Positions 1 through 64,000 of a stretch of DNA of 64,000 nt are shown here, in pieces. Position numbers and translations under genes: made by a program. Every line of letters starts with the position of its first letter. Within the stretch, counting starts at the first letter, position 1. The stretch spans positions 5,766,001-5,830,000 of the forward strand of contig CM068750.1 in NCBI GenBank assembly GCA_035084275.1, in the 5' to 3' direction. Origin of the DNA: Hydrolagus colliei. Lineage: Eukaryota. The notes below the pieces were generated by a model, which had not been told where the DNA came from, searched no databases, and worked only from the letters and a program-made list of their open reading frames with translations.

Positions 1-405
1 TAACATACCCCTAAGCAATAACACTAGTAAATTGGGAAATCCCATACTAAACATGCATTGAAAGGTTCACTAGTGTTAACTTGTGATATGTGCCAGATCC
101 CATTGAGACGTTAACCCTACATCCATGATTTAGTTGGACTGCAGTAATGTGAATGGACTTTGTTGCTTCTTGAAAAGACAAGTAAGTTTCTTCCATTATC
201 CTGGCTCCCAAATAAAATTGATCATTGACTACATGTTTCATTGTGGGACCTAGCTGTGGGCAAACGACCAATTAGTCATTAGATTTACAGTAAATTTTGT
301 GTAGTCCTTTGAGGTGTCCTCCCAATGTGAAAGCCATTATATAAAATGTAAAGATCATCATCATTATTATTATTGCACGTATTCATTCATACTGAGCTGC
401 CTTAC

Positions 406-513
406 CTGTTTAGTTAGTTTGTTTGTTACCTTCACAATAATTTCTTTTTCCAACTCCTCTCCCTTAGCATCAGTCAGTGCCAAGTTTTTTACCTCTGGTT
501 CAAAGATAACACC
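406..513 (-). CDS. KIF28: KIF28-like exon 16 ([18 protein letters not shown]...[10 protein letters not shown])
   Basis: 108 nt; AG/GTAAGG. Confidence 0.87.
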
Positions 514-3500
514 CTTTGAAAGGATAGAAACAGGGTGGTAATTGTTAATGCATTTAATTGCTACCCCTGTGCCTTTCATCTTTTCTCTCTTCATCAGTAT
601 GTCACACCAAACCCCATATAAAATGTCAGATAAGTGAGCTTCTTCCAGACATTTGCTAATGCCATTCTGTAACTGGCTGCTAGGAGACGGGACATAATTT
701 TTCCTGGGAAAAATTGTTCTGTTGAGCTTTTCTCCTCCAAAAGACAATGTTTTTGATAATAGCTTGCCACATCCCCTATGATCACCTAACTAATATAGGG
801 AGTTAACTGGAAATGTCCCCATGTATGGAATGGAAACGCACACTCTCCCTGGAGACATACCCAGCTTACCTAAATTCTGGAGAGTACGAGGCACTCGGTT
901 GGCAAGAGCCAAGCCTTGGAGATCCCGGAGGGGTTACTGCTGGAGCTTTACCAGCTAAAATCGAATAGCCTGCCACTGAAAACTGTACGGACAAGCTTTC
1001 AGTGTTTGCCATATATCTTTGTCCAACTAGGATCACTTGAGCCAGCTTGGCCTGGTTAACAGGAGACCAGTAGGAGCAATCCTTGCCCTCAGTGATGTAT
1101 CATTGTAAATTGTCTGAGTTTAGTGTTCCGAATCAGCCCCAGATTCATCTCTGGGGCAGGTTTTGTTCCTAAGCTGAGTTCCTTGATGCTCCCCGTGATA
1201 TTAATAAGGAAAGTGCACTTAATCTACCCACACAGATTTGATTAATAAGCTCTCACTCGTACACCAGGTTTTAGCATAATCATGGCATTAACAAATTAGA
1301 GTCAAAGGCCCTTTCTGAAATGATAACAAGAAATGAACAAATGTACCTTGTTAAGTTCCTCACTTATTTGGTTTGCCCAAGCCACTGACGGCATGATTGA
1401 GATAAAATCCTGGACAATTCTTGTCAAATTAGGATCCAGATTTTCTTTCTGCTTTTCACCTGCCACTGAAAAAAATGGGAGGCATTTATTCTGTTGATAG
1501 ATAAAAGCAATTATTCAACCAATAATGAAAAAAACAAGAAAACAGAGAACAGGTGAAAAGATAATTGATATCTACAACCAGTGGAAAATTAAATACAAAA
1601 ACATAGCTTTGCTCCATGCTCATTAGCTGGTTAAAGCCAGGAAGTTCACAAATATTTAAACAACTTTAATGATTTAGATTAAAAATAAAACATTGGGTAT
1701 TCAAAAGGATTTGATTTGGTGCACAGCTCATGACATGAAAGGCATTATACAAATGTAATTTTGTATTTTATTGTTGCAGTAGCTGTAAGATAGTTTGTGC
1801 ACGAGAGTCTATATCCTATGCTGGATATAGACTCTCGTGTATTGGTGAAAGACTGATTCTGTGCTGGGCTAAAGAGGACTATTCCACAGGTTGGAGGCTC
1901 GCATGGAGTATAAACACCAGCAATTACTAGTTGGTCTGAATGGTCTGTTTAAAGATTTACATATACTGTACTTTGTAATACTATATGTCGGCTTTTGGGA
2001 TTGCACAAGAAGAGGCAGATCAATGTTTTTTTTTGTCTCTCACAAAAGCAGAAACCATTTGATCAGATTCAACGATTCCCTGTTACTCAAATGCAATTGC
2101 AACTAATGATATTCCATTGATTGATATTTGGTAGGACGTTGAATGCAACCATTTCTGGGAGAGTGAACCAGGTATTCCCCACTCAACAACAACAACAGCA
2201 ACTTCGATTTATATGGTGCCCTCCACATCCACGCTCATCCATAATGAGCCTCATTATGTTCCACAACTGCCTCACCCCCCCACCCCCAATGACATGCTTA
2301 TCCCCACCCAAATGTGGGTTCCTAATCATCAAACTACAACATTGACCTGATTCCTTGCATCGGGACCACTCTAGCAAGTAAACAAAGGAAGGTGAGCTAA
2401 GTTCCACTGAAACCTTTTTCCTTTGGAAACTCAATAATGTATTTATCACTTTATCTCCCTCCTCCCCCCCACCCATCCATTTACCTTTCTTTATCTCTAC
2501 TCTGTCATGGTTGCTCACCTCCATGAATTCTTGTTACAGCTGGCAGGGCAGCTGAACGGCCCAAGGATTCTTCCATGACAGCTGACACCAATGGTGCTCT
2601 AAGACTCAACTGACAGAAAGTGCAGTAACTGAGAGATGAGACAGTCAAATGTGTCAGAGTGACTTCCCCACCCCCATTTGGCAGCCTGAAGTGTCAGCAC
2701 TCGGGCCCAGAACCACAGATCTGTGAAGCAGAGGTTTGTAATGTTTCTGGTGCTGATGGTAACATGAGAAGTCAGCTTCTGCTTTTATTCACAGACATCA
2801 CAGCCAGTCACCTGTAGGTTGCCAGTTACTCCATATAATGGATAACTAGGCGCTGCTCGAAAGAGATTTCGAATAGACATTGTATGGAAGTATGACATTG
2901 AAGATGTTTTTGGAATCTGAAGACTGACTGCCATTGTCTCTATTCATATAACTCAAATAAAACAAGAATGTACTTAGAATATGATCATATTGTTATTGTT
3001 GCTCATGGTAAAAAAAGAGTCTCTGAGGTTTTCAGGATGAACAATAGGACTGTATAAATGGAACAATAACCTACCCTTCACCTTTAAGTTGAGTGAAATT
3101 GTTGTATTTATCATCAAAGAATACTGTGTAACATTAATTCTTTGTTGCACTTAAAATGGCGCATACCTGGATTCACTTGTCCAAATCCTTCACTCGATGC
3201 AAGTTCAGAAGCAAAGTATTCATAATTGTATTTGTGGATTTTATCTCTGTCCCTTCTTTCATTTGGGAAACCCACGAATAAGTAGAATGAGCTGGAGCCC
3301 AGTATAACTCTGTCCTATACGGAGGAAAACAGGACTGTGACCTGCTATAATAATAAACTATTATTGTCTTACTATTATAATACCTCAGCTAACATAACTT
3401 ACAAGTTACTATGTCTATCTGAATTGGTTGAAAATATATTATTACATTGAATTGTACTGAGATGAAAAACTTCAGTCACCACTTATTCTGCTTCAAGTTG

Positions 3501-6500
3501 GTCAGTTACTGTATTAATAATAATAATCCTTGAATTTGATATAGTGCTTTTCACATCTTCTAGACGTCTCAAAGCGCTTCACAGAATATGCTGCAGACTG
3601 TAGTAACTGTATAATTGTTGGCAAAACGCAGCACAAAATTGTGCACAGCAGTGTGCCACAAAGTCGTGGATTGAAATTACCAATTTTTCTTTTTGAGGGA
3701 TTATTATCAGGGATGTGGAGTAAGGAAAATTACCCAAGGGTTCGCCCTCCCAGGAATTGAACCCAGGTCTCTCGTTTGCAAGGTGAGTGTTCTAACCACT
3801 GAGCTACTTGACTCCACCATTTTATCATCAATGAAATAATAACACCGCTAGACTCTAGTACAAGTGCATACATTTGAGTGCACATATGCTCAGCAGCAGT
3901 CCCTTTGCTGAAAGGGACTTTGCTTTGAATTTAATAAAGTTAAAGAATCATGTTATATTCATGTATAACTGCATCTAAGCAAATGCATGTCCATTGCTTA
4001 CTAAATGATGTAGCTGATATGTTGTTAGAAGTGGCAAGCCATTGATGATAACTCTGGCTTTGCTTTGGGGCTCAATTCCAACTTTCTGGACAGAAACTGT
4101 AAGCACTGCATGTTTATCCAGGATACTGAAAAATACAACGTGTGAAATTTAAAATTAAGTAAATCAACTTTAGCTTAACACACTTTGTACATGTGTCATA
4201 TGTTCTTAGAGAGTCTGCAAATCTTTCTCAGGAAAGTGGGTCCATGATTTTTCACAGAAAGTGACCTTGGATTTAATGTCAGCAGTGCTGAAAAAGGAAG
4301 ATTCTTCCTCACTGAGAAATAGGAAGCTACAGCAAGTTAACTGGGCTGTGGTTGCACAACAGCTTGCACCCAATAAAAGACCAGAAACTGGCAGAAGGCT
4401 GAGGGATGGTTACGAGCACATAAATCTCGAGTGGTGAACAGTGTTGGATAAAGAAAGAACATAAGAACAAGAATTAGGACCAGGAGCAGGCCATTCGGCC
4501 CCTCAAGCCTGTCCCGCCATTCAATAAGATCATGGCTCTTCTGACCTAACCCTAATTGCCTGCCCTATCCCCATATTCCCTAATCCCTCTATTTTTAAAA
4601 ACATCTATCAGTCTCAGCCTTGAAAATGTTCAAGGTCTGAGCATCTACAGCCTTCTGGGGTAGTGAAAATTCACTACCCTCTGAGTGAAGAAATGTTTCC
4701 TCAACTCTGTTCTAAAAGGCTGACCCTTAACTTTAAGCCTGTGACCCCTGGTTATAGATTCTCCTACCAGGGAAAACAGTCCCTCCTTGTCTACTTTATC
4801 CAGTCCTTTAAGAATCTTATATGTTTCAATAAGATCTCCCCAAATTCTTCTGTACTCTACAGAATACAGCCCTTATTTATTCAACCTATCCTCATAGGTT
4901 AGTCCCCTCATACCAGGAACTAACCTAGTGAATCTATGCTGCACTAGCTCTAAGGCAAGTATGTCCTTTTTTAAATGAGACCAAAATTGCACACAATACT
5001 CTAGGTGCGGTCTCACCAAGCCTCTATACAGTTGCAGCAAGAACCATGAAGAAACGCTATGAAGAAAAAGAAAAAAAGATTATTAAACAATGAACTGAAA
5101 ATCAAAGTGTGATCCATTGCAAATTAGTTGGTCCAGCAGTTTATTTGTGAAAGTGTGGGATTTTCTACCTAAAGTAAATTTCTCTGTCAACTTTTCTTTA
5201 ATCCACAAACTGGCCAGGTGGTAGACTAGCTCCCAGATCTGTTCATTCCACTCTGAGAGAACCTTAGGAACTGTGTGAGAACAGCCTGTGGAGAATCCTT
5301 AGTTTGTGGATTCACAATGGTACAGCTGAGATTTGTGGCTGTCCATGGTGCTAGATGAACCAGTTTCATATCATTCAGAGAAACAATATATTGGAACCTC
5401 AACAAGATCTGTCACAGCGATGTGACAGGGCTCGTTGAAATTCCAATACACTGTTAAGCAATGTGAACCAAAGCTCTGGAAGCAATCTAGCCATGCTATT
5501 GGAAAATGGATCAACTGTCTTTCCACCTCCTAAAAAAAGTTTATTCAAAAAGTATAATAAATATAGGTGAGGATGCTTCTCCTTGTAATCAGTATTTGAA
5601 ACAAAAAAAGGGAATTCAATGCTGTAATAGCAAGACAATCCATATACATTTCATTGCTCAGGCCAAGTTTGTTTGAATCTTAAATTAAGTTTTCCAAACT
5701 ATTTAGTGCCCACACCATCCAGACTCCAAATGCTTGCGGCACACTGTATTTCGGGTACTTGGTTCATTACCAGTGAAACCTTTTAGATGGCAAATAATGA
5801 GAATGTTCTCACTATCAGTTAGACAGACTGAACGATTTAATCATTGTTTAATGAATTCAACAATAATTAAACCGCTTGATCTGAAAACAATACTGATCTT
5901 TATCGGGCTTATCAGGATTGATGTAAATTTGAAATTTAACAACTACATCATTAATATGTAATATTACCACAAGCAATATATACCTTTGCTAATTTACAGT
6001 TCTATGTATCCTTACAAGTATCAAATAGTGAAGCTAACTTCCAATTCTTAAATCGTGCTTCAAATGCATAAAACCACTCTCAGACCAGTCTCTTCACAGA
6101 AACATTCAGAAGTATCTACTTATCATAGATAGATAGATATCTAGCATGCATCTGAGACATGTAGTGAGGTGTCAGAGGCACACTAAGACAACGGTTGACA
6201 TTTTGTGGAAGAATCATGCATCACAAAAAGAATCCTGTATGAAGTAAAGGATCATTAAGCCCTGGGAATAGATGGAAGTAACATCCTGCAAAGCCTTGAA
6301 TTGATTCATTTTTAATTTAATCATCTTTAAAAGTCATAGTAAATGCTGATTGACCTTGCTATGTGATTAAGGACTGGAGGGGGCAGATTTGATTGCATGT
6401 CACCATTACTTGAAAAAATGAAATGAAATGTAAATGATCAAACTTAATCAGTTACTTTAATGGACAATGATTTTTGACACATATGGAGTGCCAAATATGT

Positions 6501-9500
6501 AAACCTAAATAACTAAGATTAATAGCATACTCTTGGGGAGAAATCCTATTCTATTCTAATCCTATAGCATTTCAAAGAATGTGGTAAATTGTTGAACTCA
6601 ATTTGAACTTTGAATCAAAATGGTTTCAAATTGAAGGTTACATTTAAGAATTTTCCAAATTCTGAAGAAGCTGAAATGCTGCACGAAATAAAACTCTAAA
6701 CCTGGGTGGAAATTCTCTCAGTTGATACCTTATTACATTTTAAATGCCTTTCTTCTGAACATTTCTGATGAACCTGTGCTCTTCAGAAAGAACAACAGAT
6801 AAGAGAAACCGGTAATCAGCGTTCACTTACCCAAGCCCTTTCAGAACAATGTCCTTCTCCACAACGGATGTTCGTCCTATTGTGCAAATGCCTGCAATAT
6901 TAGAATAATGCTCTGCGTTCAAATGACCAGTGTTTGCTTGTTGTAGACCATTATTATACGCTTCATTATAAGCTTCCTGCTCAGCTCTCAGCAAGAAGCC
7001 AACTAATTCATTTGCAAATTTCACTCGGCGATATGAACCACAGGGAATACATGCAAAAATCATTACAAATAATAAGTTGCAAATCAATGCAATTCAGTTC
7101 TCTTTCTTTTAACTGTTTCAGGCATGAACCAAGTGTTTCAACACAACACACTTGGAGTGTCAAATGCGATAGATTCAAATCTTTTCGCACAGTCATGGGT
7201 TTAACCCTCGGTAGCAATTAAATGAAAATGGCATAAGATGATTAGACGGTTTGGAAACTGATCAATGTTACTCATTGCACCATTAGTCTTATGTGACGGA
7301 ATCTGCCTCGTTCTTTGCCCTACCATCTTGAATAAAGTGTCGAACCACTCCAGACAGTTGTGGGTCTTCATTGACATTCAGCAAATAGGGAAACTCCGAC
7401 ATCATTTTCTCTTCCTGGAAAATAAAAACATGCAAGTTCACTTCACTCCTACTTCTCTAGATTTTAAGCATTAAAAACAGAAATTAACATGGTTAGTTAG
7501 ACAGAGGATTATTCAATTATAAAGCATAAAAGTGAGGAATTATATTGATTTCTAACATTAACTCATTATTATTTAATAGATTTTTAGGTTTATCATCAGA
7601 ATCTTATTTTCTATAGTTGTCAAAAGAATGTTTCTGTTTGCTTTTGGGTCACCTAACTGTTATCTTGTTAGCTCAAAGTGGGTGGTAAATTGGGGTAGTA
7701 AGTCAGTATTTGAGCAGACATATAAATGAGCAATCCTCCCTGTAACAGTACCTCTTGAAGAATTTTTAAAGCAAATCAGTTCTGTTCCGCTTCACAAATC
7801 AGATTTTTTTTCAAAATGTGCCATTTTGCATTGGATTAACATCAATTAAAAGACTGCATGACAATATTAAATGAGATTGAAACCTCTAAGGAAGATATGG
7901 ATCTAAAACACACTTAATTTAATCAAGCTGCACGATTAGGAAAGATAAACAGCAAATCATTGCACTTAGTATCTTAAGCAGAAATTCTTTTTGAAGATTG
8001 AATTGCAAAAATCATTTATCTTAAATTAATGGCTAAAGTTTCATTTCCTCTGAGTGGGGAGGTGGTGGTGTGGGCTGGTGTTCCACAGAGCAGAGCCTTT
8101 CCCTTCTACCAGGAGGTAAAGAACTAACGATGATCAAATACTCCTCAGGCAATGCAGGGTATTATAGGATATTGCAGTCCCAGTTAAAATTGGACACATC
8201 TCCAAAGTCTAATGGATGATTAGCATTCCAATAAGAGCATTGTTAAAATTAATGCATTATTGGGATCTCCAGCACAAGTGGTGATTATCATATTACAGTA
8301 TATTGCATTGACAAAACACACCAAAATACTGCACAAAGTCTCCAATTCGGCTACTAGATGACAACTGCAATTTTAAACCTTGGAGTCTGAGGAAACTAAT
8401 GGTTGTAGGATTCTGGATGTAGCTGCAGAGCAATGTTTGAATCACATTGTCGTTGTGAGTTTGGATAAGAGCCATCTAAGTCTTAATAAACATGTTTGTC
8501 TTGATCCTCAATATCAGAGGTTGTAAAATAAAATAAACTTAAATGGTCAGTAGACTGTATGAATGGAGAAAAGAAGAGTGAGTACCTGAATGATTACCTT
8601 TATAATGCTGGAATATTGTTGTTCCCATTCCCTCTTTGCTTCCTCCAACTTCTGTTGCCATGATTTCTGCATTTCTTTTAACCGTGTTTCATTATCGGCA
8701 ATTAATCTTCTAAGAGTCTCTAATTTTGAACAACATCATAATTGCCTCTAATTTTTTCTAGTACTATATTGCCATTAATGAGCACCAGAATAAGATTCAC
8801 ATGACTGGCTGAATACAACAACTGTAGCAGTATATTTAAATTAAACCTTCAAAAATGCCAAAATGCTTCCAAAGGATTCTGTTTTAATTTATCAGATTAG
8901 AAATTCTATGCAGGGTATAGTTTTCATATGTAATTTCCAGTAATCTTAGGAGAATACAGATCTATTAACCCAAACTATCTGCTGCTGAAGTACTGTCAGA
9001 TAGATATAGTACTTAGTATTGGCAATAATCAGGAAAACAACATTACTGAACGATTTGAACATGCAATCCTGCTCAGCAGAATCTCTTGGAAAATAAGAAA
9101 ATCACTAATGCTGCACTTATATTGTACACATGGTGGTGATTCAAGAAGAATAACTCACACAGATGTCCTATCACCTGAAGGAGTTAGTTTCAGGAGCAAG
9201 GCAAATGCAAAAGAAATCAACTGTATCATTAATAAATTTGAACAGCGGTAATATACTTGTCATTGCAATCACGCCATTTGTTACTTCTTGGCTGAGTTTT
9301 CGATGTTCAGCATGTTGTTACTTAATTGTCAACAGAACATTTCTCACTGACGTGGAGAAAGAAATGAATACCATTTAGAATTGTGAAACGAGGGCAGTGT
9401 TAAGCATTAAGACATCCCTAAGTGCATTGTAACGAGTAAAATTGCCATCCAAAACTTTACTAGCACAATAGGTATAAAGACATTCACTTATTTACCATTA

Positions 9501-12500
9501 TTTATCATGTCATTAGAGTATCTTCGATGCTCACTGATCTAGTAGCACGGTATTTTTAATAAACTCTAAAATGTCTCCACAGTAGGTGTCTACCAATTAG
9601 CAAGATGAGTATTAAAATAATAATCCAACCTCTCTCATCCATGTGTTTGTCTCCTGCCTTCTCCAGATCTGTAATTCTTGCCTGCAGCCTAGTATTATCA
9701 TCGTTTAGATCCCTGAGAAGCTGTTCAGTTAGGCTTTCATTAATCATTGCTCTGTTCTGGATACTCTTAGCTCTTGTTTTAAAAATAGAGAACACACAAA
9801 TTATATCTGTATGTCATTAGCATTTACTCATGTATCATTATAAACCATAACTGTATCATTATGCATAACATAAAGTTATTTTAATATCTCCGAAGTGTCT
9901 TGCTTCACAAGATAATATTGTTTTGTGGAAGATGGGCATCAGAGAGGATGCTCTGGGGATAGATGTGCCATTTCTGCTGGGAAATTAATATGGAGGAAGA
10001 TGTCCGTGTCTAGCTAGAAAGTACAGGTCTTCATTGTGATGACTTTTAATAAAGTTAAATGTAATTTTGTGCTTCTCCACATTAGGTCTCTTCCCTCATC
10101 ACCTTTTCCAGTTGCATACTTTCAAACTAGACTCGACAGACAGAAGAGATGAGCATAGTAACTGATGCTTAACTGTTGTGAATGATTGGAGATCTCATTA
10201 CTTAATAATGGCTTAATAAGTTTTGTTATTGCAGAAATATTTTCAGTACAGGGAGACAAATGGATAAAATGTTGTATAATTCTTTAACCACTTGAGGGGT
10301 CGTTCCCAGCTGACAAGCCAGATTTGTGTAATAGATTAGATTGTTTGCCATCTCATTCATTTAACAATTGAATTGTTGAATTCTTGTTTCAAATCCCTCC
10401 ACTCCTCTGCACCCCCCTACCTCTCTGACCTCCTCTCTTCTCAAACCAACTCCTGTTGCCTTCTCTCCACTGGGTCTGGCATCCTCCATGTCCCCCGAAT
10501 CCTCCGCTCCACCCTCGGCAGCCGTGCCTTCAGGCACTATGCCCCGAGGCTCTGGAATTCCCTCCCTCACTACCTTCCCCTCGCCCCCTCTTTTCTCAGT
10601 TTCAGGTCCCAGCTGAAGAACTTTCTCTTCGACCGCGCCCTTGGTCACCTTTCTACCCCTGGCTCGGTCCCGGGGATCCGCTATTGTGAAGCGCTCTGAG
10701 ACGCCGTCCGGTATGGGGGGGCGCTATATAAATCTAAATTGTTGTTGTTGTTGTTGAATCACAAAATTAAAAGCCAATGCAAGAATTAATGTAATGCCTA
10801 GTCTTGGAATCAATGTAAGCATTTCAACACGAGCACTTTCTGATGACAACAATACAGTGAAAGGAAAGAGGACATCTACGTTTACCAAACATCTTTCTTA
10901 AACAATACTTTAAAAGACTTTAGTTTTGTGAACGGAGTTATACGTCCAGAAGCATAGAAGAAAATAGAAATAAGTAGCAGGAACTGAAGAATCCAGTCTT
11001 ATTGCAGGATCAGATAGGAAGGTTCGGAAATAAGCAATCCTTCTTCATTTCCTACCTTTCCGCAAACCGTAATGTTGACATGGTTTCATCATAATTGATG
11101 TCTGCTGGACTTATTGTTGCGATCTGTAAAGCAGGTTTGTGGCAAGCAAACAATAAATTATATAAAATGGATCTAGGATGTATATCATCTGCTGTACTTT
11201 GTTTATTTTAGAAGCTTAATGATTTCAAAAGTTTTTTTTAAAAAACTTTCTCCTCACTGCACAACATCTCACACTGCTATGACAAAGAACCCTCACACGT
11301 AGTTCATCCACTTTCAAATCCAATGCAATCCAACATCCACATGTCTCAAATCCAAGAGTAGCAAAAGAGGATGATAATTATTTGAATGTTGAGGAATAAA
11401 TGTCTAACCTCCTAACTGAGATCTCTCCAGGACCTTTGCTGTTACTGAGCAAGCCTGGCAAAGCAAGGGAAACAGCAGCAATCCTTTCCCTATCCTAAGT
11501 CTTTTCTTCTCATTTCAAAATGTTTTGCAGTTGTCTTTCTCGAAGTCTAATCGTTTCAATATTCCTGGCCATTGTATTGATGCTTTGTTGAAACAGGCTG
11601 AAATAATGACACTTTGATAAGACTGAAGACAAAATCTGTCACATATCAAAAAGAAACAAGTTTTGCTGTGATTTTTCTGTCTCATAAGATACTCTTTAAG
11701 GCAGCACTTAACCTTTCACCTGTATATAGAAACCTGGAATAAAAAGTGAATCTTAGCTTTTCTGTACCCAATTTTCTTTCTTTCTCTCCTAAAAGGGATG
11801 ACACATGCTTGAGTATAGTTTCATATGAGTTGACAGCTCTCCAGTACCTCATCTAAGCTGCCATTCTTCACGGATGAGCTGAGTCAGTGAGTGTAGATAA
11901 GCCATCAGATCATAGGGGACATCACAGATGATCCCAATCTCATCCAATATTCACGAACACGCACACACACAAAGGTTCCAGAAAACAAAGCTTGATATAA
12001 TCAGAATTGGGAATAAAATCTGATATTAATCCTTTCCCTATAAAAATTGTGTATATATAGAGCTCCACCCCTTCATTCTTTTTATTTAAGATCAGCTAAT
12101 GAACCAGGTCAGAGATGGTTAGCCTCCATCTTCTTGTACCACACTGAATGATGCAGTTATTTTTTATTTCCTTGACCTTTTAGCTTCCTGATGGTCCAGT
12201 GATTTGTCGTAAAACCGTCTGATTTTTAAATTTTATTATATCCATTTCCAGTTTAGCAGCTTGTGGACTTCAGGGATATGTATGTATGTTGTGATAAAAT
12301 CACTAATTTGTCCCAATCCTATGCACAGATACAATGAGATACAAAGATATCCTTCCCTAGTGAAATTGGCTGTCCATTATGTCCTATTGTGTATGATATT
12401 GATATACACAAATAAGGGTACAAAATCATTGCTGAAGGTGAGTGAGAGGCACTTGCACTTTAAGTCACAAACCACAGGACTCCTGTTTGAAAGATTGTGT

Positions 12501-15500
12501 TAAGTCACTTGGGTTCACTGGAGCTGAAAGTATAAATGTATTAATTTCCTCTGGCATCTTCTCTTGAGTGGTTTGTAACTTCAGGTACCTAGAATGTATG
12601 TAGCTGAAAGATTTTGTCTTGTCTGAGCTGTAGAGAATCAGTGGGTATCTCTATCAAATGATCAATACTCACCATAACAGTCTTGCTGTTCCCTCCCAGG
12701 GCTGTGCTGAGCAGTCTGGTGAGCAGCGAGTTGCGGTAGGGAATATACTGAACTTTTCTTCCAACCGCTTTGTCCGATAAGGCACTGACCATACATAAAA
12801 AACAGCACGTAGCTACTTTAAGAATAGGCTCATAAAGATATCAGGTGAGGCTACACTGACATTGTTTACCATTTACAGTATAAAGACCTGTTAGTGCAGA
12901 AAGCAGGCATAAATATTAAAACCGCAGACTGAACTCAAATGCAATATCAGTTTCATTTGCTTTCCGAGGAAAGGTCAGGTTGGGTTAAGCTTACCTAATA
13001 ACATTTCCAAGAGTTGTTAGACTGAGATTGATTGCTCGTGCTTCATTGAATCTGTCAGAAGTGACTCCTGCACTCCGCTGTCTCTCACTACCAGCCAAAT
13101 CCACCAGATCAATTTCCGAATGCTTCATAGTGGGTTGGTCTGCATAAACCTGCTGCGAATACTAAATAGCTGTTAATTTGTTTATGAAACTGGACATCGT
13201 ATTAGACTAAAGTACACTTGCTGAGAAGCATCACCATAAAAAAAACGACCAAATTGATCACAAATAAAGCGAAACATAAAAATTATGCACATGTGCTAAA
13301 TTGTGGTGAACAGGTTCTTTCAATGAATGATGAATGATTATTCATCATTTGGCTGAATATGCAAAACTGTGAGTCTTAAAAAATTTCGATGAAGTATACA
13401 AACAATCCTTCCGTTCATCTGTTGGAGTAAGATACTTTTCTTCAACAATATTCGATAGAATTCCAAAAGTAAGGCTGTAAGGATTTCCTTTGAACCTACA
13501 ACTAAAAGTGTACCCTGCCAAGGCCCAGATGTGTCTGCTACACTGTAATTGTGTTAATGGCCCTGCAGCTACTTTATTCACCAATCCAGAAAAATAGATT
13601 GCTTTTCAATAATTTCCCAGGACTTAATCACATGATTCTAATTTAACGTGGATATGGAATAAATTATAAGATAGAAAAAAACCTTACAGTTGACAGTTAG
13701 CACTGTTAGGACATAAATAATGGAGTCAATGGGAGATAATTCACTCGCTTTGTGGCACAGGACAATAACATCTTGGCCTTGGACAGTTAAAGCCACTCTT
13801 CTGATGGACAGCCAACATTGAGGCATAAATCAGTGCTGATACCTTTGAGAGGGGATCATGCAACACTAGTTTATACCACAGGTTGGGTTTAGGGAGGTGA
13901 TTTATGAAAGGTGGTTCCCGAATCCTTTCACCGGCAACTAAGACTCCAGCACCATCTTATACCTTACCACACATGGGGAAAATAGATTTGCTCTACTTAT
14001 GCAGCGTTTCAAAGCATCCAGAATGTGACAAATTCTTAAACACAACCTTACTTTTGAAGACTTTCTGTAAGATCACTTAAGAAATAGAGATAACCAACCT
14101 CAAAGTTAAGTCTGAATTCAATATTTTACTAAATTCTGGATGCTCTAAACAGCCTTGGCCAACATGTGGCCCATGGGGATGTCAAGAAGCGCCCATTCCC
14201 TGAACATTCACGTAAGTCTTAGGCAAGTTTGTGTTCCATCAGTCGTGTGTTTTCAGCTTCTTCAAGATTCAAGATGACTTCAATCAAGAAATGTTCATTT
14301 CTTGATTTATGACATCAATATAGATTTTTCTGTCCCCAACAGAATCTAAGTATTATTTATTCTGGTGGATATGCAACCAAACAGTCTCGACCTGTGACTT
14401 AATCCTAGAATACCTGTCGCCTACTTTCACTATTACTGCCATTTTATTATTTCATTTATCCCTCTCTCGTTTTAACTGACCCTCTTGTTTTCATTAATTG
14501 TATCCATAACTGGCTAATGGATAGGATCAAATACCTGACCTGTGAAATGGTCAAGTATGACTTATAGCGGCATGCAAATTGCATTAAATCACATAAGATA
14601 TTTTCTTATGATATCTCAATATTTCTTCAAATTTTACCTGCTATTAGACATTCTATTTGGTATCTCACTGGCACGATAGACATTGCATAATGTATTCAAT
14701 TTTATGAGACATTACATTATGTTCATTAGAAGTGATACCACTGGAGGGCTTTTTCCAATGGTAGTGGAGTCTAACATCAAATGTCAGAAGAATTACATGC
14801 TCCTCGCTGGTTTCCACTGTGGGTTTACACCACGTACCTGTTGAAAGCGAATGGTAATCACCATATGAGATCTGCTGCTGGTTGTGTTCCTATTAGTGGC
14901 AGCAGTGCTTCGATTTCTAATTCCTTGTTCTAGGAAAGCCTCTAGCTGCTTATAACTAGTGCACGGAACTGACTTGAGGCACTCAACATAAAATCCGTGT
15001 CTGCCTTCTCGCACACGTAAACCGCTGGGCTTTCGAACCTTGGACAAAAGATCTTGAATCTTCAAAATCAAAAGAATATTAATCATTAACACTGTTGGGC
15101 AGAAATGGACAGTTAAGATATTTCTATAACTGTCACAGCTCATTTAGGTTTACATCAGCCAACCCCGATAGTTCCTTTGTTTGAACTGTCGGCTTTAAAG
15201 ATCTATACTGAATATTCACAACATGCAAGAGAAAAACAGTGTGATTTAATCAAATATTATACAAGGGATAGTCAAATTCAAAGAGGTGTTACATAGCAAA
15301 ATATTGGATTATGATAGAGAGGTAATAACAGCTATGCCTGTTATTCTCTCACGTCCTCCCGATGTGAAAGGTGCTCTATAAATGTAAAACAAAAACAGAA
15401 GTTGCTGGGGAAACTCAGCAGGTCAGGCAGCATCCATGGAGAAAGGAAAATGAGTCAACATTTCAGGTCTACAACCCTTAGTCGAAGTGTTGTAGACCCA

Positions 15501-18208
15501 AAACATTGATTCCTTTTCCTTTCTTCATGGATGCTGCCTGACCTGGTGAGTTTCCCCAGCAATTTCTGTTTTTGTTTCAGATTCCCAGCATCTGTAGTAT
15601 TTTGTGTTTTGCTCTATAAATGTAATTTTGTTGTTATTATTGTAGTGGTGAAGTTCCTCTCACAGCAGAAGAAAATAAGTATAGCGTGGGAATCATGCCC
15701 TAATATTTGCATGTGCTCGCCAGTAGCCAATTACTGAGTATTGCTGTAGAGATCTAAATGGTGTAACAGACCTAAGGAGATGAAAAATAAATAATTGGGA
15801 GGTGATCATGCTTTGTGCAGATTGGGATCAGAGAGGAGGTGGATAAGCTTAGAAATATTAACATAAACCATCTAAAAATAATGCTTTCCATTGTTCACAT
15901 ATGCCCCTATTTGTATAATAAAAATAAAATACTAAATCTGGGTTTAGACTTGGGTAAATCGGAATCACATCTGAGTAACTGCATGGAAAAATCAATACAC
16001 TTACTTGTTCATTGTAGATCTCAAATATACTGAAATAAACCTGCAAGAGTTGACACATAATGAGTTACTGGCACTGTGTTAGTGTTAAGTTAAATAAAAT
16101 ATGATGAGGATTCACTGCAAAGGGTTGTTCCTGCTGCTTACATGAAACTGTTTGTCCTCATTCTGATGCTGCTTAATTCCCTGAAAGAGTTCTTCACAAA
16201 TCATGGGAACGAGTCCTTTGTTTCCACCGTATCCTGTCATTGAATAGCTCTTTCCTGATCCAGTCTGTCCATAAGAAAATAGAGTTGCATTGTATCCTTT
16301 CCACGCATTCTCCAAGAGAGCTCTCCCAAGGTCACTAAAGACACGTTCCTTTAAATAATTATAACGAAAATAAATTCCTCTTCACATTTTCAAAAGCACA
16401 TCACATTGTATTTTTATTTAACTTTGGGATAAGGTTTTAATCTAATAATTTGGAAAGCCACAGTAATATTTCAAGAAACTCTTTGCAATGTTTGCACAAA
16501 ATCCAATGTAATTATGACAATCAGACAAATGTTAACTTTATTTAAGTTTATATTGGGGGAGAGATTAATAGGACTGACCTGTCCCACATATCTGCTGTGA
16601 TGTCCGTCAGGCATGTAAACCCCTTGGTCGTTCTCTATATAATCGTCAGTTGACCAGTAGCAATAGTCAAAGAGAAACGTTCTCTTGTTGCTGAAACTTT
16701 TGGGATCCACAATGGTCATACTGTTTCCAAGCATGGAAATTATGGATTTGCTTCTCACAGCCTTTTCTCTCTTAAACAATGACAAATGTTGACGAATTTG
16801 AAGATATTTAGTGAATACCATATCCAATTAAGGCAAACAAATGGTCAGCAACAAATAAGAATAAATAGTGCCCTGAGTTCACATAATCGTATACATCACC
16901 CGAAGATCAATTCAGTATCGTTGGATCTACCAGATAATTTATATAATCATAGGTGTGTGGGACAATGCTATGTACAATTGGCAGCCACTTGGCACCCACA
17001 TATATAGTCAATTCACTTTACAGTGCATTCTGTAAAGCGCTTTGAGACGTGTAGAAGACGTGAAAAGTACTAAATCAAATGCAAGGATTAGTATGAATTA
17101 CTGGGCAAGCATTTGGAGAAATATTTGAAGGCATTACATGCACATACAGATAGTAAGGAGTGGGAAAAAAAGCCCAGAGATCCATCAAGCTTGCTCCCTC
17201 CCCCCACTCCACAGTCCACATGATATTCACCTACACATCTCTCCTGATCCTGGTCACTCAGTCCTCTCTTCTCTCAGAACCCAGGGCAGGTCAAAAACTA
17301 TAGAACCCCCCTATACTCTCGTAAAACAAGGAGAATTTAAAAGAAAAACATTGTACCTGGAAAATTCCCTCCTGACTCGAAAAAGCAGTCAAAGATTAAG
17401 CCACACTTTACTCTTCTTTTTTAAAACCTATGAATTCATAATGATTTTTCTGCACATTCCTGGAACACCTCAGAGGCCTCATGTGCATAGTCAATGCAAA
17501 TTGCCAATAGAAAATATGCTATGATTTATCAGTTGTGCCCAATATTTCCCAAAATAACATTGGGCATCGAGTCCACGCTCTCTTGGGTTTAAGCTAAGTA
17601 CCCTCGTCTCATCTTTGCTTTTCAACTCTGAAGGTAATACATAAATATTTGGTTTGTAATCCACACTGAGACCCTGATCTAAAACTCATCAGGATTTTTT
17701 TTAAAGAATAAAATTTAAACATTGTTCAGCTGTCTAGGTTGATTTGTGTTTTGGATTTTTTTGGAAAAAATATATTTGATGGTTTTGTTTCTTGCACTTG
17801 TCCCCTGTAGGAAACCACAACACAATTCACAACACTGCATTCTAGTTAATATCATTTTGTACTATCTCTGCAATGAAACAGTAGTTTAATGTTGTGTGCA
17901 GCTTTCGGGATTGGTTTTGCCACCGCATTTATAATGAATACAACTACACACATGTAGAACGTTCTAATTTTTTAAGTAGCATTCCATCGCCAAATGTTTT
18001 TACACCTAATATAGCATGACATTTTAATCGTTTTTAAGAATGTTTAATTCAATTCTGTGCTGGAAAATAATCACTCTTTTTAATAGGTCCGCAGTCCGCA
18101 TAATGGAATTTAATGTAAATTACACTTTTAAATATTGAAATGGAACGCACTTACCTGATTAAATGGGCGTACACGGACAGCAACTTTTATGCTATCTGCA
18201 TTAAGCAT
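406..18208 (-). CDS. KIF28: Kinesin-3 family KIF28/KLP6-like motor protein; 16 coding exons in window, 3' end beyond left edge
   Basis: Manual splicing gives one open frame: [10 protein letters not shown]-loop GQTGSGKS, switch I NTTSSRSH, switch [18 protein letters not shown], coiled coil, [13 protein letters not shown], then FHA domain (DRVILG). All introns are GT-AG with matching phases. Confidence 0.9.
1347..1465 (-). CDS. KIF28: KIF28-like exon 15 (...[17 protein letters not shown])
   Basis: 119 nt; ANxISEEL motif of the kinesin-3 stalk. Confidence 0.88.
3167..3314 (-). CDS. KIF28: KIF28-like exon 14 ([20 protein letters not shown]...)
   Basis: 148 nt; TAG/GTATGC. Confidence 0.9.
3515..3815 (-). 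mobile_element. tRNA-derived SINE, near full length
   Basis: A box TAGCTCAGTGG, B box GGTTCAATTCC, L2-like tail ending (ATT)n. Confidence 0.88.
4002..4125 (-). CDS. KIF28: KIF28-like exon 13 (ILDKHA...VIINGLP...LHHL)
   Basis: 124 nt; FHA H and NG motifs. Confidence 0.88.
4455..5041 (-). mobile_element. CR1-clade LINE 3' fragment
   Basis: Minus strand reads [21 protein letters not shown]...[17 protein letters not shown], the CR1 ORF2 C-terminus; ends in TTCTTATGTTCT. Confidence 0.88.
6831..6891 (-). CDS. KIF28: KIF28-like exon 12 (FHA start ICTIGR...DIVLKGL)
   Basis: 61 nt; CAG/GTAAGT. Confidence 0.88.
7324..7414 (-). CDS. KIF28: KIF28-like exon 11 ([23 protein letters not shown])
   Basis: 91 nt; pre-FHA kinesin-3 motif. 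Confidence 0.9.
8598..8719 (-). CDS. KIF28: KIF28-like exon 10 (coiled coil ...[16 protein letters not shown]...)
   Basis: 122 nt; TAG/GTAATC. Confidence 0.88.
9630..9772 (-). CDS. KIF28: KIF28-like exon 9 (neck linker/neck coil [12 protein letters not shown]...)
   Basis: 143 nt; phase 2 to 1. Confidence 0.88.
10388..10756 (+). mobile_element. L2-clade LINE 3' fragment
   Basis: [16 protein letters not shown]...[17 protein letters not shown]...LKNFLF; tail TGTGAAGCGCTCTGAG…TATATAAAT(TGT)n. Confidence 0.88.
11056..11123 (-). CDS. KIF28: KIF28-like exon 8 ([22 protein letters not shown])
   Basis: 68 nt; CAG/GTAGGA. Confidence 0.92.
12673..12784 (-). CDS. KIF28: KIF28-like exon 7 (ALSDK...[12 protein letters not shown]...GGNSKTVM)
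   Basis: 112 nt; CAG/GTGAGT. Confidence 0.93.
12995..13149 (-). CDS. KIF28: KIF28-like exon 6 (switch [23 protein letters not shown])
   Basis: 155 nt; CAG/GTAAGC; phase 0 to 2. Confidence 0.93.
14838..15059 (-). CDS. KIF28: KIF28-like exon 5 (IQDLL...switch I SSRSH...RFQQ)
   Basis: 222 nt; AG/GTACGT. Confidence 0.92.
15388..15609. mobile_element. Penelope-type terminal-repeat insertion, inverted dimer
   Basis: About 95-bp inverted arms; 16-bp TSD TGCTCTATAAATGTAA at 15372 and 15610. Confidence 0.75.
16005..16040 (-). CDS. KIF28: KIF28-like exon 4 ([12 protein letters not shown])
   Basis: 36 nt; CAG/GTAAGT; EIYNE motif. Confidence 0.9.
16142..16348 (-). CDS. KIF28: KIF28-like exon 3 (P-loop [20 protein letters not shown])
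   Basis: 207 nt; AG/GTAAGC. Confidence 0.93.
16579..16770 (-). CDS. KIF28: KIF28-like exon 2 (REKAVRSK...FDYCYWS...RYVGQ)
   Basis: AG/GTCAGT boundaries; 192 nt; kinesin-3 FDYxYWS motif. Confidence 0.9.
18155..18208 (-). CDS. KIF28: KIF28-like coding exon 1 ([18 protein letters not shown])
   Basis: ATG at 18208; donor GTAAGT; 54 nt. Confidence 0.9.
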
Positions 18209-20646
18209 TATGAGCTTTCTCAAGACAAATGGAGTAACAGTATCGGAAAATTGCACAATTAAAATACAGCAATGTCAGAAACTAGACTGTGAGATACAGC
18301 TGTTCAGCTTCAGGCAATGTTACTGTTAATGCATTTGGCCTTGCATCCTATTGTTGTAGTGTTTTATGCGTTGCTGTCCAAACGAGATGACCTTTCTTTG
18401 TGCGAGAGTATTCAGGTATTCAAGAGTGTAATGAGAGCTTCACAGATTCTTGTCTGAAGTTGATAAGTGACCAATCAAAACTCAGGGTCTTGTTCCCTTG
18501 ATAAGTGAAGCAGCACAACAGATCACATAAAAGTCTGGTTGGTGTGAAAGATATTTAAATTTGTCATGCCTATGAACCAGCTTTGGGAGACAAAATGCTA
18601 CTACTACTACTAATAATAATCCTTGCAATTGATATAGCGCTTTTCACATCTTCTAGAGGTCTCAAAGTGCTTCACAGAATATACTGTAAAGTGAATGACA
18701 CACAATATCATTAACAAGTCATTTAAGATTAATTTAAATACAAAAAAAAATGTTTAATGCGCCACTTTCGGCTTCTACAAAATTAATTAGGTGAGGTTTG
18801 AAATATTTAGGCAAGCAATTTAATTATTTAAATGTCATTAATTTTTACAAAGTTCATCAATAATTTAATCAGCATCCTCTTACTGGTGGCAACCATGACA
18901 CAACTTCATTTTGTGTTGAATTAAAGTTTTAAAAGAAAGGTTCTTATATCAGATTTTTATTTTGATGCTAATATATGCTCAAGCCACACTCATGTTGTGT
19001 CACAGGAAAAGAGCTGTGGTCTAATAATTGATCCTTCCCCTACTTCTAGCCTCCATTCTCAACAACTCTTTACCCATGATAACCTTCCCTTTCGTTCTCC
19101 ATGTCATCAGCATTAATATGGTTATTAATATTCTCTGAGCTTTTCTCCCTACAAATCCAAATACATTACCTGCTTTAGTCGGTCTGCCTTACTTTCCGTA
19201 CTGTTCATGGTTCTTTACTTCCCAACAAGTTGGAAGTTTGGTGTACAGTATTTATTTCTCACAAGCTTTGTCCTTTCCTGATTCTCCATGCAGAAAATGT
19301 CTTCCTTGGTTGTTCTTTCACTGTCCACCCCCATGAGTGTTCATAGCAGCTCGAACATGGCTGAAATTGTAACATTGTGAAACAGAGACCATCTGATTCA
19401 ATCTCAGGTCCTACAGAGTTTAACTGGGGCATTGGGTGTCAGTTAATTTGTTCATTGAGGAATAATTACCAGTTTATGCATTCGGTGGAGTTAAATAGAA
19501 CAACGTTGCTTGGATGGAAAACAACGTGTACAAGCTGTGTGTCCTAACTTTCTACATTACAGTATCCAAAAGTCAATCTATGTTTGGCAATCGTAGAAGT
19601 GGGTAAACATAAAGCATATGTTAAGTTCAGACCGAAGAATGAAAACCCAAATATTCAACCATCTGAAATTAACAGAGATTCTTTGATGACAATGACGATT
19701 TATTATTTAAGAACACTGTTTGAACAAATTATTATCGGTGTGTGACTAGACATGCATGACTCCCGCTTACTTCGGTCAACTAAAGAGGTACAGTCTTGTA
19801 AAAGCTTTGATGGTTGATAAGATTATAGATTCATAGAGTTTGTGTATGATAATGAGCAGCTCATGTGTTTAATTGGTTTCTTGAAACATGTTAGGAAACA
19901 CCCCATGTGGTTTAATGAATATTAATCAAACCCTCAAGAAAGAAAATCTGAAAGGCTCCTTGTTAGAAATAGCATGAAGTTGAGTGAAAGGGTCAGTAAG
20001 AAATAATTTAACAGCTCAGCAGCCATAGCTCCTATGAGTTGGTCCAAGCAGCATTGTCCAGTTCACTCTGGAGAATGGGGAGATGACTGGTATCAAGTAG
20101 CTGTCCTGTCATTCATGGTGAGTTCTTAGTTTGAAGGATAAAGAAAGGGCACATTGCGTCAGGGTTTGCAACCATCAGCCAGGGGTTGTCAACCCAGTTA
20201 CTCATTGATTTAGAAAATACTTATAAGGAGTCAAATGGATTGTAATGGATATGGAGACCTGATATTATCAGCCTTCATTAGTACAGCATCAAATCCAGCA
20301 TTTAAAGTGCTGAAGCACTGAAAATTGTTAAAATCTTATTTTTTGGAAGAGGTGCATATTGGGCCTAGATTTTTTTAAATATATCTTTGAAAATGGAAGA
20401 CTTAATCTGAAATAAATCATAAAACGGACAAGTGCCCAGTGCTCCCATAATATGACATCAGCACATAAAAATAGCACAAAATCTGGCTAACGATGTAATA
20501 AAAAATGATCAAAAACAGAGCAGTATCTGCTGGCACCAGCAAAAGCAGCTGGCTGGTATTATTCATCTACAAATTCAATATTCTTGCACTTACCTTTGCA
20601 TGAACCCATTTTATAAATAGTTTGAATAATCGAGAAGTTGGCTCGC

Positions 20647-20738
20647 GAGGGAGGGAGGGAGGGAGGGAGGGGGGGGGGGGGGGCAGAGGGAGGGAGAGTG
20701 GGTTAGGGAGGGAGAGTGGGTTAGGGAGGGAGAGGGGG
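20647..20738 (+). repeat. G-rich tract: (GGGA)n, G-run and duplicated GAGAGTGGGTTAGGGAGG
   Basis: Directly visible. Confidence 0.9.
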
Positions 20739-23700
20739 ATGAGTTGAATTCATAAAATTTTATATGTGGCACCTTCAATTTAAACTCAGCATTTGTCAGA
20801 TGTGAATCAATTTGATCCAGATGGAACTTTACCTCATCTCGCCAAGTTGCCCGTCCTTATAGTCTATCTTGATTAAAAGTTGATGGTCAGAAATTGCACA
20901 GATGTTTTGCCTTCATCTCAATTTGTTGACTGAGTGTTATACTCAGTGAGCAGACAGTGCTGTGATTGAAACTATAGGCTGCAGTAAGATTATGTGTCTA
21001 ATATAAAAATGATGTACACAGCAGGTTATGATGAACATGCTCATTATGCTGCAGTCAAACATCTATCAATTGTCTGCAAAATTGAAAAAAAAGTACTATT
21101 TAATATCTATTTACCAACTATGCACCCAATTTGGTTGGGGTGTTTTTAACTGCTGATTACGATAGTCATCAGTTACTATCACTTTCTCTCTCTCCCCCTC
21201 CCACCACACAGAAACACACACACTCGCAAAACAATACAATGATTTTAATCCACTGGGAATCAATCAATATCCATTGACCTACTTGATTGTCACCTACATA
21301 CTTCTCCAACCCTGTTCCTTGATCCATCTCTGTTGCTCAGCTGGCATTAGTCTTCAGCATATCCTTCAGCTCACACATGAAGCCCTTCCGCTTTGACCAT
21401 GCCTAAGGTCACTTTCCCTTTCAGCTCAGCATCAAACTCCACCCTAGTTACAGGTTCCAAGATATTACTGCACGTTAAGGGTACTTTAGAAATTCAAGTT
21501 GTTGAAAATGGATTTTGTAGTTCCAAGTTCTATCTACATCATCTCTAACGTCTAAACACTGGAAGTATTTTTCAGAAATTACAAACATAATATAAAATAC
21601 GTTGTATTTTACAAGTCTGGGGCAGGTTGTGGACCTAATTGATGAAAAGATTGGACATGTCTCGCTGGTGCATACTAGACCTCTGGAATTTGTAGGTTAA
21701 TTTAAAATAAAACTTCCTCCCTGTATAGCATCTGAAAGTACCAGTTTTGAACTTTGAAATTAACTTTTCCACAAGTGTTACTTGAATTTTAATCCAGCGC
21801 CTTGAGATGTTCTCCCGACGTGAAAGGCACTCTACAAATGTAATTTTGTTGTAGTTGTTTAATCAGCGGAATTTAATCCTTACAAGAAGTGGAAAAAGAC
21901 ACTTTTCGTGCAGCAGGATTGACAAAAAAAAATCAATGGAATACTAAAACCTAATCAAGGCACAAAGGAGCAGATTCAGCACAAAAGTAGACGTGAGGAA
22001 ATAAACACTCTTATGTATTGATAAGCTGCTGATTTGCTTTTCTTTCAGCTCACCAGTGAAAGAAGATGAGTTGTCCCTGGATAGTTGAGGAGGTGTCATT
22101 GTCCTGACATCCTGTAGTTTGTGCACTTGTTTATTTAAAAGTTCCAGATGGTCTGTGGTTTTATAGAGAAATGGAAATGGCCACAGACGCTACAAACAAA
22201 GGCAATGATTTTGGCTCCTGTTCCATCCTCCTGTGTATTGCAAACAAGAAGATTTAATGTTTGCAGAAAGCTGCTAGTATTATTGTTCATAACAAGCCTC
22301 CTGCTATAGCTCTCGCCATGACTGATCAGCCAGTGCTGATCAGCCAGACGCTAAAATGGATGCAGTCATTCAAAAAAAAGTTTCAAGAAATTCAAGGTGA
22401 TTAATGATGCGCTCATTCTTTAACAGGGTGTCATTCAACAATTACAATCCACAGTAAACCTGACCAGAATGCCCAATTGACCACGGTTGCAAGGTGACCC
22501 CAAGCTTAGTTGAGGAATAAATATGTATTAGGTATAGATCAGGTCCATACATCTGCAGTAAACAGCCCACCACTCAACCACATTCAACCACACACACACA
22601 CACACACAAACACACACAGAATTGACGAATAAATGTAACAGCTTTTCTCCTCACTACATAAGAGGCAAAGTAAATGCTGGGGAAGCAATGTGTGATCCGG
22701 GGAAGCAAATAATTAATCCGTGGAACACATTATCCACAGCAAGAGAGTATGATTTGGGGTCAACAGTTATTTGGTGGAAATCCTCTGCACCCACACACAC
22801 ACTCCACCACCATTGACGTATAAATGGGGGTGGGTGGCAGGGTGGAAGAATTCAACCCATAGATTCTAGAGTAACCACTGCAATATGGCAACAAGACTGT
22901 TGTTGCTAGGATATAATTTGATCTTGATTAACGATGTGTATCAGGCTTCTTTCATCGTGTTAAATTTGATTTGGAACAACAGTGATGCAGTGGATAAGAC
23001 AATATTCTTCCCTTATGTTCCAGTCCCAGAAGCTACTGTTTTGAATGCATCTTTGATCATCATTGTGATCAGATGACTACCTGTATCTATATAATTACTG
23101 TGGTGATAACAGGGCTCATAGTTTCATTACTCGGCTCCAGGGAGTAGATTGAAACATCTGCAACCTTGAAAAACACAAACATCTTTCTTCAGATAGATGC
23201 ACAGACATTTCTGCAATCCCAATCATTTTGCACAATTCATATGCAACACATTTCAAATCCTCCTCCACCTCAAATGATCCTACCTGCACATCAGCTCAAC
23301 AACCATGGAAACTCCTCCCAGTGCAAACCAATTCATTCATTCCATCCCACCTGACTCTCAATATCTGGTTGTTTTATAAATCGGCGCACCAACATTTACT
23401 TTTTGCCCACTAAAGTCATGTACGGTTTGAAACCCCGTGTAAAAGAGATTAGGATGATCATGGACAGTGATAGCTATTCACAGAAATGAATGGCATGGTG
23501 ACATCAGATGGAACAGAACTTTGCATTTGTTCAGCAGCCATGATTCGGAGGAGCTCTTGGCTGCTCGGAGGTTTGTAAATCTCCCAGTTGGCCGATGCCA
23601 ATTAGAAATCGGCAAATGCCAGCTGAGCAATTAAAAGGAACGAGCAAGTGGTGTTCATTATATAGACAAATTCTCGAGAAGGAAGGCCAGCAGAATGCTG

Positions 23701-26700
23701 TTCAAAATACTGTATATGTAAACACCCCTGGGCTCCTTCCATTGTTAACATGGTAGATGGGAAGGTAGGCTTAATATGGTGATTCTATCTAAAGGTTGCT
23801 TAGAGGCAGCTCTGGGCCTGAATTTAAAAAAAAGACCAAGCTGCAGAAATGGAAAATCAGATTAGCTGCAGGTAAAAGGCTTCCTGTCTATTTAATTTTG
23901 TATTAATCTTAATTGCTCGCTAACATAAAAAGTGTCCAAGAATATTTAGTACTGGCATCACAAACTACTATCGCTTTGTGCACATAAGTAAAGTTTTTAC
24001 ACAGTGCTGTACAACAATGGTGACCACGTCACACAAAATGCTCATTTATAAGAATTTTGCAAAAACGCTTACCATTTTGGTTTAATGGAAAGCAATTTTT
24101 TTTTAGACTCAAGAGCGTTCAATGTGTTGCTTTGTTTTTCTTCTGTGGGGGAAAAAGAGAATTGACAATGTTTTATTCTATAGTGCTCTCCTCTCTTCAA
24201 GTTCATCAATCATTACAAGCAATGATTTTAGTTTACAAAATTCTCATAGCTTTTGTTCACTTAAGGTTTAAAAAGGTAAAATAGTTTCAAAAGATGAGCA
24301 CAATGTTACAATACCAAAACCTCTGTTGTGGGTTTCAATGCTGTTTGGAGATTCATTTCACAGTAGGAAATTGGTAGGCATGTACCAGCTATACTTGCTG
24401 TTCACTTCAGACCACCACTACCACCTGATAAATACTCGCTGGGAACCAAGGCTTCTTCCTGTGATGTACCGGTATCTACTTTGAGAGTTCAACTGTGCTT
24501 GTGTGCAAAGTTCAGCACCAGATTAACTAGAAGATAAGAGGAAGTGCTTAGGCCTGATCAACAACAACAGCAACAAAATTACATTTATAGACTGCCTTTC
24601 ACGTTCGGGAGGACGTCCCAAGGCGCTGATCAACTCCTTGACACACCAATGATCAGATCACACACAATGATTATTGGAATACAGTACATCCATTATTCCA
24701 TATGAATGTTTTGGAGTGTGTTTGGCCATTTCCTTTGGGTGATTATATGAATGACTGGAACATAATAGGAATGTAAAAGTACAAATATAGTAAAGGTTTC
24801 AACATGTCTTTGAAATATCCTCCTCAGAAGTAATTTTCTGCTCTGTCGCTTCTACATTTAGAGGCACTGACAGCATACCTTTTTGATGGTGTACCCAAAC
24901 TGTAATTCAAACTGTTGACAGTCACAGTTAAAGTATGTCCTTTTTAACAGCACTTCACCTTTTAAATACGTTCCAAGGGCTTCCATAAGATTGGTAATTT
25001 TTATCCCACAAAGTAACCTGCCATCTAAGTGGCCTGAATCGATCCGGCCTCAAGCTTTCTGACAAGTCTGAACGAAGCAACAATGATTGTGGTGCAGACT
25101 TGAAGTTGTAAACCAACCAATGCAGATACAAAATACTGACACTTTAAACTCCGTTTAGGCATATAAATTAAAAGCTATCCTTATCCACCAGATTATATTA
25201 TGTAGCTAACCTGAAACAATAGCATAAAACCCCCAACAAACTCCAACATAACACATGCGCACATTATTGTTCGTGATTGCGTCAATGCTTATTTCAAAAG
25301 TTTGGGAAAAGTAAACATTTTATTCACAACCAAAAGGAAATATAAAGAGTTTTAACTATTCGCTCTGTTGAAACCTTTTGTTGCTATTGCAAACTATGGT
25401 ATAGGCAACTTTATGGTGAAGGTTGAATTCCAAATGAATATAGGGTTGCCTGTGTCGTGTTCTTCACCCACATCAGGAAAAAAAGGAATGGTTGATATGG
25501 GATCTTGGAACTGGAAACTATCATACGTAAGGATACTTTGGGGCAGATGATGAGGTTTTGTTTACATCAAGTTAGTGGGTATTAGCAGGAGAGATTGGAA
25601 CGCATATTTCTATTTTTGTCTCTCAGTGTTAGGATCATAACTCTCCCAGGTCTTAACAATGTACCTTAAGGCCAGAGAAGCATCCACTGCTGCACTGAAA
25701 TTAATCTTTCCACTTCCCACACCAACCATCCGTGTTTTTGGTGAAACGACAGATGTTTCATAACATTATTTACAACATGAAACATTTGTTCCTTGAAGCA
25801 GTTGTGAATAAAGTCACAATCACTTCAAATCTATCAGCATGCTCTATTTTTAACTTTGAACATTCTTTCTTGTGGTCCCAGGCCTATGCAACAAGAAACT
25901 CTATTGACATTTCACACAGACCAGACAAAAAAAAATCTTATACAAACAAGTAAAATGAAAAAGTGACTTCATATAAACATTGTATGTTCAATCTTATGCA
26001 GCCAGTTGAACCACTTCCAACGGTTTTTTTTTAAAAAAATCTTTAAAGCTACAATGGATATTTGATACAATAAAAAAAATTCTACAAGATCTGTTTGCAA
26101 AGTAATAAATACTCAATATATAAAACCCAGAGAGCATTTCTTCACCCTGGTTTGCTTCAAATACTTTCTGGAACAATGTTTTTTTGTTTATTTTCCTACA
26201 ATGAAAACTTAACACTAGTCACTCTTTGGTTTCCAGCTGGTATTTAAAAGGATTTCTTTCTAAACACAGCTCTAGTTTTTTTTCCGCAGTAATGAGCCGT
26301 GGGTCTCTGGCTTCTTCTCTATCGTGTGAACCACTGCCTTGCGATCGGTTTTCATCCCAACTGTTTGTTCTTTACGAAGCTGCAAAAGAAGCATACATTT
26401 TATTTCAAATCTAGTGGAAACTTAGCACGTTAATTTTTTTTAAATATCCTGGCCAATTAATCATTTCCTTAGATTGGGTTATTGAGTCTCCCTGCACTGG
26501 CATTGATTTAATGGCGATAATAGATTCTATTCATTTTAATGACAGATGAAAAATTGTCAGATTTAATAACGCTTATTCATTTTTGTATTCTATTAAAATA
26601 AAGCACATATAGATATTAAGGCCAGACAGGTCAACTATTTTGCAGTACTCAATATGTCACATAAATTAATCAAACCATTGTACAGATAAATGAGTGCGTT

Positions 26701-27584
26701 TTCCTCCAGACCCTGCATTTCATCATCAAAGGAGAAATTACACTTTACAAATAGTGCCAAACTAGTTAATAAATATAACATGTCCAACTGTGACCACACA
26801 ACCCGCATCAAATAATTCCAGCACCATGTAATGTGTTACATCCACCGTCGCTCGTTGATCTTTTCAAATGTGTTCGGTTTTGCCAGCGATTCCTGCTGCT
26901 TAGAGTGCCATCGGGTGGCAACTCTGGTAACAACATGAGAGAAAACGGATATACAGTATGAAAAGGTGAAGCAGCACCTCGATGGGAGCACTGCACCAAG
27001 CAGAGACTTCCCAAGCGAAAAACAAAAGGAAATCTTTATGCCATTTGGTAGCATTTGTCTTAAACTCACCTGCAGTCTGAAGCCCCCATACACACATTCA
27101 CAATACACACACACACACACATACACATACACAGTCACTGCACTTTACAGTGTATCCAGTGCTGTGCTTCGAAACAGCCTCCCAACCTGAAAGACGCTAT
27201 ACTAAATGTCAGGATTGTTATTACTAGACATTCGTGGTATTCGCCACTGAAACGTACAGCAGGTGAAAGGTGAGATGTAACTGAGAGATGTGTGACTTAC
27301 TCCTACACTCTGCTGCTGCTGCTCCCACCAGTCCTGGTTTCAGGAGGATTGCTGGGACCCACCTGGAGAAGTGGCTTACATCAGCAACTCCCAAAGCAGC
27401 TTTGTGCTGAGGTCAGGAATACTGTTTCCACTCACTGGCCTCCGCAGAGCTTCCTCAAATCGCAGATAAAGTCCGGTTGACAGTAAATCGGCACTTTATT
27501 TGTGGGACCCATGAATGCAGCCGTCAGTCAATCTGTGCAATTTACCTGGTGGATTGTAGGCCAGGACACGGGAGAAACTCACTA

Positions 27585-27680
27585 TTTATATCTATATAAT
27601 CTATATGCAGTATATATATACACACACCTATACACACATATATATACATACACACAAACATATATATACTGTATATATAG
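27585..27680. repeat. Degenerate (TA)n/(CA)n microsatellite
   Basis: Directly visible. Confidence 0.85.
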
Positions 27681-28862
27681 TGCTGTTGGATTTTGAACAT
27701 CCATCTGAATAGGCAGTGGAGCCAGTACCGGCGTGTTTGGACCAAATTCCACAACTACTTCATCAGCATCTCTGGAATTATCAAGGCTGCTCCTTAGTAA
27801 TATGAATATCCCCTTAGTCATGTGCTCCAACCTTACTTTGAAGCTAAGTTTCCTAGCTGTGTAAAGCCTCAATCTTAACCAATCATCGCATACTCGTGAA
27901 ACATCCATACAGATTTGCCGTCGCCGCAGTTTACTCATTGAAGTCATGTCACTTGGTGTGCAGAGTGCAAGGTTATTCTAGAAATGCATTGATGAATTTT
28001 GCATTGCAACAGTTCAGAGTAGCAACAGCCGCAGGAACCAGCCCATTCAAAGCTGCGGAACAGGCCTTTGAGCATCATAATGTTATCAGTCGGTTACTCT
28101 GCCTTCAGCAAAATGATGTCAGTCTCAAGCTGCCTTATTACAGGTTCACTGCAGGCACTGTTATCAACATCAGCGCTTGATTGCATCATGTAATCAGGGG
28201 AGTTTGGGAGAACTCGGCATCAAGCAGTTTCTAACTGAGTTGCAGCATCTTGAAATATGAATAAAATTGCCTATTGCAGCCCTGAACTTGTGCATTTTCT
28301 GTGTTACAGCCTCCGGTTTATCTTAAAGTACTGCTCTGGTCTTAACAATAGCAGAAGCAACAGTGTTCAAGAATTTTGTCAGGAAACTACATCAATAATC
28401 CACGAAAACAGCAGGAGGCAAGGTGATGGTCAGCAGATTGCACGCCCACTATTTCAGAGGCTCTGGAATTATCAAGGTTGAGAGTTAGCATCAGGAGGCT
28501 GTGATGCTGCAGAACGAATGGTTGATTGTCGATTTGAATTTATGTAAAACACAACTACAGGAGCTGAAAAAAAAACACGAGCGTGCAAATGCATCAATGT
28601 TACTTACCATTAAAAAAAAGCTTTGTTGGGAGTGCAGTCACGGTAGGCCTACATCTGTTTTCCTTAAACGGCTGCACCATAATAATACTTGCATTTGATA
28701 TAGAGTCTCAAAGTGCTTCACAGAATATACTGAAGAGTGAATTGACTGTGGGTGAATCCAGGATGCACATACACACACACACACACAGGGGTAATGTACT
28801 CTCCAGAGGACAGAGGGCTTCACAAGGTAGAAGAGAACAATAGCAACTTGTATTTATATGGT

Positions 28863-29092
28863 AAACAAAACACAAAATGCTACAGATGCTGGGAATCTGA
28901 AACAAAAACAGAAGTTGCTGGGGAAACTCAGCAGGTCAGGCAGCATCCATGGAGAAAGGAAAAGGAGTCAAAGTTTCGGGTCTACAACCCTTCGTCAGAA
29001 TGTTTGTGGAATACTGCTGTGTGCAATTGGCTGCCATGTTTCGCCCACAAATATACAGTCAACCTACTGAGTTTCCCCAGCAACTTCAGTTT
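28863..29092 (-). mobile_element. Penelope-type terminal-repeat insertion with hammerhead core
   Basis: Same repeat as 15388; 15-bp TSD TTGTATTTATATGGT at 28848 and 29093. Confidence 0.75.
28968..28998 (-). ncRNA. Minimal type I hammerhead ribozyme core (probably decayed)
   Basis: CTGACGA-A-GGGT-TGTAG-ACCC-GAAAC on the minus strand. Confidence 0.6.
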
Positions 29093-29335
29093 TTGTATTT
29101 ATATGGTGTTGGGGTAGGAGCACTGAAAAATGACATCGTTTGACACCAAGACAGGGACATTAAGGGAGGTGACCACAAAGCGCTATCGACGATGAATGTC
29201 TTCAACGTCAAGAGAGTTTGCTGAGTAAGCTACCCAAGAACGCACTGCAAATCTACTAATAATATCATGGGATGCCTTCAGCAAAGATGTCAGTCAGACC
29301 TTTGATCTGCCAGCCCACTTGCATCTGTAGCAGAA

Positions 29336-29622
29336 ATACTACTTGTATTTGATATAGCGCTTTTCTCGTCTTCTAGACGTCTTAAAGCACTTGACAGTGT
29401 ATACTGTAAAGTGAATTGACTGTATATTTGTGGGCGAAATATGGCAGCCAATTGCACACAGCAGTATTCCACAAACAGCCGTGGATTGAAAAGTTCAATT
29501 TATTTTTATTTTTTTCAAGGGATTATTATCAAGTGTGTGGAGGAAGGAAACTTGGCCAAGGTTTCAACCTGCCAGGAATTGAAACCAGGTCTCTCACTTG
29601 CAAGACGGGTGCTCTAACCACT
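29336..29622 (-). mobile_element. Same SINE family
   Basis: Colinear with the 3515 copy. Confidence 0.85.
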
Positions 29623-31454
29623 GGAATCATGGTGGAAGCAAGACTACAAGGAAAGGGAGAGCAGGAAGATACAAACAAAAGTTCCAACTCTCCTTACTTC
29701 CCTCCCTCCAACCTTGAGAAGGTTAAACAACTACACCAGTTGGGCTGAAGTACACGTTTAGTTCAAGATGTAAATACTTTGACCGCTCAGATACGATCAG
29801 ATTCAGTGCTTTACACAATGATAATGTGTGCCCTGAGGTACAGAAGAAAATGGGAAAGGTTGCAGTACTTACAAGTAGTCTGCTCTTCCTCATTAATAAG
29901 ACCTGAAATGGCACAATTTTGCATCTCCAGTTCATATTTAATAACCCGTTATTAAATCTATTACTCACCACTCACAATCGCCTCAAGGTGATCTTCCCCC
30001 ATTTAATCCGCAAAAAAAATACATTCCGCTTCTTTGGCTTTGTCCGTCCGTTTGCCCCTCTCCCCCCTCTCTCACGTCCCCACCATCCGCTCCCCACCCA
30101 CCCCACCCTAGAAAACTTTCTGTTTTAAAACTGCTTCATGTGTTAGACTGACTGCATCTGACAGCAGTTAACACTTCATCATAATTTTTTAAACAATACA
30201 CTTCCCCCTGCCCCCACCCCCATCACCAGTCACAAGCAAATTCACACAAGGAGAGTTCGAGACCTCCTACCTGTATATTCTTAGGTAGAAAACAAATGAG
30301 AAGTCAGCCTTAAATAAGCTTAATGGAATCAAAGCTGTTTGCACCATGGATTTATGTAAAAGAACTGTTGCAGGCATTTGAACAATGCAGTAAACTTCCA
30401 GCGTAAGCAACTAACTGCTCCATTTGCAGGCATGTAATATTCAAATGTTTCCGTGCTTAACGATTGAATTGTTACCTCCTTGGCACCTGAACAAAAATCG
30501 CCTCATTTCTGAACTGTTGGTTTTCTTTTCTGATGTAAATTCCGGGCACTCTGGAGACTGGTACATTTGCATCACCAGACTGCACAATCCGTCTGACACA
30601 CGCACACAAAATTAACATGCAAATTGCAGGCTTTTTGCATCTAAAAAAATGGGGGGGAAACCACAAGAAAGGCAGAGATTGCAAGGCAGAATTTTAAAGA
30701 GCGGACAACATTTATTTTAAGTTAATCATCCGTAAAAATGTTAATCGACTACAGCTGTACTTAATTATTAGTCAATTATCTGACTGACGATACATGGCAT
30801 GAAACAGACTGAAACTGCTTTCAGGCTATACTTACTCTTCTATCATCAATCCTTTCAGTTACGGGTCTTGATTTTGGTGAAGGAAGGAACCACGTTGATG
30901 CTTGGGAGCAGATTCCATAAATCTGGGCAGCAAAGCGTGGTGTTCCCGACTGTGGCGGTATCCTCTTGTCTGCAACAGAGTTAAATGGTACATTTTTTGC
31001 TGAAAGATTCAGGGAGGAAGCAGGACAACTGCTGCTATAATTACAGTCTTTTCTATAAAAAACACACTATAAGAAAGAATGCTACGAACTTTTATCACAG
31101 TGGTTCGAAAATAGAATAAGAAAAACAATAATCCTTGTATTTGATATAGTGCTCAACAACAACAACAACAAAATGACACTTGTATAGTGCCTTTCATGCT
31201 TTATTACGTTTTTGAGACGTCTCACAGCACTTCACAGAATATACTGTAAAATACGTTGACTTTGTATTTGGTGGGCAAAATAATAGTCATCAAAGGAGCT
31301 TTGGGACTCGTTGGGGGTGGGTGGGCAATTGTCATAGTTTGGAGCCACAAGACTGATTTATTATGCCTTCCCCCCCCACCCACACAATATTTGTATCACA
31401 ACCCTTCAAGGAGATAAGTGTCTCGGAAGCTTAACAGTAGCAGGGCCCAACGCT

Positions 31455-31615
31455 GAGAAGTGGGAAGGGAGGAGGTAATCGTAAGCACAGTCGAAGAAGA
31501 TGTTCAGTCATGATATAATAGTGGGGAAGGAGGGGAAAGACTTGAGGGAGAGAATTCCCAAGGTTTGGAGTACAGTGACTGAAAGCCCGGCAGCCGATAG
31601 GACCACAGGATAAAA
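31455..31615 (-). mobile_element. Degraded L2 fragment
   Basis: IGCRAFSHCTPNLGNSLP, similar to the L2 copies. Confidence 0.55.
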
Positions 31616-33774
31616 TATTTGACGACAATGTAGCAGCACAAAGTATTTAGGATGATACCATTAGACGATATTAGCCATGTTCCAAAATTGATCGTTAGAC
31701 TAAATGACACTTATCAGGGGTGGGGGAGAAAGAAACAGACAATAAATGCACCTTAATCTCCCATTAATCTAATTGAGCATTTAGTAATAATTCAGTCTCC
31801 TTTTGCTAATTCTGCCGATCACACTTGCTCTAATCAGGAGCAATCTATTACCTTCATAATTACACTCCTAGAAAATGTTCATCTCACAATGAGAACCAGT
31901 TGGAAACAGATTGCTTTGCAAAACAGAGGATTCCTTTCTGCTTCATGTTCCGAAACATCAGACTTTTTAAAGCACTCGAGTGAGGTGTAAGCACCCAGGA
32001 TAGGCGACTGCAAATTCCCTGAACACAGACATCCTGTGAATGTGTGCTAAGCAATTAATGACATTGCTCGGTAAATAACTTTTCCTTCGAAATGTGAGAA
32101 ATATTGGGATTTGTTCCATCAAAAAAAAAGGTTTTGCTGGCATCCAATCTAAGGCTGCCTGAGCCTCCTGCCCGGTAGAATAAGATGGACCTGAGTTTGT
32201 TGCAATGTATGACAACTCCTGATAAATGTCAATCTGTCCACCAGCTGAGCCCACTCCCTCACACCCGGTGGTCTGAGACTCAAAGGGGTGGCTGAACCCG
32301 ACTGACATTAAACACACCCAGCTGTGTTGCTGCAGCAACTCAACCCCCCCCCCCCCCCCCCCCCCACTCCTCTTTATTTGTGATTTATTCACAATGCACT
32401 GCACAGACATTAAGCCCAGATAACCCTCGTAGGGGAACTGTGCTGACAATGTTGGCAATGTGACAATGTCACTGTAGAAAAGCCCTCACCGGTTCCAAAT
32501 TGTTTCTCTCTGAAAATCAAATCGACAAAACAAAGCTGATGGAATATTTATATGATTATTTTACAAAGCTAAGATTTGTAGTTTTTATTTTAAATAGCTC
32601 CCGTTTCCTATCACACGCGCACACACAAGCTATTCATCATTACAAGTGGATTAATAGTTGCCGCTCGAGGGAGAATGCTTAGGATAACTTAAAAACGGAA
32701 TATGCAACCTGTCTCTGACTCCCCATCCCTTGAGATAGCTATCATTATAGGTGGATCACCAATCCAGAGCAACAGCATATCTTCAACACTGTACATGTCA
32801 CTTCAAATACAAATGAGCTGCTCTTTTCCTACGACTTCAGATGCGCATTTATGGTTTGGTAACAAATTATCATTTGCAAGTGGTTTAATCGGATTAGCCT
32901 ACCACTGCAAGGAGATCTACCGGCTCCTCAGTTTATTCAACATAAGGATAATAATAATCCTTCTATTTGATATAGCGCCTAATCATGTCGTTGAGACATT
33001 TCAACGCGCCTTAAAATGCAGACTTTTTCATTCTTCTTCAAAAAGAACAGAGTTATGCCCCCCCCCAAGCTCGAATCACAGGTTAGAAATTTCACCTGGG
33101 CTTAGCCTCTAAGACAATTGCACCTTTAAAATTCAGGATCTCACAGAATTGTGGAAAATTCTTAAATTTAGTTCCAAAAGACTAAAGATTATAATTTAGG
33201 GATTTCCATTATTCAACACAACCAATTTTAAGACAATGTTGTCTTACAGCACAGGAACAGATAGGATTTGGAGTCTCTGGAGCCCCCAGATTTACCTAGA
33301 GATTTCTCCCCTCATCCTTTGACCACCTTTCCTCCCCATGTAGAAAGCTTCTTTCCTCAACGTTAGGCTGAATTCTAGTACTCTGCAGCGATATCAATTA
33401 TAGAAATTCAGAGTGGTGCACATCAGGGGAGTGTTATCTGTAAGAGTGATGGATTGCAATTTCAAACTCATCTGAAAAGATAGGACGACGTTTATTTTTC
33501 AGATGGGATATATACCGTTGTAACCTCTGAAATTCCCCTTGCTCTCTCCTTCCCTGAATGCAGTGACTCCTGCTGTGTATAGTTTCTCAAGCAGCCCTTT
33601 GATAGCTCAGTCAACTGGACATTTTTCCTTGCGCAAATCCAAACTAAATTGAATACTGCTGCCAACATCACCACTGCAAGACAAGCATTTAATATGTGTG
33701 GTGCAAAGTCATTCTGAAGCTCAGGAGAGCTTGCTTAAATCTTAGTGCCGTTTGTTTCAAGATATTGACTAATC

Positions 33775-34077
33775 AATAATAATAATCCTCGCATTTGATA
33801 TCGCGCTTTTCACGTCTTCTAGACGTTCAAAGCACTTCACAGAATATAGTGTAAAGTCTAATGACTGTGTATTTGTGGGCAAAACATGGAAGCCAATTAC
33901 GCACAGCAGTGTCCCACAAACAGTCGTGGAAATGACCAAGTTATTATTGTTGTTTTTTTCTTGAAGGATTATTATCAGACATGCTGGAGTAAGGAAACCT
34001 TTTTCACGGTTCAGCCCTGCCGGGAATCAAACTCAGATCTCTCGCTTGTAAGGCGAGTGCTCTAACCACTGAGCTAC
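33775..34077 (-). mobile_element. Same SINE family, full length
   Basis: Head with CTCGC-CTTACAA-GCGAG anticodon-like arm; tail intact. Confidence 0.9.
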
Positions 34078-34589
34078 AACCACACAACAAGTAAAGAGCG
34101 AGCTTTGGGTTCTTCTTGCAATTTCAGCTTTGCAACGATCGGCTAAAGGCACCATTCAGGGAACAAAAGCCGATGGACATGAAATATTCAGCGGTCATGG
34201 GCAGCAGGGGGATAAAGAGGAAGCTCCTCTTAGCTTTGCGTAACTCTGCGTAGAATGTATGGAATGTGTTGTTAACTGATACACGCTGTTGGGGAGAGGG
34301 AGGGAAAGAGGGAGGGAAAGAGGGAGGGGAGAGAGAGTTCCTGGCAGCCATTTCTAGAGCAACATAGTAATTGTACCATTCAGTAATGGCTTCGTTCTTT
34401 ATTAAGGATAATAATGCACTGCTGCTGATGATGATTATGTACAGTCTAATAACTTAGCTCAGGAGTTCTTTAGCAGAACTACAACGAGAGGATAATGTGG
34501 CCTGGCAATGATGATGCATCTCTCAGATACCCACGGGGTTTAAACCATTTGCGCAGGGTACCAGGCCCTGAACGACCATTCACATTTAT

Positions 34590-34738
34590 TACAAAAACAA
34601 AAGTTGCTGGCGAAGGGTTGTAGACCCAAAATGTTGACTCCTTTTCCTTTCTCCATGGATGCTGCCTGACCTGCTGAGTTTCCCCAGCAACTTTTGTTTT
34701 TGTTTCAGATTCCCAGCATCTGTAGTATTTTGTGTTTT
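34590..34738 (+). mobile_element. Penelope-type terminal-repeat insertion
   Basis: Same repeat with a short inverted 5' piece; 12-bp TSD ATTCACATTTAT at 34578 and 34739. Confidence 0.75.
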
Positions 34739-36604
34739 ATTCACATTTATAATTGTGATTCACAAACCCCCGCCATGTCCCATTTCCTTTCTCAAAATTG
34801 GATGCAAGGCACCTTTTAAAATGAACTCTATCCAGTAAGAGACTACATGTTTAACAATAACGTGCGTGAGGAACCAATTGCGCTCAATGTGCGCAAAATT
34901 AAGCATCACATCCACAAATCAACAGCAAATAAGCACTTAGCAAAGTGTTTCTCAGAAACGAATGTTTTGGTTCAGCATTTTACAGTGTTTTAAAGTCACC
35001 CCTGGAAATTTACAGCCAGCAGCACTAATTTTTTTTTCCTGACTCAACTTTAAGCATTGAACATTTAAAATAACACACTCAATTTAAAAAAAGGAAGGCT
35101 GTAAAATACGGATTAGGCATTCTGAATTGGTCAGCAGTTGTTACTGATTTGGGATTTTTAAAACAATTATTATTTTTACTTACTTTTATCTAACGTATAA
35201 AATTATGTCTTTCACAAAGTACTGTAGTGGGCTATTAAGGGTAATATCCTAATTTTTACCAACCCCAGGCTTAAAATATGCTCTTGGCTGGCAGCCAAAC
35301 AGTACATTAATGGCAAGTACAGTATATTGGTATAACAGTACAATCTATTAAATTAATTTTGTAATGTTTCACTGATGAAATTTTGCAAGGCAACAGAATT
35401 CTATTTCACATCTGGCACCCAAGTCTGATTCCAGATCAGATTAATGGGATTTAAATGCAGTTTGCAGCCTCACATCCATAAACAGAGCCTGGATGAACTG
35501 AAAGCAACTGCCCCAGGCTAACAGTGTATTGTGTAGAAAACCACCCGCTCAGTTATATGGTGGGAACTGAAGCCAATGTGGAAAACAATATCATTATTGT
35601 GCTTTTATGAGCTTTTCATTAAGAGACAGTACAGGGACACACTATTTTATTTTATTAGGGTTCACTCAGCTCAGAGACAGTCTATTAGAGTCTATTACCT
35701 TGTCCTCACTCTCTATCAGCTGTGAGAGAGGTCCTGGCAGCTGCTGAAATCTGATTCCTACACTGAGTATAAACGTGCAAGAATACTATTTGCAAAATTT
35801 ATCCCAGAATGATGTAACCCACCTTTGCGTAAGGGTCTGTGCTTCAAATCAGTTCAAAGACAGTCTAGTGCAAAGAGCAACTAAATTCGCAGCTGAATTT
35901 GAAAATGTATTTACCACGTAAATTTATTTATCACTGCAATGAGAAATACAACTACTACAAGGTAAGCAAAAGGGCAGTTGCAAAGTTAGACCTTAAGGTG
36001 GACAGCTGGAGAGATTCTGCGATACTATGCCCCTTCCATAAAACGTCATCACATTTTAATGTCTTGTGAGTGCACTGCTCTGCCTAGTTTGTCAAGTTGT
36101 TTGTATTTTGCCTGCAGAGCTTAAAAACTCAGTTCGCTGAAATTTATTTGCAGCCTTAAATAATTTAGCTGATCTAGGGAGATTAAGAAACTAATAAATA
36201 AGTCTATTGTGGTAGCACGATTCGCAGTATTACGTTTGCCTCAGAGCTTAATTTCCAGATGTTGTGTATATTAGTTGAATATATTTAGTGTGTACTATTA
36301 TGTTAATACTCCTGGCACTTTTCAAGTTCCCAGATGCCATTTACTATTCTCTGTAATTGGTAAAAGTGATTATGATTACTTATCACTGTGTAAGTAATTA
36401 AATGTAATCGACAAAAATCAACATAATTTCTTGTTACATTGCACAAAAATAAATTTAAACTAAAACAATTCTCTCCACCGGGAACCTTTTCCCCTTCCAA
36501 ATTTTGCAGTATTTTGATTTATTACAGACATTTAATGCAGGTCTGTATGTTATATTTACGGAGGAAAACATGATTTGTTTCATTTACTTGTTGAAGCAAG
36601 TGGA

Positions 36605-36935
36605 TAATAATAATCCTTGCATTTCATTTGGTGCTTTATCATGTCTTCGAAGTGCCTCAAATCACTTCACAGAATATATTGTGCAGTGAATTGACTATAT
36701 TTTGTGGACAAAATATGGCAACAAATTACACACAGCAGTGTCCCACAAACAATCATGGATTGGGATTATTACCCCGGGAAATGTGACCCGCCAATTGACT
36801 AACAACTGTGTTCCTACTTACTGGTAGATAAATAGAGACATGTAGAGGAAGGAAACTTACCTAAGGTTCTGCCTGCCCAAGAATCGAACCTGGATCCCCT
36901 CGCTTGCGAGTCGAGTGCTCTAACCAATGCAGGAC
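36605..36935 (-). mobile_element. Same SINE family, variant with internal insertion
   Basis: Head and tail match; about 50 bp extra internally. Confidence 0.75.
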
Positions 36936-38934
36936 TTCACTATAGGAATCTACGCAAGAGCATGGTAAATCCGGAAAGAAATTGAAGAAATTGTTCAAAC
37001 TCTGCCAGAATTTTGTGGTATGCCAACTCAAAGATTACTTGCTGTTTTCTGAATAGGATTTTTTGTTTTGCTTGCTTGGTTAGTATTTTGCTTCCTTCAA
37101 AACTAATCTGAATTTGAAATGGATCCTTAAAATGAATAAATAATTCATGCAATTGGAGAGGTGGAGCTCAAGGGGGAGTGGAACTAAATGATAAAAAGAG
37201 CCAACGCAACAAAGAAAAGAGAGTTAAAAAGGCTAAAGGTGCTCATACAACTGAATGGCTTCTTTCAACTATAAGCAATGCAAATATAATATTATAATAA
37301 TCCTTGTGTTTGATTTAGCGCTTTTCATGTCTTCTAGACGTCTCAAAGCGCTTCACATAATACGCTGTAAAGTGAATTCACTGTATATTAGTGGGCAAAA
37401 TAGGCAGTTTCCATGGTTCACTTTGTTGGCAAGTGGATTATTTCAGTGTTGACCACATAGAAATCAAACACATACAACAACATTGCTTTCAGCATCGGAA
37501 ATTCTCTATTCCGCTGGCACGTAAATAAATGGTTCAAAGTTGGAGACAGCTTTCATTTCAAAGATGGCACAAATGATCAATAGCCAATATGATAATGAGA
37601 GTATATATTAGAAAGGGTTCTCAATCAGTGGGAGTTTTGTTATTGATGTACTTGTCAGGAACAGAGCAGCGCTAAAAAAAAACTGATAGGCAATTTCCTG
37701 ACCCATATATTACAACTGTCCATGTCATAAAAAAAGCGAAGAAATTTGTTATTTTTCCCCCCAAACGGAGCGGTTCAACCCACTCCCTCACCAGAGCAGC
37801 GGAAATGTCATTCTTCACAGTATTCATCATTAAAAACCCAAACAAAAGACCCAAACGTGGAATTTTTAAAAATCTGTTTAGATTTTGCAACCTACTCTCA
37901 CTGTGCTGGCTATTCTGATGTCTTGGTCATTCGACTGTGAACGTTCAGTCTCCAGTGGAAGAAAAAAAATGGATCAGCCAGGTTCTCCTTTCCTGACCAC
38001 TTGGCAGAGTTTCCTATTGGAAGGTGGGCATGCGTGGACACTGGTTGAGGATACTGTAGATTAAGACTTGACTGTAATGTTCCCCTACAATGAAATATCC
38101 TGCTGTTCATTACTGCTCGGGCATGATGAAAATTCATCAGTGGGAAGGTTTTTTTTAACCCTCTTGAACATTTTTAATTCTACTGTAGATGTTTCCTGGT
38201 TCTTTCACATCTAATGTCACTACGGCTAATTTCATTTCAAAATATTTAAGAAAACATATAGTATGAAGAAAGAGATTATATTGCTTTAATCCGTTTGACT
38301 TTGTGTTTTTCCTAAATGATTCCCCCTCTTTTAAAGTCTTCCTGGGTGCTGGACCATTCCCTTGCTATGTAGATGAGTGGAATGAACATTTTCCCCTTCT
38401 CACACACACTGCAGAAACACCCTGTAGCTTCATTTGTTACCTTGACATCTCCTATGAAAGGATCTCCCATGAATGGGGAAATTATTCTGAAACTATGATT
38501 CTGGGCATACATCACTTCCAAACCTAATTCTGTCCATTTTTCAACTTTAGCCTCAAAGTTTCTCGTTGCCTTCGGCTGATACACTAGGATGAACTAATAT
38601 GCTGGTAATAATGTCCCTCCAATGTCCCCATGTTTGGAGCTGACAGTTGAAATGGGAAAACACACACGCAGCTGATGGGTAACATTAGATTTTGTTTCAG
38701 GATGTGAATACTGCAACTGATGCCAATTCTCCCTCCCACAAAATTAATACGGTTCCACAAGCACAAACTCTCTCCCCAGTAATCTGAGCAAGACTTGGAA
38801 AACGCTCCTCAACAAGATAGATGCAGTTGAATGAAGAAAGTCCTGGAACCACCCAATGTTGTAACCAGAATATACCGTAAATACATGGGCCTCCCTGATG
38901 CTTCTTTAAGAGTTTAGTTTGATTTAGTCAGGCT

Positions 38935-39425
38935 TACAACAACAACTTTGATTTATATAGCGCCCTCAACACCGGACGACGTCTCAGAGCGCTTCACAAG
39001 AGCGGATCCTGGGACCGAGCCAGGGGCAGGGGTAGAAAGGTGACCAAAGGCGCGGTCGAAGAGAAAGGTCTTCAGCTGCAACCTGAAACTGAGAAAAGAA
39101 GGGGCAAGACGAAGGTAGTGAGGGAGGGAATTCCAGAGCCTCGTTGCATAGTGGCTGAAGGTACGGCTGCTGAGGGTGGAGCAGAGGATTTGGGGGACAT
39201 GGAGGAGGCCAGACCCAGTGGAGTGAAGGCAACAGGAGCTGGTTTGAGGACAGAGGAGGTCAGAGAGGTAGGGGGGTGCAGAGGAGTGGAGGGATTTGAA
39301 AACAAGGGTGAGGATCTTGAAGTCGATCCTCTCAGGGATAGGGAGCCAGTGAAATTTGGCAAGGACTGGGGGAGCGAAGTTTGGTGCGGGTGAGTATACT
39401 GGCGGCAGAGTTTTGGATTTTATGG
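38935..39425 (-). mobile_element. L2-clade LINE 3' fragment (same family as 10388)
   Basis: [29 protein letters not shown]...LWNSLP; same tail. Confidence 0.9.
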
Positions 39426-40519
39426 ATTGTGGTGGAGGGGAGTAAAAGCAGTAGATACATTTTAGAGCAGAAAACTTGATTTGTACTCTCGCAATTCTCC
39501 CAATTTCTCTCACTGGGAAGTACAAAGAGTTATCCATCTGTCAGCTAAGCATACCTGCCTGGTGCCAATAGTTTTTCAATGTTATTAGAAAAGCTGTAGA
39601 TTTTCTCTGTTATTAAATAAGTGATTGTGTGAGCACTTTATACTGTATGGGGAGAGAACACTGATCTGCCCAAACTACTTTCTTAAAGTGGTCACAGCAG
39701 TAGCCTCGCTAGATTTGTTCTGGTGTACGGCTGTGAAATGTGAAGTATAAACTGGGCATTAAAATCAAATTTCAGAGTTATTAAATAAACTTGCCTGTCT
39801 GGGGATTGAGGTTCTTTATTGCACCACAGTATCTTCTCTGATCAAATTTGTTCAAGTTGCCTTCAACCTGTGCCAATATTGGGGGGAAAAAAATTGTTTC
39901 TGTTAGATTCTTCGCAGTCGTTCGGCTACAATATTGAGCTCTCTAACTATAAATCTGACAGTTTTAGCAAATAATGGTGACTGTTCTGGTGGTACCCTCT
40001 CCTATTAGTGCTTTCCACGCCAGCAGGACATCTCAAAGTGCCTCAAAGGATACACTATCAAGTGCAATGATTCTGTGTTCTGCAGGCCAAAACATTACCT
40101 TGAAAGACTGTAGCCTTGTCCATGATCAAGTATTGCTTTCAACAAAGTCTCTCAACTGCACAGCACTATTCATGGTCACCTCAGTGATTTATTTCTCATC
40201 ATTTGAACATTCCCAAGCCTTTCACATGGTTTGAAACTGTGTTGACAAAATAAAATTGCAAGGTTTCCAACTCTAACTTGCTCATTCCCAGGATCTTAAG
40301 AGGGTGGATTTCCTAACCATCTCATAAAATCTACCTTTCAAGGTTTCCTCCATCTAATCTCTTCGACTTGCCTTATTTTGCTTCAACCCAGGAAAGGTAA
40401 AAATAATAATCCTTGCATTTGTTGCAACTTAACTTAATGAACAATTGTGGCAGCCATGGTCATTTTACTGTAAACAGGGGACATTTTGCATATTCTATTA
40501 AGAAATCATGAAACATTAC

Positions 40520-41170
40520 CTTTTAAAATGGGGTTTACTTTTCCTGAGGCAGTGAACATTCTTGTGGGTGGTTTGATTCCAACATCAGTGGGTTGGCTCC
40601 CTTCACTCCTGGAGTTCCGAAGACTAAGGTTGTCTTTGACATGCACAGTTGAATGTTTATGAATGTGCACCAGGTTTGGTTAGAGACTTGGAAACCCTTT
40701 CCCGCTTAAAGTTTGTGAATTTGCATTTGCAGAACTGTACGTTTTCTGCATTGAAGCTCACACGTTCAGCCCGACTGTGGAGCAATCATTTGCAGTGGCC
40801 TTGCCTTTTGATGACAGCTCTGGATCAGCGATGAGTTTATTTGATGAAGACATTTCTCAAAAGCCAGACCTGCATCTGAGTTCCCCAACGTATCGAGTAC
40901 TTCTCTGAGGATCACTGCAATCCCTTTGACCTAAAGAAATGGCTTTGTCTGAGCCATTGTTCCTCTTTGTTTCTTCCTTTATGCTTCCAACCTCACCATC
41001 AGTTTCACCATCACTATCACTATAATTTCTCCCCAAGTAATATGAAAAATACCTGAGTTTTTCCCAGTGTATTCACACAATGTAAGGATCTCTGGCTGAT
41101 CAATTATTTCCTGTAGATCTTCTATCTGCTGACCTGATGATGGTTCATGGCATTGAAGCGATGTGACTTC
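40520..41170 (-). pseudogene. Large decayed exon candidate (YSDSDGETDGEVGSIKEETKR...) with three in-frame stops
   Basis: S/D/E/K-rich frame broken by TGA 40857, TGA 40758 and TAA 40680, all in the same frame; donor GTAATG. Confidence 0.42.
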
Positions 41171-42832
41171 CTTGAAGAAAGCAAACAGAATTAGTTGCCT
41201 TTTTTCAAGAAATTCCACATTCCTTTAATATATCACAACAGTTACACTTATTCCACATTTGTTCAGTATTTTATCTAACTGGAAGAAATAGTTTCTCTTC
41301 TAAATATATGCACTTGTCAGCTAGATATATACACACACACATATGTGAAATTATTGATTCATACATGGTATCAATATTCTTTTTTTAAAAAATCAATTAT
41401 ATTGATTTGGCATATTTAAAATATAAATATACTAGATATTTTGAATCTAGATAGAAGGCAGTAATAAATCTGTACACCCCATTCAGCGACTGCAGTTATG
41501 AATAATTTTAGTATTAAAACAGATTCCAATGGTGTTTGCTTGATACAATCACTGCTCAAGTTGTTTTGTGCACCATGCTTCCACTATCAGCAGCCAGGCC
41601 ATCATTAAGTAAAAGTACTGATTTACACTAACAACAATTTGCATTTATATAGCATCTCGGTGGTCTTAAAAGCTAAGCAAAATTACCCCACAATAGCATG
41701 AATTATTATTTCAAAGAAGATTTTAAAGTAACAAATAGCAACTGAAGCTGTTTTTAGAATTATTTATTGCCTCAACTTTATAATCTATGACCTCTAACCC
41801 ACTTTAAATTGTCCCTCTCCCAGACTGTCACGCCATTTCCTATGAGCAATATTCTCAAACTCCTGTGCTGATCAATGTCATTCTCTCTGCTTGTTCCCTT
41901 CTGGTCCATCACTATTTCTCCTAAGGCTCTATTTCTGCTGTCAATTTTACTCTCTCGGTTTCCTACTTGCCTTTATACTTTCACCAGTTTTTCGCTTGCA
42001 ATTCCTTGTCTTCTTTTTTGTAATATGGTGTATTTTCACCATATTACATTTCCCTTTGAATAGGGCCATTTAATCTGACTCTCTCTTCCACTGCATCTTG
42101 TGTCACTGCTCACTATTGTTTCTGTTACATGCAGAGTAACAATCCACTCACTCACCAGGGTCCCCAGTACTGTACTCCAGGTTGCTACTTCTTACTGTGT
42201 TGTACCACAGCTAGATTGTGCTTAAAATGCAGCTTGCTGATCTCTGGATTGAGGATTCTAGTTTTTTTGAAAATATATAATATTTTCTAAGTAAACAGTA
42301 TAGGTTTACTGTTGCGGCACAATACAAATCAATAGATTTGAGGAGTGGTTTGTCCCTGTGGCTTCGCACATGGTCAATTCCCTATAGCAAGAGATAAATA
42401 CTGTATTTGGCGAGCAAGACACATTAATGTTCCTTTTATCTCATAGCAGCCATTCATGAAGTAGTGTTGACAGAGGCTGGTGATGGCACATCGCTTATCC
42501 ATTATGCCATTCGGTGGTTAACTGAAAAATCACTAGTTCAGCAGCAATCAATGCTTATTTTAGTGGTATGGAATTATCATTATTGCAATAACACCTCTAG
42601 ATCTGGCACCTGAGAAGCTTTATTATTGGTGTAATAGTTTCTCCCAAAGCTAAGAAACGCTTGAAAAACTTTTTTTTAAACTAAAAGAATTTCCAGCCCA
42701 AGAAAGCCCAGAACGTGAAAATGACCTAGATCTTCCCATTCACTGTGCAAACAGACCACTTACATACATACCAGGCTGAATTTATTTATACTTCCTGACC
42801 ACAAGAACAGTAAAAACACATCAGATATTCAC

Positions 42833-43637
42833 TTGCTCAGAGAGTTTAACATTCTTTCGTTTAGCTGCAGTGGTTCTAGATTCAGAAAGGAGTGAGAAGT
42901 AGAACTGGAAAAGAATCTAAAACCGGCCACATTATCCAGGGAAAATGAACCAGTTGAACAGCTTTCCTCAGGAATTCTGTCAATATCATCAGGATTGTGA
43001 AAATTCTGCTGTCCTTCAGTTACATGGACATCGAATCTTGCGTTTACACTACCAGCATTTTCAGCTGAAGCAAAACAGACTGTAAAACTTAGCAACTCGA
43101 TCATTTTTAAAACATCTTTCTTAAACAGTTCTCAGTCGTGAAAGAAATGGCAGTGTGTGCTATTTTTCTGTCCTTAAGGTACTCTCCCAGTGATATTTAT
43201 AGATACTACAAGGCAATAATAAGAAGCTGTAAATTAGTTCAGGTTCTGTGAAAAGACATGAAACTATTAAATTGTCAGCTTCTTTGTTTAGCCTGTTCCT
43301 CCAGTGCCCAAACGGATTTATGGATTTATGCAATAATATTTTTTGTAATAACTTTACAAGCCTGCTATGGTTCAATCACAGACACTGTATGTGAAACATT
43401 ACGATATGTTACAGTCTACTGTACAGGATTACAGTCCTGTCTAAATTATGCCATGTAAAGTATTTGTCGTGGGGTGGGGTTGGGGGTGGGGTGGGTGGAG
43501 GAATAGGTATCACAGCTAAAATAGTACCTTTTAAAGTCATTTTTGACAGCAATTCCACAGCTATTGTATTGACTTGACCTATGCCTTGTTGATGGTCATC
43601 TAACTCAGTTTTTAGGAAATCCACTTTTTCTCTTCCC
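42833..43637 (-). pseudogene. Two candidate tail exons (43528-43637 and 42833-43064)
   Basis: Phase-compatible GT-AG open segments (GREKVDFLKTELDD...; ENAGSVNARFDV...). Confidence 0.45.
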
Positions 43638-43904
43638 CTGAAATGACATCCATTTGCATTTTCCATAAGAATTTGACAGCCACATTTCAACTACGATATT
43701 GAGTAAGGGATGTCTGGAATGAAACAGGAGAGGAGGGTTGATGATAAGTACTGCTGAAAACTCACAAAGTTCTTTCAGTCACAGCTAAATCCATTGAAAG
43801 GCTTTGATTACTCTCAAGAGCCTCCACTTGTTCAGCGAAGGATAAAACCAACGGGACATTGATAGCTTCCCGATCAAAACTCACTCCTATAATGAGGGAA
43901 GAGA

Positions 43905-44010
43905 CAACAACAACAACAACTTCGATTTATATAGCGCCCTCCACGCCAGACGGCGTCTCAGAGCGCTTCACAGTAGCGGATCCCGGGACCAAGCCAGGGG
44001 CAGGGGCAGA
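43905..44010 (-). mobile_element. L2 extreme 3' tail fragment
   Basis: (CAA)n CTTCGATTTATATAGCGCC...TCAGAGCGCTTCACA, matching the 38935 copy. Confidence 0.8.
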
Positions 44011-44034
44011 GACAAATTCCACTTGTTAATGCAG

Positions 44035-44337
44035 ATAATAATAATAATCATCCTTGCATTTGAAATTCTGCTTTTCAAATCTTCTAGACATCTCAAAGCG
44101 CTTCACAGAATTTGCTGTGAAGTGAATTCACCGTACATTTTGGTGGGCAAAACATGGCAGCCAATTGCACACAATAGATTGCCACAAACAGTCATGGATT
44201 AAATTGCCAATTTTTTTCTGGATTATTATTAAGCATGTGGAGTAAGGAAACTTGTCCAAGGTTTCGCCCGGCTGGGAATTAAACCCAGCTCTCTCACTTG
44301 TAAGGTGAGTGCTCTAAACACTGAGCTAAAGGACTCC
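44035..44337 (-). mobile_element. Same SINE family, full length
   Basis: Colinear with other copies. Confidence 0.88.
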
Positions 44338-46206
44338 TGGACTGAGGCTACAGGACAGAGCTAATAGCAGAGGGAACAGTCAGAAGGATGTTTTAGGAAT
44401 GCAAAATAAACATCCGTTTGTGTTATGAGCAGAATGTGTTTCTATAGTCACCTAGAGACTATAAGATCACAGTGTTGAATCCACAGTAACTGAAGTCAAT
44501 AACTAATGAGAAAGGCATATACTGTAAAATCTAGCCCTAGTCACTGAAACTTTCACACATCACAATAAAACTGCTTAACATTTACAACCAAAGATTTTTT
44601 TTAATATGCTTTTCATATTTTATTGTGGTTTAATACAGCAGACTGAACACAGCAAACTTGCAATTTACTGTACTTGCAACTATAGAGTTTTAGAAATCAT
44701 GATGATACAGGACTCCATTTGATTTTATATAAACTCTTATTAAGGGTATAATAAATTGGGTTTATAGGCTTTAAGGCATTTTTGGGAAGGACAGGATTCA
44801 GCAAAGCATTGACTGCCAATCTGAATCAAATTAATGGCCAAAGGCAGAAAGGACTGGGACAGGGACAGAAACACAGGATTGGTTAGGGACTAGGCACCAG
44901 GATTATGGGTATGAAATCAGGAACAGAGATAATGAAAATAGATCAGGACAGACAGTCAATTAAACTTGTTTTTGTTTCTATAGCTGGGAGGCTCTGTATT
45001 TTTAGAAGACCCATGAGGCCTGAAATTCCACTCGGTTTTAGGCTTGAAAATAATTTTACCTTAAAAAAGTTAGAATCGTGCCGAATTGTGAATAACTATT
45101 AAATTCTGGAATCCTGTTCATTTTTGGGGTGAAAAAAACAGATTCCAAATTGAAACCAAATATGATAACGTATTACCATTCACAACAAGCAAAGCCTTGG
45201 TAGAATATTCACCTTTCCAAATGTGTGACCAATGTATTAACCCTGAAGATCCCACATCAGATTTTGTCTCCTCTTTTATAAGTGCAATATCCATACTAAT
45301 CCAAAACTGGCTTCTCTCCGAATGCTTGAGATCAGATTGCAGTAAGTCTGGCTCAGTATCCTTACCTACTGGTATATTAGATTTATAAGCCGAAAAAGAA
45401 GCCATTTGGTCCATCACGTATGTACCCTTTACAAGAGTAATCCATTCAGTCCCATTTCGTGACTTTTCCCCATACCCCTACAATTTACTGCGGGTTAAAT
45501 ATCTGTCTGGTTCCCTATTGAAAGCTAAGATAGATTTTGTTTCTTTTGCTAATTATCTTGAAATAGGAGTTGGACTCTTTTAAACTCCTGATTACTGAAG
45601 ATTTCTCGATATGAGATATTCCTTATGATTAATTATTCCATGACTTTTACCTAAGGGCTACATGATCTTACAAACTTACATATTTTTATTTCTTTTGTAG
45701 TACTGACTACCTGATCTATTACTATAATCTTCTATGAACTAAAACCATTTCATAATTTAACAGAAAGAAAGATTCACAATGAAATGAAATCCTTTTTCCC
45801 CATTGCTCATATGTAATCACCCAAAGTAGGAGAAAGTATATATTTTGGAAAAAATGTGGTTATTACTAAACAGGAACATGTGTCAGGGCCAGACAAATTA
45901 TTTAATATTATGTGTAAATGCATTTACCTTTCAGAAATATTCAATCAACTTGACTGATCAGAGCAGCAAACACGTCTTATGTAAAATTATGTCCTCACTA
46001 CACAACACTCTTCAATTTATAATCTTAAATTATTTTATTCCATGTTTAACAAACAAATCTAATTTAATTGTTTGGCTCTACCATCAGACAAGTTTTATAA
46101 TGGACACTGCTGAGAGCCATCTCCAGGTGTCATGTGCAGCAAGGGAACCAGGGAATAGAAGAAAAAGTTTCAACTGCAACGAAAGGGGTAAAAAAAATCT
46201 GTTTAC

Positions 46207-46697
46207 CTTTCAGGGTGTATTGGGTGGGTTTAGTGTCAATGCATTTGTGATCTGAAGGTTGCTCATATATGGGGTTTGTTCTTGTTCGCTCTGGAACGTC
46301 CTGTGGCTGTTGTGCTTGTGCAGTGATGAAATTGTGTTTTCCACCATGATTGTCTGTTCCTTCCAGATCCTCATGTACCTTTTGTAGGGTTTCATCCAGA
46401 AACGAATGTTCCATCTCACACGAAAATCCATCTCTTAAAAGTGGTTGATATGAGACTTCTTGTGAATTCATCTTGATCTGCGCATGGTCAAACTTCAGAT
46501 GCAAATTCGTTTAAGGTATATGAATCGCTATCAAGCACCTGGCCTGAGCTGTATGATGAGATTTGTTTGTCCAGCTGGCCAGAATGAAGTAAGGAATATT
46601 GTGTGTCATCAGAGAAGACTGCAGTCTTTAACTGTAACTCATCTATATCAGGAGTGGAATCAGGCACCCTTAGATCAGACCCATCACCAGACCTATG
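46207..46697 (-). pseudogene. Large candidate exon of the disordered tail, with a frameshift
   Basis: 69 open codons from the acceptor end in TGA at 46488-46490; an overlapping second frame runs about 98 codons to the donor GTAAAC. Confidence 0.5.
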
Positions 46698-47167
46698 CTG
46701 TTAATAAATACAATTACATCTCCGCATCACAATCCCCCTAATAACTTCTAAACTACAAATTGATCATCTCAGAAGCAAAATTAAAATCTACAGTCTGATG
46801 TTTTCAAAAATAGTCTTATTGTCATAATATGTTTTTGGTAAATTTTGCATCAACCAGACAAATGTGAAGAATGCAAGCAAACTATACTGTTCCTTACTGC
46901 CAGTATATTTTAAATAGAAAGTTCATAGGTTTATTTACAATACAAGCAATTATATTTCTGATTTTGCTTCTGAGATGATCAGTATTAATGATTCAGTCTG
47001 TATCTCTGGGGACAGCTGTATTGTGCAGTTTCATGTAGTATAATTCTTCAGAACTGATCAGGCTACTGGCAGTACTATCTAAATGACAGACAGCTGAAGT
47101 TAGGTGCTGCTTGTACAACAAATGTCCCCATCCCCCCAGCAAAGAGATGATCAAGTGAACAGTTTAC

Positions 47168-47231
47168 CTCAACAACTTGCGGTATTTTGAAGATAAATTC
47201 TTCCAGGTCACTTTCTCCTGAACTAAAGCCA
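47168..47231 (-). pseudogene. Candidate exon (GFSSGESDLEEFIFKIPQVVE)
   Basis: Phase matches both neighbours; CAG/GTAAAC. Confidence 0.45.
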
Positions 47232-47419
47232 CTGCGTCAGGACAGTAGGTGTTGGACTTGGTGTAAATCTAGCTGAGGTGTGTTCCGACTCCCTGTATTG
47301 CAAGTCTTCAATCACTGCTTGATTTAAACTCATCAGCCACGCATGTGTACTGTTCTGCCTAGGAAACCTGAGTCATCAGAAACAGTTGAATAATAATCCT
47401 TGCATTTGATATAGAGCCG

Positions 47420-47710
47420 TTTAACAACAATTTGCATTTTTATAGCACGTAGTATCTTGGAGCATATTTACAATGGAATTTCACAGAATTCAGGGTAATG
47501 AATGTGTATTTCGGAGTTGAATGCAGCAGCCAATTTGCACACAGCCATGAAGTGAATGAACGATTTTCTCGGGGAGATTGTTGACAAGGACATAAGAAAC
47601 TCCCTTCTCCTTATGAACCGTGCCACCGGATCATTAAAGTCCCTCTGAACTGACAGCAATAATATATCCACATCATGCTGTCTCCACACAAAAGTTCCAC
47701 AACACAGTTC
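47420..47710 (-). mobile_element. Old Deu-domain-like SINE relic
   Basis: AACTCCCTTCTCCTT...GTGCCACCGGATCATTAAAGTCC resembles the recalled DeuSINE central domain. Confidence 0.45.
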
Positions 47711-48003
47711 AGCAATGTTTTGCTGGACAAGAACAATCGTAAGCCACTGGAATATTTGAAAGGGCAGGCTTCAATTATTTTTCAAGAGAAATACTCTTTC
47801 ATATATCTCTTAACCTTTGTCCATATTAAGGGTGATCAGTTACATAGAAAGAATCACAGTTGCCTGTTGTCTTGCTAAAGTCGTGGTTTTAGATTTTTTC
47901 CCGAAGAAGCTAAAAACACTACTGACCACAGATTGTCAAATACAAATTGTTAGTTACCATGTATGCGTTTATTTAACTGCAATAGAACATAATGAGTAAT
48001 TAC

Positions 48004-48115
48004 CTTGTAACTGATTCTGATTGCTGCATGTGAGCCACTGTTTCTCTCAGCAAACCAATAAAGATGCCTTGTGATATGGGATGACAGGTCTGGACAGATA
48101 ATGGTCTCTGTTCAC
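48004..48115 (-). pseudogene. AHCTF1: ELYS-like exon (EQRPLSVQTCHPISQGIFIGLLRETVAHM...)
   Basis: 112 nt; CAG/GTAATT; resembles RPKPLSA...RSVFINNVLSKIGEVW. Confidence 0.62.
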
Positions 48116-51100
48116 CTGCTAATTAAAACAAACGTTGAGCTTCTATTACAACAAGCCTCTGGATCTTGGCTATAAATTATACGTATTTTACTTATCAATA
48201 AATATACTTTGAGGCCATGACGCTAACATTAAAAAAGGATACAAAACAATATTGTGGAAACCAGCGAGATAAATTTCGAGGACCTTGGTTGACAAAGTAC
48301 TTGCACATGTACATGACTGAACCATTTAACGTGTCAATTACCAGGATTATTTCTGAGCACCCTTTGAATAGATGAAGCATTTCTATAAACTGGAAATATG
48401 TCATGTCATGTGGACCATAGATAATTCAGCAGTTGAATTAATACAAACTAATTCTGTACATCAATAAAGAATGAAAATAGGTTTTGTGTAACCACTCATT
48501 CTTTCGAACACAAATCAATAATCAACACTCAGGTGCAACGAGAAAAACAGTGAGACTTACTTGAACAATCATGGAACAATTTGGATCCATTTGATCCTTA
48601 AGATCTAATTTGAAAGCCAGTTTTGGAACATGGCAGAAATTCTACTTTGAAAAAAACAACAACGATTGATCCATTTTCGGGTATAGTTGAAGTCGAATTT
48701 TTCTCCCTCTTGTTATATGAATGGGAACAAATTCTATCCTCTATGTGGTTATCAAAGGACAATCAGAGCAACGGAAGCCATTACCCATTTCACACTGTGA
48801 AACCTGTCATTTGACACCGTAATGAGCACCAGCAGACATTCATTTTAAATTTACTGTTTTTCTTAAGGAAATTAATTTTCAAAATTTGCAGTAAAGCAAT
48901 GTAACCTACAATTGTCCTCAGCAATAAATGGCTCTCCTGCTTTGATTAAATATCTCAGAGTGGGTATTCCATCAACATTGGAAGCCGTTTATTGAATCCC
49001 GCACACCTGATAAGTCTGAGTCATCATTTAATCACACCTTACGGCCGGTTTCTGGTCTTTATTGCATTTAACCCTTTCCGACACCACGGAGCTCCGATGG
49101 AAAGCCAAAGCAACCTTGAAACAATTTGAGTAGCAAAATCGCTTTTACGTTTCCCACTCCCCCACCGCAATACTATTTTCATAACAAATCAATTGATAGC
49201 AGAAATGCTGCGCTGCTCGCAAATTTTTGACCAGCACTTAAAATTTATGAGTAACCCAACATTTATAGCATAATTTGATTCAGCACGAAAATGGTGTTAA
49301 AACAGTTTGCGGTTTCCACCGAGTGAAATTGATTCTGGTCTCGGGTCGTCTGTCTAATCCATTCTTCAGAAGATGCTTTCGAAGGGGAAAGTAACTTGCA
49401 ATCCGCTGCAGTATTAATAAAAATTCGATCCATAATTTACTGCCAGTACATTAATAATAAACAGAAGTTACACACTATTTACTATACAAGAATATATACA
49501 GTAAATTCACAGTATGTTCTGCGAAGTATTTTGTTAAGGCTCTACTCACTACTTTCCTCCCACAAGTGTTTTCCGAAAGGCCAGAAGTATTCTAACATTT
49601 TAAATTAACCATAACTTTTTTTTTTAATCTTTTTTTCCCCTAAATTATTTCACATACATTCTATGCATGAATGAATTGCAGGCCCCAATGTTTCCACTGC
49701 ACATAAGCTGGTGTGCCCATGTCTGTGGATCCAGCAAAATAATTTCACATAATTTGGTGCGAGCAAAAAGAATGTCCCCACTCACAAATCGATCTTGAGG
49801 TGGAAGATATATCGCATCGCTTCCAGCACCATAAATGGGGCATAAATCACTTTGATGCAAAACAGTTTTGCATCAAAGGTCAGTGTTTGTAAATTGGAGG
49901 ATAGAAGACAAAGAAGACTATAAGGAAATTCAAAAGCAGGAATGCAAGGCCAGCGAGAAATGATTAATTGTTATGGGTATAAATCTGAGTTAAAATTACT
50001 TTCAGAGAGCAGGAAATGGGACAATGAGTGGAAAGCAGTAGGCAGGAAGTTACTTTGAAAAAGTAGATGATGAAGGTTGAATCTTGCACCTATGATAATT
50101 TCTAATGTTAGAAGCAATTCACACGCCCTTTTATTAACATGCAGCTTTAGGTTGAGAATTATTAATTTTATACTTTTTTTTAATGCTCATTTAAATTGCA
50201 GCATTATGAGTGATAGAATGTGATATTTGTAAAGGTAATGAACTGTACAGATTTTGTATGTGTGTAATTCAATATAGATTTACAATATTATTTTGTATCA
50301 CAAGATTTGCTTATGAGGCAATAATGCACACTTCAATTGCACCTGAAGGGAATACTGAAGCACTTCTCATCTCATTTGAGGTGGTGTGTTAGAGGTGACC
50401 TTGTTTCCCATTTGAAAGGATTTGAATTTTAATCTTAGAACTTTTCTAAATGTTTAGACTAGGCTGAAATAGGAATACCATTCTTCACCTTATACTCGGT
50501 GCTGGTTCAGAACATAGTCATATACACATCACATTTATTTGTGCTCAGCTAGTTTCAAATCCAATACTGTACCAATAGCATAAATTCTTAATACAGTCAT
50601 ATCTTATGTTGCATTCTAATGTAGTTTGATACATAATTCATTTATCTTCGGATTTCCAAAGGTAACCAAAGGGTCAATGCTTGTTACCTAACCATTATGG
50701 TTAGTTATTCAATTCATCCTTTCCATTTGTTGCATACTTGTTGCATTTTTCCCAGTCATTGTCTGAAACAGGATCAGAGACTGCACTCTAACACAGGCAC
50801 TCGACAAGTTTCTGAAACTGTGGGGGAAAAAACAGCCTAGGTACAGAGTGGTTTGCAAGAAGCCACTTGTATTTGTATGGAAAGTGCAGAAATATTCAGC
50901 TAATCATGCACAGGTTACAGGAACTAAATAGGTCATTCTGATAACTTTCAACTCAACACTGAAACACTTAAAACATACTTGCATGGGATGTTACGAGATG
51001 GTCTTTGCATGTGAATTTGTTCAGAGTTGGTCAGTGGTGGGATGGAAGGCACGCCTTTCCAAATGTTTTCAGTTGGATGGATTTTTCTTACACATGTTAG

Positions 51101-52277
51101 GCTTGACCCTTTGCTCTGCATAAATTGCAAATATATTCTTGTAAGCGATGTGCGATACATTTATTAGAAAATATATATTTTAAAAAACAATGTATAACAA
51201 AAAGCAGAGCCTCTTGAGGCTGCAAATGCCCAGCTCTTTATTGGGCCCTCAGTAAGCTGAATATAGTAAACTGAATGTTATGTAATAAGTTGCTTCTAAG
51301 TTTGACTTTCAGACACAGAGTATTCTCAACAACATCACAAGAAAATTCCTCAACAAAAGAAGCAAGTTCCCCAAATAATTAGAAGGCACCAATTTGTTCA
51401 GAATTTTATATCCAGGAAAGGAAATTTTATTTACTGCGCTATTTTTTTATGCCCACTTTTTTGTTTGTGTCTCTCCATTGGGTATTCCCATCTGGAAATG
51501 CGTGGCAAGTAAGAGCACAGCTTTCTTCACAAAACTGTTGTTTCGTGGAGATAGGCTGCTGGTGAAGACCGATGAGGTGACTGTGGCCATTGATCACGCT
51601 GTGTGGCAGAGTTCAGGCTCCCAGCACTCTGTCTAAGCAGTCTGCCTCAAAAATTGATAGAAGCACTTTTAGTAATGGTGCGGCAGGCTGTAGAGCGATA
51701 CTTGTCGTTGTGAGCACATGTGAAGGAACTGCTATCTACTGTGTTATCAGTGATGTCTTCCTCTAACAGGGAGATGAGAAATACGGAGATCAGTAGCTTT
51801 CAACCCACGTTCCCACCCAATTCCAATTCTACAACAACTTGGATTTAGATTATGAAATTCAACTATTTGTAATGATTTTATAACTCTAATGTACTGCCGT
51901 ATTCTAACATATTTTGTGATGCAAGAAGCTGACACTGAATACAGTAATATATAATGACAGCAATAATAATCCAAGCATCTCATCACTTTGTCGAGCCTTC
52001 TCAAAGCGTCTCACAGGAGTGACTTTATCTGCATTTTATAATGACTTTTCAATCACAGAACACTTCAACATTAGATTTTTCTTCCCCGCTCTACAAATAA
52101 ATTTGGATGTGCATCAAAAAAAAAACGATGGGTTACACTGGCTGGATTTTAAAAGAATAAACCAATTTGAATAAAATATTTTAATACTTTAAAAGAATAA
52201 AATAATTTGAATGCATTTCCGACAACTTTCAAAAAAATGAGTAAACAGAGTTAATTAAAGAATATTCCAATAAATAC

Positions 52278-52421
52278 CAGTTTTTTTGCCCTGAAGGGCG
52301 AAATCAGCAGCTCCTTCAATAAACCCAGCTCCAAATAGCTTTCAAAAAAATCTCCAACCATTTCATCAATACAGTCTTCACACACTTGTCCCCTGAGCCA
52401 TGCCATGCCTCTGTAATGCAC
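52278..52421 (-). pseudogene. AHCTF1: ELYS-domain exon with 1-nt deletion (CITEAW/WLRGQVCEDCIDEMVGDFFESYLELGLLKELLISPF)
   Basis: 144 nt where a phase 2 to 0 exon needs 3n+1; resembles CMVEAWNFLRQ...EMGLMEDLLKLPF. Confidence 0.8.
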
Positions 52422-53078
52422 CTGAAGCAATTTAATAAACTTCAGTCAGTGTCGACATTGAATTTAAATTTTGTGTGATGAAGCTGTGAATTCACAGTAC
52501 AGTACGTTCTACCAGGGCAATGTTTTTCTTATTGCGCTGTTAATCAGCTTCTGTCAAAAGAATCTTGCCTAATTATTGAGACACAAACTGTATAATTGTT
52601 CTGTGTGTTGGTTGCCGGTGACATTGTGGCGTGGTCTCGCTTCTAATGTGGGAGTGAAAAATTCACTGTCCTATTCCTTTGGTGCTCATCGTAAACATGA
52701 ACTGTCAGTGAAGTCAAAGGTTAAATAAGAAAGTTATTGAACTGTCTGATTGGATTTTCTGATTGGAGTTAACAAGAGCACGTTTTGTTTTTTCCCATCC
52801 GAATTAAAACAAATCTATATTTGTTTCAACAGAAAAACCTTTCCAAACCTTATTTAATGTGTGCAATGCCTCTATCAATGGTTGCCTCAACCAATTGAAG
52901 AGGCTGGAGGTGCAAGTTATAGCAGCCTAAACTGTTACCAAGGATGGGGTAAAGAAACAAGCCATCCAACAGGACAGGTGACTTAAGAGTAATATGATCT
53001 TCCAAGATGCATTTTATTGCTTATACGCAGAAAAGATCATTTACTTTTATTCTGTGATTCATTTGCCATCTTGCCTAC

Positions 53079-53269
53079 CTGTTGTGAAGCAGCACAGCGA
53101 TATGTAACTTGCGCTCCTCCAGATTTGCTGGTCTCATAAACTGAATGTATAATGTATTTGAGTGCACCTTGAAACTCTTCAACAATGCTTTAGTAATGCA
53201 CGCTGGATGCCATGGAAGCCAGGACCTGACCAGTAGCAAGGACGGATGAAGTAGCACATCTAACACAGC
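53079..53269 (-). pseudogene. AHCTF1: ELYS-domain exon (AVLDVLLHP...YIQFMRP...LHIAVLLHN)
   Basis: 191 nt; CAG/GTAGGC; resembles GLDLLFHP...YIQTMKP...LHLTVLLFNR. Confidence 0.82.
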
Positions 53270-53559
53270 CTGCAATACAGTACGATTTTTTTTTCTACAC
53301 GCTTTTCAGTATGGCCACTTTTGTGGAGTCCTGCAGTTCAGCGGTTAGAGCACTTAACTTATAAGCGAGAGACCTGGGTTCAATTCCAGACAGGGTGAAA
53401 CCTTGAGGGCCACCCACAGGTACAGCATTTAGATATCACAAATATTTTACCTACAGTGTAGGTGATAGCATAAGGTAAAAGATCTATTAATCACTTGTCA
53501 GTGGCAATATTTACTTTCAGAGGTAAAATGATCGCAAGTTTTCTGAAATGCAAGCCTAC

Positions 53560-53680
53560 CTTCAAGCTGGGTGGTGGATAAACCCACCCACTAGCACTGT
53601 GTCCATCCCACAGAAAGTCCTGTTTCTTTGCTAGATGTTCCACCATTGCATCTATCATTAATCCAGCGTGGTTCCATTTC
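53560..53680 (-). pseudogene. AHCTF1: ELYS-domain exon (KWNHAGLMIDAMVEHL...GWVYPPPSLK)
   Basis: 121 nt; CAG/GTAGGC; LMID and YPP ELYS motifs. Confidence 0.82.
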
Positions 53681-54791
53681 CTGCCGTAATTATTACAAAA
53701 CATCAGACCTGATGAACAGGGATTCAAAAAGCAAGTCTCTATATGGTGAAGATCCTTATTAAAAGATTGCACGATGATTCTCAAACCATCCGCACGCTAG
53801 TTAGTGCTAATAAAGCAAACAAAAAACTTGTCCCAATTGCTTTCTGTGACACTCTGTATAATGTTGATCTATTGCCAACCATATCTTTGAAATTCTGCTG
53901 CATTCATACTGACCTGAAAAAAACATATTTTAACATTTAACAATGAATAAACAACATTGTTGAACTATTTTGCATTAATAATGCGCCCAATAACAGAATT
54001 TACAGCAGTTTTCAGGAAGAGGTCCAATATGGAAGCACCATCTTACTACTCGGGCGAGCTTTATATGTTGCTCAATGCTCTGACAATGAGTAGTTTATTG
54101 CACAATGTGCCTGTACCCAAGTACAGTATACAGTATGCTCCACTTCACCACTATTCATCTACAAGACGCCTTCAGAATTTCCTCATTTGTCTCAAAAAAT
54201 ACTTTCCAGTGAACAGTACAATATGCAAAATCTATTATTAATACTGTGACACAAAACTCAGTTACGTTAACGTATATTAATGTTCCCATTTCCTACATGT
54301 TGTAAAATGTTCCATCACCGTCACGGACCATCACAGTGCAAAAGTACAAAAGGGCAATAATTCTCTCAAATTGCTTCTTTGCATAAGTGTAACTTCTCTA
54401 TGACCCTTTTTGCAGCTTCCAGAACTGATACTGTGAAGTGACAAACTGGTCCATTGCAGTTATGTGATATGCCATTATTTTAACAACAAATTACAATTAC
54501 TTAGTGGCTTTCACGTCGGGAGGACGTCCCAAGGCACTGGGATTATTAATTTTAAGCACAGTTCACCTGATTCTTTTTTGAGCTGAGTACGATGTTCAAG
54601 AACCTTAATGACTGCAGCAACATTTCTCAATACTTTTTCCTGTTTTATTATGTATTGAAGGGTTTGTTGGTCTAGAAATATCCACAAGTCTGTCTAACAG
54701 CTAAAACCTGAAATGCATTGAAAAGCAACTCAAATGTTTCCTTCCTTTTCATGTCCAATTCACAAATCATTTATAATATTAAAAACAAGTA

Positions 54792-54989
54792 CAGTAAAAG
54801 CCTGTTTATCTGGCACCTTCGGGGTCTGGCCAATGCAGGTTAAAGTGCGTGCCGGATATTCGCCCCAAAACACCCAAAAAAAGCATTTTCCCAGATAATT
54901 CCGGTTAATCGAATGCAGACCTTTTTTTTCCGATGCCGGTTATACGGAAGTTAAGATTGATCGGGTGCCGGATAAATGGGCTTTTACTG
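54792..54989. mobile_element. Tc1/mariner (Tigger/pogo-like) MITE
   Basis: TIRs CAGTAAAAGCCTGTTTATCTGGCACC / GGTGCCGGATAAATGGGCTTTTACTG flanked by TA on both sides. Confidence 0.85.
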
Positions 54990-55304
54990 TATTTATTTAG
55001 GGACTCTGCCGTATCTTTATCCTCCATTATAATTCCTCCTGTCTCTGCCTGTAATGGACCCACATTTACTTTTGCTAGCCTAGCAAACTGTCATTGCCTT
55101 GACAAGCAATGACAGTTTGCCTTGACAAAGGCGAATGTCATTTCCTTGTTGGCCACATGATTGAACTGAAAGCTGTGAGTGGAACATCAGGTGAGTGTAA
55201 CAGTGGAAATATCACGGTGCCAATTGGTCGGTCGGTCGGCTCCACCCGCCTGGTCATCTGGATCAGACGGCCCGACCCGGCGGCCAGCTGGGTGGAGTCA
55301 GTCA

Positions 55305-55447
55305 GTGGATATTTGGCCGAAAATGCAAAAAAACGTTAATGCATTTTTCCAGATAAATTCTGGTTAATTGGATGCGGACTTTTTTTTGTGATGCCAGTTA
55401 TATGGCAGTTACGGTTGATCGGATGCCGGATAAACAAGCTTTTACTG
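55305..55447. mobile_element. Second, one-ended copy of the same MITE
   Basis: Body and right TIR (GCCGGATAAACAAGCTTTTACTG-TA) match the 54792 copy. Confidence 0.75.
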
Positions 55448-56179
55448 TACATGCAAGCTTTTGCCCTGGTTCAAAGTTACTGACCACACACAGTTAATAC
55501 ACCCACACAAGTTTCTCTTCATTTAATGTTGTGATTATCTTCACTGAAGCTTCTGTTGTTGCACCCAAATACTGTATGTTGATACAGTTGATCATCAAGT
55601 GTTAAATACTGTATAGTGCCTTAACACATTTTCGAGATGTCTCAAAGCGCTTCATTAATAGACTGTACCGAATTGACTGTATATTTTGTGGGCGCAACAC
55701 GGCATCCAATTGGACACATACTAAGAAATACTATCTATATATTGTACTACCTTAAAGGCATTTCAGCAACTCTTACCATTATGCTGAGTATTTTTGACAG
55801 CTCTACACTATTGGTGCCAAACATTTTATTTGTTCCTATGGAACTATGTTTAGTGCTAACTCAACAGGACAGATTTTCAGGCAAAACTATAATCTTCCTG
55901 ACTTGCGCCAGATGGAGGTGCATTTGATGGTAATGGAGAATAATAGGTGTTGTTTTAGCATAAATCAGTACATGACATAAGTTATAGTGCAGTATGGACA
56001 TGCTGTTCTATTGCCCGAAATGAAAAATTACTGAACATTTCTACTGCTGTAATTTGAAGTGAAATTTTGTGGAAATTGTGTTACCTTTGCTGTTGTGAAT
56101 TGGGAATGTCAGTATCCATAAAATGAATTAAGCAAATACATACAAGGTGGTATGGCACAAACGATGGAATGTGATATAA

Positions 56180-56380
56180 CAATAATAATCCTTGCATTTG
56201 ATTTAGTGCTTTTCATGTCTTCTAGACATCTCAAAGCACTTCACAGGATATACTGTAAAGTAAATTGACTGTATATTTGTGGGCAAAACCTGGCAACCAA
56301 TTGCACACGGCAGTGTCCACAAACAGTCGTGGATTGAAATGACCAATTCATTATTGCTTTTTTACTTGAGGGATTATTAT
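56180..56380 (-). mobile_element. Same SINE family, 5'-truncated
   Basis: Tail and body only. Confidence 0.85.
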
Positions 56381-56654
56381 CACTAGTCTAAAGTTGGAAC
56401 AGACCCTGGAATGAAGACAATGACGAGAAGGTACCATTTGAAGAAGAAGAATCTACTACTGCAACTATTTATTCCGTTTTCCAGATTAGTAACTATGTAT
56501 TTTTGTACAAATTAATTCTGCCATAAGATTTCTGCAATACACACAAACACCTCTGTTATCTTAATTATCCTAGGAGTGGGAGGGAAAGGTTAACCACTAA
56601 ATTCAAATGGAAATTCAGGATATTTGTCACTTGTTGCTCTGTCATGTAGCCTCA

Positions 56655-56932
56655 GTCCTATAGCTCAGTGGTTACAAGCGTGAGAGACCTGTGTTCAATT
56701 CCAGGCAGGGCGAAACCTTGGGCAAGTTTCCTTACACACAAGCCTAATAATAATCCATCAAAAAAACAATGATAAATTGGTTATTTCAATCCATGAATGT
56801 TTGTGGGACACTGCTGTGCACAATTGGCATCCGTCCATAAATATACGATCAAATCACTTTACAGTATATTCTGTGAAGCTATTTGAGACTCCAGAAGACA
56901 TGAAAAACTCTATATCAAATACAAGGATTATT
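56655..56932 (+). mobile_element. Same SINE family, plus orientation
   Basis: AGTCCTATAGCTCAGTGG...TTCAATTCCAGG...CAAGGATTATTA. Confidence 0.85.
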
Positions 56933-57015
56933 ACAATTTTTATTATTATAAATTCATTGACCATTAATTATGCATATTTACGTGCTCTCCCTTAACATCA
57001 TAATGATGTACTCAC

Positions 57016-57105
57016 ACAGTCTGATTAGCTCCTCTTTATTCTGAGCTGCCACCTTCTGAATCTAGATGCACAAAACCTGTGACCATCTGGTGCGTCCGAT
57101 TGGAT
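57016..57105 (-). pseudogene. AHCTF1: ELYS-like exon with in-frame TAG (PIGRTRWSQVLCI*IQKVAAQNKEELIRL)
   Basis: 90 nt; phase 1 to 1; TAG/GTGAGT; resembles [20 protein letters not shown]; stop at 57062-57064. Confidence 0.68.
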
Positions 57106-57623
57106 CTAAGCGCACAAATAAAAATCACAGATATCAAAACCATGTCCAGAGGCGGAATGTCGTAAAGACTTAAAAAAATATGCTGAGTGATCAGACACTG
57201 CTCATTTCAGTGGCTACAGGTTCAAGCTCCTGTGTGTCTGTCTGTCACTCTAAACTAATGGCCGCTGTGGAAATGGATTTTATTTGAACCACTGGATAGT
57301 TTTGAGTTATGGTGCAATTGTTTAAATCAGAAACCTGTGAAAGACATTGATCTGTGTGTGCCAGACAGACTGACCACACGTCAGACAGAATCATCCACCT
57401 TGAAAACAGGGAACACTGTTAAAGTATTGCTCACCTTTACAGGTAGAGCATCTCCTGTTTGTTGGTCAAAGTGATGTTAAGCATAATAGCATATTATGCT
57501 ATAATAGTAGCCTATTGGCTGGACCTCCCCCTCAGCGCAGAGCAGAGAAGAAGCCATGGGGAAGCTGACAAAAGGAAGAAGTGTGGCCATTATAATAAAA
57601 TAAATTATACGTCAATTCCTTAC

Positions 57624-57714
57624 CTTCTTCTGTAAATTTTTTAATCCAATCAATTATCACGTCGATGTTGTCATTCCTCAAAAAGCGTGTCAAAATATCT
57701 TCCACTGCTTCCTC
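57624..57714 (-). pseudogene. AHCTF1: ELYS-like exon (EEAVEDILTRFLRNDNIDVIIDWIKKFTEE)
   Basis: 91 nt; CAG/GTAAGG; matches length and pattern of EEQLEAILSAAIQ...YIRRWITEE. Confidence 0.72.
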
Positions 57715-57983
57715 CTGAAAGAACAACGGCAAAACAATCAACGCTGAGGTGTGAATATGAGGTGTGAATATATTCCTACAGAGTGAAGATCAGGGCACTT
57801 TCCTAAATTTTTCACTTGGTCTTCGTTTTGCCTGCCTCACCTCGCAAACATTTTCTTAATAAAAAAGGGTTTCACTGAAAATTCTAAAGTCACAAATACC
57901 AGACACAATTCCGCTCCTGGGAGGCCACTGGTCCTGAGCAGTTTGTATTGGTTTTAAGCTTCCTGGCTCATGGCAGTGGAGTG

Positions 57984-58311
57984 ATAATAATAATAATAAT
58001 AATTCTTGCAATTGATGTAGTGCTATTCACATCTTCTAGATGTCTCAAAGCGCTTCACAGTATATACTGTAAAGTGAATTGACGGTACTGTATGTATGTG
58101 GGCAAAATACGGCAGCCAATTGCGCACAGCAGTGTCCCACAAAGGGTCATGGATTGAAATGATCAATTTATTATTGGGGTTTTTGGGTCGGGGGGATTAT
58201 TATTAGACGTGTGGAGCAAGGAAACTTGCCCAAGGTTTCGCCATGCCTAGAATTTAACCCAGGTCTCTCACGTGTAAGGCAAGTGCTCTAACCACTGAGC
58301 TACAGGACTCC
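57984..58311 (-). mobile_element. Same SINE family, full length
   Basis: Colinear with other copies. Confidence 0.9.
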
Positions 58312-61300
58312 ACATGATGTGGAAAGTTTGTAAAGTTTCTGCAAATCAAGCTTGAAAAATAACAATCCAACTATCATGAGCTCAAAGTTCTGCCATGTAC
58401 ATGAACATAACAAAAATACTATTGCCAGCACATGTGGATCCCCAGAGTGAGAAACTATAATGAATGAAGAAACAAAACAGTCGAAAAAGGCCAACTCTTT
58501 CCCCTGATGAAGTCTAACTTAATCGCTTTCCAGTGACAAACACTGTCACTTTCATCATGGAAATCATCTGATTTGTCTACAAATAGACCAGATATACAAC
58601 TCTTTATCTGACAGTTAAGAAATTAATTCAATTTACTCTCCCTTCCCCCCACTCCCCGCCCGCCCCCACCCCAAACTCCAGGTTGTCAGAACAAAAATAA
58701 CTGATGCCTTTCTCTGAATAATCATTAATTCAATGCAAAGAATTTTTCAAACAATGCTTCAAATTGCACACTTGGGTGTGTTTTGCAACCAGAATTACTT
58801 TACATTTCAATAGCCAGCGCCGCTGTAGCATGGCATTATCAGGCCTGAGCCTCAAACAGATCTATTCATGTGGAGCACATCCAGACCTGGACGAGAATCT
58901 CTTCCACGGTATGTGACAGATTCCAGAAATACTCTACAGATGGAAGAGATGAAACAGCTCGAGGCTGTCATGTTACTCACATCTACTCGAGGCCGGGGCT
59001 GATGTTTTGGCAGGCTTCCAGGGTGCTGAAGAGCATCAGACAATCTGCCCCAATGTACCCATCAATCCCCACTTAGAAGTGACCTGTTAGAGCAAAGATA
59101 AAATTTATTTCAACTCGATACAAATTAGAGTAAACAAAACAATGTGTTAGAGGCATAAGGTAAAAGTTTACCCGCTTGCTAATTCCGACGAATGTGCTGT
59201 GGTGTATTCCATTTTCAAGTAACATCCAGACATCTTTAAAAGCAGACAAAAATAAAGGCAAATTAATGTATGATACCTGCTCCACACGTAAACACTGTTA
59301 TTTTATTGAAGGTACAGTTTTTCAAACCACAAATAACAGAGTAATTTGTTTTTATAGCACATTACCTTATGAAAACACAGTGATAGCTTTGCTGTGTACA
59401 TCTGTTACTACAATGAAATGCTCTATGCAGGTTAAAAAAAAATACATACCGAGCATATAATGGCCCAGTGAATGGTCTGGTTGTGTTGAAGGGTCTGCTT
59501 GATGCTTTGTTCAGAAAAGGCTTTTATGAATCACAACATCAAGTATGTTCACATCACAAGCCTCATTCCTTTCAAAGTACAGTGCCCAAATACCAAAATA
59601 TGAACAGTCTTCCAACTTCTCATTTGATCTAGAAGACATAAGCAATACAGGCAAGCTATTCACATCTGACTAAAAGATTGCACATGTTTGAAAATTAAAA
59701 TACTCAGCCGCACTAAGGTTCTGTGATAATGTATGCTCATATTTATTTCATTTATGAAGTACAGGTACAGTACTTTGTTTTCTGTAAATATCAATAAGGT
59801 CCATGAGGCAGGCATGATTTAGTATTTACGTGCTAAATAAACACTGATGCAGTCAACTCAAGTAAATCTCCTCAACAAAGGTACACAATTTCAAAATGCT
59901 AAAGTAATTGCTAATGTGGAGAATTCCATGTCGACATATACAACATTCCCTAATCTATGCACTAGTGGGTGGGCCAATAACAGCCTGTAAAAGATTATAA
60001 TTTACATAAATTGAGCATCTGAAGTTTGATTTTAGGCGTGTGGAGTAAGGAAACTTGCCCAAGGTTCCGCCCTGACCTGCCTGGATTCGAACACAGGTCT
60101 CACACTTGTAAGGCGAGTTCTCTAATCACTGAGCTACAGGACTCCACAAAAGATGAGATGTCTGTGAATCCCCTAACCTATGCATAAACTCACTGGCAAA
60201 ACAGGGACAGTTTAGCAGATTCCTGATGGGCACATTAAACTGCACGTCCACTTATCACCTTTTCTCAAGGGTTCAGTAAACGCCTGGAATACAGAATTTA
60301 CCTTAATGAACTAGGTCTGTCTTCTCATAGCCACTGGTCAATGTGAAATAAGGCCAAGTAGGTAAATGATTCCACATCTTTAACTTCCCAAGTAAATACA
60401 GCCAGGCTATTCGGGGCTGAGCATCTGGCTAAAATGAAAGAGAGAGACAGGCTAAATCAATGTATTTTTCAATATACATGAATTCATCCAGTGATATGTT
60501 ATACACAAGCTGGGATATCCCTGCATAATATACAGTTGAATCATTCTCAACGTCACTGTCCCATCAAGTCATGCGGTGCAATATAATTACGCGTATGTTT
60601 ATATTTATTTTCAATTGCAAGAGCCTGCTGCCTGTCACTGTCTGTCATCACAAGCTCACCAACACAAACAAAACTGGTAAAAACAGCAAACAGAAAGAGG
60701 TGGCGTTCCTTAAAATGGGATTAATGCCATATTATGATAAAGAATAAACACGCTATGTTTCAAGCCAGCTATATATCTTAGGATTTAAATAGTATTGAAC
60801 TATCCAAACTGTGCTCTTATCTCTTGTATAATCTCTTCAGACCTTCAATGCGCGAGGGTCCTCTGCTGGTTACTGTATCTGAATAACTCATGTCTGGCAA
60901 TTAGTTATTTAGCCTGTAATTTAGTCTCATTCATTGGCTGGTAGAGCAAACTTGTCAGAAAGCCCAAACAAATTTGAGACTGCAAAGTGCTGTCCCACAT
61001 TTTCAGCACAAGATTATAGATTGAATTTTTTTTGTTTGTTTCATTCTTCCACGAAACACACTCTCCACTATGTATAGCAAGTGGTAAATGAACATCTATC
61101 TCCTGTACAATTCACCATTCTGTATTTCTCCTCCACTTATGCTTTTATACCCCACACGGACTGCTTTTGCTTTGGCAAGTAGATTCTTTTACACATCTAC
61201 AACAAGAACAACAAAATTACATTTATAGTTACCAACAAACACAAGCTTCCTTATCTTCTCTTCCCCCACCTGTGTGCCTACTCACCCACACTAGGCCACG

Positions 61301-62158
61301 TCCTGCGTGTCTGTAGGAAGGAACTGTGCCCTGTTCTCATTCTGCAAGGAAATCCCATCATTTTCAACTGATGATTGATAGTGAGTGACCAAGACAGAAT
61401 ATTATAATCTATGATCTGCCTTTCTACACCCTGGGTAATTATCCTACACTCTCCTCTGTACACCCTGGGTAATTATGAGAGTACTCCCATTGGCTGCCAT
61501 GTTTCGCCCACAAATATACAATCAATTGATTTTACAGTATATTCCGTGAAGTGGTTTTAGACGTCTAGAAGACCTGAAAAGCGCGATATCAAAGGTAAGG
61601 ATTATTATTAAGATTCAAACCATATATACACCAGTGACAGTGCACAAAAGACAACAATGGCAGTGGAGATGAAAAATAAATAGAGAAATCATAAAGAAAT
61701 GATTAGGTAATGTGGGGCAAACAGAATGCTGTCGGGAGCAAATTCTGAAGAATATCTTCACCGCAAGACAGACCTGTCACTTACAACTGCATCAATTATG
61801 AGTTACCAGCTCAGTCCACTTGTTAAATAGTCTTCCTGTTACGACTACACCTTCAGCACAGCGTGAGCTGGATGCTGAACTGCGTAAACAGAAACCATCC
61901 TTTAAATCCCATTTTAATGAAAATGTAACATAAGAGCTCTAAGCAAAATGTTGTGATATGATATGAATTATCACTAATTGGGCAGGATGAATTATCCGAT
62001 CCCCTGGCTGAACAGGGTCAGTAATCAGATCACACAGACCTCCAAGTGTGCTTCCCAACCAATTCTTTTTATTTGTTTGCGTCAGTGTTTGTTTATTTAT
62101 TTTTTAATTGAGTTTTGTTTCAACCGTGTTGCCAATGGTACGTGCTCTGGCAGCTTAC

Positions 62159-62273
62159 TTTGACAGTTCTCTATGATGCGACAGTTCAGTAGGCGGCAGC
62201 TGGAGGCTGAGGCGTTGTGTACAACTCCATCGCATAACTGTTGCGTGTAACATATGTGACAGCGAAGAAAACC
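62159..62273 (-). pseudogene. ELYS-like exon candidate
   Basis: Strong polypyrimidine acceptor and GTAAGC donor; reading frame ambiguous. Confidence 0.4.
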
Positions 62274-62560
62274 CTGGAAACAGGAAAAACATCCAAGTAG
62301 GCAACACCCGATTAAAAACTGAATGCTGAGACTGAAAAAGAGATTAAATACAGCGGCAAGAATGGGTGATTGCTGCCACCTATTGATGACGTGGATTCAT
62401 TGCATGGCCATGGCTATAGGAATGCACTTGTTCTCTGCACCAAACTAAGATAACTATTTGAACAAAGGGCTTAGTGTAGGTTGATCACACAGACTCGGGA
62501 TTATTTCTGTGGGTGGTACTGCCTTTTGCCTGACAATCTCAGTATAAGCTCCATACATAC

Positions 62561-62714
62561 CCGGGCAGCAGTGAAATATAATCTGCCTCTAAACTGTCAA
62601 TGTTGCCTTTCTGAATGTCAATCACTTCTTTAATGTGATAGAGACTCTCCTCTCCTCCACCCCTTCCCATTATTACCTGTCTTTGTTGTTTAAATAAAAT
62701 ATTGTCATTTAATC
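62561..62714 (-). pseudogene. ELYS-like exon candidate (…QVIMGRGGGEESLYHIKEVIDI…LLP)
   Basis: Donor GTATGT; weak resemblance to QVNIYGQGKPSVYLGLFDI; acceptor uncertain (62714 or 62676). Confidence 0.45.
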
Positions 62715-62965
62715 CTTTTTTAACAAATGATAACAAGGTTTATCCTGTGAAGCACTTTGAAGCAAGATAAGGCACTATATCAAATGCGAGGATTATTATT
62801 GTCTATAATGGGCAAGCATGTAATAACATTTTATGATTCATTCAGGAGGACAACTTCCAGAACTGACTTGAGGCTTCTGCAGGAAATCTGAAGATATAAT
62901 GGACATTTTTCATTTCTATTTATTCTTTACTCGTCAAAATAATGAACCGCAGCTTCTTCAGAATG

Positions 62966-63309
62966 AATAATAATCCTTGCGTTTGGTATAGCGCCTTTCA
63001 CATCTTCTAGACATCTCAAAGCGCTTCACAGAATATACCATATAGTGAATCAGCTGTATATTTGTGGGAGAAATGCGGCAGCCAATTGCGCACAGCAGCG
63101 TCCCACAAACAGTCGCGGATTGAAATTACCAATTTATTATTGGGGGGGTTTTCTTGAAGGATTATTATCAGGCATGTAGAGTAACAAAACTTGCTCAAGA
63201 TCTATCTTAGATCTTGCTCAAGATCTATCTTAAAATAACCCTGCCCGGAATTGAACCCAGGTCTCTCACTTGCAAGGCAAATGCTCTAACCACTGAGCTA
63301 CAGGACTCC
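62966..63309 (-). mobile_element. Same SINE family, with an internal tandem duplication (CTTGCTCAAGATCTATCTTA x2)
   Basis: Colinear. Further fragments near 17015, 18610, 28680, 31127, 37292, 53325, 55600, 60030, 61490 and 62745. Confidence 0.88.
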
Positions 63310-63667
63310 ACGTGTAGTGATCAATATCACATTAGATTGCTGCGGTATTCACTGCATAAAGTGGTCAATTTATTTACGGGGGATTTCAGTGCAAAATGTG
63401 GCGCCTTTTCATCTCTTGAACGGAGACCTCATCCTCATCACAATGAAAGACATTTCTGGTCATTTCACGGTTGCGTTCTTGAACGATAAATGGAAAGCGA
63501 CAATAACAGGAAGCCACTGTGCAAATAGATAGCCTTGTAAACGATCTGGCTCTGTTGCCTTAATGGTGCTTTGTAAAGTGGTCATGATATTGTTCCTTGT
63601 AATAATTTTAGGCAGAAATCTTTGGGATACAGTACTTCTAAACAGAAGATAAGCAGTTGAAACTTAC

Positions 63668-63746
63668 TTGATAAATGACTTCAGCATTGTTGTCTTGCTG
63701 TTGAAATCCAAACTGAAGGAGATTTAACTCAATAGATGCTCCTTCA
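63668..63746 (-). pseudogene. AHCTF1: ELYS-like exon (EGASIELNLLQFGFQQQDNNAEVIYQ), beta-propeller region
   Basis: CAG/GTAAGT; resembles ELYS EGDVLSLHLLQLAFG...QILYE. Confidence 0.7.
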
Positions 63747-64000
63747 CTGCAAAACATAAAAGATTTATTGCTAAACATGAAACTTCAAACCATGTGTTGA
63801 TCCAATGCCGAGTGAAAACTTTGCAACTCATGCATTTAAAATACACAAGAAATAATCAGCAGTTGGCCAAGAAATCAAAAGAAGCTTGCATGAGTTACTT
63901 GCTAACTTTCTCCAATAAATAATTGAAGCTTGTTGCATTGACGAATCTCAAAAGATCAAACAGGGAATAGGGCTGAGCTGTCCAGAGATAGCACTCAGGC

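What the first reader, a model, noticed from the sequence alone, without database searches (positions are those of the whole stretch)
40520..63746. A second, highly divergent ELYS/AHCTF1-like gene, apparently decayed in place
Seen: at least seven GT-AG exons in the order expected for ELYS, covering the beta-propeller, helical/ELYS domain and tail. Known: AHCTF1 is normally a single-copy, well-conserved gene that seeds post-mitotic nuclear pore assembly. Inference: this copy is too divergent to be the working ortholog, and it has introns, so it is not a retrocopy. Many amino-acid changes, few disablements and intact splice sites suggest a paralog (possibly a whole-genome-duplication ohnolog) that evolved as a protein for a long time and was lost late. 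An intact 'ELYS2' nucleoporin may therefore survive in related lineages.
Basis: partly seen in the sequence, partly recalled or inferred. Interest (0 to 1): 0.85.

Follow-up and report, generated by a model that had tools for sequence, protein, structure and literature searches.

The report
Decayed second ELYS nucleoporin gene
This stretch holds the broken remains of a very divergent extra copy of the nuclear-pore assembly gene ELYS, whose counterpart in the elephant shark still reads as protein over the part on record, so some cartilaginous fishes may carry a second ELYS lineage that nobody has described.

Summary
An intron-containing ELYS/AHCTF1-like gene lies on the minus strand. The beta-propeller exons are supported by Pfam ELYS-bb (E=0.00093 and 0.042) and by solved ELYS chains (best E=0.0011). 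The ELYS-domain exons match a 219-aa Callorhinchus milii protein, UniProt A0A4W3JH21 (tblastn 1e-27, 4e-23, 2e-14). That protein scores 8.9e-31 on Pfam ELYS but is only about 34% identical to human ELYS.

The window copy is broken:
- Two in-frame TGA codons sit in propeller exons (not checked in reads).
- A 201-nt ELYS-domain exon is absent.
- One exon carries a compensated -4/+7 frameshift.
- Another carries a 1-nt deletion.
- A SINE abuts a further exon.

Contigs of two samples of the same organism reproduce the lesions inside the 6-kb stretch laid, so those are not assembly slips. A sister species keeps the frame at the 1-nt deletion but shares the exon loss. Its exons differ from the window's as much as introns do.

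Not verified: the tail, a canonical AHCTF1 elsewhere in this genome, and the age of the duplication. The scan noted this same stretch once more (s1-903820), and nothing on other DNA.

The parts
63668..63746 (-). Exon E1 (79 nt; EGASIELNLLQFGFQQQDNNAEVIYQ), beta-propeller, about ELYS residue 300
   Evidence: AG/GT borders and phase 0 end. ELYS assignment rests only on my recollection of human ELYS. Pfam gave no ELYS hit for 63641-63784.
62159..62273 (-). Exon E2 (115 nt; GFLRCHICYTQQLCDGVV...IIENCQ), beta-propeller
   Evidence: Pfam ELYS-bb profile 312-362, E=0.042, 12.9 bits, on fragment 62100-62396. AG/GT borders; phase fits E1 and E3.
60302..60428 (-). Exon E3 (127 nt) with in-frame TGA at 60327-60325
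   Evidence: AG/GT borders with a strong AAG|GTAAAT donor; phases fit E2 and E4. No Pfam or solved-structure hit. ELYS assignment by recollection only. Not covered by the reads call.
59450..59628 (-). Exon E4 (179 nt) with in-frame TGA at 59513-59511
   Evidence: Pfam ELYS-bb 415-452, E=0.00093. Solved structures: 4 of 4 hits are ELYS, mouse 4i0o E=0.0011, human 415-452. The stop lies 3 codons after the aligned part. Phases fit E3 and E5. Not covered by the reads call.
59172..59233 (-). Exon E5 (62 nt; VWMLLENGIHHSTFVGISKR)
   Evidence: AG/GT borders; phases fit E4 and E6. No Pfam hit. Assignment by recollection.
58313..58503 (-). Exon E6 (open frame GKELAFFDCF...NFELMIVGLLFFKLDLQKLYKLSTS). 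Its 3' end runs straight into a SINE and no good in-phase donor is left.
   Evidence: No Pfam hit. Assignment by recollection; the damage to the donor is an inference.
57985..58312 (-). tRNA-derived SINE copy with (ATT)n tail, inserted at or in the 3' end of E6
   Evidence: Repeat families D1-D6 and sequence. The flanks look like a decayed target-site duplication (by eye).
57624..57714 (-). Exon E7 (91 nt; EEAVEDILTRFLRNDNIDVIIDWIKKFTEE), helical region
   Evidence: AG/GT borders. No hit in Pfam or solved structures. Assignment by recollection. X1 and X5 contigs are identical here.
54604..54671 (-). Exon E9 (alternative donor at 54567)
   Evidence: No hit. Assignment by recollection. Phase fits E10 with the donor at 54604.
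54004..54079 (-). Exon E10 (SIEQHIKLARVVRWCFHIGPLPENC)
   Evidence: No ELYS hit. Assignment by recollection. Three differences from organism B, giving 2 changed codons.
53853..53913 (-). Exon E11 (alternative donor at 53828)
   Evidence: No hit. Assignment by recollection. Phase fits E10 and E12 with the donor at 53853.
53560..53680 (-). Exon E12 (121 nt; KWNHAGLMIDAMVEHLAKKQDFLWDGHSASGWVYPPPSLK), start of the ELYS domain
   Evidence: tblastn with P0001 residues 1-33, 2e-14. Human ELYS 716-759, E=0.14. Three of 3 differences from organism B change the residue.
53270..53559 (-). Intron of 290 nt where a 201-nt phase-0/0 exon (P0001 residues 34-100, human ELYS about 757-824) is absent. It holds a head-only SINE fragment at 53318-53405.
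   Evidence: No tblastn trace of P0001 34-100 anywhere in the window. Human and Xenopus ELYS have this segment. SINE arm. X1 and X5 contigs cover 52001-53349 and 53378-54531 without gaps. Organism B is collinear over 53035-53356 and 53505-53780.
53079..53269 (-). Exon E14 (191 nt). A stretch of about 12 codons is read out of the ancestral frame between about 53184 and 53144, inferred as 4 nt lost and 7 nt duplicated (net +3).
   Evidence: tblastn with P0001 101-163, 1e-27, with the middle scrambled. The other frame reads EEFQGALKYI, matching P0001. The same state is in X1, X5 and organism B, with 0 gaps.
52278..52421 (-). Exon E15 (144 nt) with a 1-nt deletion between 52400 and 52399, leading to a stop at 52318-52316
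   Evidence: P0001 163-170 matches in one frame and 172-219 in another (4e-23). X1 and X5 have no gap there. Organism B has one extra base behind 52399, which restores the frame (table 4).
40509..52010 (-). Putative further helical exon (about 51990-51880) and tail. Open pieces lie at 46133-46700, 45121-45477, 42832-43131, 40860-41072 and 40509-40679.
   Evidence: Only open frames rich in S/D/E. No Pfam hit. No AT-hook-like motif. Not verified as ELYS.
12592..16381 (-). Neighbour, not part of the gene: intact kinesin motor exons downstream on the same strand
   Evidence: Pfam Kinesin, profile 51-127, 137-214, 219-267 and 266-301, E from 1.5e-20 to 7.5e-10, collinear.

Best explanation
This is a pseudogene: the decaying copy of a highly divergent, intron-containing paralog of the nucleoporin gene ELYS/AHCTF1.

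It is orthologous to the Callorhinchus milii locus that encodes UniProt A0A4W3JH21. The source organism is therefore probably a holocephalan or another close relative of C. milii. That is an inference, because run organisms were coded.

It lies head-to-tail upstream of an intact kinesin gene.

In this organism it can no longer make an ELYS-like protein. Its lesions are:
- two premature stops in the propeller;
- loss of a 67-residue exon from the core of the ELYS domain;
- about 12 ELYS-domain residues read out of frame;
- a frameshift in the next exon;
- a SINE at the end of another exon.

Inferred order of events:
1. The copy evolved as a protein for a long time. The C. milii copy is open and recognisable as ELYS.
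2. It lost constraint before the split of this organism from its sister species. They share the exon loss and the scrambled segment, and their exons differ as much as introns.
3. It kept collecting lesions afterwards. The 1-nt deletion is private to this organism.

It has no present function. A working ELYS must be encoded elsewhere in the genome.
For: Identity:
- A phmmer search of 1.84 billion representatives with exon 53081-53269 found P0001 (95 bits, 81% identity). P0001 is UniProt A0A4W3JH21, 'ELYS-like domain-containing protein', C. milii.
- P0001 scores 8.9e-31 on Pfam ELYS. It matches human ELYS 724-935 at 5.4e-29 and Xenopus ELYS at 2.8e-29.
- tblastn of P0001 on the window gives 1e-27, 4e-23 and 2e-14.
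- Propeller.

Divergence:
- I counted 72 identical of 212 aligned positions between P0001 and human ELYS.
- Human and Xenopus share 67 of 102 positions in the first block of the same output.

Lesions:
- P0001 residues 34-100 are absent from the window.
- There is a frame switch inside E14 and another inside E15.
- In-frame TGA codons sit in E3 and E4, within a five-junction phase-compatible exon chain.

Not assembly slips:
- The X1 contig over 52001-53349 has 0 differences and 0 gaps.
- The X5 contig (other sample, other study) has 3 differences and 0 gaps.

Relaxed constraint:
- Organism B differs at 7 listed sites in 474 exon bases, against 43 in 2316 bases overall.
- In the tool-verified exon E12, 3 of 3 differences change the residue.
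- The window has lost residues that are invariant in human, Xenopus and C. milii: G in MIDG and C in ESCLELG.

Contrast: the neighbouring kinesin exons each hit Pfam at 1e-10 to 1e-20.
Against: - No canonical AHCTF1 was shown elsewhere in this genome. 'Paralog' rests on the argument that a disabled ELYS cannot be the only one.
- The two TGA codons lie outside the stretch laid on reads, so they are unverified in independent data.
- E3's extent rests on splice phase and recollection only. A weak in-phase donor upstream of its stop would skip the stop.
- The exon loss and the -4/+7 change both preserve the frame. The sister species also keeps the frame at 52400, so a shortened protein in relatives is not excluded.
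- The A-versus-B counts are tiny, and table 3 printed only 40 of 191 differences.
- Exon E8 could not be placed.
- The C. milii model is only 219 aa and ends in read-through intron, so that copy may be broken outside the model.
Confidence: 0.8

Rival explanations
1. Ancient origin. The copy is an ohnolog from the early vertebrate genome duplications, duplicated together with its kinesin neighbour. It was retained only in holocephalans (or cartilaginous fishes) and lost everywhere else. This is a refinement of the best explanation about age, not about present state.
For: P0001 is equally far from human and Xenopus ELYS (104.6 and 105.5 bits) and about half as similar as those two are to each other. 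A kinesin gene lies directly downstream on the same strand. Earlier notes place TMEM179/NRAC next to it (s1-902543, unchecked). From memory, canonical AHCTF1 lies beside KIF28 in mammals, and TMEM179/NRAC lie in the human 14q32 region, which is paralogous to 1q44.
Against: No tree was built, because no canonical cartilaginous-fish ELYS was in hand. The synteny rests on unchecked notes and on recollection. Fast evolution after a recent duplication gives the same distances. The representatives search found no other relative of this exon at E<=0.001 (1 of 3 hits real), so no shark, ray or bony-fish 'ELYS2' is on record at that sensitivity.
Confidence: 0.4
2. Recent origin. A lineage-specific segmental duplication of AHCTF1 (with the kinesin) in holocephalans, followed by rapid divergence under relaxed constraint and then decay.
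For: The only relative found is from C. milii. The window copy evolves neutrally between sister species.
Against: The C. milii copy keeps an open frame and a strong ELYS-domain profile match (107.9 bits) despite about 34% identity. That suggests long evolution as a protein rather than quick decay. The kinesin neighbour is intact and well conserved.
Confidence: 0.35
3. Still working. The locus makes a shortened or alternatively spliced ELYS-like protein or a regulatory transcript, at least in the sister species. The 'lesions' are tolerated changes.
For: The exon loss is phase 0/0 and the -4/+7 change nets +3, so both keep the frame. Organism B keeps the frame at 52400. An in-phase cryptic donor could skip the E3 stop. 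All 9 delimited exons keep AG..GT.
Against: The E4 stop has no in-phase donor before it. The 1-nt deletion is fixed in both samples of this organism. 67 residues of the domain core and conserved residues are gone. There is no sign of purifying selection between A and B. No RNA run holds the stretch, which is weak evidence.
Confidence: 0.08
4. It is the organism's only AHCTF1, and the damage is assembly error.
For: None beyond the fact that a second AHCTF1 was not shown here.
Against: Contigs assembled independently from two samples in two studies carry the same indel states over 52001-54531. From established knowledge, ELYS is essential in mouse, zebrafish and C. elegans.
Confidence: 0.02

Closest known systems
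Vertebrate ELYS/AHCTF1 (human chain 7r5j_T0, Xenopus 7vci_T, mouse N-terminal domain 4i0o_A)
   Same: Same order of parts: beta-propeller exons, then helical exons, then the ELYS domain. Window 59514-59669 aligns to human 415-452 and 53560-53680 to human 716-759. Via P0001, the three ELYS-domain exons still present in the window fall within human ELYS 724-935.
   Different: About 34% identity in the ELYS domain, where human and Xenopus have about 66%. The copy is disabled by stops, a frameshift and exon loss. No AT-hook-like motif was found. It lies beside a kinesin and, by unchecked notes, TMEM179/NRAC.
Callorhinchus milii 'ELYS-like domain-containing protein', UniProt A0A4W3JH21 (P0001, 219 aa)
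   Same: Ortholog of the window's ELYS-domain exons, at 80-88% identity per exon. Even the intron read-through at its end matches, stop included.
   Different: The C. milii model is open through four exons. It includes the 67-residue exon that the window lacks, and it has neither the -4/+7 change nor the 1-nt deletion.
Duplicated (non-processed) pseudogenes in general. From memory, human AHCTF1P1 is a processed AHCTF1 pseudogene and human KIF28P is a unitary pseudogene.
   Same: A gene relic with stops, frameshifts, repeat insertion and neutral substitution.
   Different: It keeps its introns and splice sites, so it is not a retrocopy. Its parent is not the canonical gene of today but a long-diverged sister copy.

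Membership tests
ELYS/AHCTF1 nucleoporin family | N-terminal seven-bladed beta-propeller (Pfam ELYS-bb, PF16687) | tested here: inconclusive
   Two of the 30 ELYS-region fragments hit ELYS-bb in collinear order: E=0.042 and E=0.00093. Both are below the 25.8-bit gathering score. In the solved-structure search, 4 of 4 hits are ELYS for one exon. That search found no ELYS for 62100-62396 or 60328-60456. Only the last ~190 residues of the propeller are in the window.
ELYS/AHCTF1 nucleoporin family | ELYS helical domain (Pfam ELYS, PF13934) | tested here: inconclusive
   Directly on the window pieces: 0 of 3 hit. Through the ortholog P0001: met, 107.9 bits against a cut-off of 28.8. The window's version lacks 67 of about 210 domain residues and has about 12 more out of frame.
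ELYS/AHCTF1 nucleoporin family | Disordered C-terminal tail with AT-hook or basic chromatin-binding region (metazoan ELYS) | tested here: not met
   No [KR]G[RK]P-type motif on the minus strand between 17000 and 53000; the motif itself was recalled. S/D/E-rich open pieces exist but cannot be tied to ELYS.
ELYS/AHCTF1 nucleoporin family | One uninterrupted reading frame | tested here: not met
   TGA at 60327-60325 and at 59513-59511. Frameshift at 52400/52399, giving a stop at 52318-52316. The frameshift is confirmed in two samples.
Duplicated (unprocessed) pseudogene | Introns kept, disabling lesions, no purifying selection | tested here: met
   Nine of 9 exons have AG..GT. Lesions are as listed above. 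Between sister species, exons differ at 7 of 474 bases against 43 of 2316 overall, and 3 of 3 changes in E12 alter the residue. The sample is small.
Duplicated (unprocessed) pseudogene | A working parent or sister gene elsewhere in the same genome | not testable with these tools
   No tool here searches this genome. A search of the scan's notes for AHCTF1, ELYS and nucleoporin returned only this stretch.
Ohnolog of the early vertebrate genome duplications | Branches outside all jawed-vertebrate AHCTF1 in a gene tree, and lies in a paralogous chromosome block | not tested
   No canonical ELYS sequences could be obtained, because of the length window of the search for homologous proteins and the single representatives job. 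Synteny rests only on unchecked notes and the kinesin neighbour.

The most novel reading that the evidence does not exclude
ELYS2 is an ancient ohnolog of AHCTF1, duplicated together with a KIF28-like kinesin in the early vertebrate genome duplications. It survives as a working, perhaps tissue-restricted (for example germline), second nuclear-pore seeding factor in Callorhinchus. It died only recently in the window's lineage. If so, holocephalans would show a natural before-and-after series for the loss of a nucleoporin paralog.
Probability: 0.25. Interest if true: 0.7.

Novelty: new member of a known kind. Interest (0 to 1): 0.5.

Why it matters
To my knowledge ELYS is treated as a single-copy gene in animals, and it seeds nuclear pores on chromatin after mitosis. 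The full-text searches I ran found no report of a vertebrate ELYS paralog. A second, long-diverged ELYS lineage in cartilaginous fishes, open in one species over the part on record and freshly decayed in another, would bear on two matters. It would add a case to the record of which duplicates from the early genome duplications were kept and for how long. If the C. milii copy works, it would offer a natural variant of the ELYS domain to test for Nup107-160 binding. As it stands in this window, it is a dead gene of mainly evolutionary interest.

Tried and rejected
Searches that gave nothing for ELYS:
1. Pfam on the three ELYS-domain pieces of the window: no hit.
2. Pfam on 28 of the 30 ELYS-region fragments overall: no ELYS family.
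3. Solved-structure searches with 9 window fragments. ELYS appeared for 2. It did not appear for 7.
4. The search for homologous proteins, three searches:
   - the 76-aa exon fragment gave nothing;
   - P0001 found only itself;
   - a kinesin exon gave unnamed kinesin fragments of no use for naming or baseline.
   The length window of that tool hides full-length ELYS, so these blanks mean little.
5. In the representatives search, 2 of the 3 hits (P0002, P0003) are low-complexity repeat proteins. I dropped them as spurious after reading them.
6. The Atlas search only repeated that P0001 is of the ELYS family.

My own readings that I corrected:
7. I first read the E15 lesion as a 5-nt tandem duplication. 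The extra base in organism B and P0001 show that it is a 1-nt deletion.
8. I first placed E2's acceptor at 62333 and suspected several frameshifts. The acceptor at 62274/62273 gives a clean exon that fits the Pfam hit and both neighbours.
9. I considered fragments 60908-61111 and 61795-61938 as exons and dropped them. They have no hit and are not needed by the phase chain.

Left unresolved:
10. Exon E8 (candidate at about 57400-57290) could not be threaded in phase between E7 and E9.
11. For E9 and E11 two donors each are possible. I report the phase-compatible ones.
12. Tail: no AT-hook-like motif was found.
13. Papers: three searches gave listings only. In one review, PMC7764596, I searched for passages on paralogs, duplication, orthologs and single copy. 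The only match was a cited title about other genes. I asked for no supplements, and none bears on a claim here.

Full report
WHAT IS THERE. The finding lies in a vertebrate-type region with about 38% G+C, no N and many SINE copies. The gene is on the minus strand, so it runs from 63746 down. Six-frame reading and sequence inspection gave a chain of small exons. Nine of them were delimited exactly:
- E1 63746-63668
- E2 62273-62159
- E3 60428-60302
- E4 59628-59450
- E5 59233-59172
- E7 57714-57624
- E12 53680-53560
- E14 53269-53079
- E15 52421-52278

All nine have AG before and GT after. The codon phases at E1/E2, E2/E3, E3/E4, E4/E5 and E5/E6 all fit. Further exons are proposed from open frames, splice sites and my recollection of human ELYS only: E6 58503-~58313, E9 54671-54604, E10 54079-54004 and E11 53913-53853. 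One expected exon (E8) could not be placed.

IS IT ELYS? Direct evidence is thin, because the copy is very divergent.
- Pfam: 30 fragments of the region were scanned. Two hit ELYS-bb, in the right order. Fragment 62100-62396 hit profile 312-362 at E=0.042. Fragment 59514-59669 hit profile 415-452 at E=0.00093. Both are under the gathering score. None hit the ELYS-domain model.
- Solved structures: nine fragments were searched. Two found ELYS. Fragment 59514-59669 gave four hits, all ELYS (mouse 4i0o 0.0011, 7tbl 0.0011, human 0.017 at residues 415-452, Xenopus 0.39). Fragment 53494-53796 gave human ELYS 716-759 at E=0.14 as the second-best hit. The other seven found none.

- The best hit was P0001: 95 bits, 81% identity, 219 aa.
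- The other two hits are low-complexity repeat proteins, and I discarded them.
- P0001 is UniProt A0A4W3JH21, 'ELYS-like domain-containing protein' of Callorhinchus milii.
- It scores 107.9 bits (E=8.9e-31) on Pfam ELYS.
- It aligns to human ELYS 724-935 at 5.4e-29 and to Xenopus ELYS 722-932 at 2.8e-29.
- tblastn of P0001 on the window gives 1e-27 (E14), 4e-23 (E15) and 2e-14 (E12).
- The last nine residues of P0001 are intron read-through. They still match the window's read-through, up to the same stop. The two are therefore the same locus in two species.

HOW DIVERGENT. Counting the match lines by eye, P0001 shares 72 of 212 aligned positions with human ELYS, about 34%. In the first block of the same output, human and Xenopus ELYS share 67 of 102, about 66%. 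P0001 is equally distant from both (104.6 and 105.5 bits). For a slowly evolving cartilaginous fish, this is not what an ortholog of AHCTF1 should look like. Without a canonical cartilaginous-fish ELYS in hand, this remains an argument and not a tree.

THE LESIONS.
(a) Missing exon. P0001 residues 34-100 form one exon of 201 nt in phase 0/0. They correspond to about human 757-824 and are present in human and Xenopus. They have no counterpart anywhere in the window. The intron between E12 and E14 is only 290 nt and holds a head-only SINE fragment at 53318-53405.
(b) Scrambled stretch in E14. The main frame reads KSFKVHSNTLY where P0001 has NEEVQGALKY. The other frame reads EEFQGALKYI. This fits 4 nt lost near 53184-53180 and a 7-nt tandem duplication at 53150-53144, for a net +3. 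The indel sizes are inferred from the protein comparison.
(c) Frameshift in E15. P0001 163-170 matches one frame and 172-219 another. The shifted frame stops at 52318-52316.
(d) E4 carries an in-frame TGA at 59513-59511, three codons after the part aligned to ELYS 415-452. No in-phase donor precedes it.
(e) E3 carries an in-frame TGA at 60327-60325. Its extent rests on the strong donor at 60302 and on the phase fit to E2 and E4. A weak in-phase donor upstream could skip the stop.
(f) E6 runs into a full SINE (58312-57985). No good in-phase donor is left. This is an inference.

ARE THE LESIONS REAL, AND HOW OLD? Sequencing runs holding the stretch were found under coded names. Contigs of four runs were laid on 52001-58000.
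- Organism A, sample S1 (X1): contigs cover 52001-53349 and 53378-54531 with 0 differences and 0 gaps.
- Organism A, another sample and study (X5): the same spans have 3 and 1 differences and 0 gaps.

Lesions (a), (b) and (c) are therefore not assembly slips. X1 may be the assembly's own data; X5 is independent. For organism B (X6, about 1.9% different, 43 of 2316 bases over the eight contigs listed), three results matter:
- It has one extra base behind 52399. That restores the frame of E15, reading ...EAWHRLRGQV... (my translation).
- It shows no gaps over 53035-53356, so it shares lesion (b).
- It is collinear on both sides of the short intron, so it very probably shares lesion (a).

CONSTRAINT. 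In the exons covered by organism B's contigs (E10, E11, E12, E14; 474 nt), 7 substitutions are listed, about 1.5%. That is the same as the surrounding non-coding DNA.
- In E12, the tool-verified exon, all 3 change the residue (S>G, A>G, A>G).
- One of these shows that the window has lost the G of MIDG. Organism B, C. milii, human and Xenopus all keep it.
- In E10, the 3 substitutions change 2 codons.
- In E11, the 1 substitution is silent.

The numbers are small, and table 3 printed only 40 of 191 differences. They still give no sign of purifying selection. Over the longer span to C. milii the exons are 80-92% identical in protein. The C. milii copy keeps frame and domain signature, which suggests real constraint for much of that time.

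SURROUNDINGS. Downstream on the same strand, kinesin motor exons at 16381-12592 hit Pfam Kinesin collinearly at 1.5e-20 to 7.5e-10, with no lesion seen. That is a sharp contrast with the ELYS-like exons. Earlier notes of this scan call this kinesin KIF28-like and place TMEM179/NRAC beyond it. I confirmed only that it is a kinesin. From memory, canonical AHCTF1 sits next to KIF28 in mammals, and TMEM179/NRAC sit in the human 14q32 block that is paralogous to 1q44. If both hold, this locus is the sister block's copy of an AHCTF1-KIF28 pair, that is, an old ohnolog. This is a lead, not a result.

TAIL. Below 52278 there are open, S/D/E-rich pieces on the minus strand. They have no Pfam hit and no AT-hook-like motif. 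I cannot say that they belong to the gene, nor where it ends.

VERDICT.
- It overstates the copy's intactness.
- It leaves the key points open: another AHCTF1 in this genome, the age of the duplication, and the integrity of the C. milii gene.

No paper in the searchable library mentions a vertebrate ELYS paralog. The C. milii fragment is in UniProt, but only under a domain-derived name.

Noticed in passing
window 57985-58334, 62966-63332, 44043-44360; partial copies at 60078-60168, 56181-56386, 61489-61615, 53318-53405: A tRNA-derived SINE family with an (ATT)n-type tail, present in at least seven copies in 24 kb. In the Logan contigs of all four runs, summed depth over these parts reaches 10^5 to nearly 10^7, so it is an extremely abundant repeat in organisms A, B and C.
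   Followed up: partly
window 12592-16827, minus strand (gene continues towards 1): Intact kinesin motor exons (Pfam Kinesin, E from 1.5e-20 to 7.5e-10). Further open pieces at 9559-9813, 8550-8735 and 7292-7456 look like coiled-coil and FHA-type parts of a kinesin-3. Earlier notes call it KIF28-like.
   Followed up: partly
window 53144-53184: Two indels 30 nt apart (inferred -4 and +7) cancel to +3, leaving 12 residues read out of the ancestral frame with no stop. The state is shared with the sister species. It may be chance (one in three) or a trace of selection to stay in frame.
   Followed up: partly
window 38956-39540 (minus) and 10340-10696 (plus): Two copies of a long open frame with the same peptide pattern (…[14 protein letters not shown]…LWNSLP…), apparently a repeat-borne coding remnant. 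The opposite strands are open as well.
   Followed up: no
window 54921-54991 and 55379-55449: A 71-nt direct repeat, 85% alike, 458 nt apart, inside the long intron. Both arms lie in very high-depth repeat sequence.
   Followed up: no
P0002 (1243 aa) and P0003 (329 aa): Tandem-repeat, low-complexity proteins scored E=2.7e-13 and 9.8e-05 against a 63-residue exon, through 14 and 5 matched stretches. This shows how such proteins can pass as hits in the representatives search.
   Followed up: yes
window 52691, 52982, 53991: Sites where the second sample of organism A (X5) differs from the window. At 52691 and 53991 it agrees with organism B, and at 52691 also with C. These are probably polymorphisms within organism A.
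   Followed up: no
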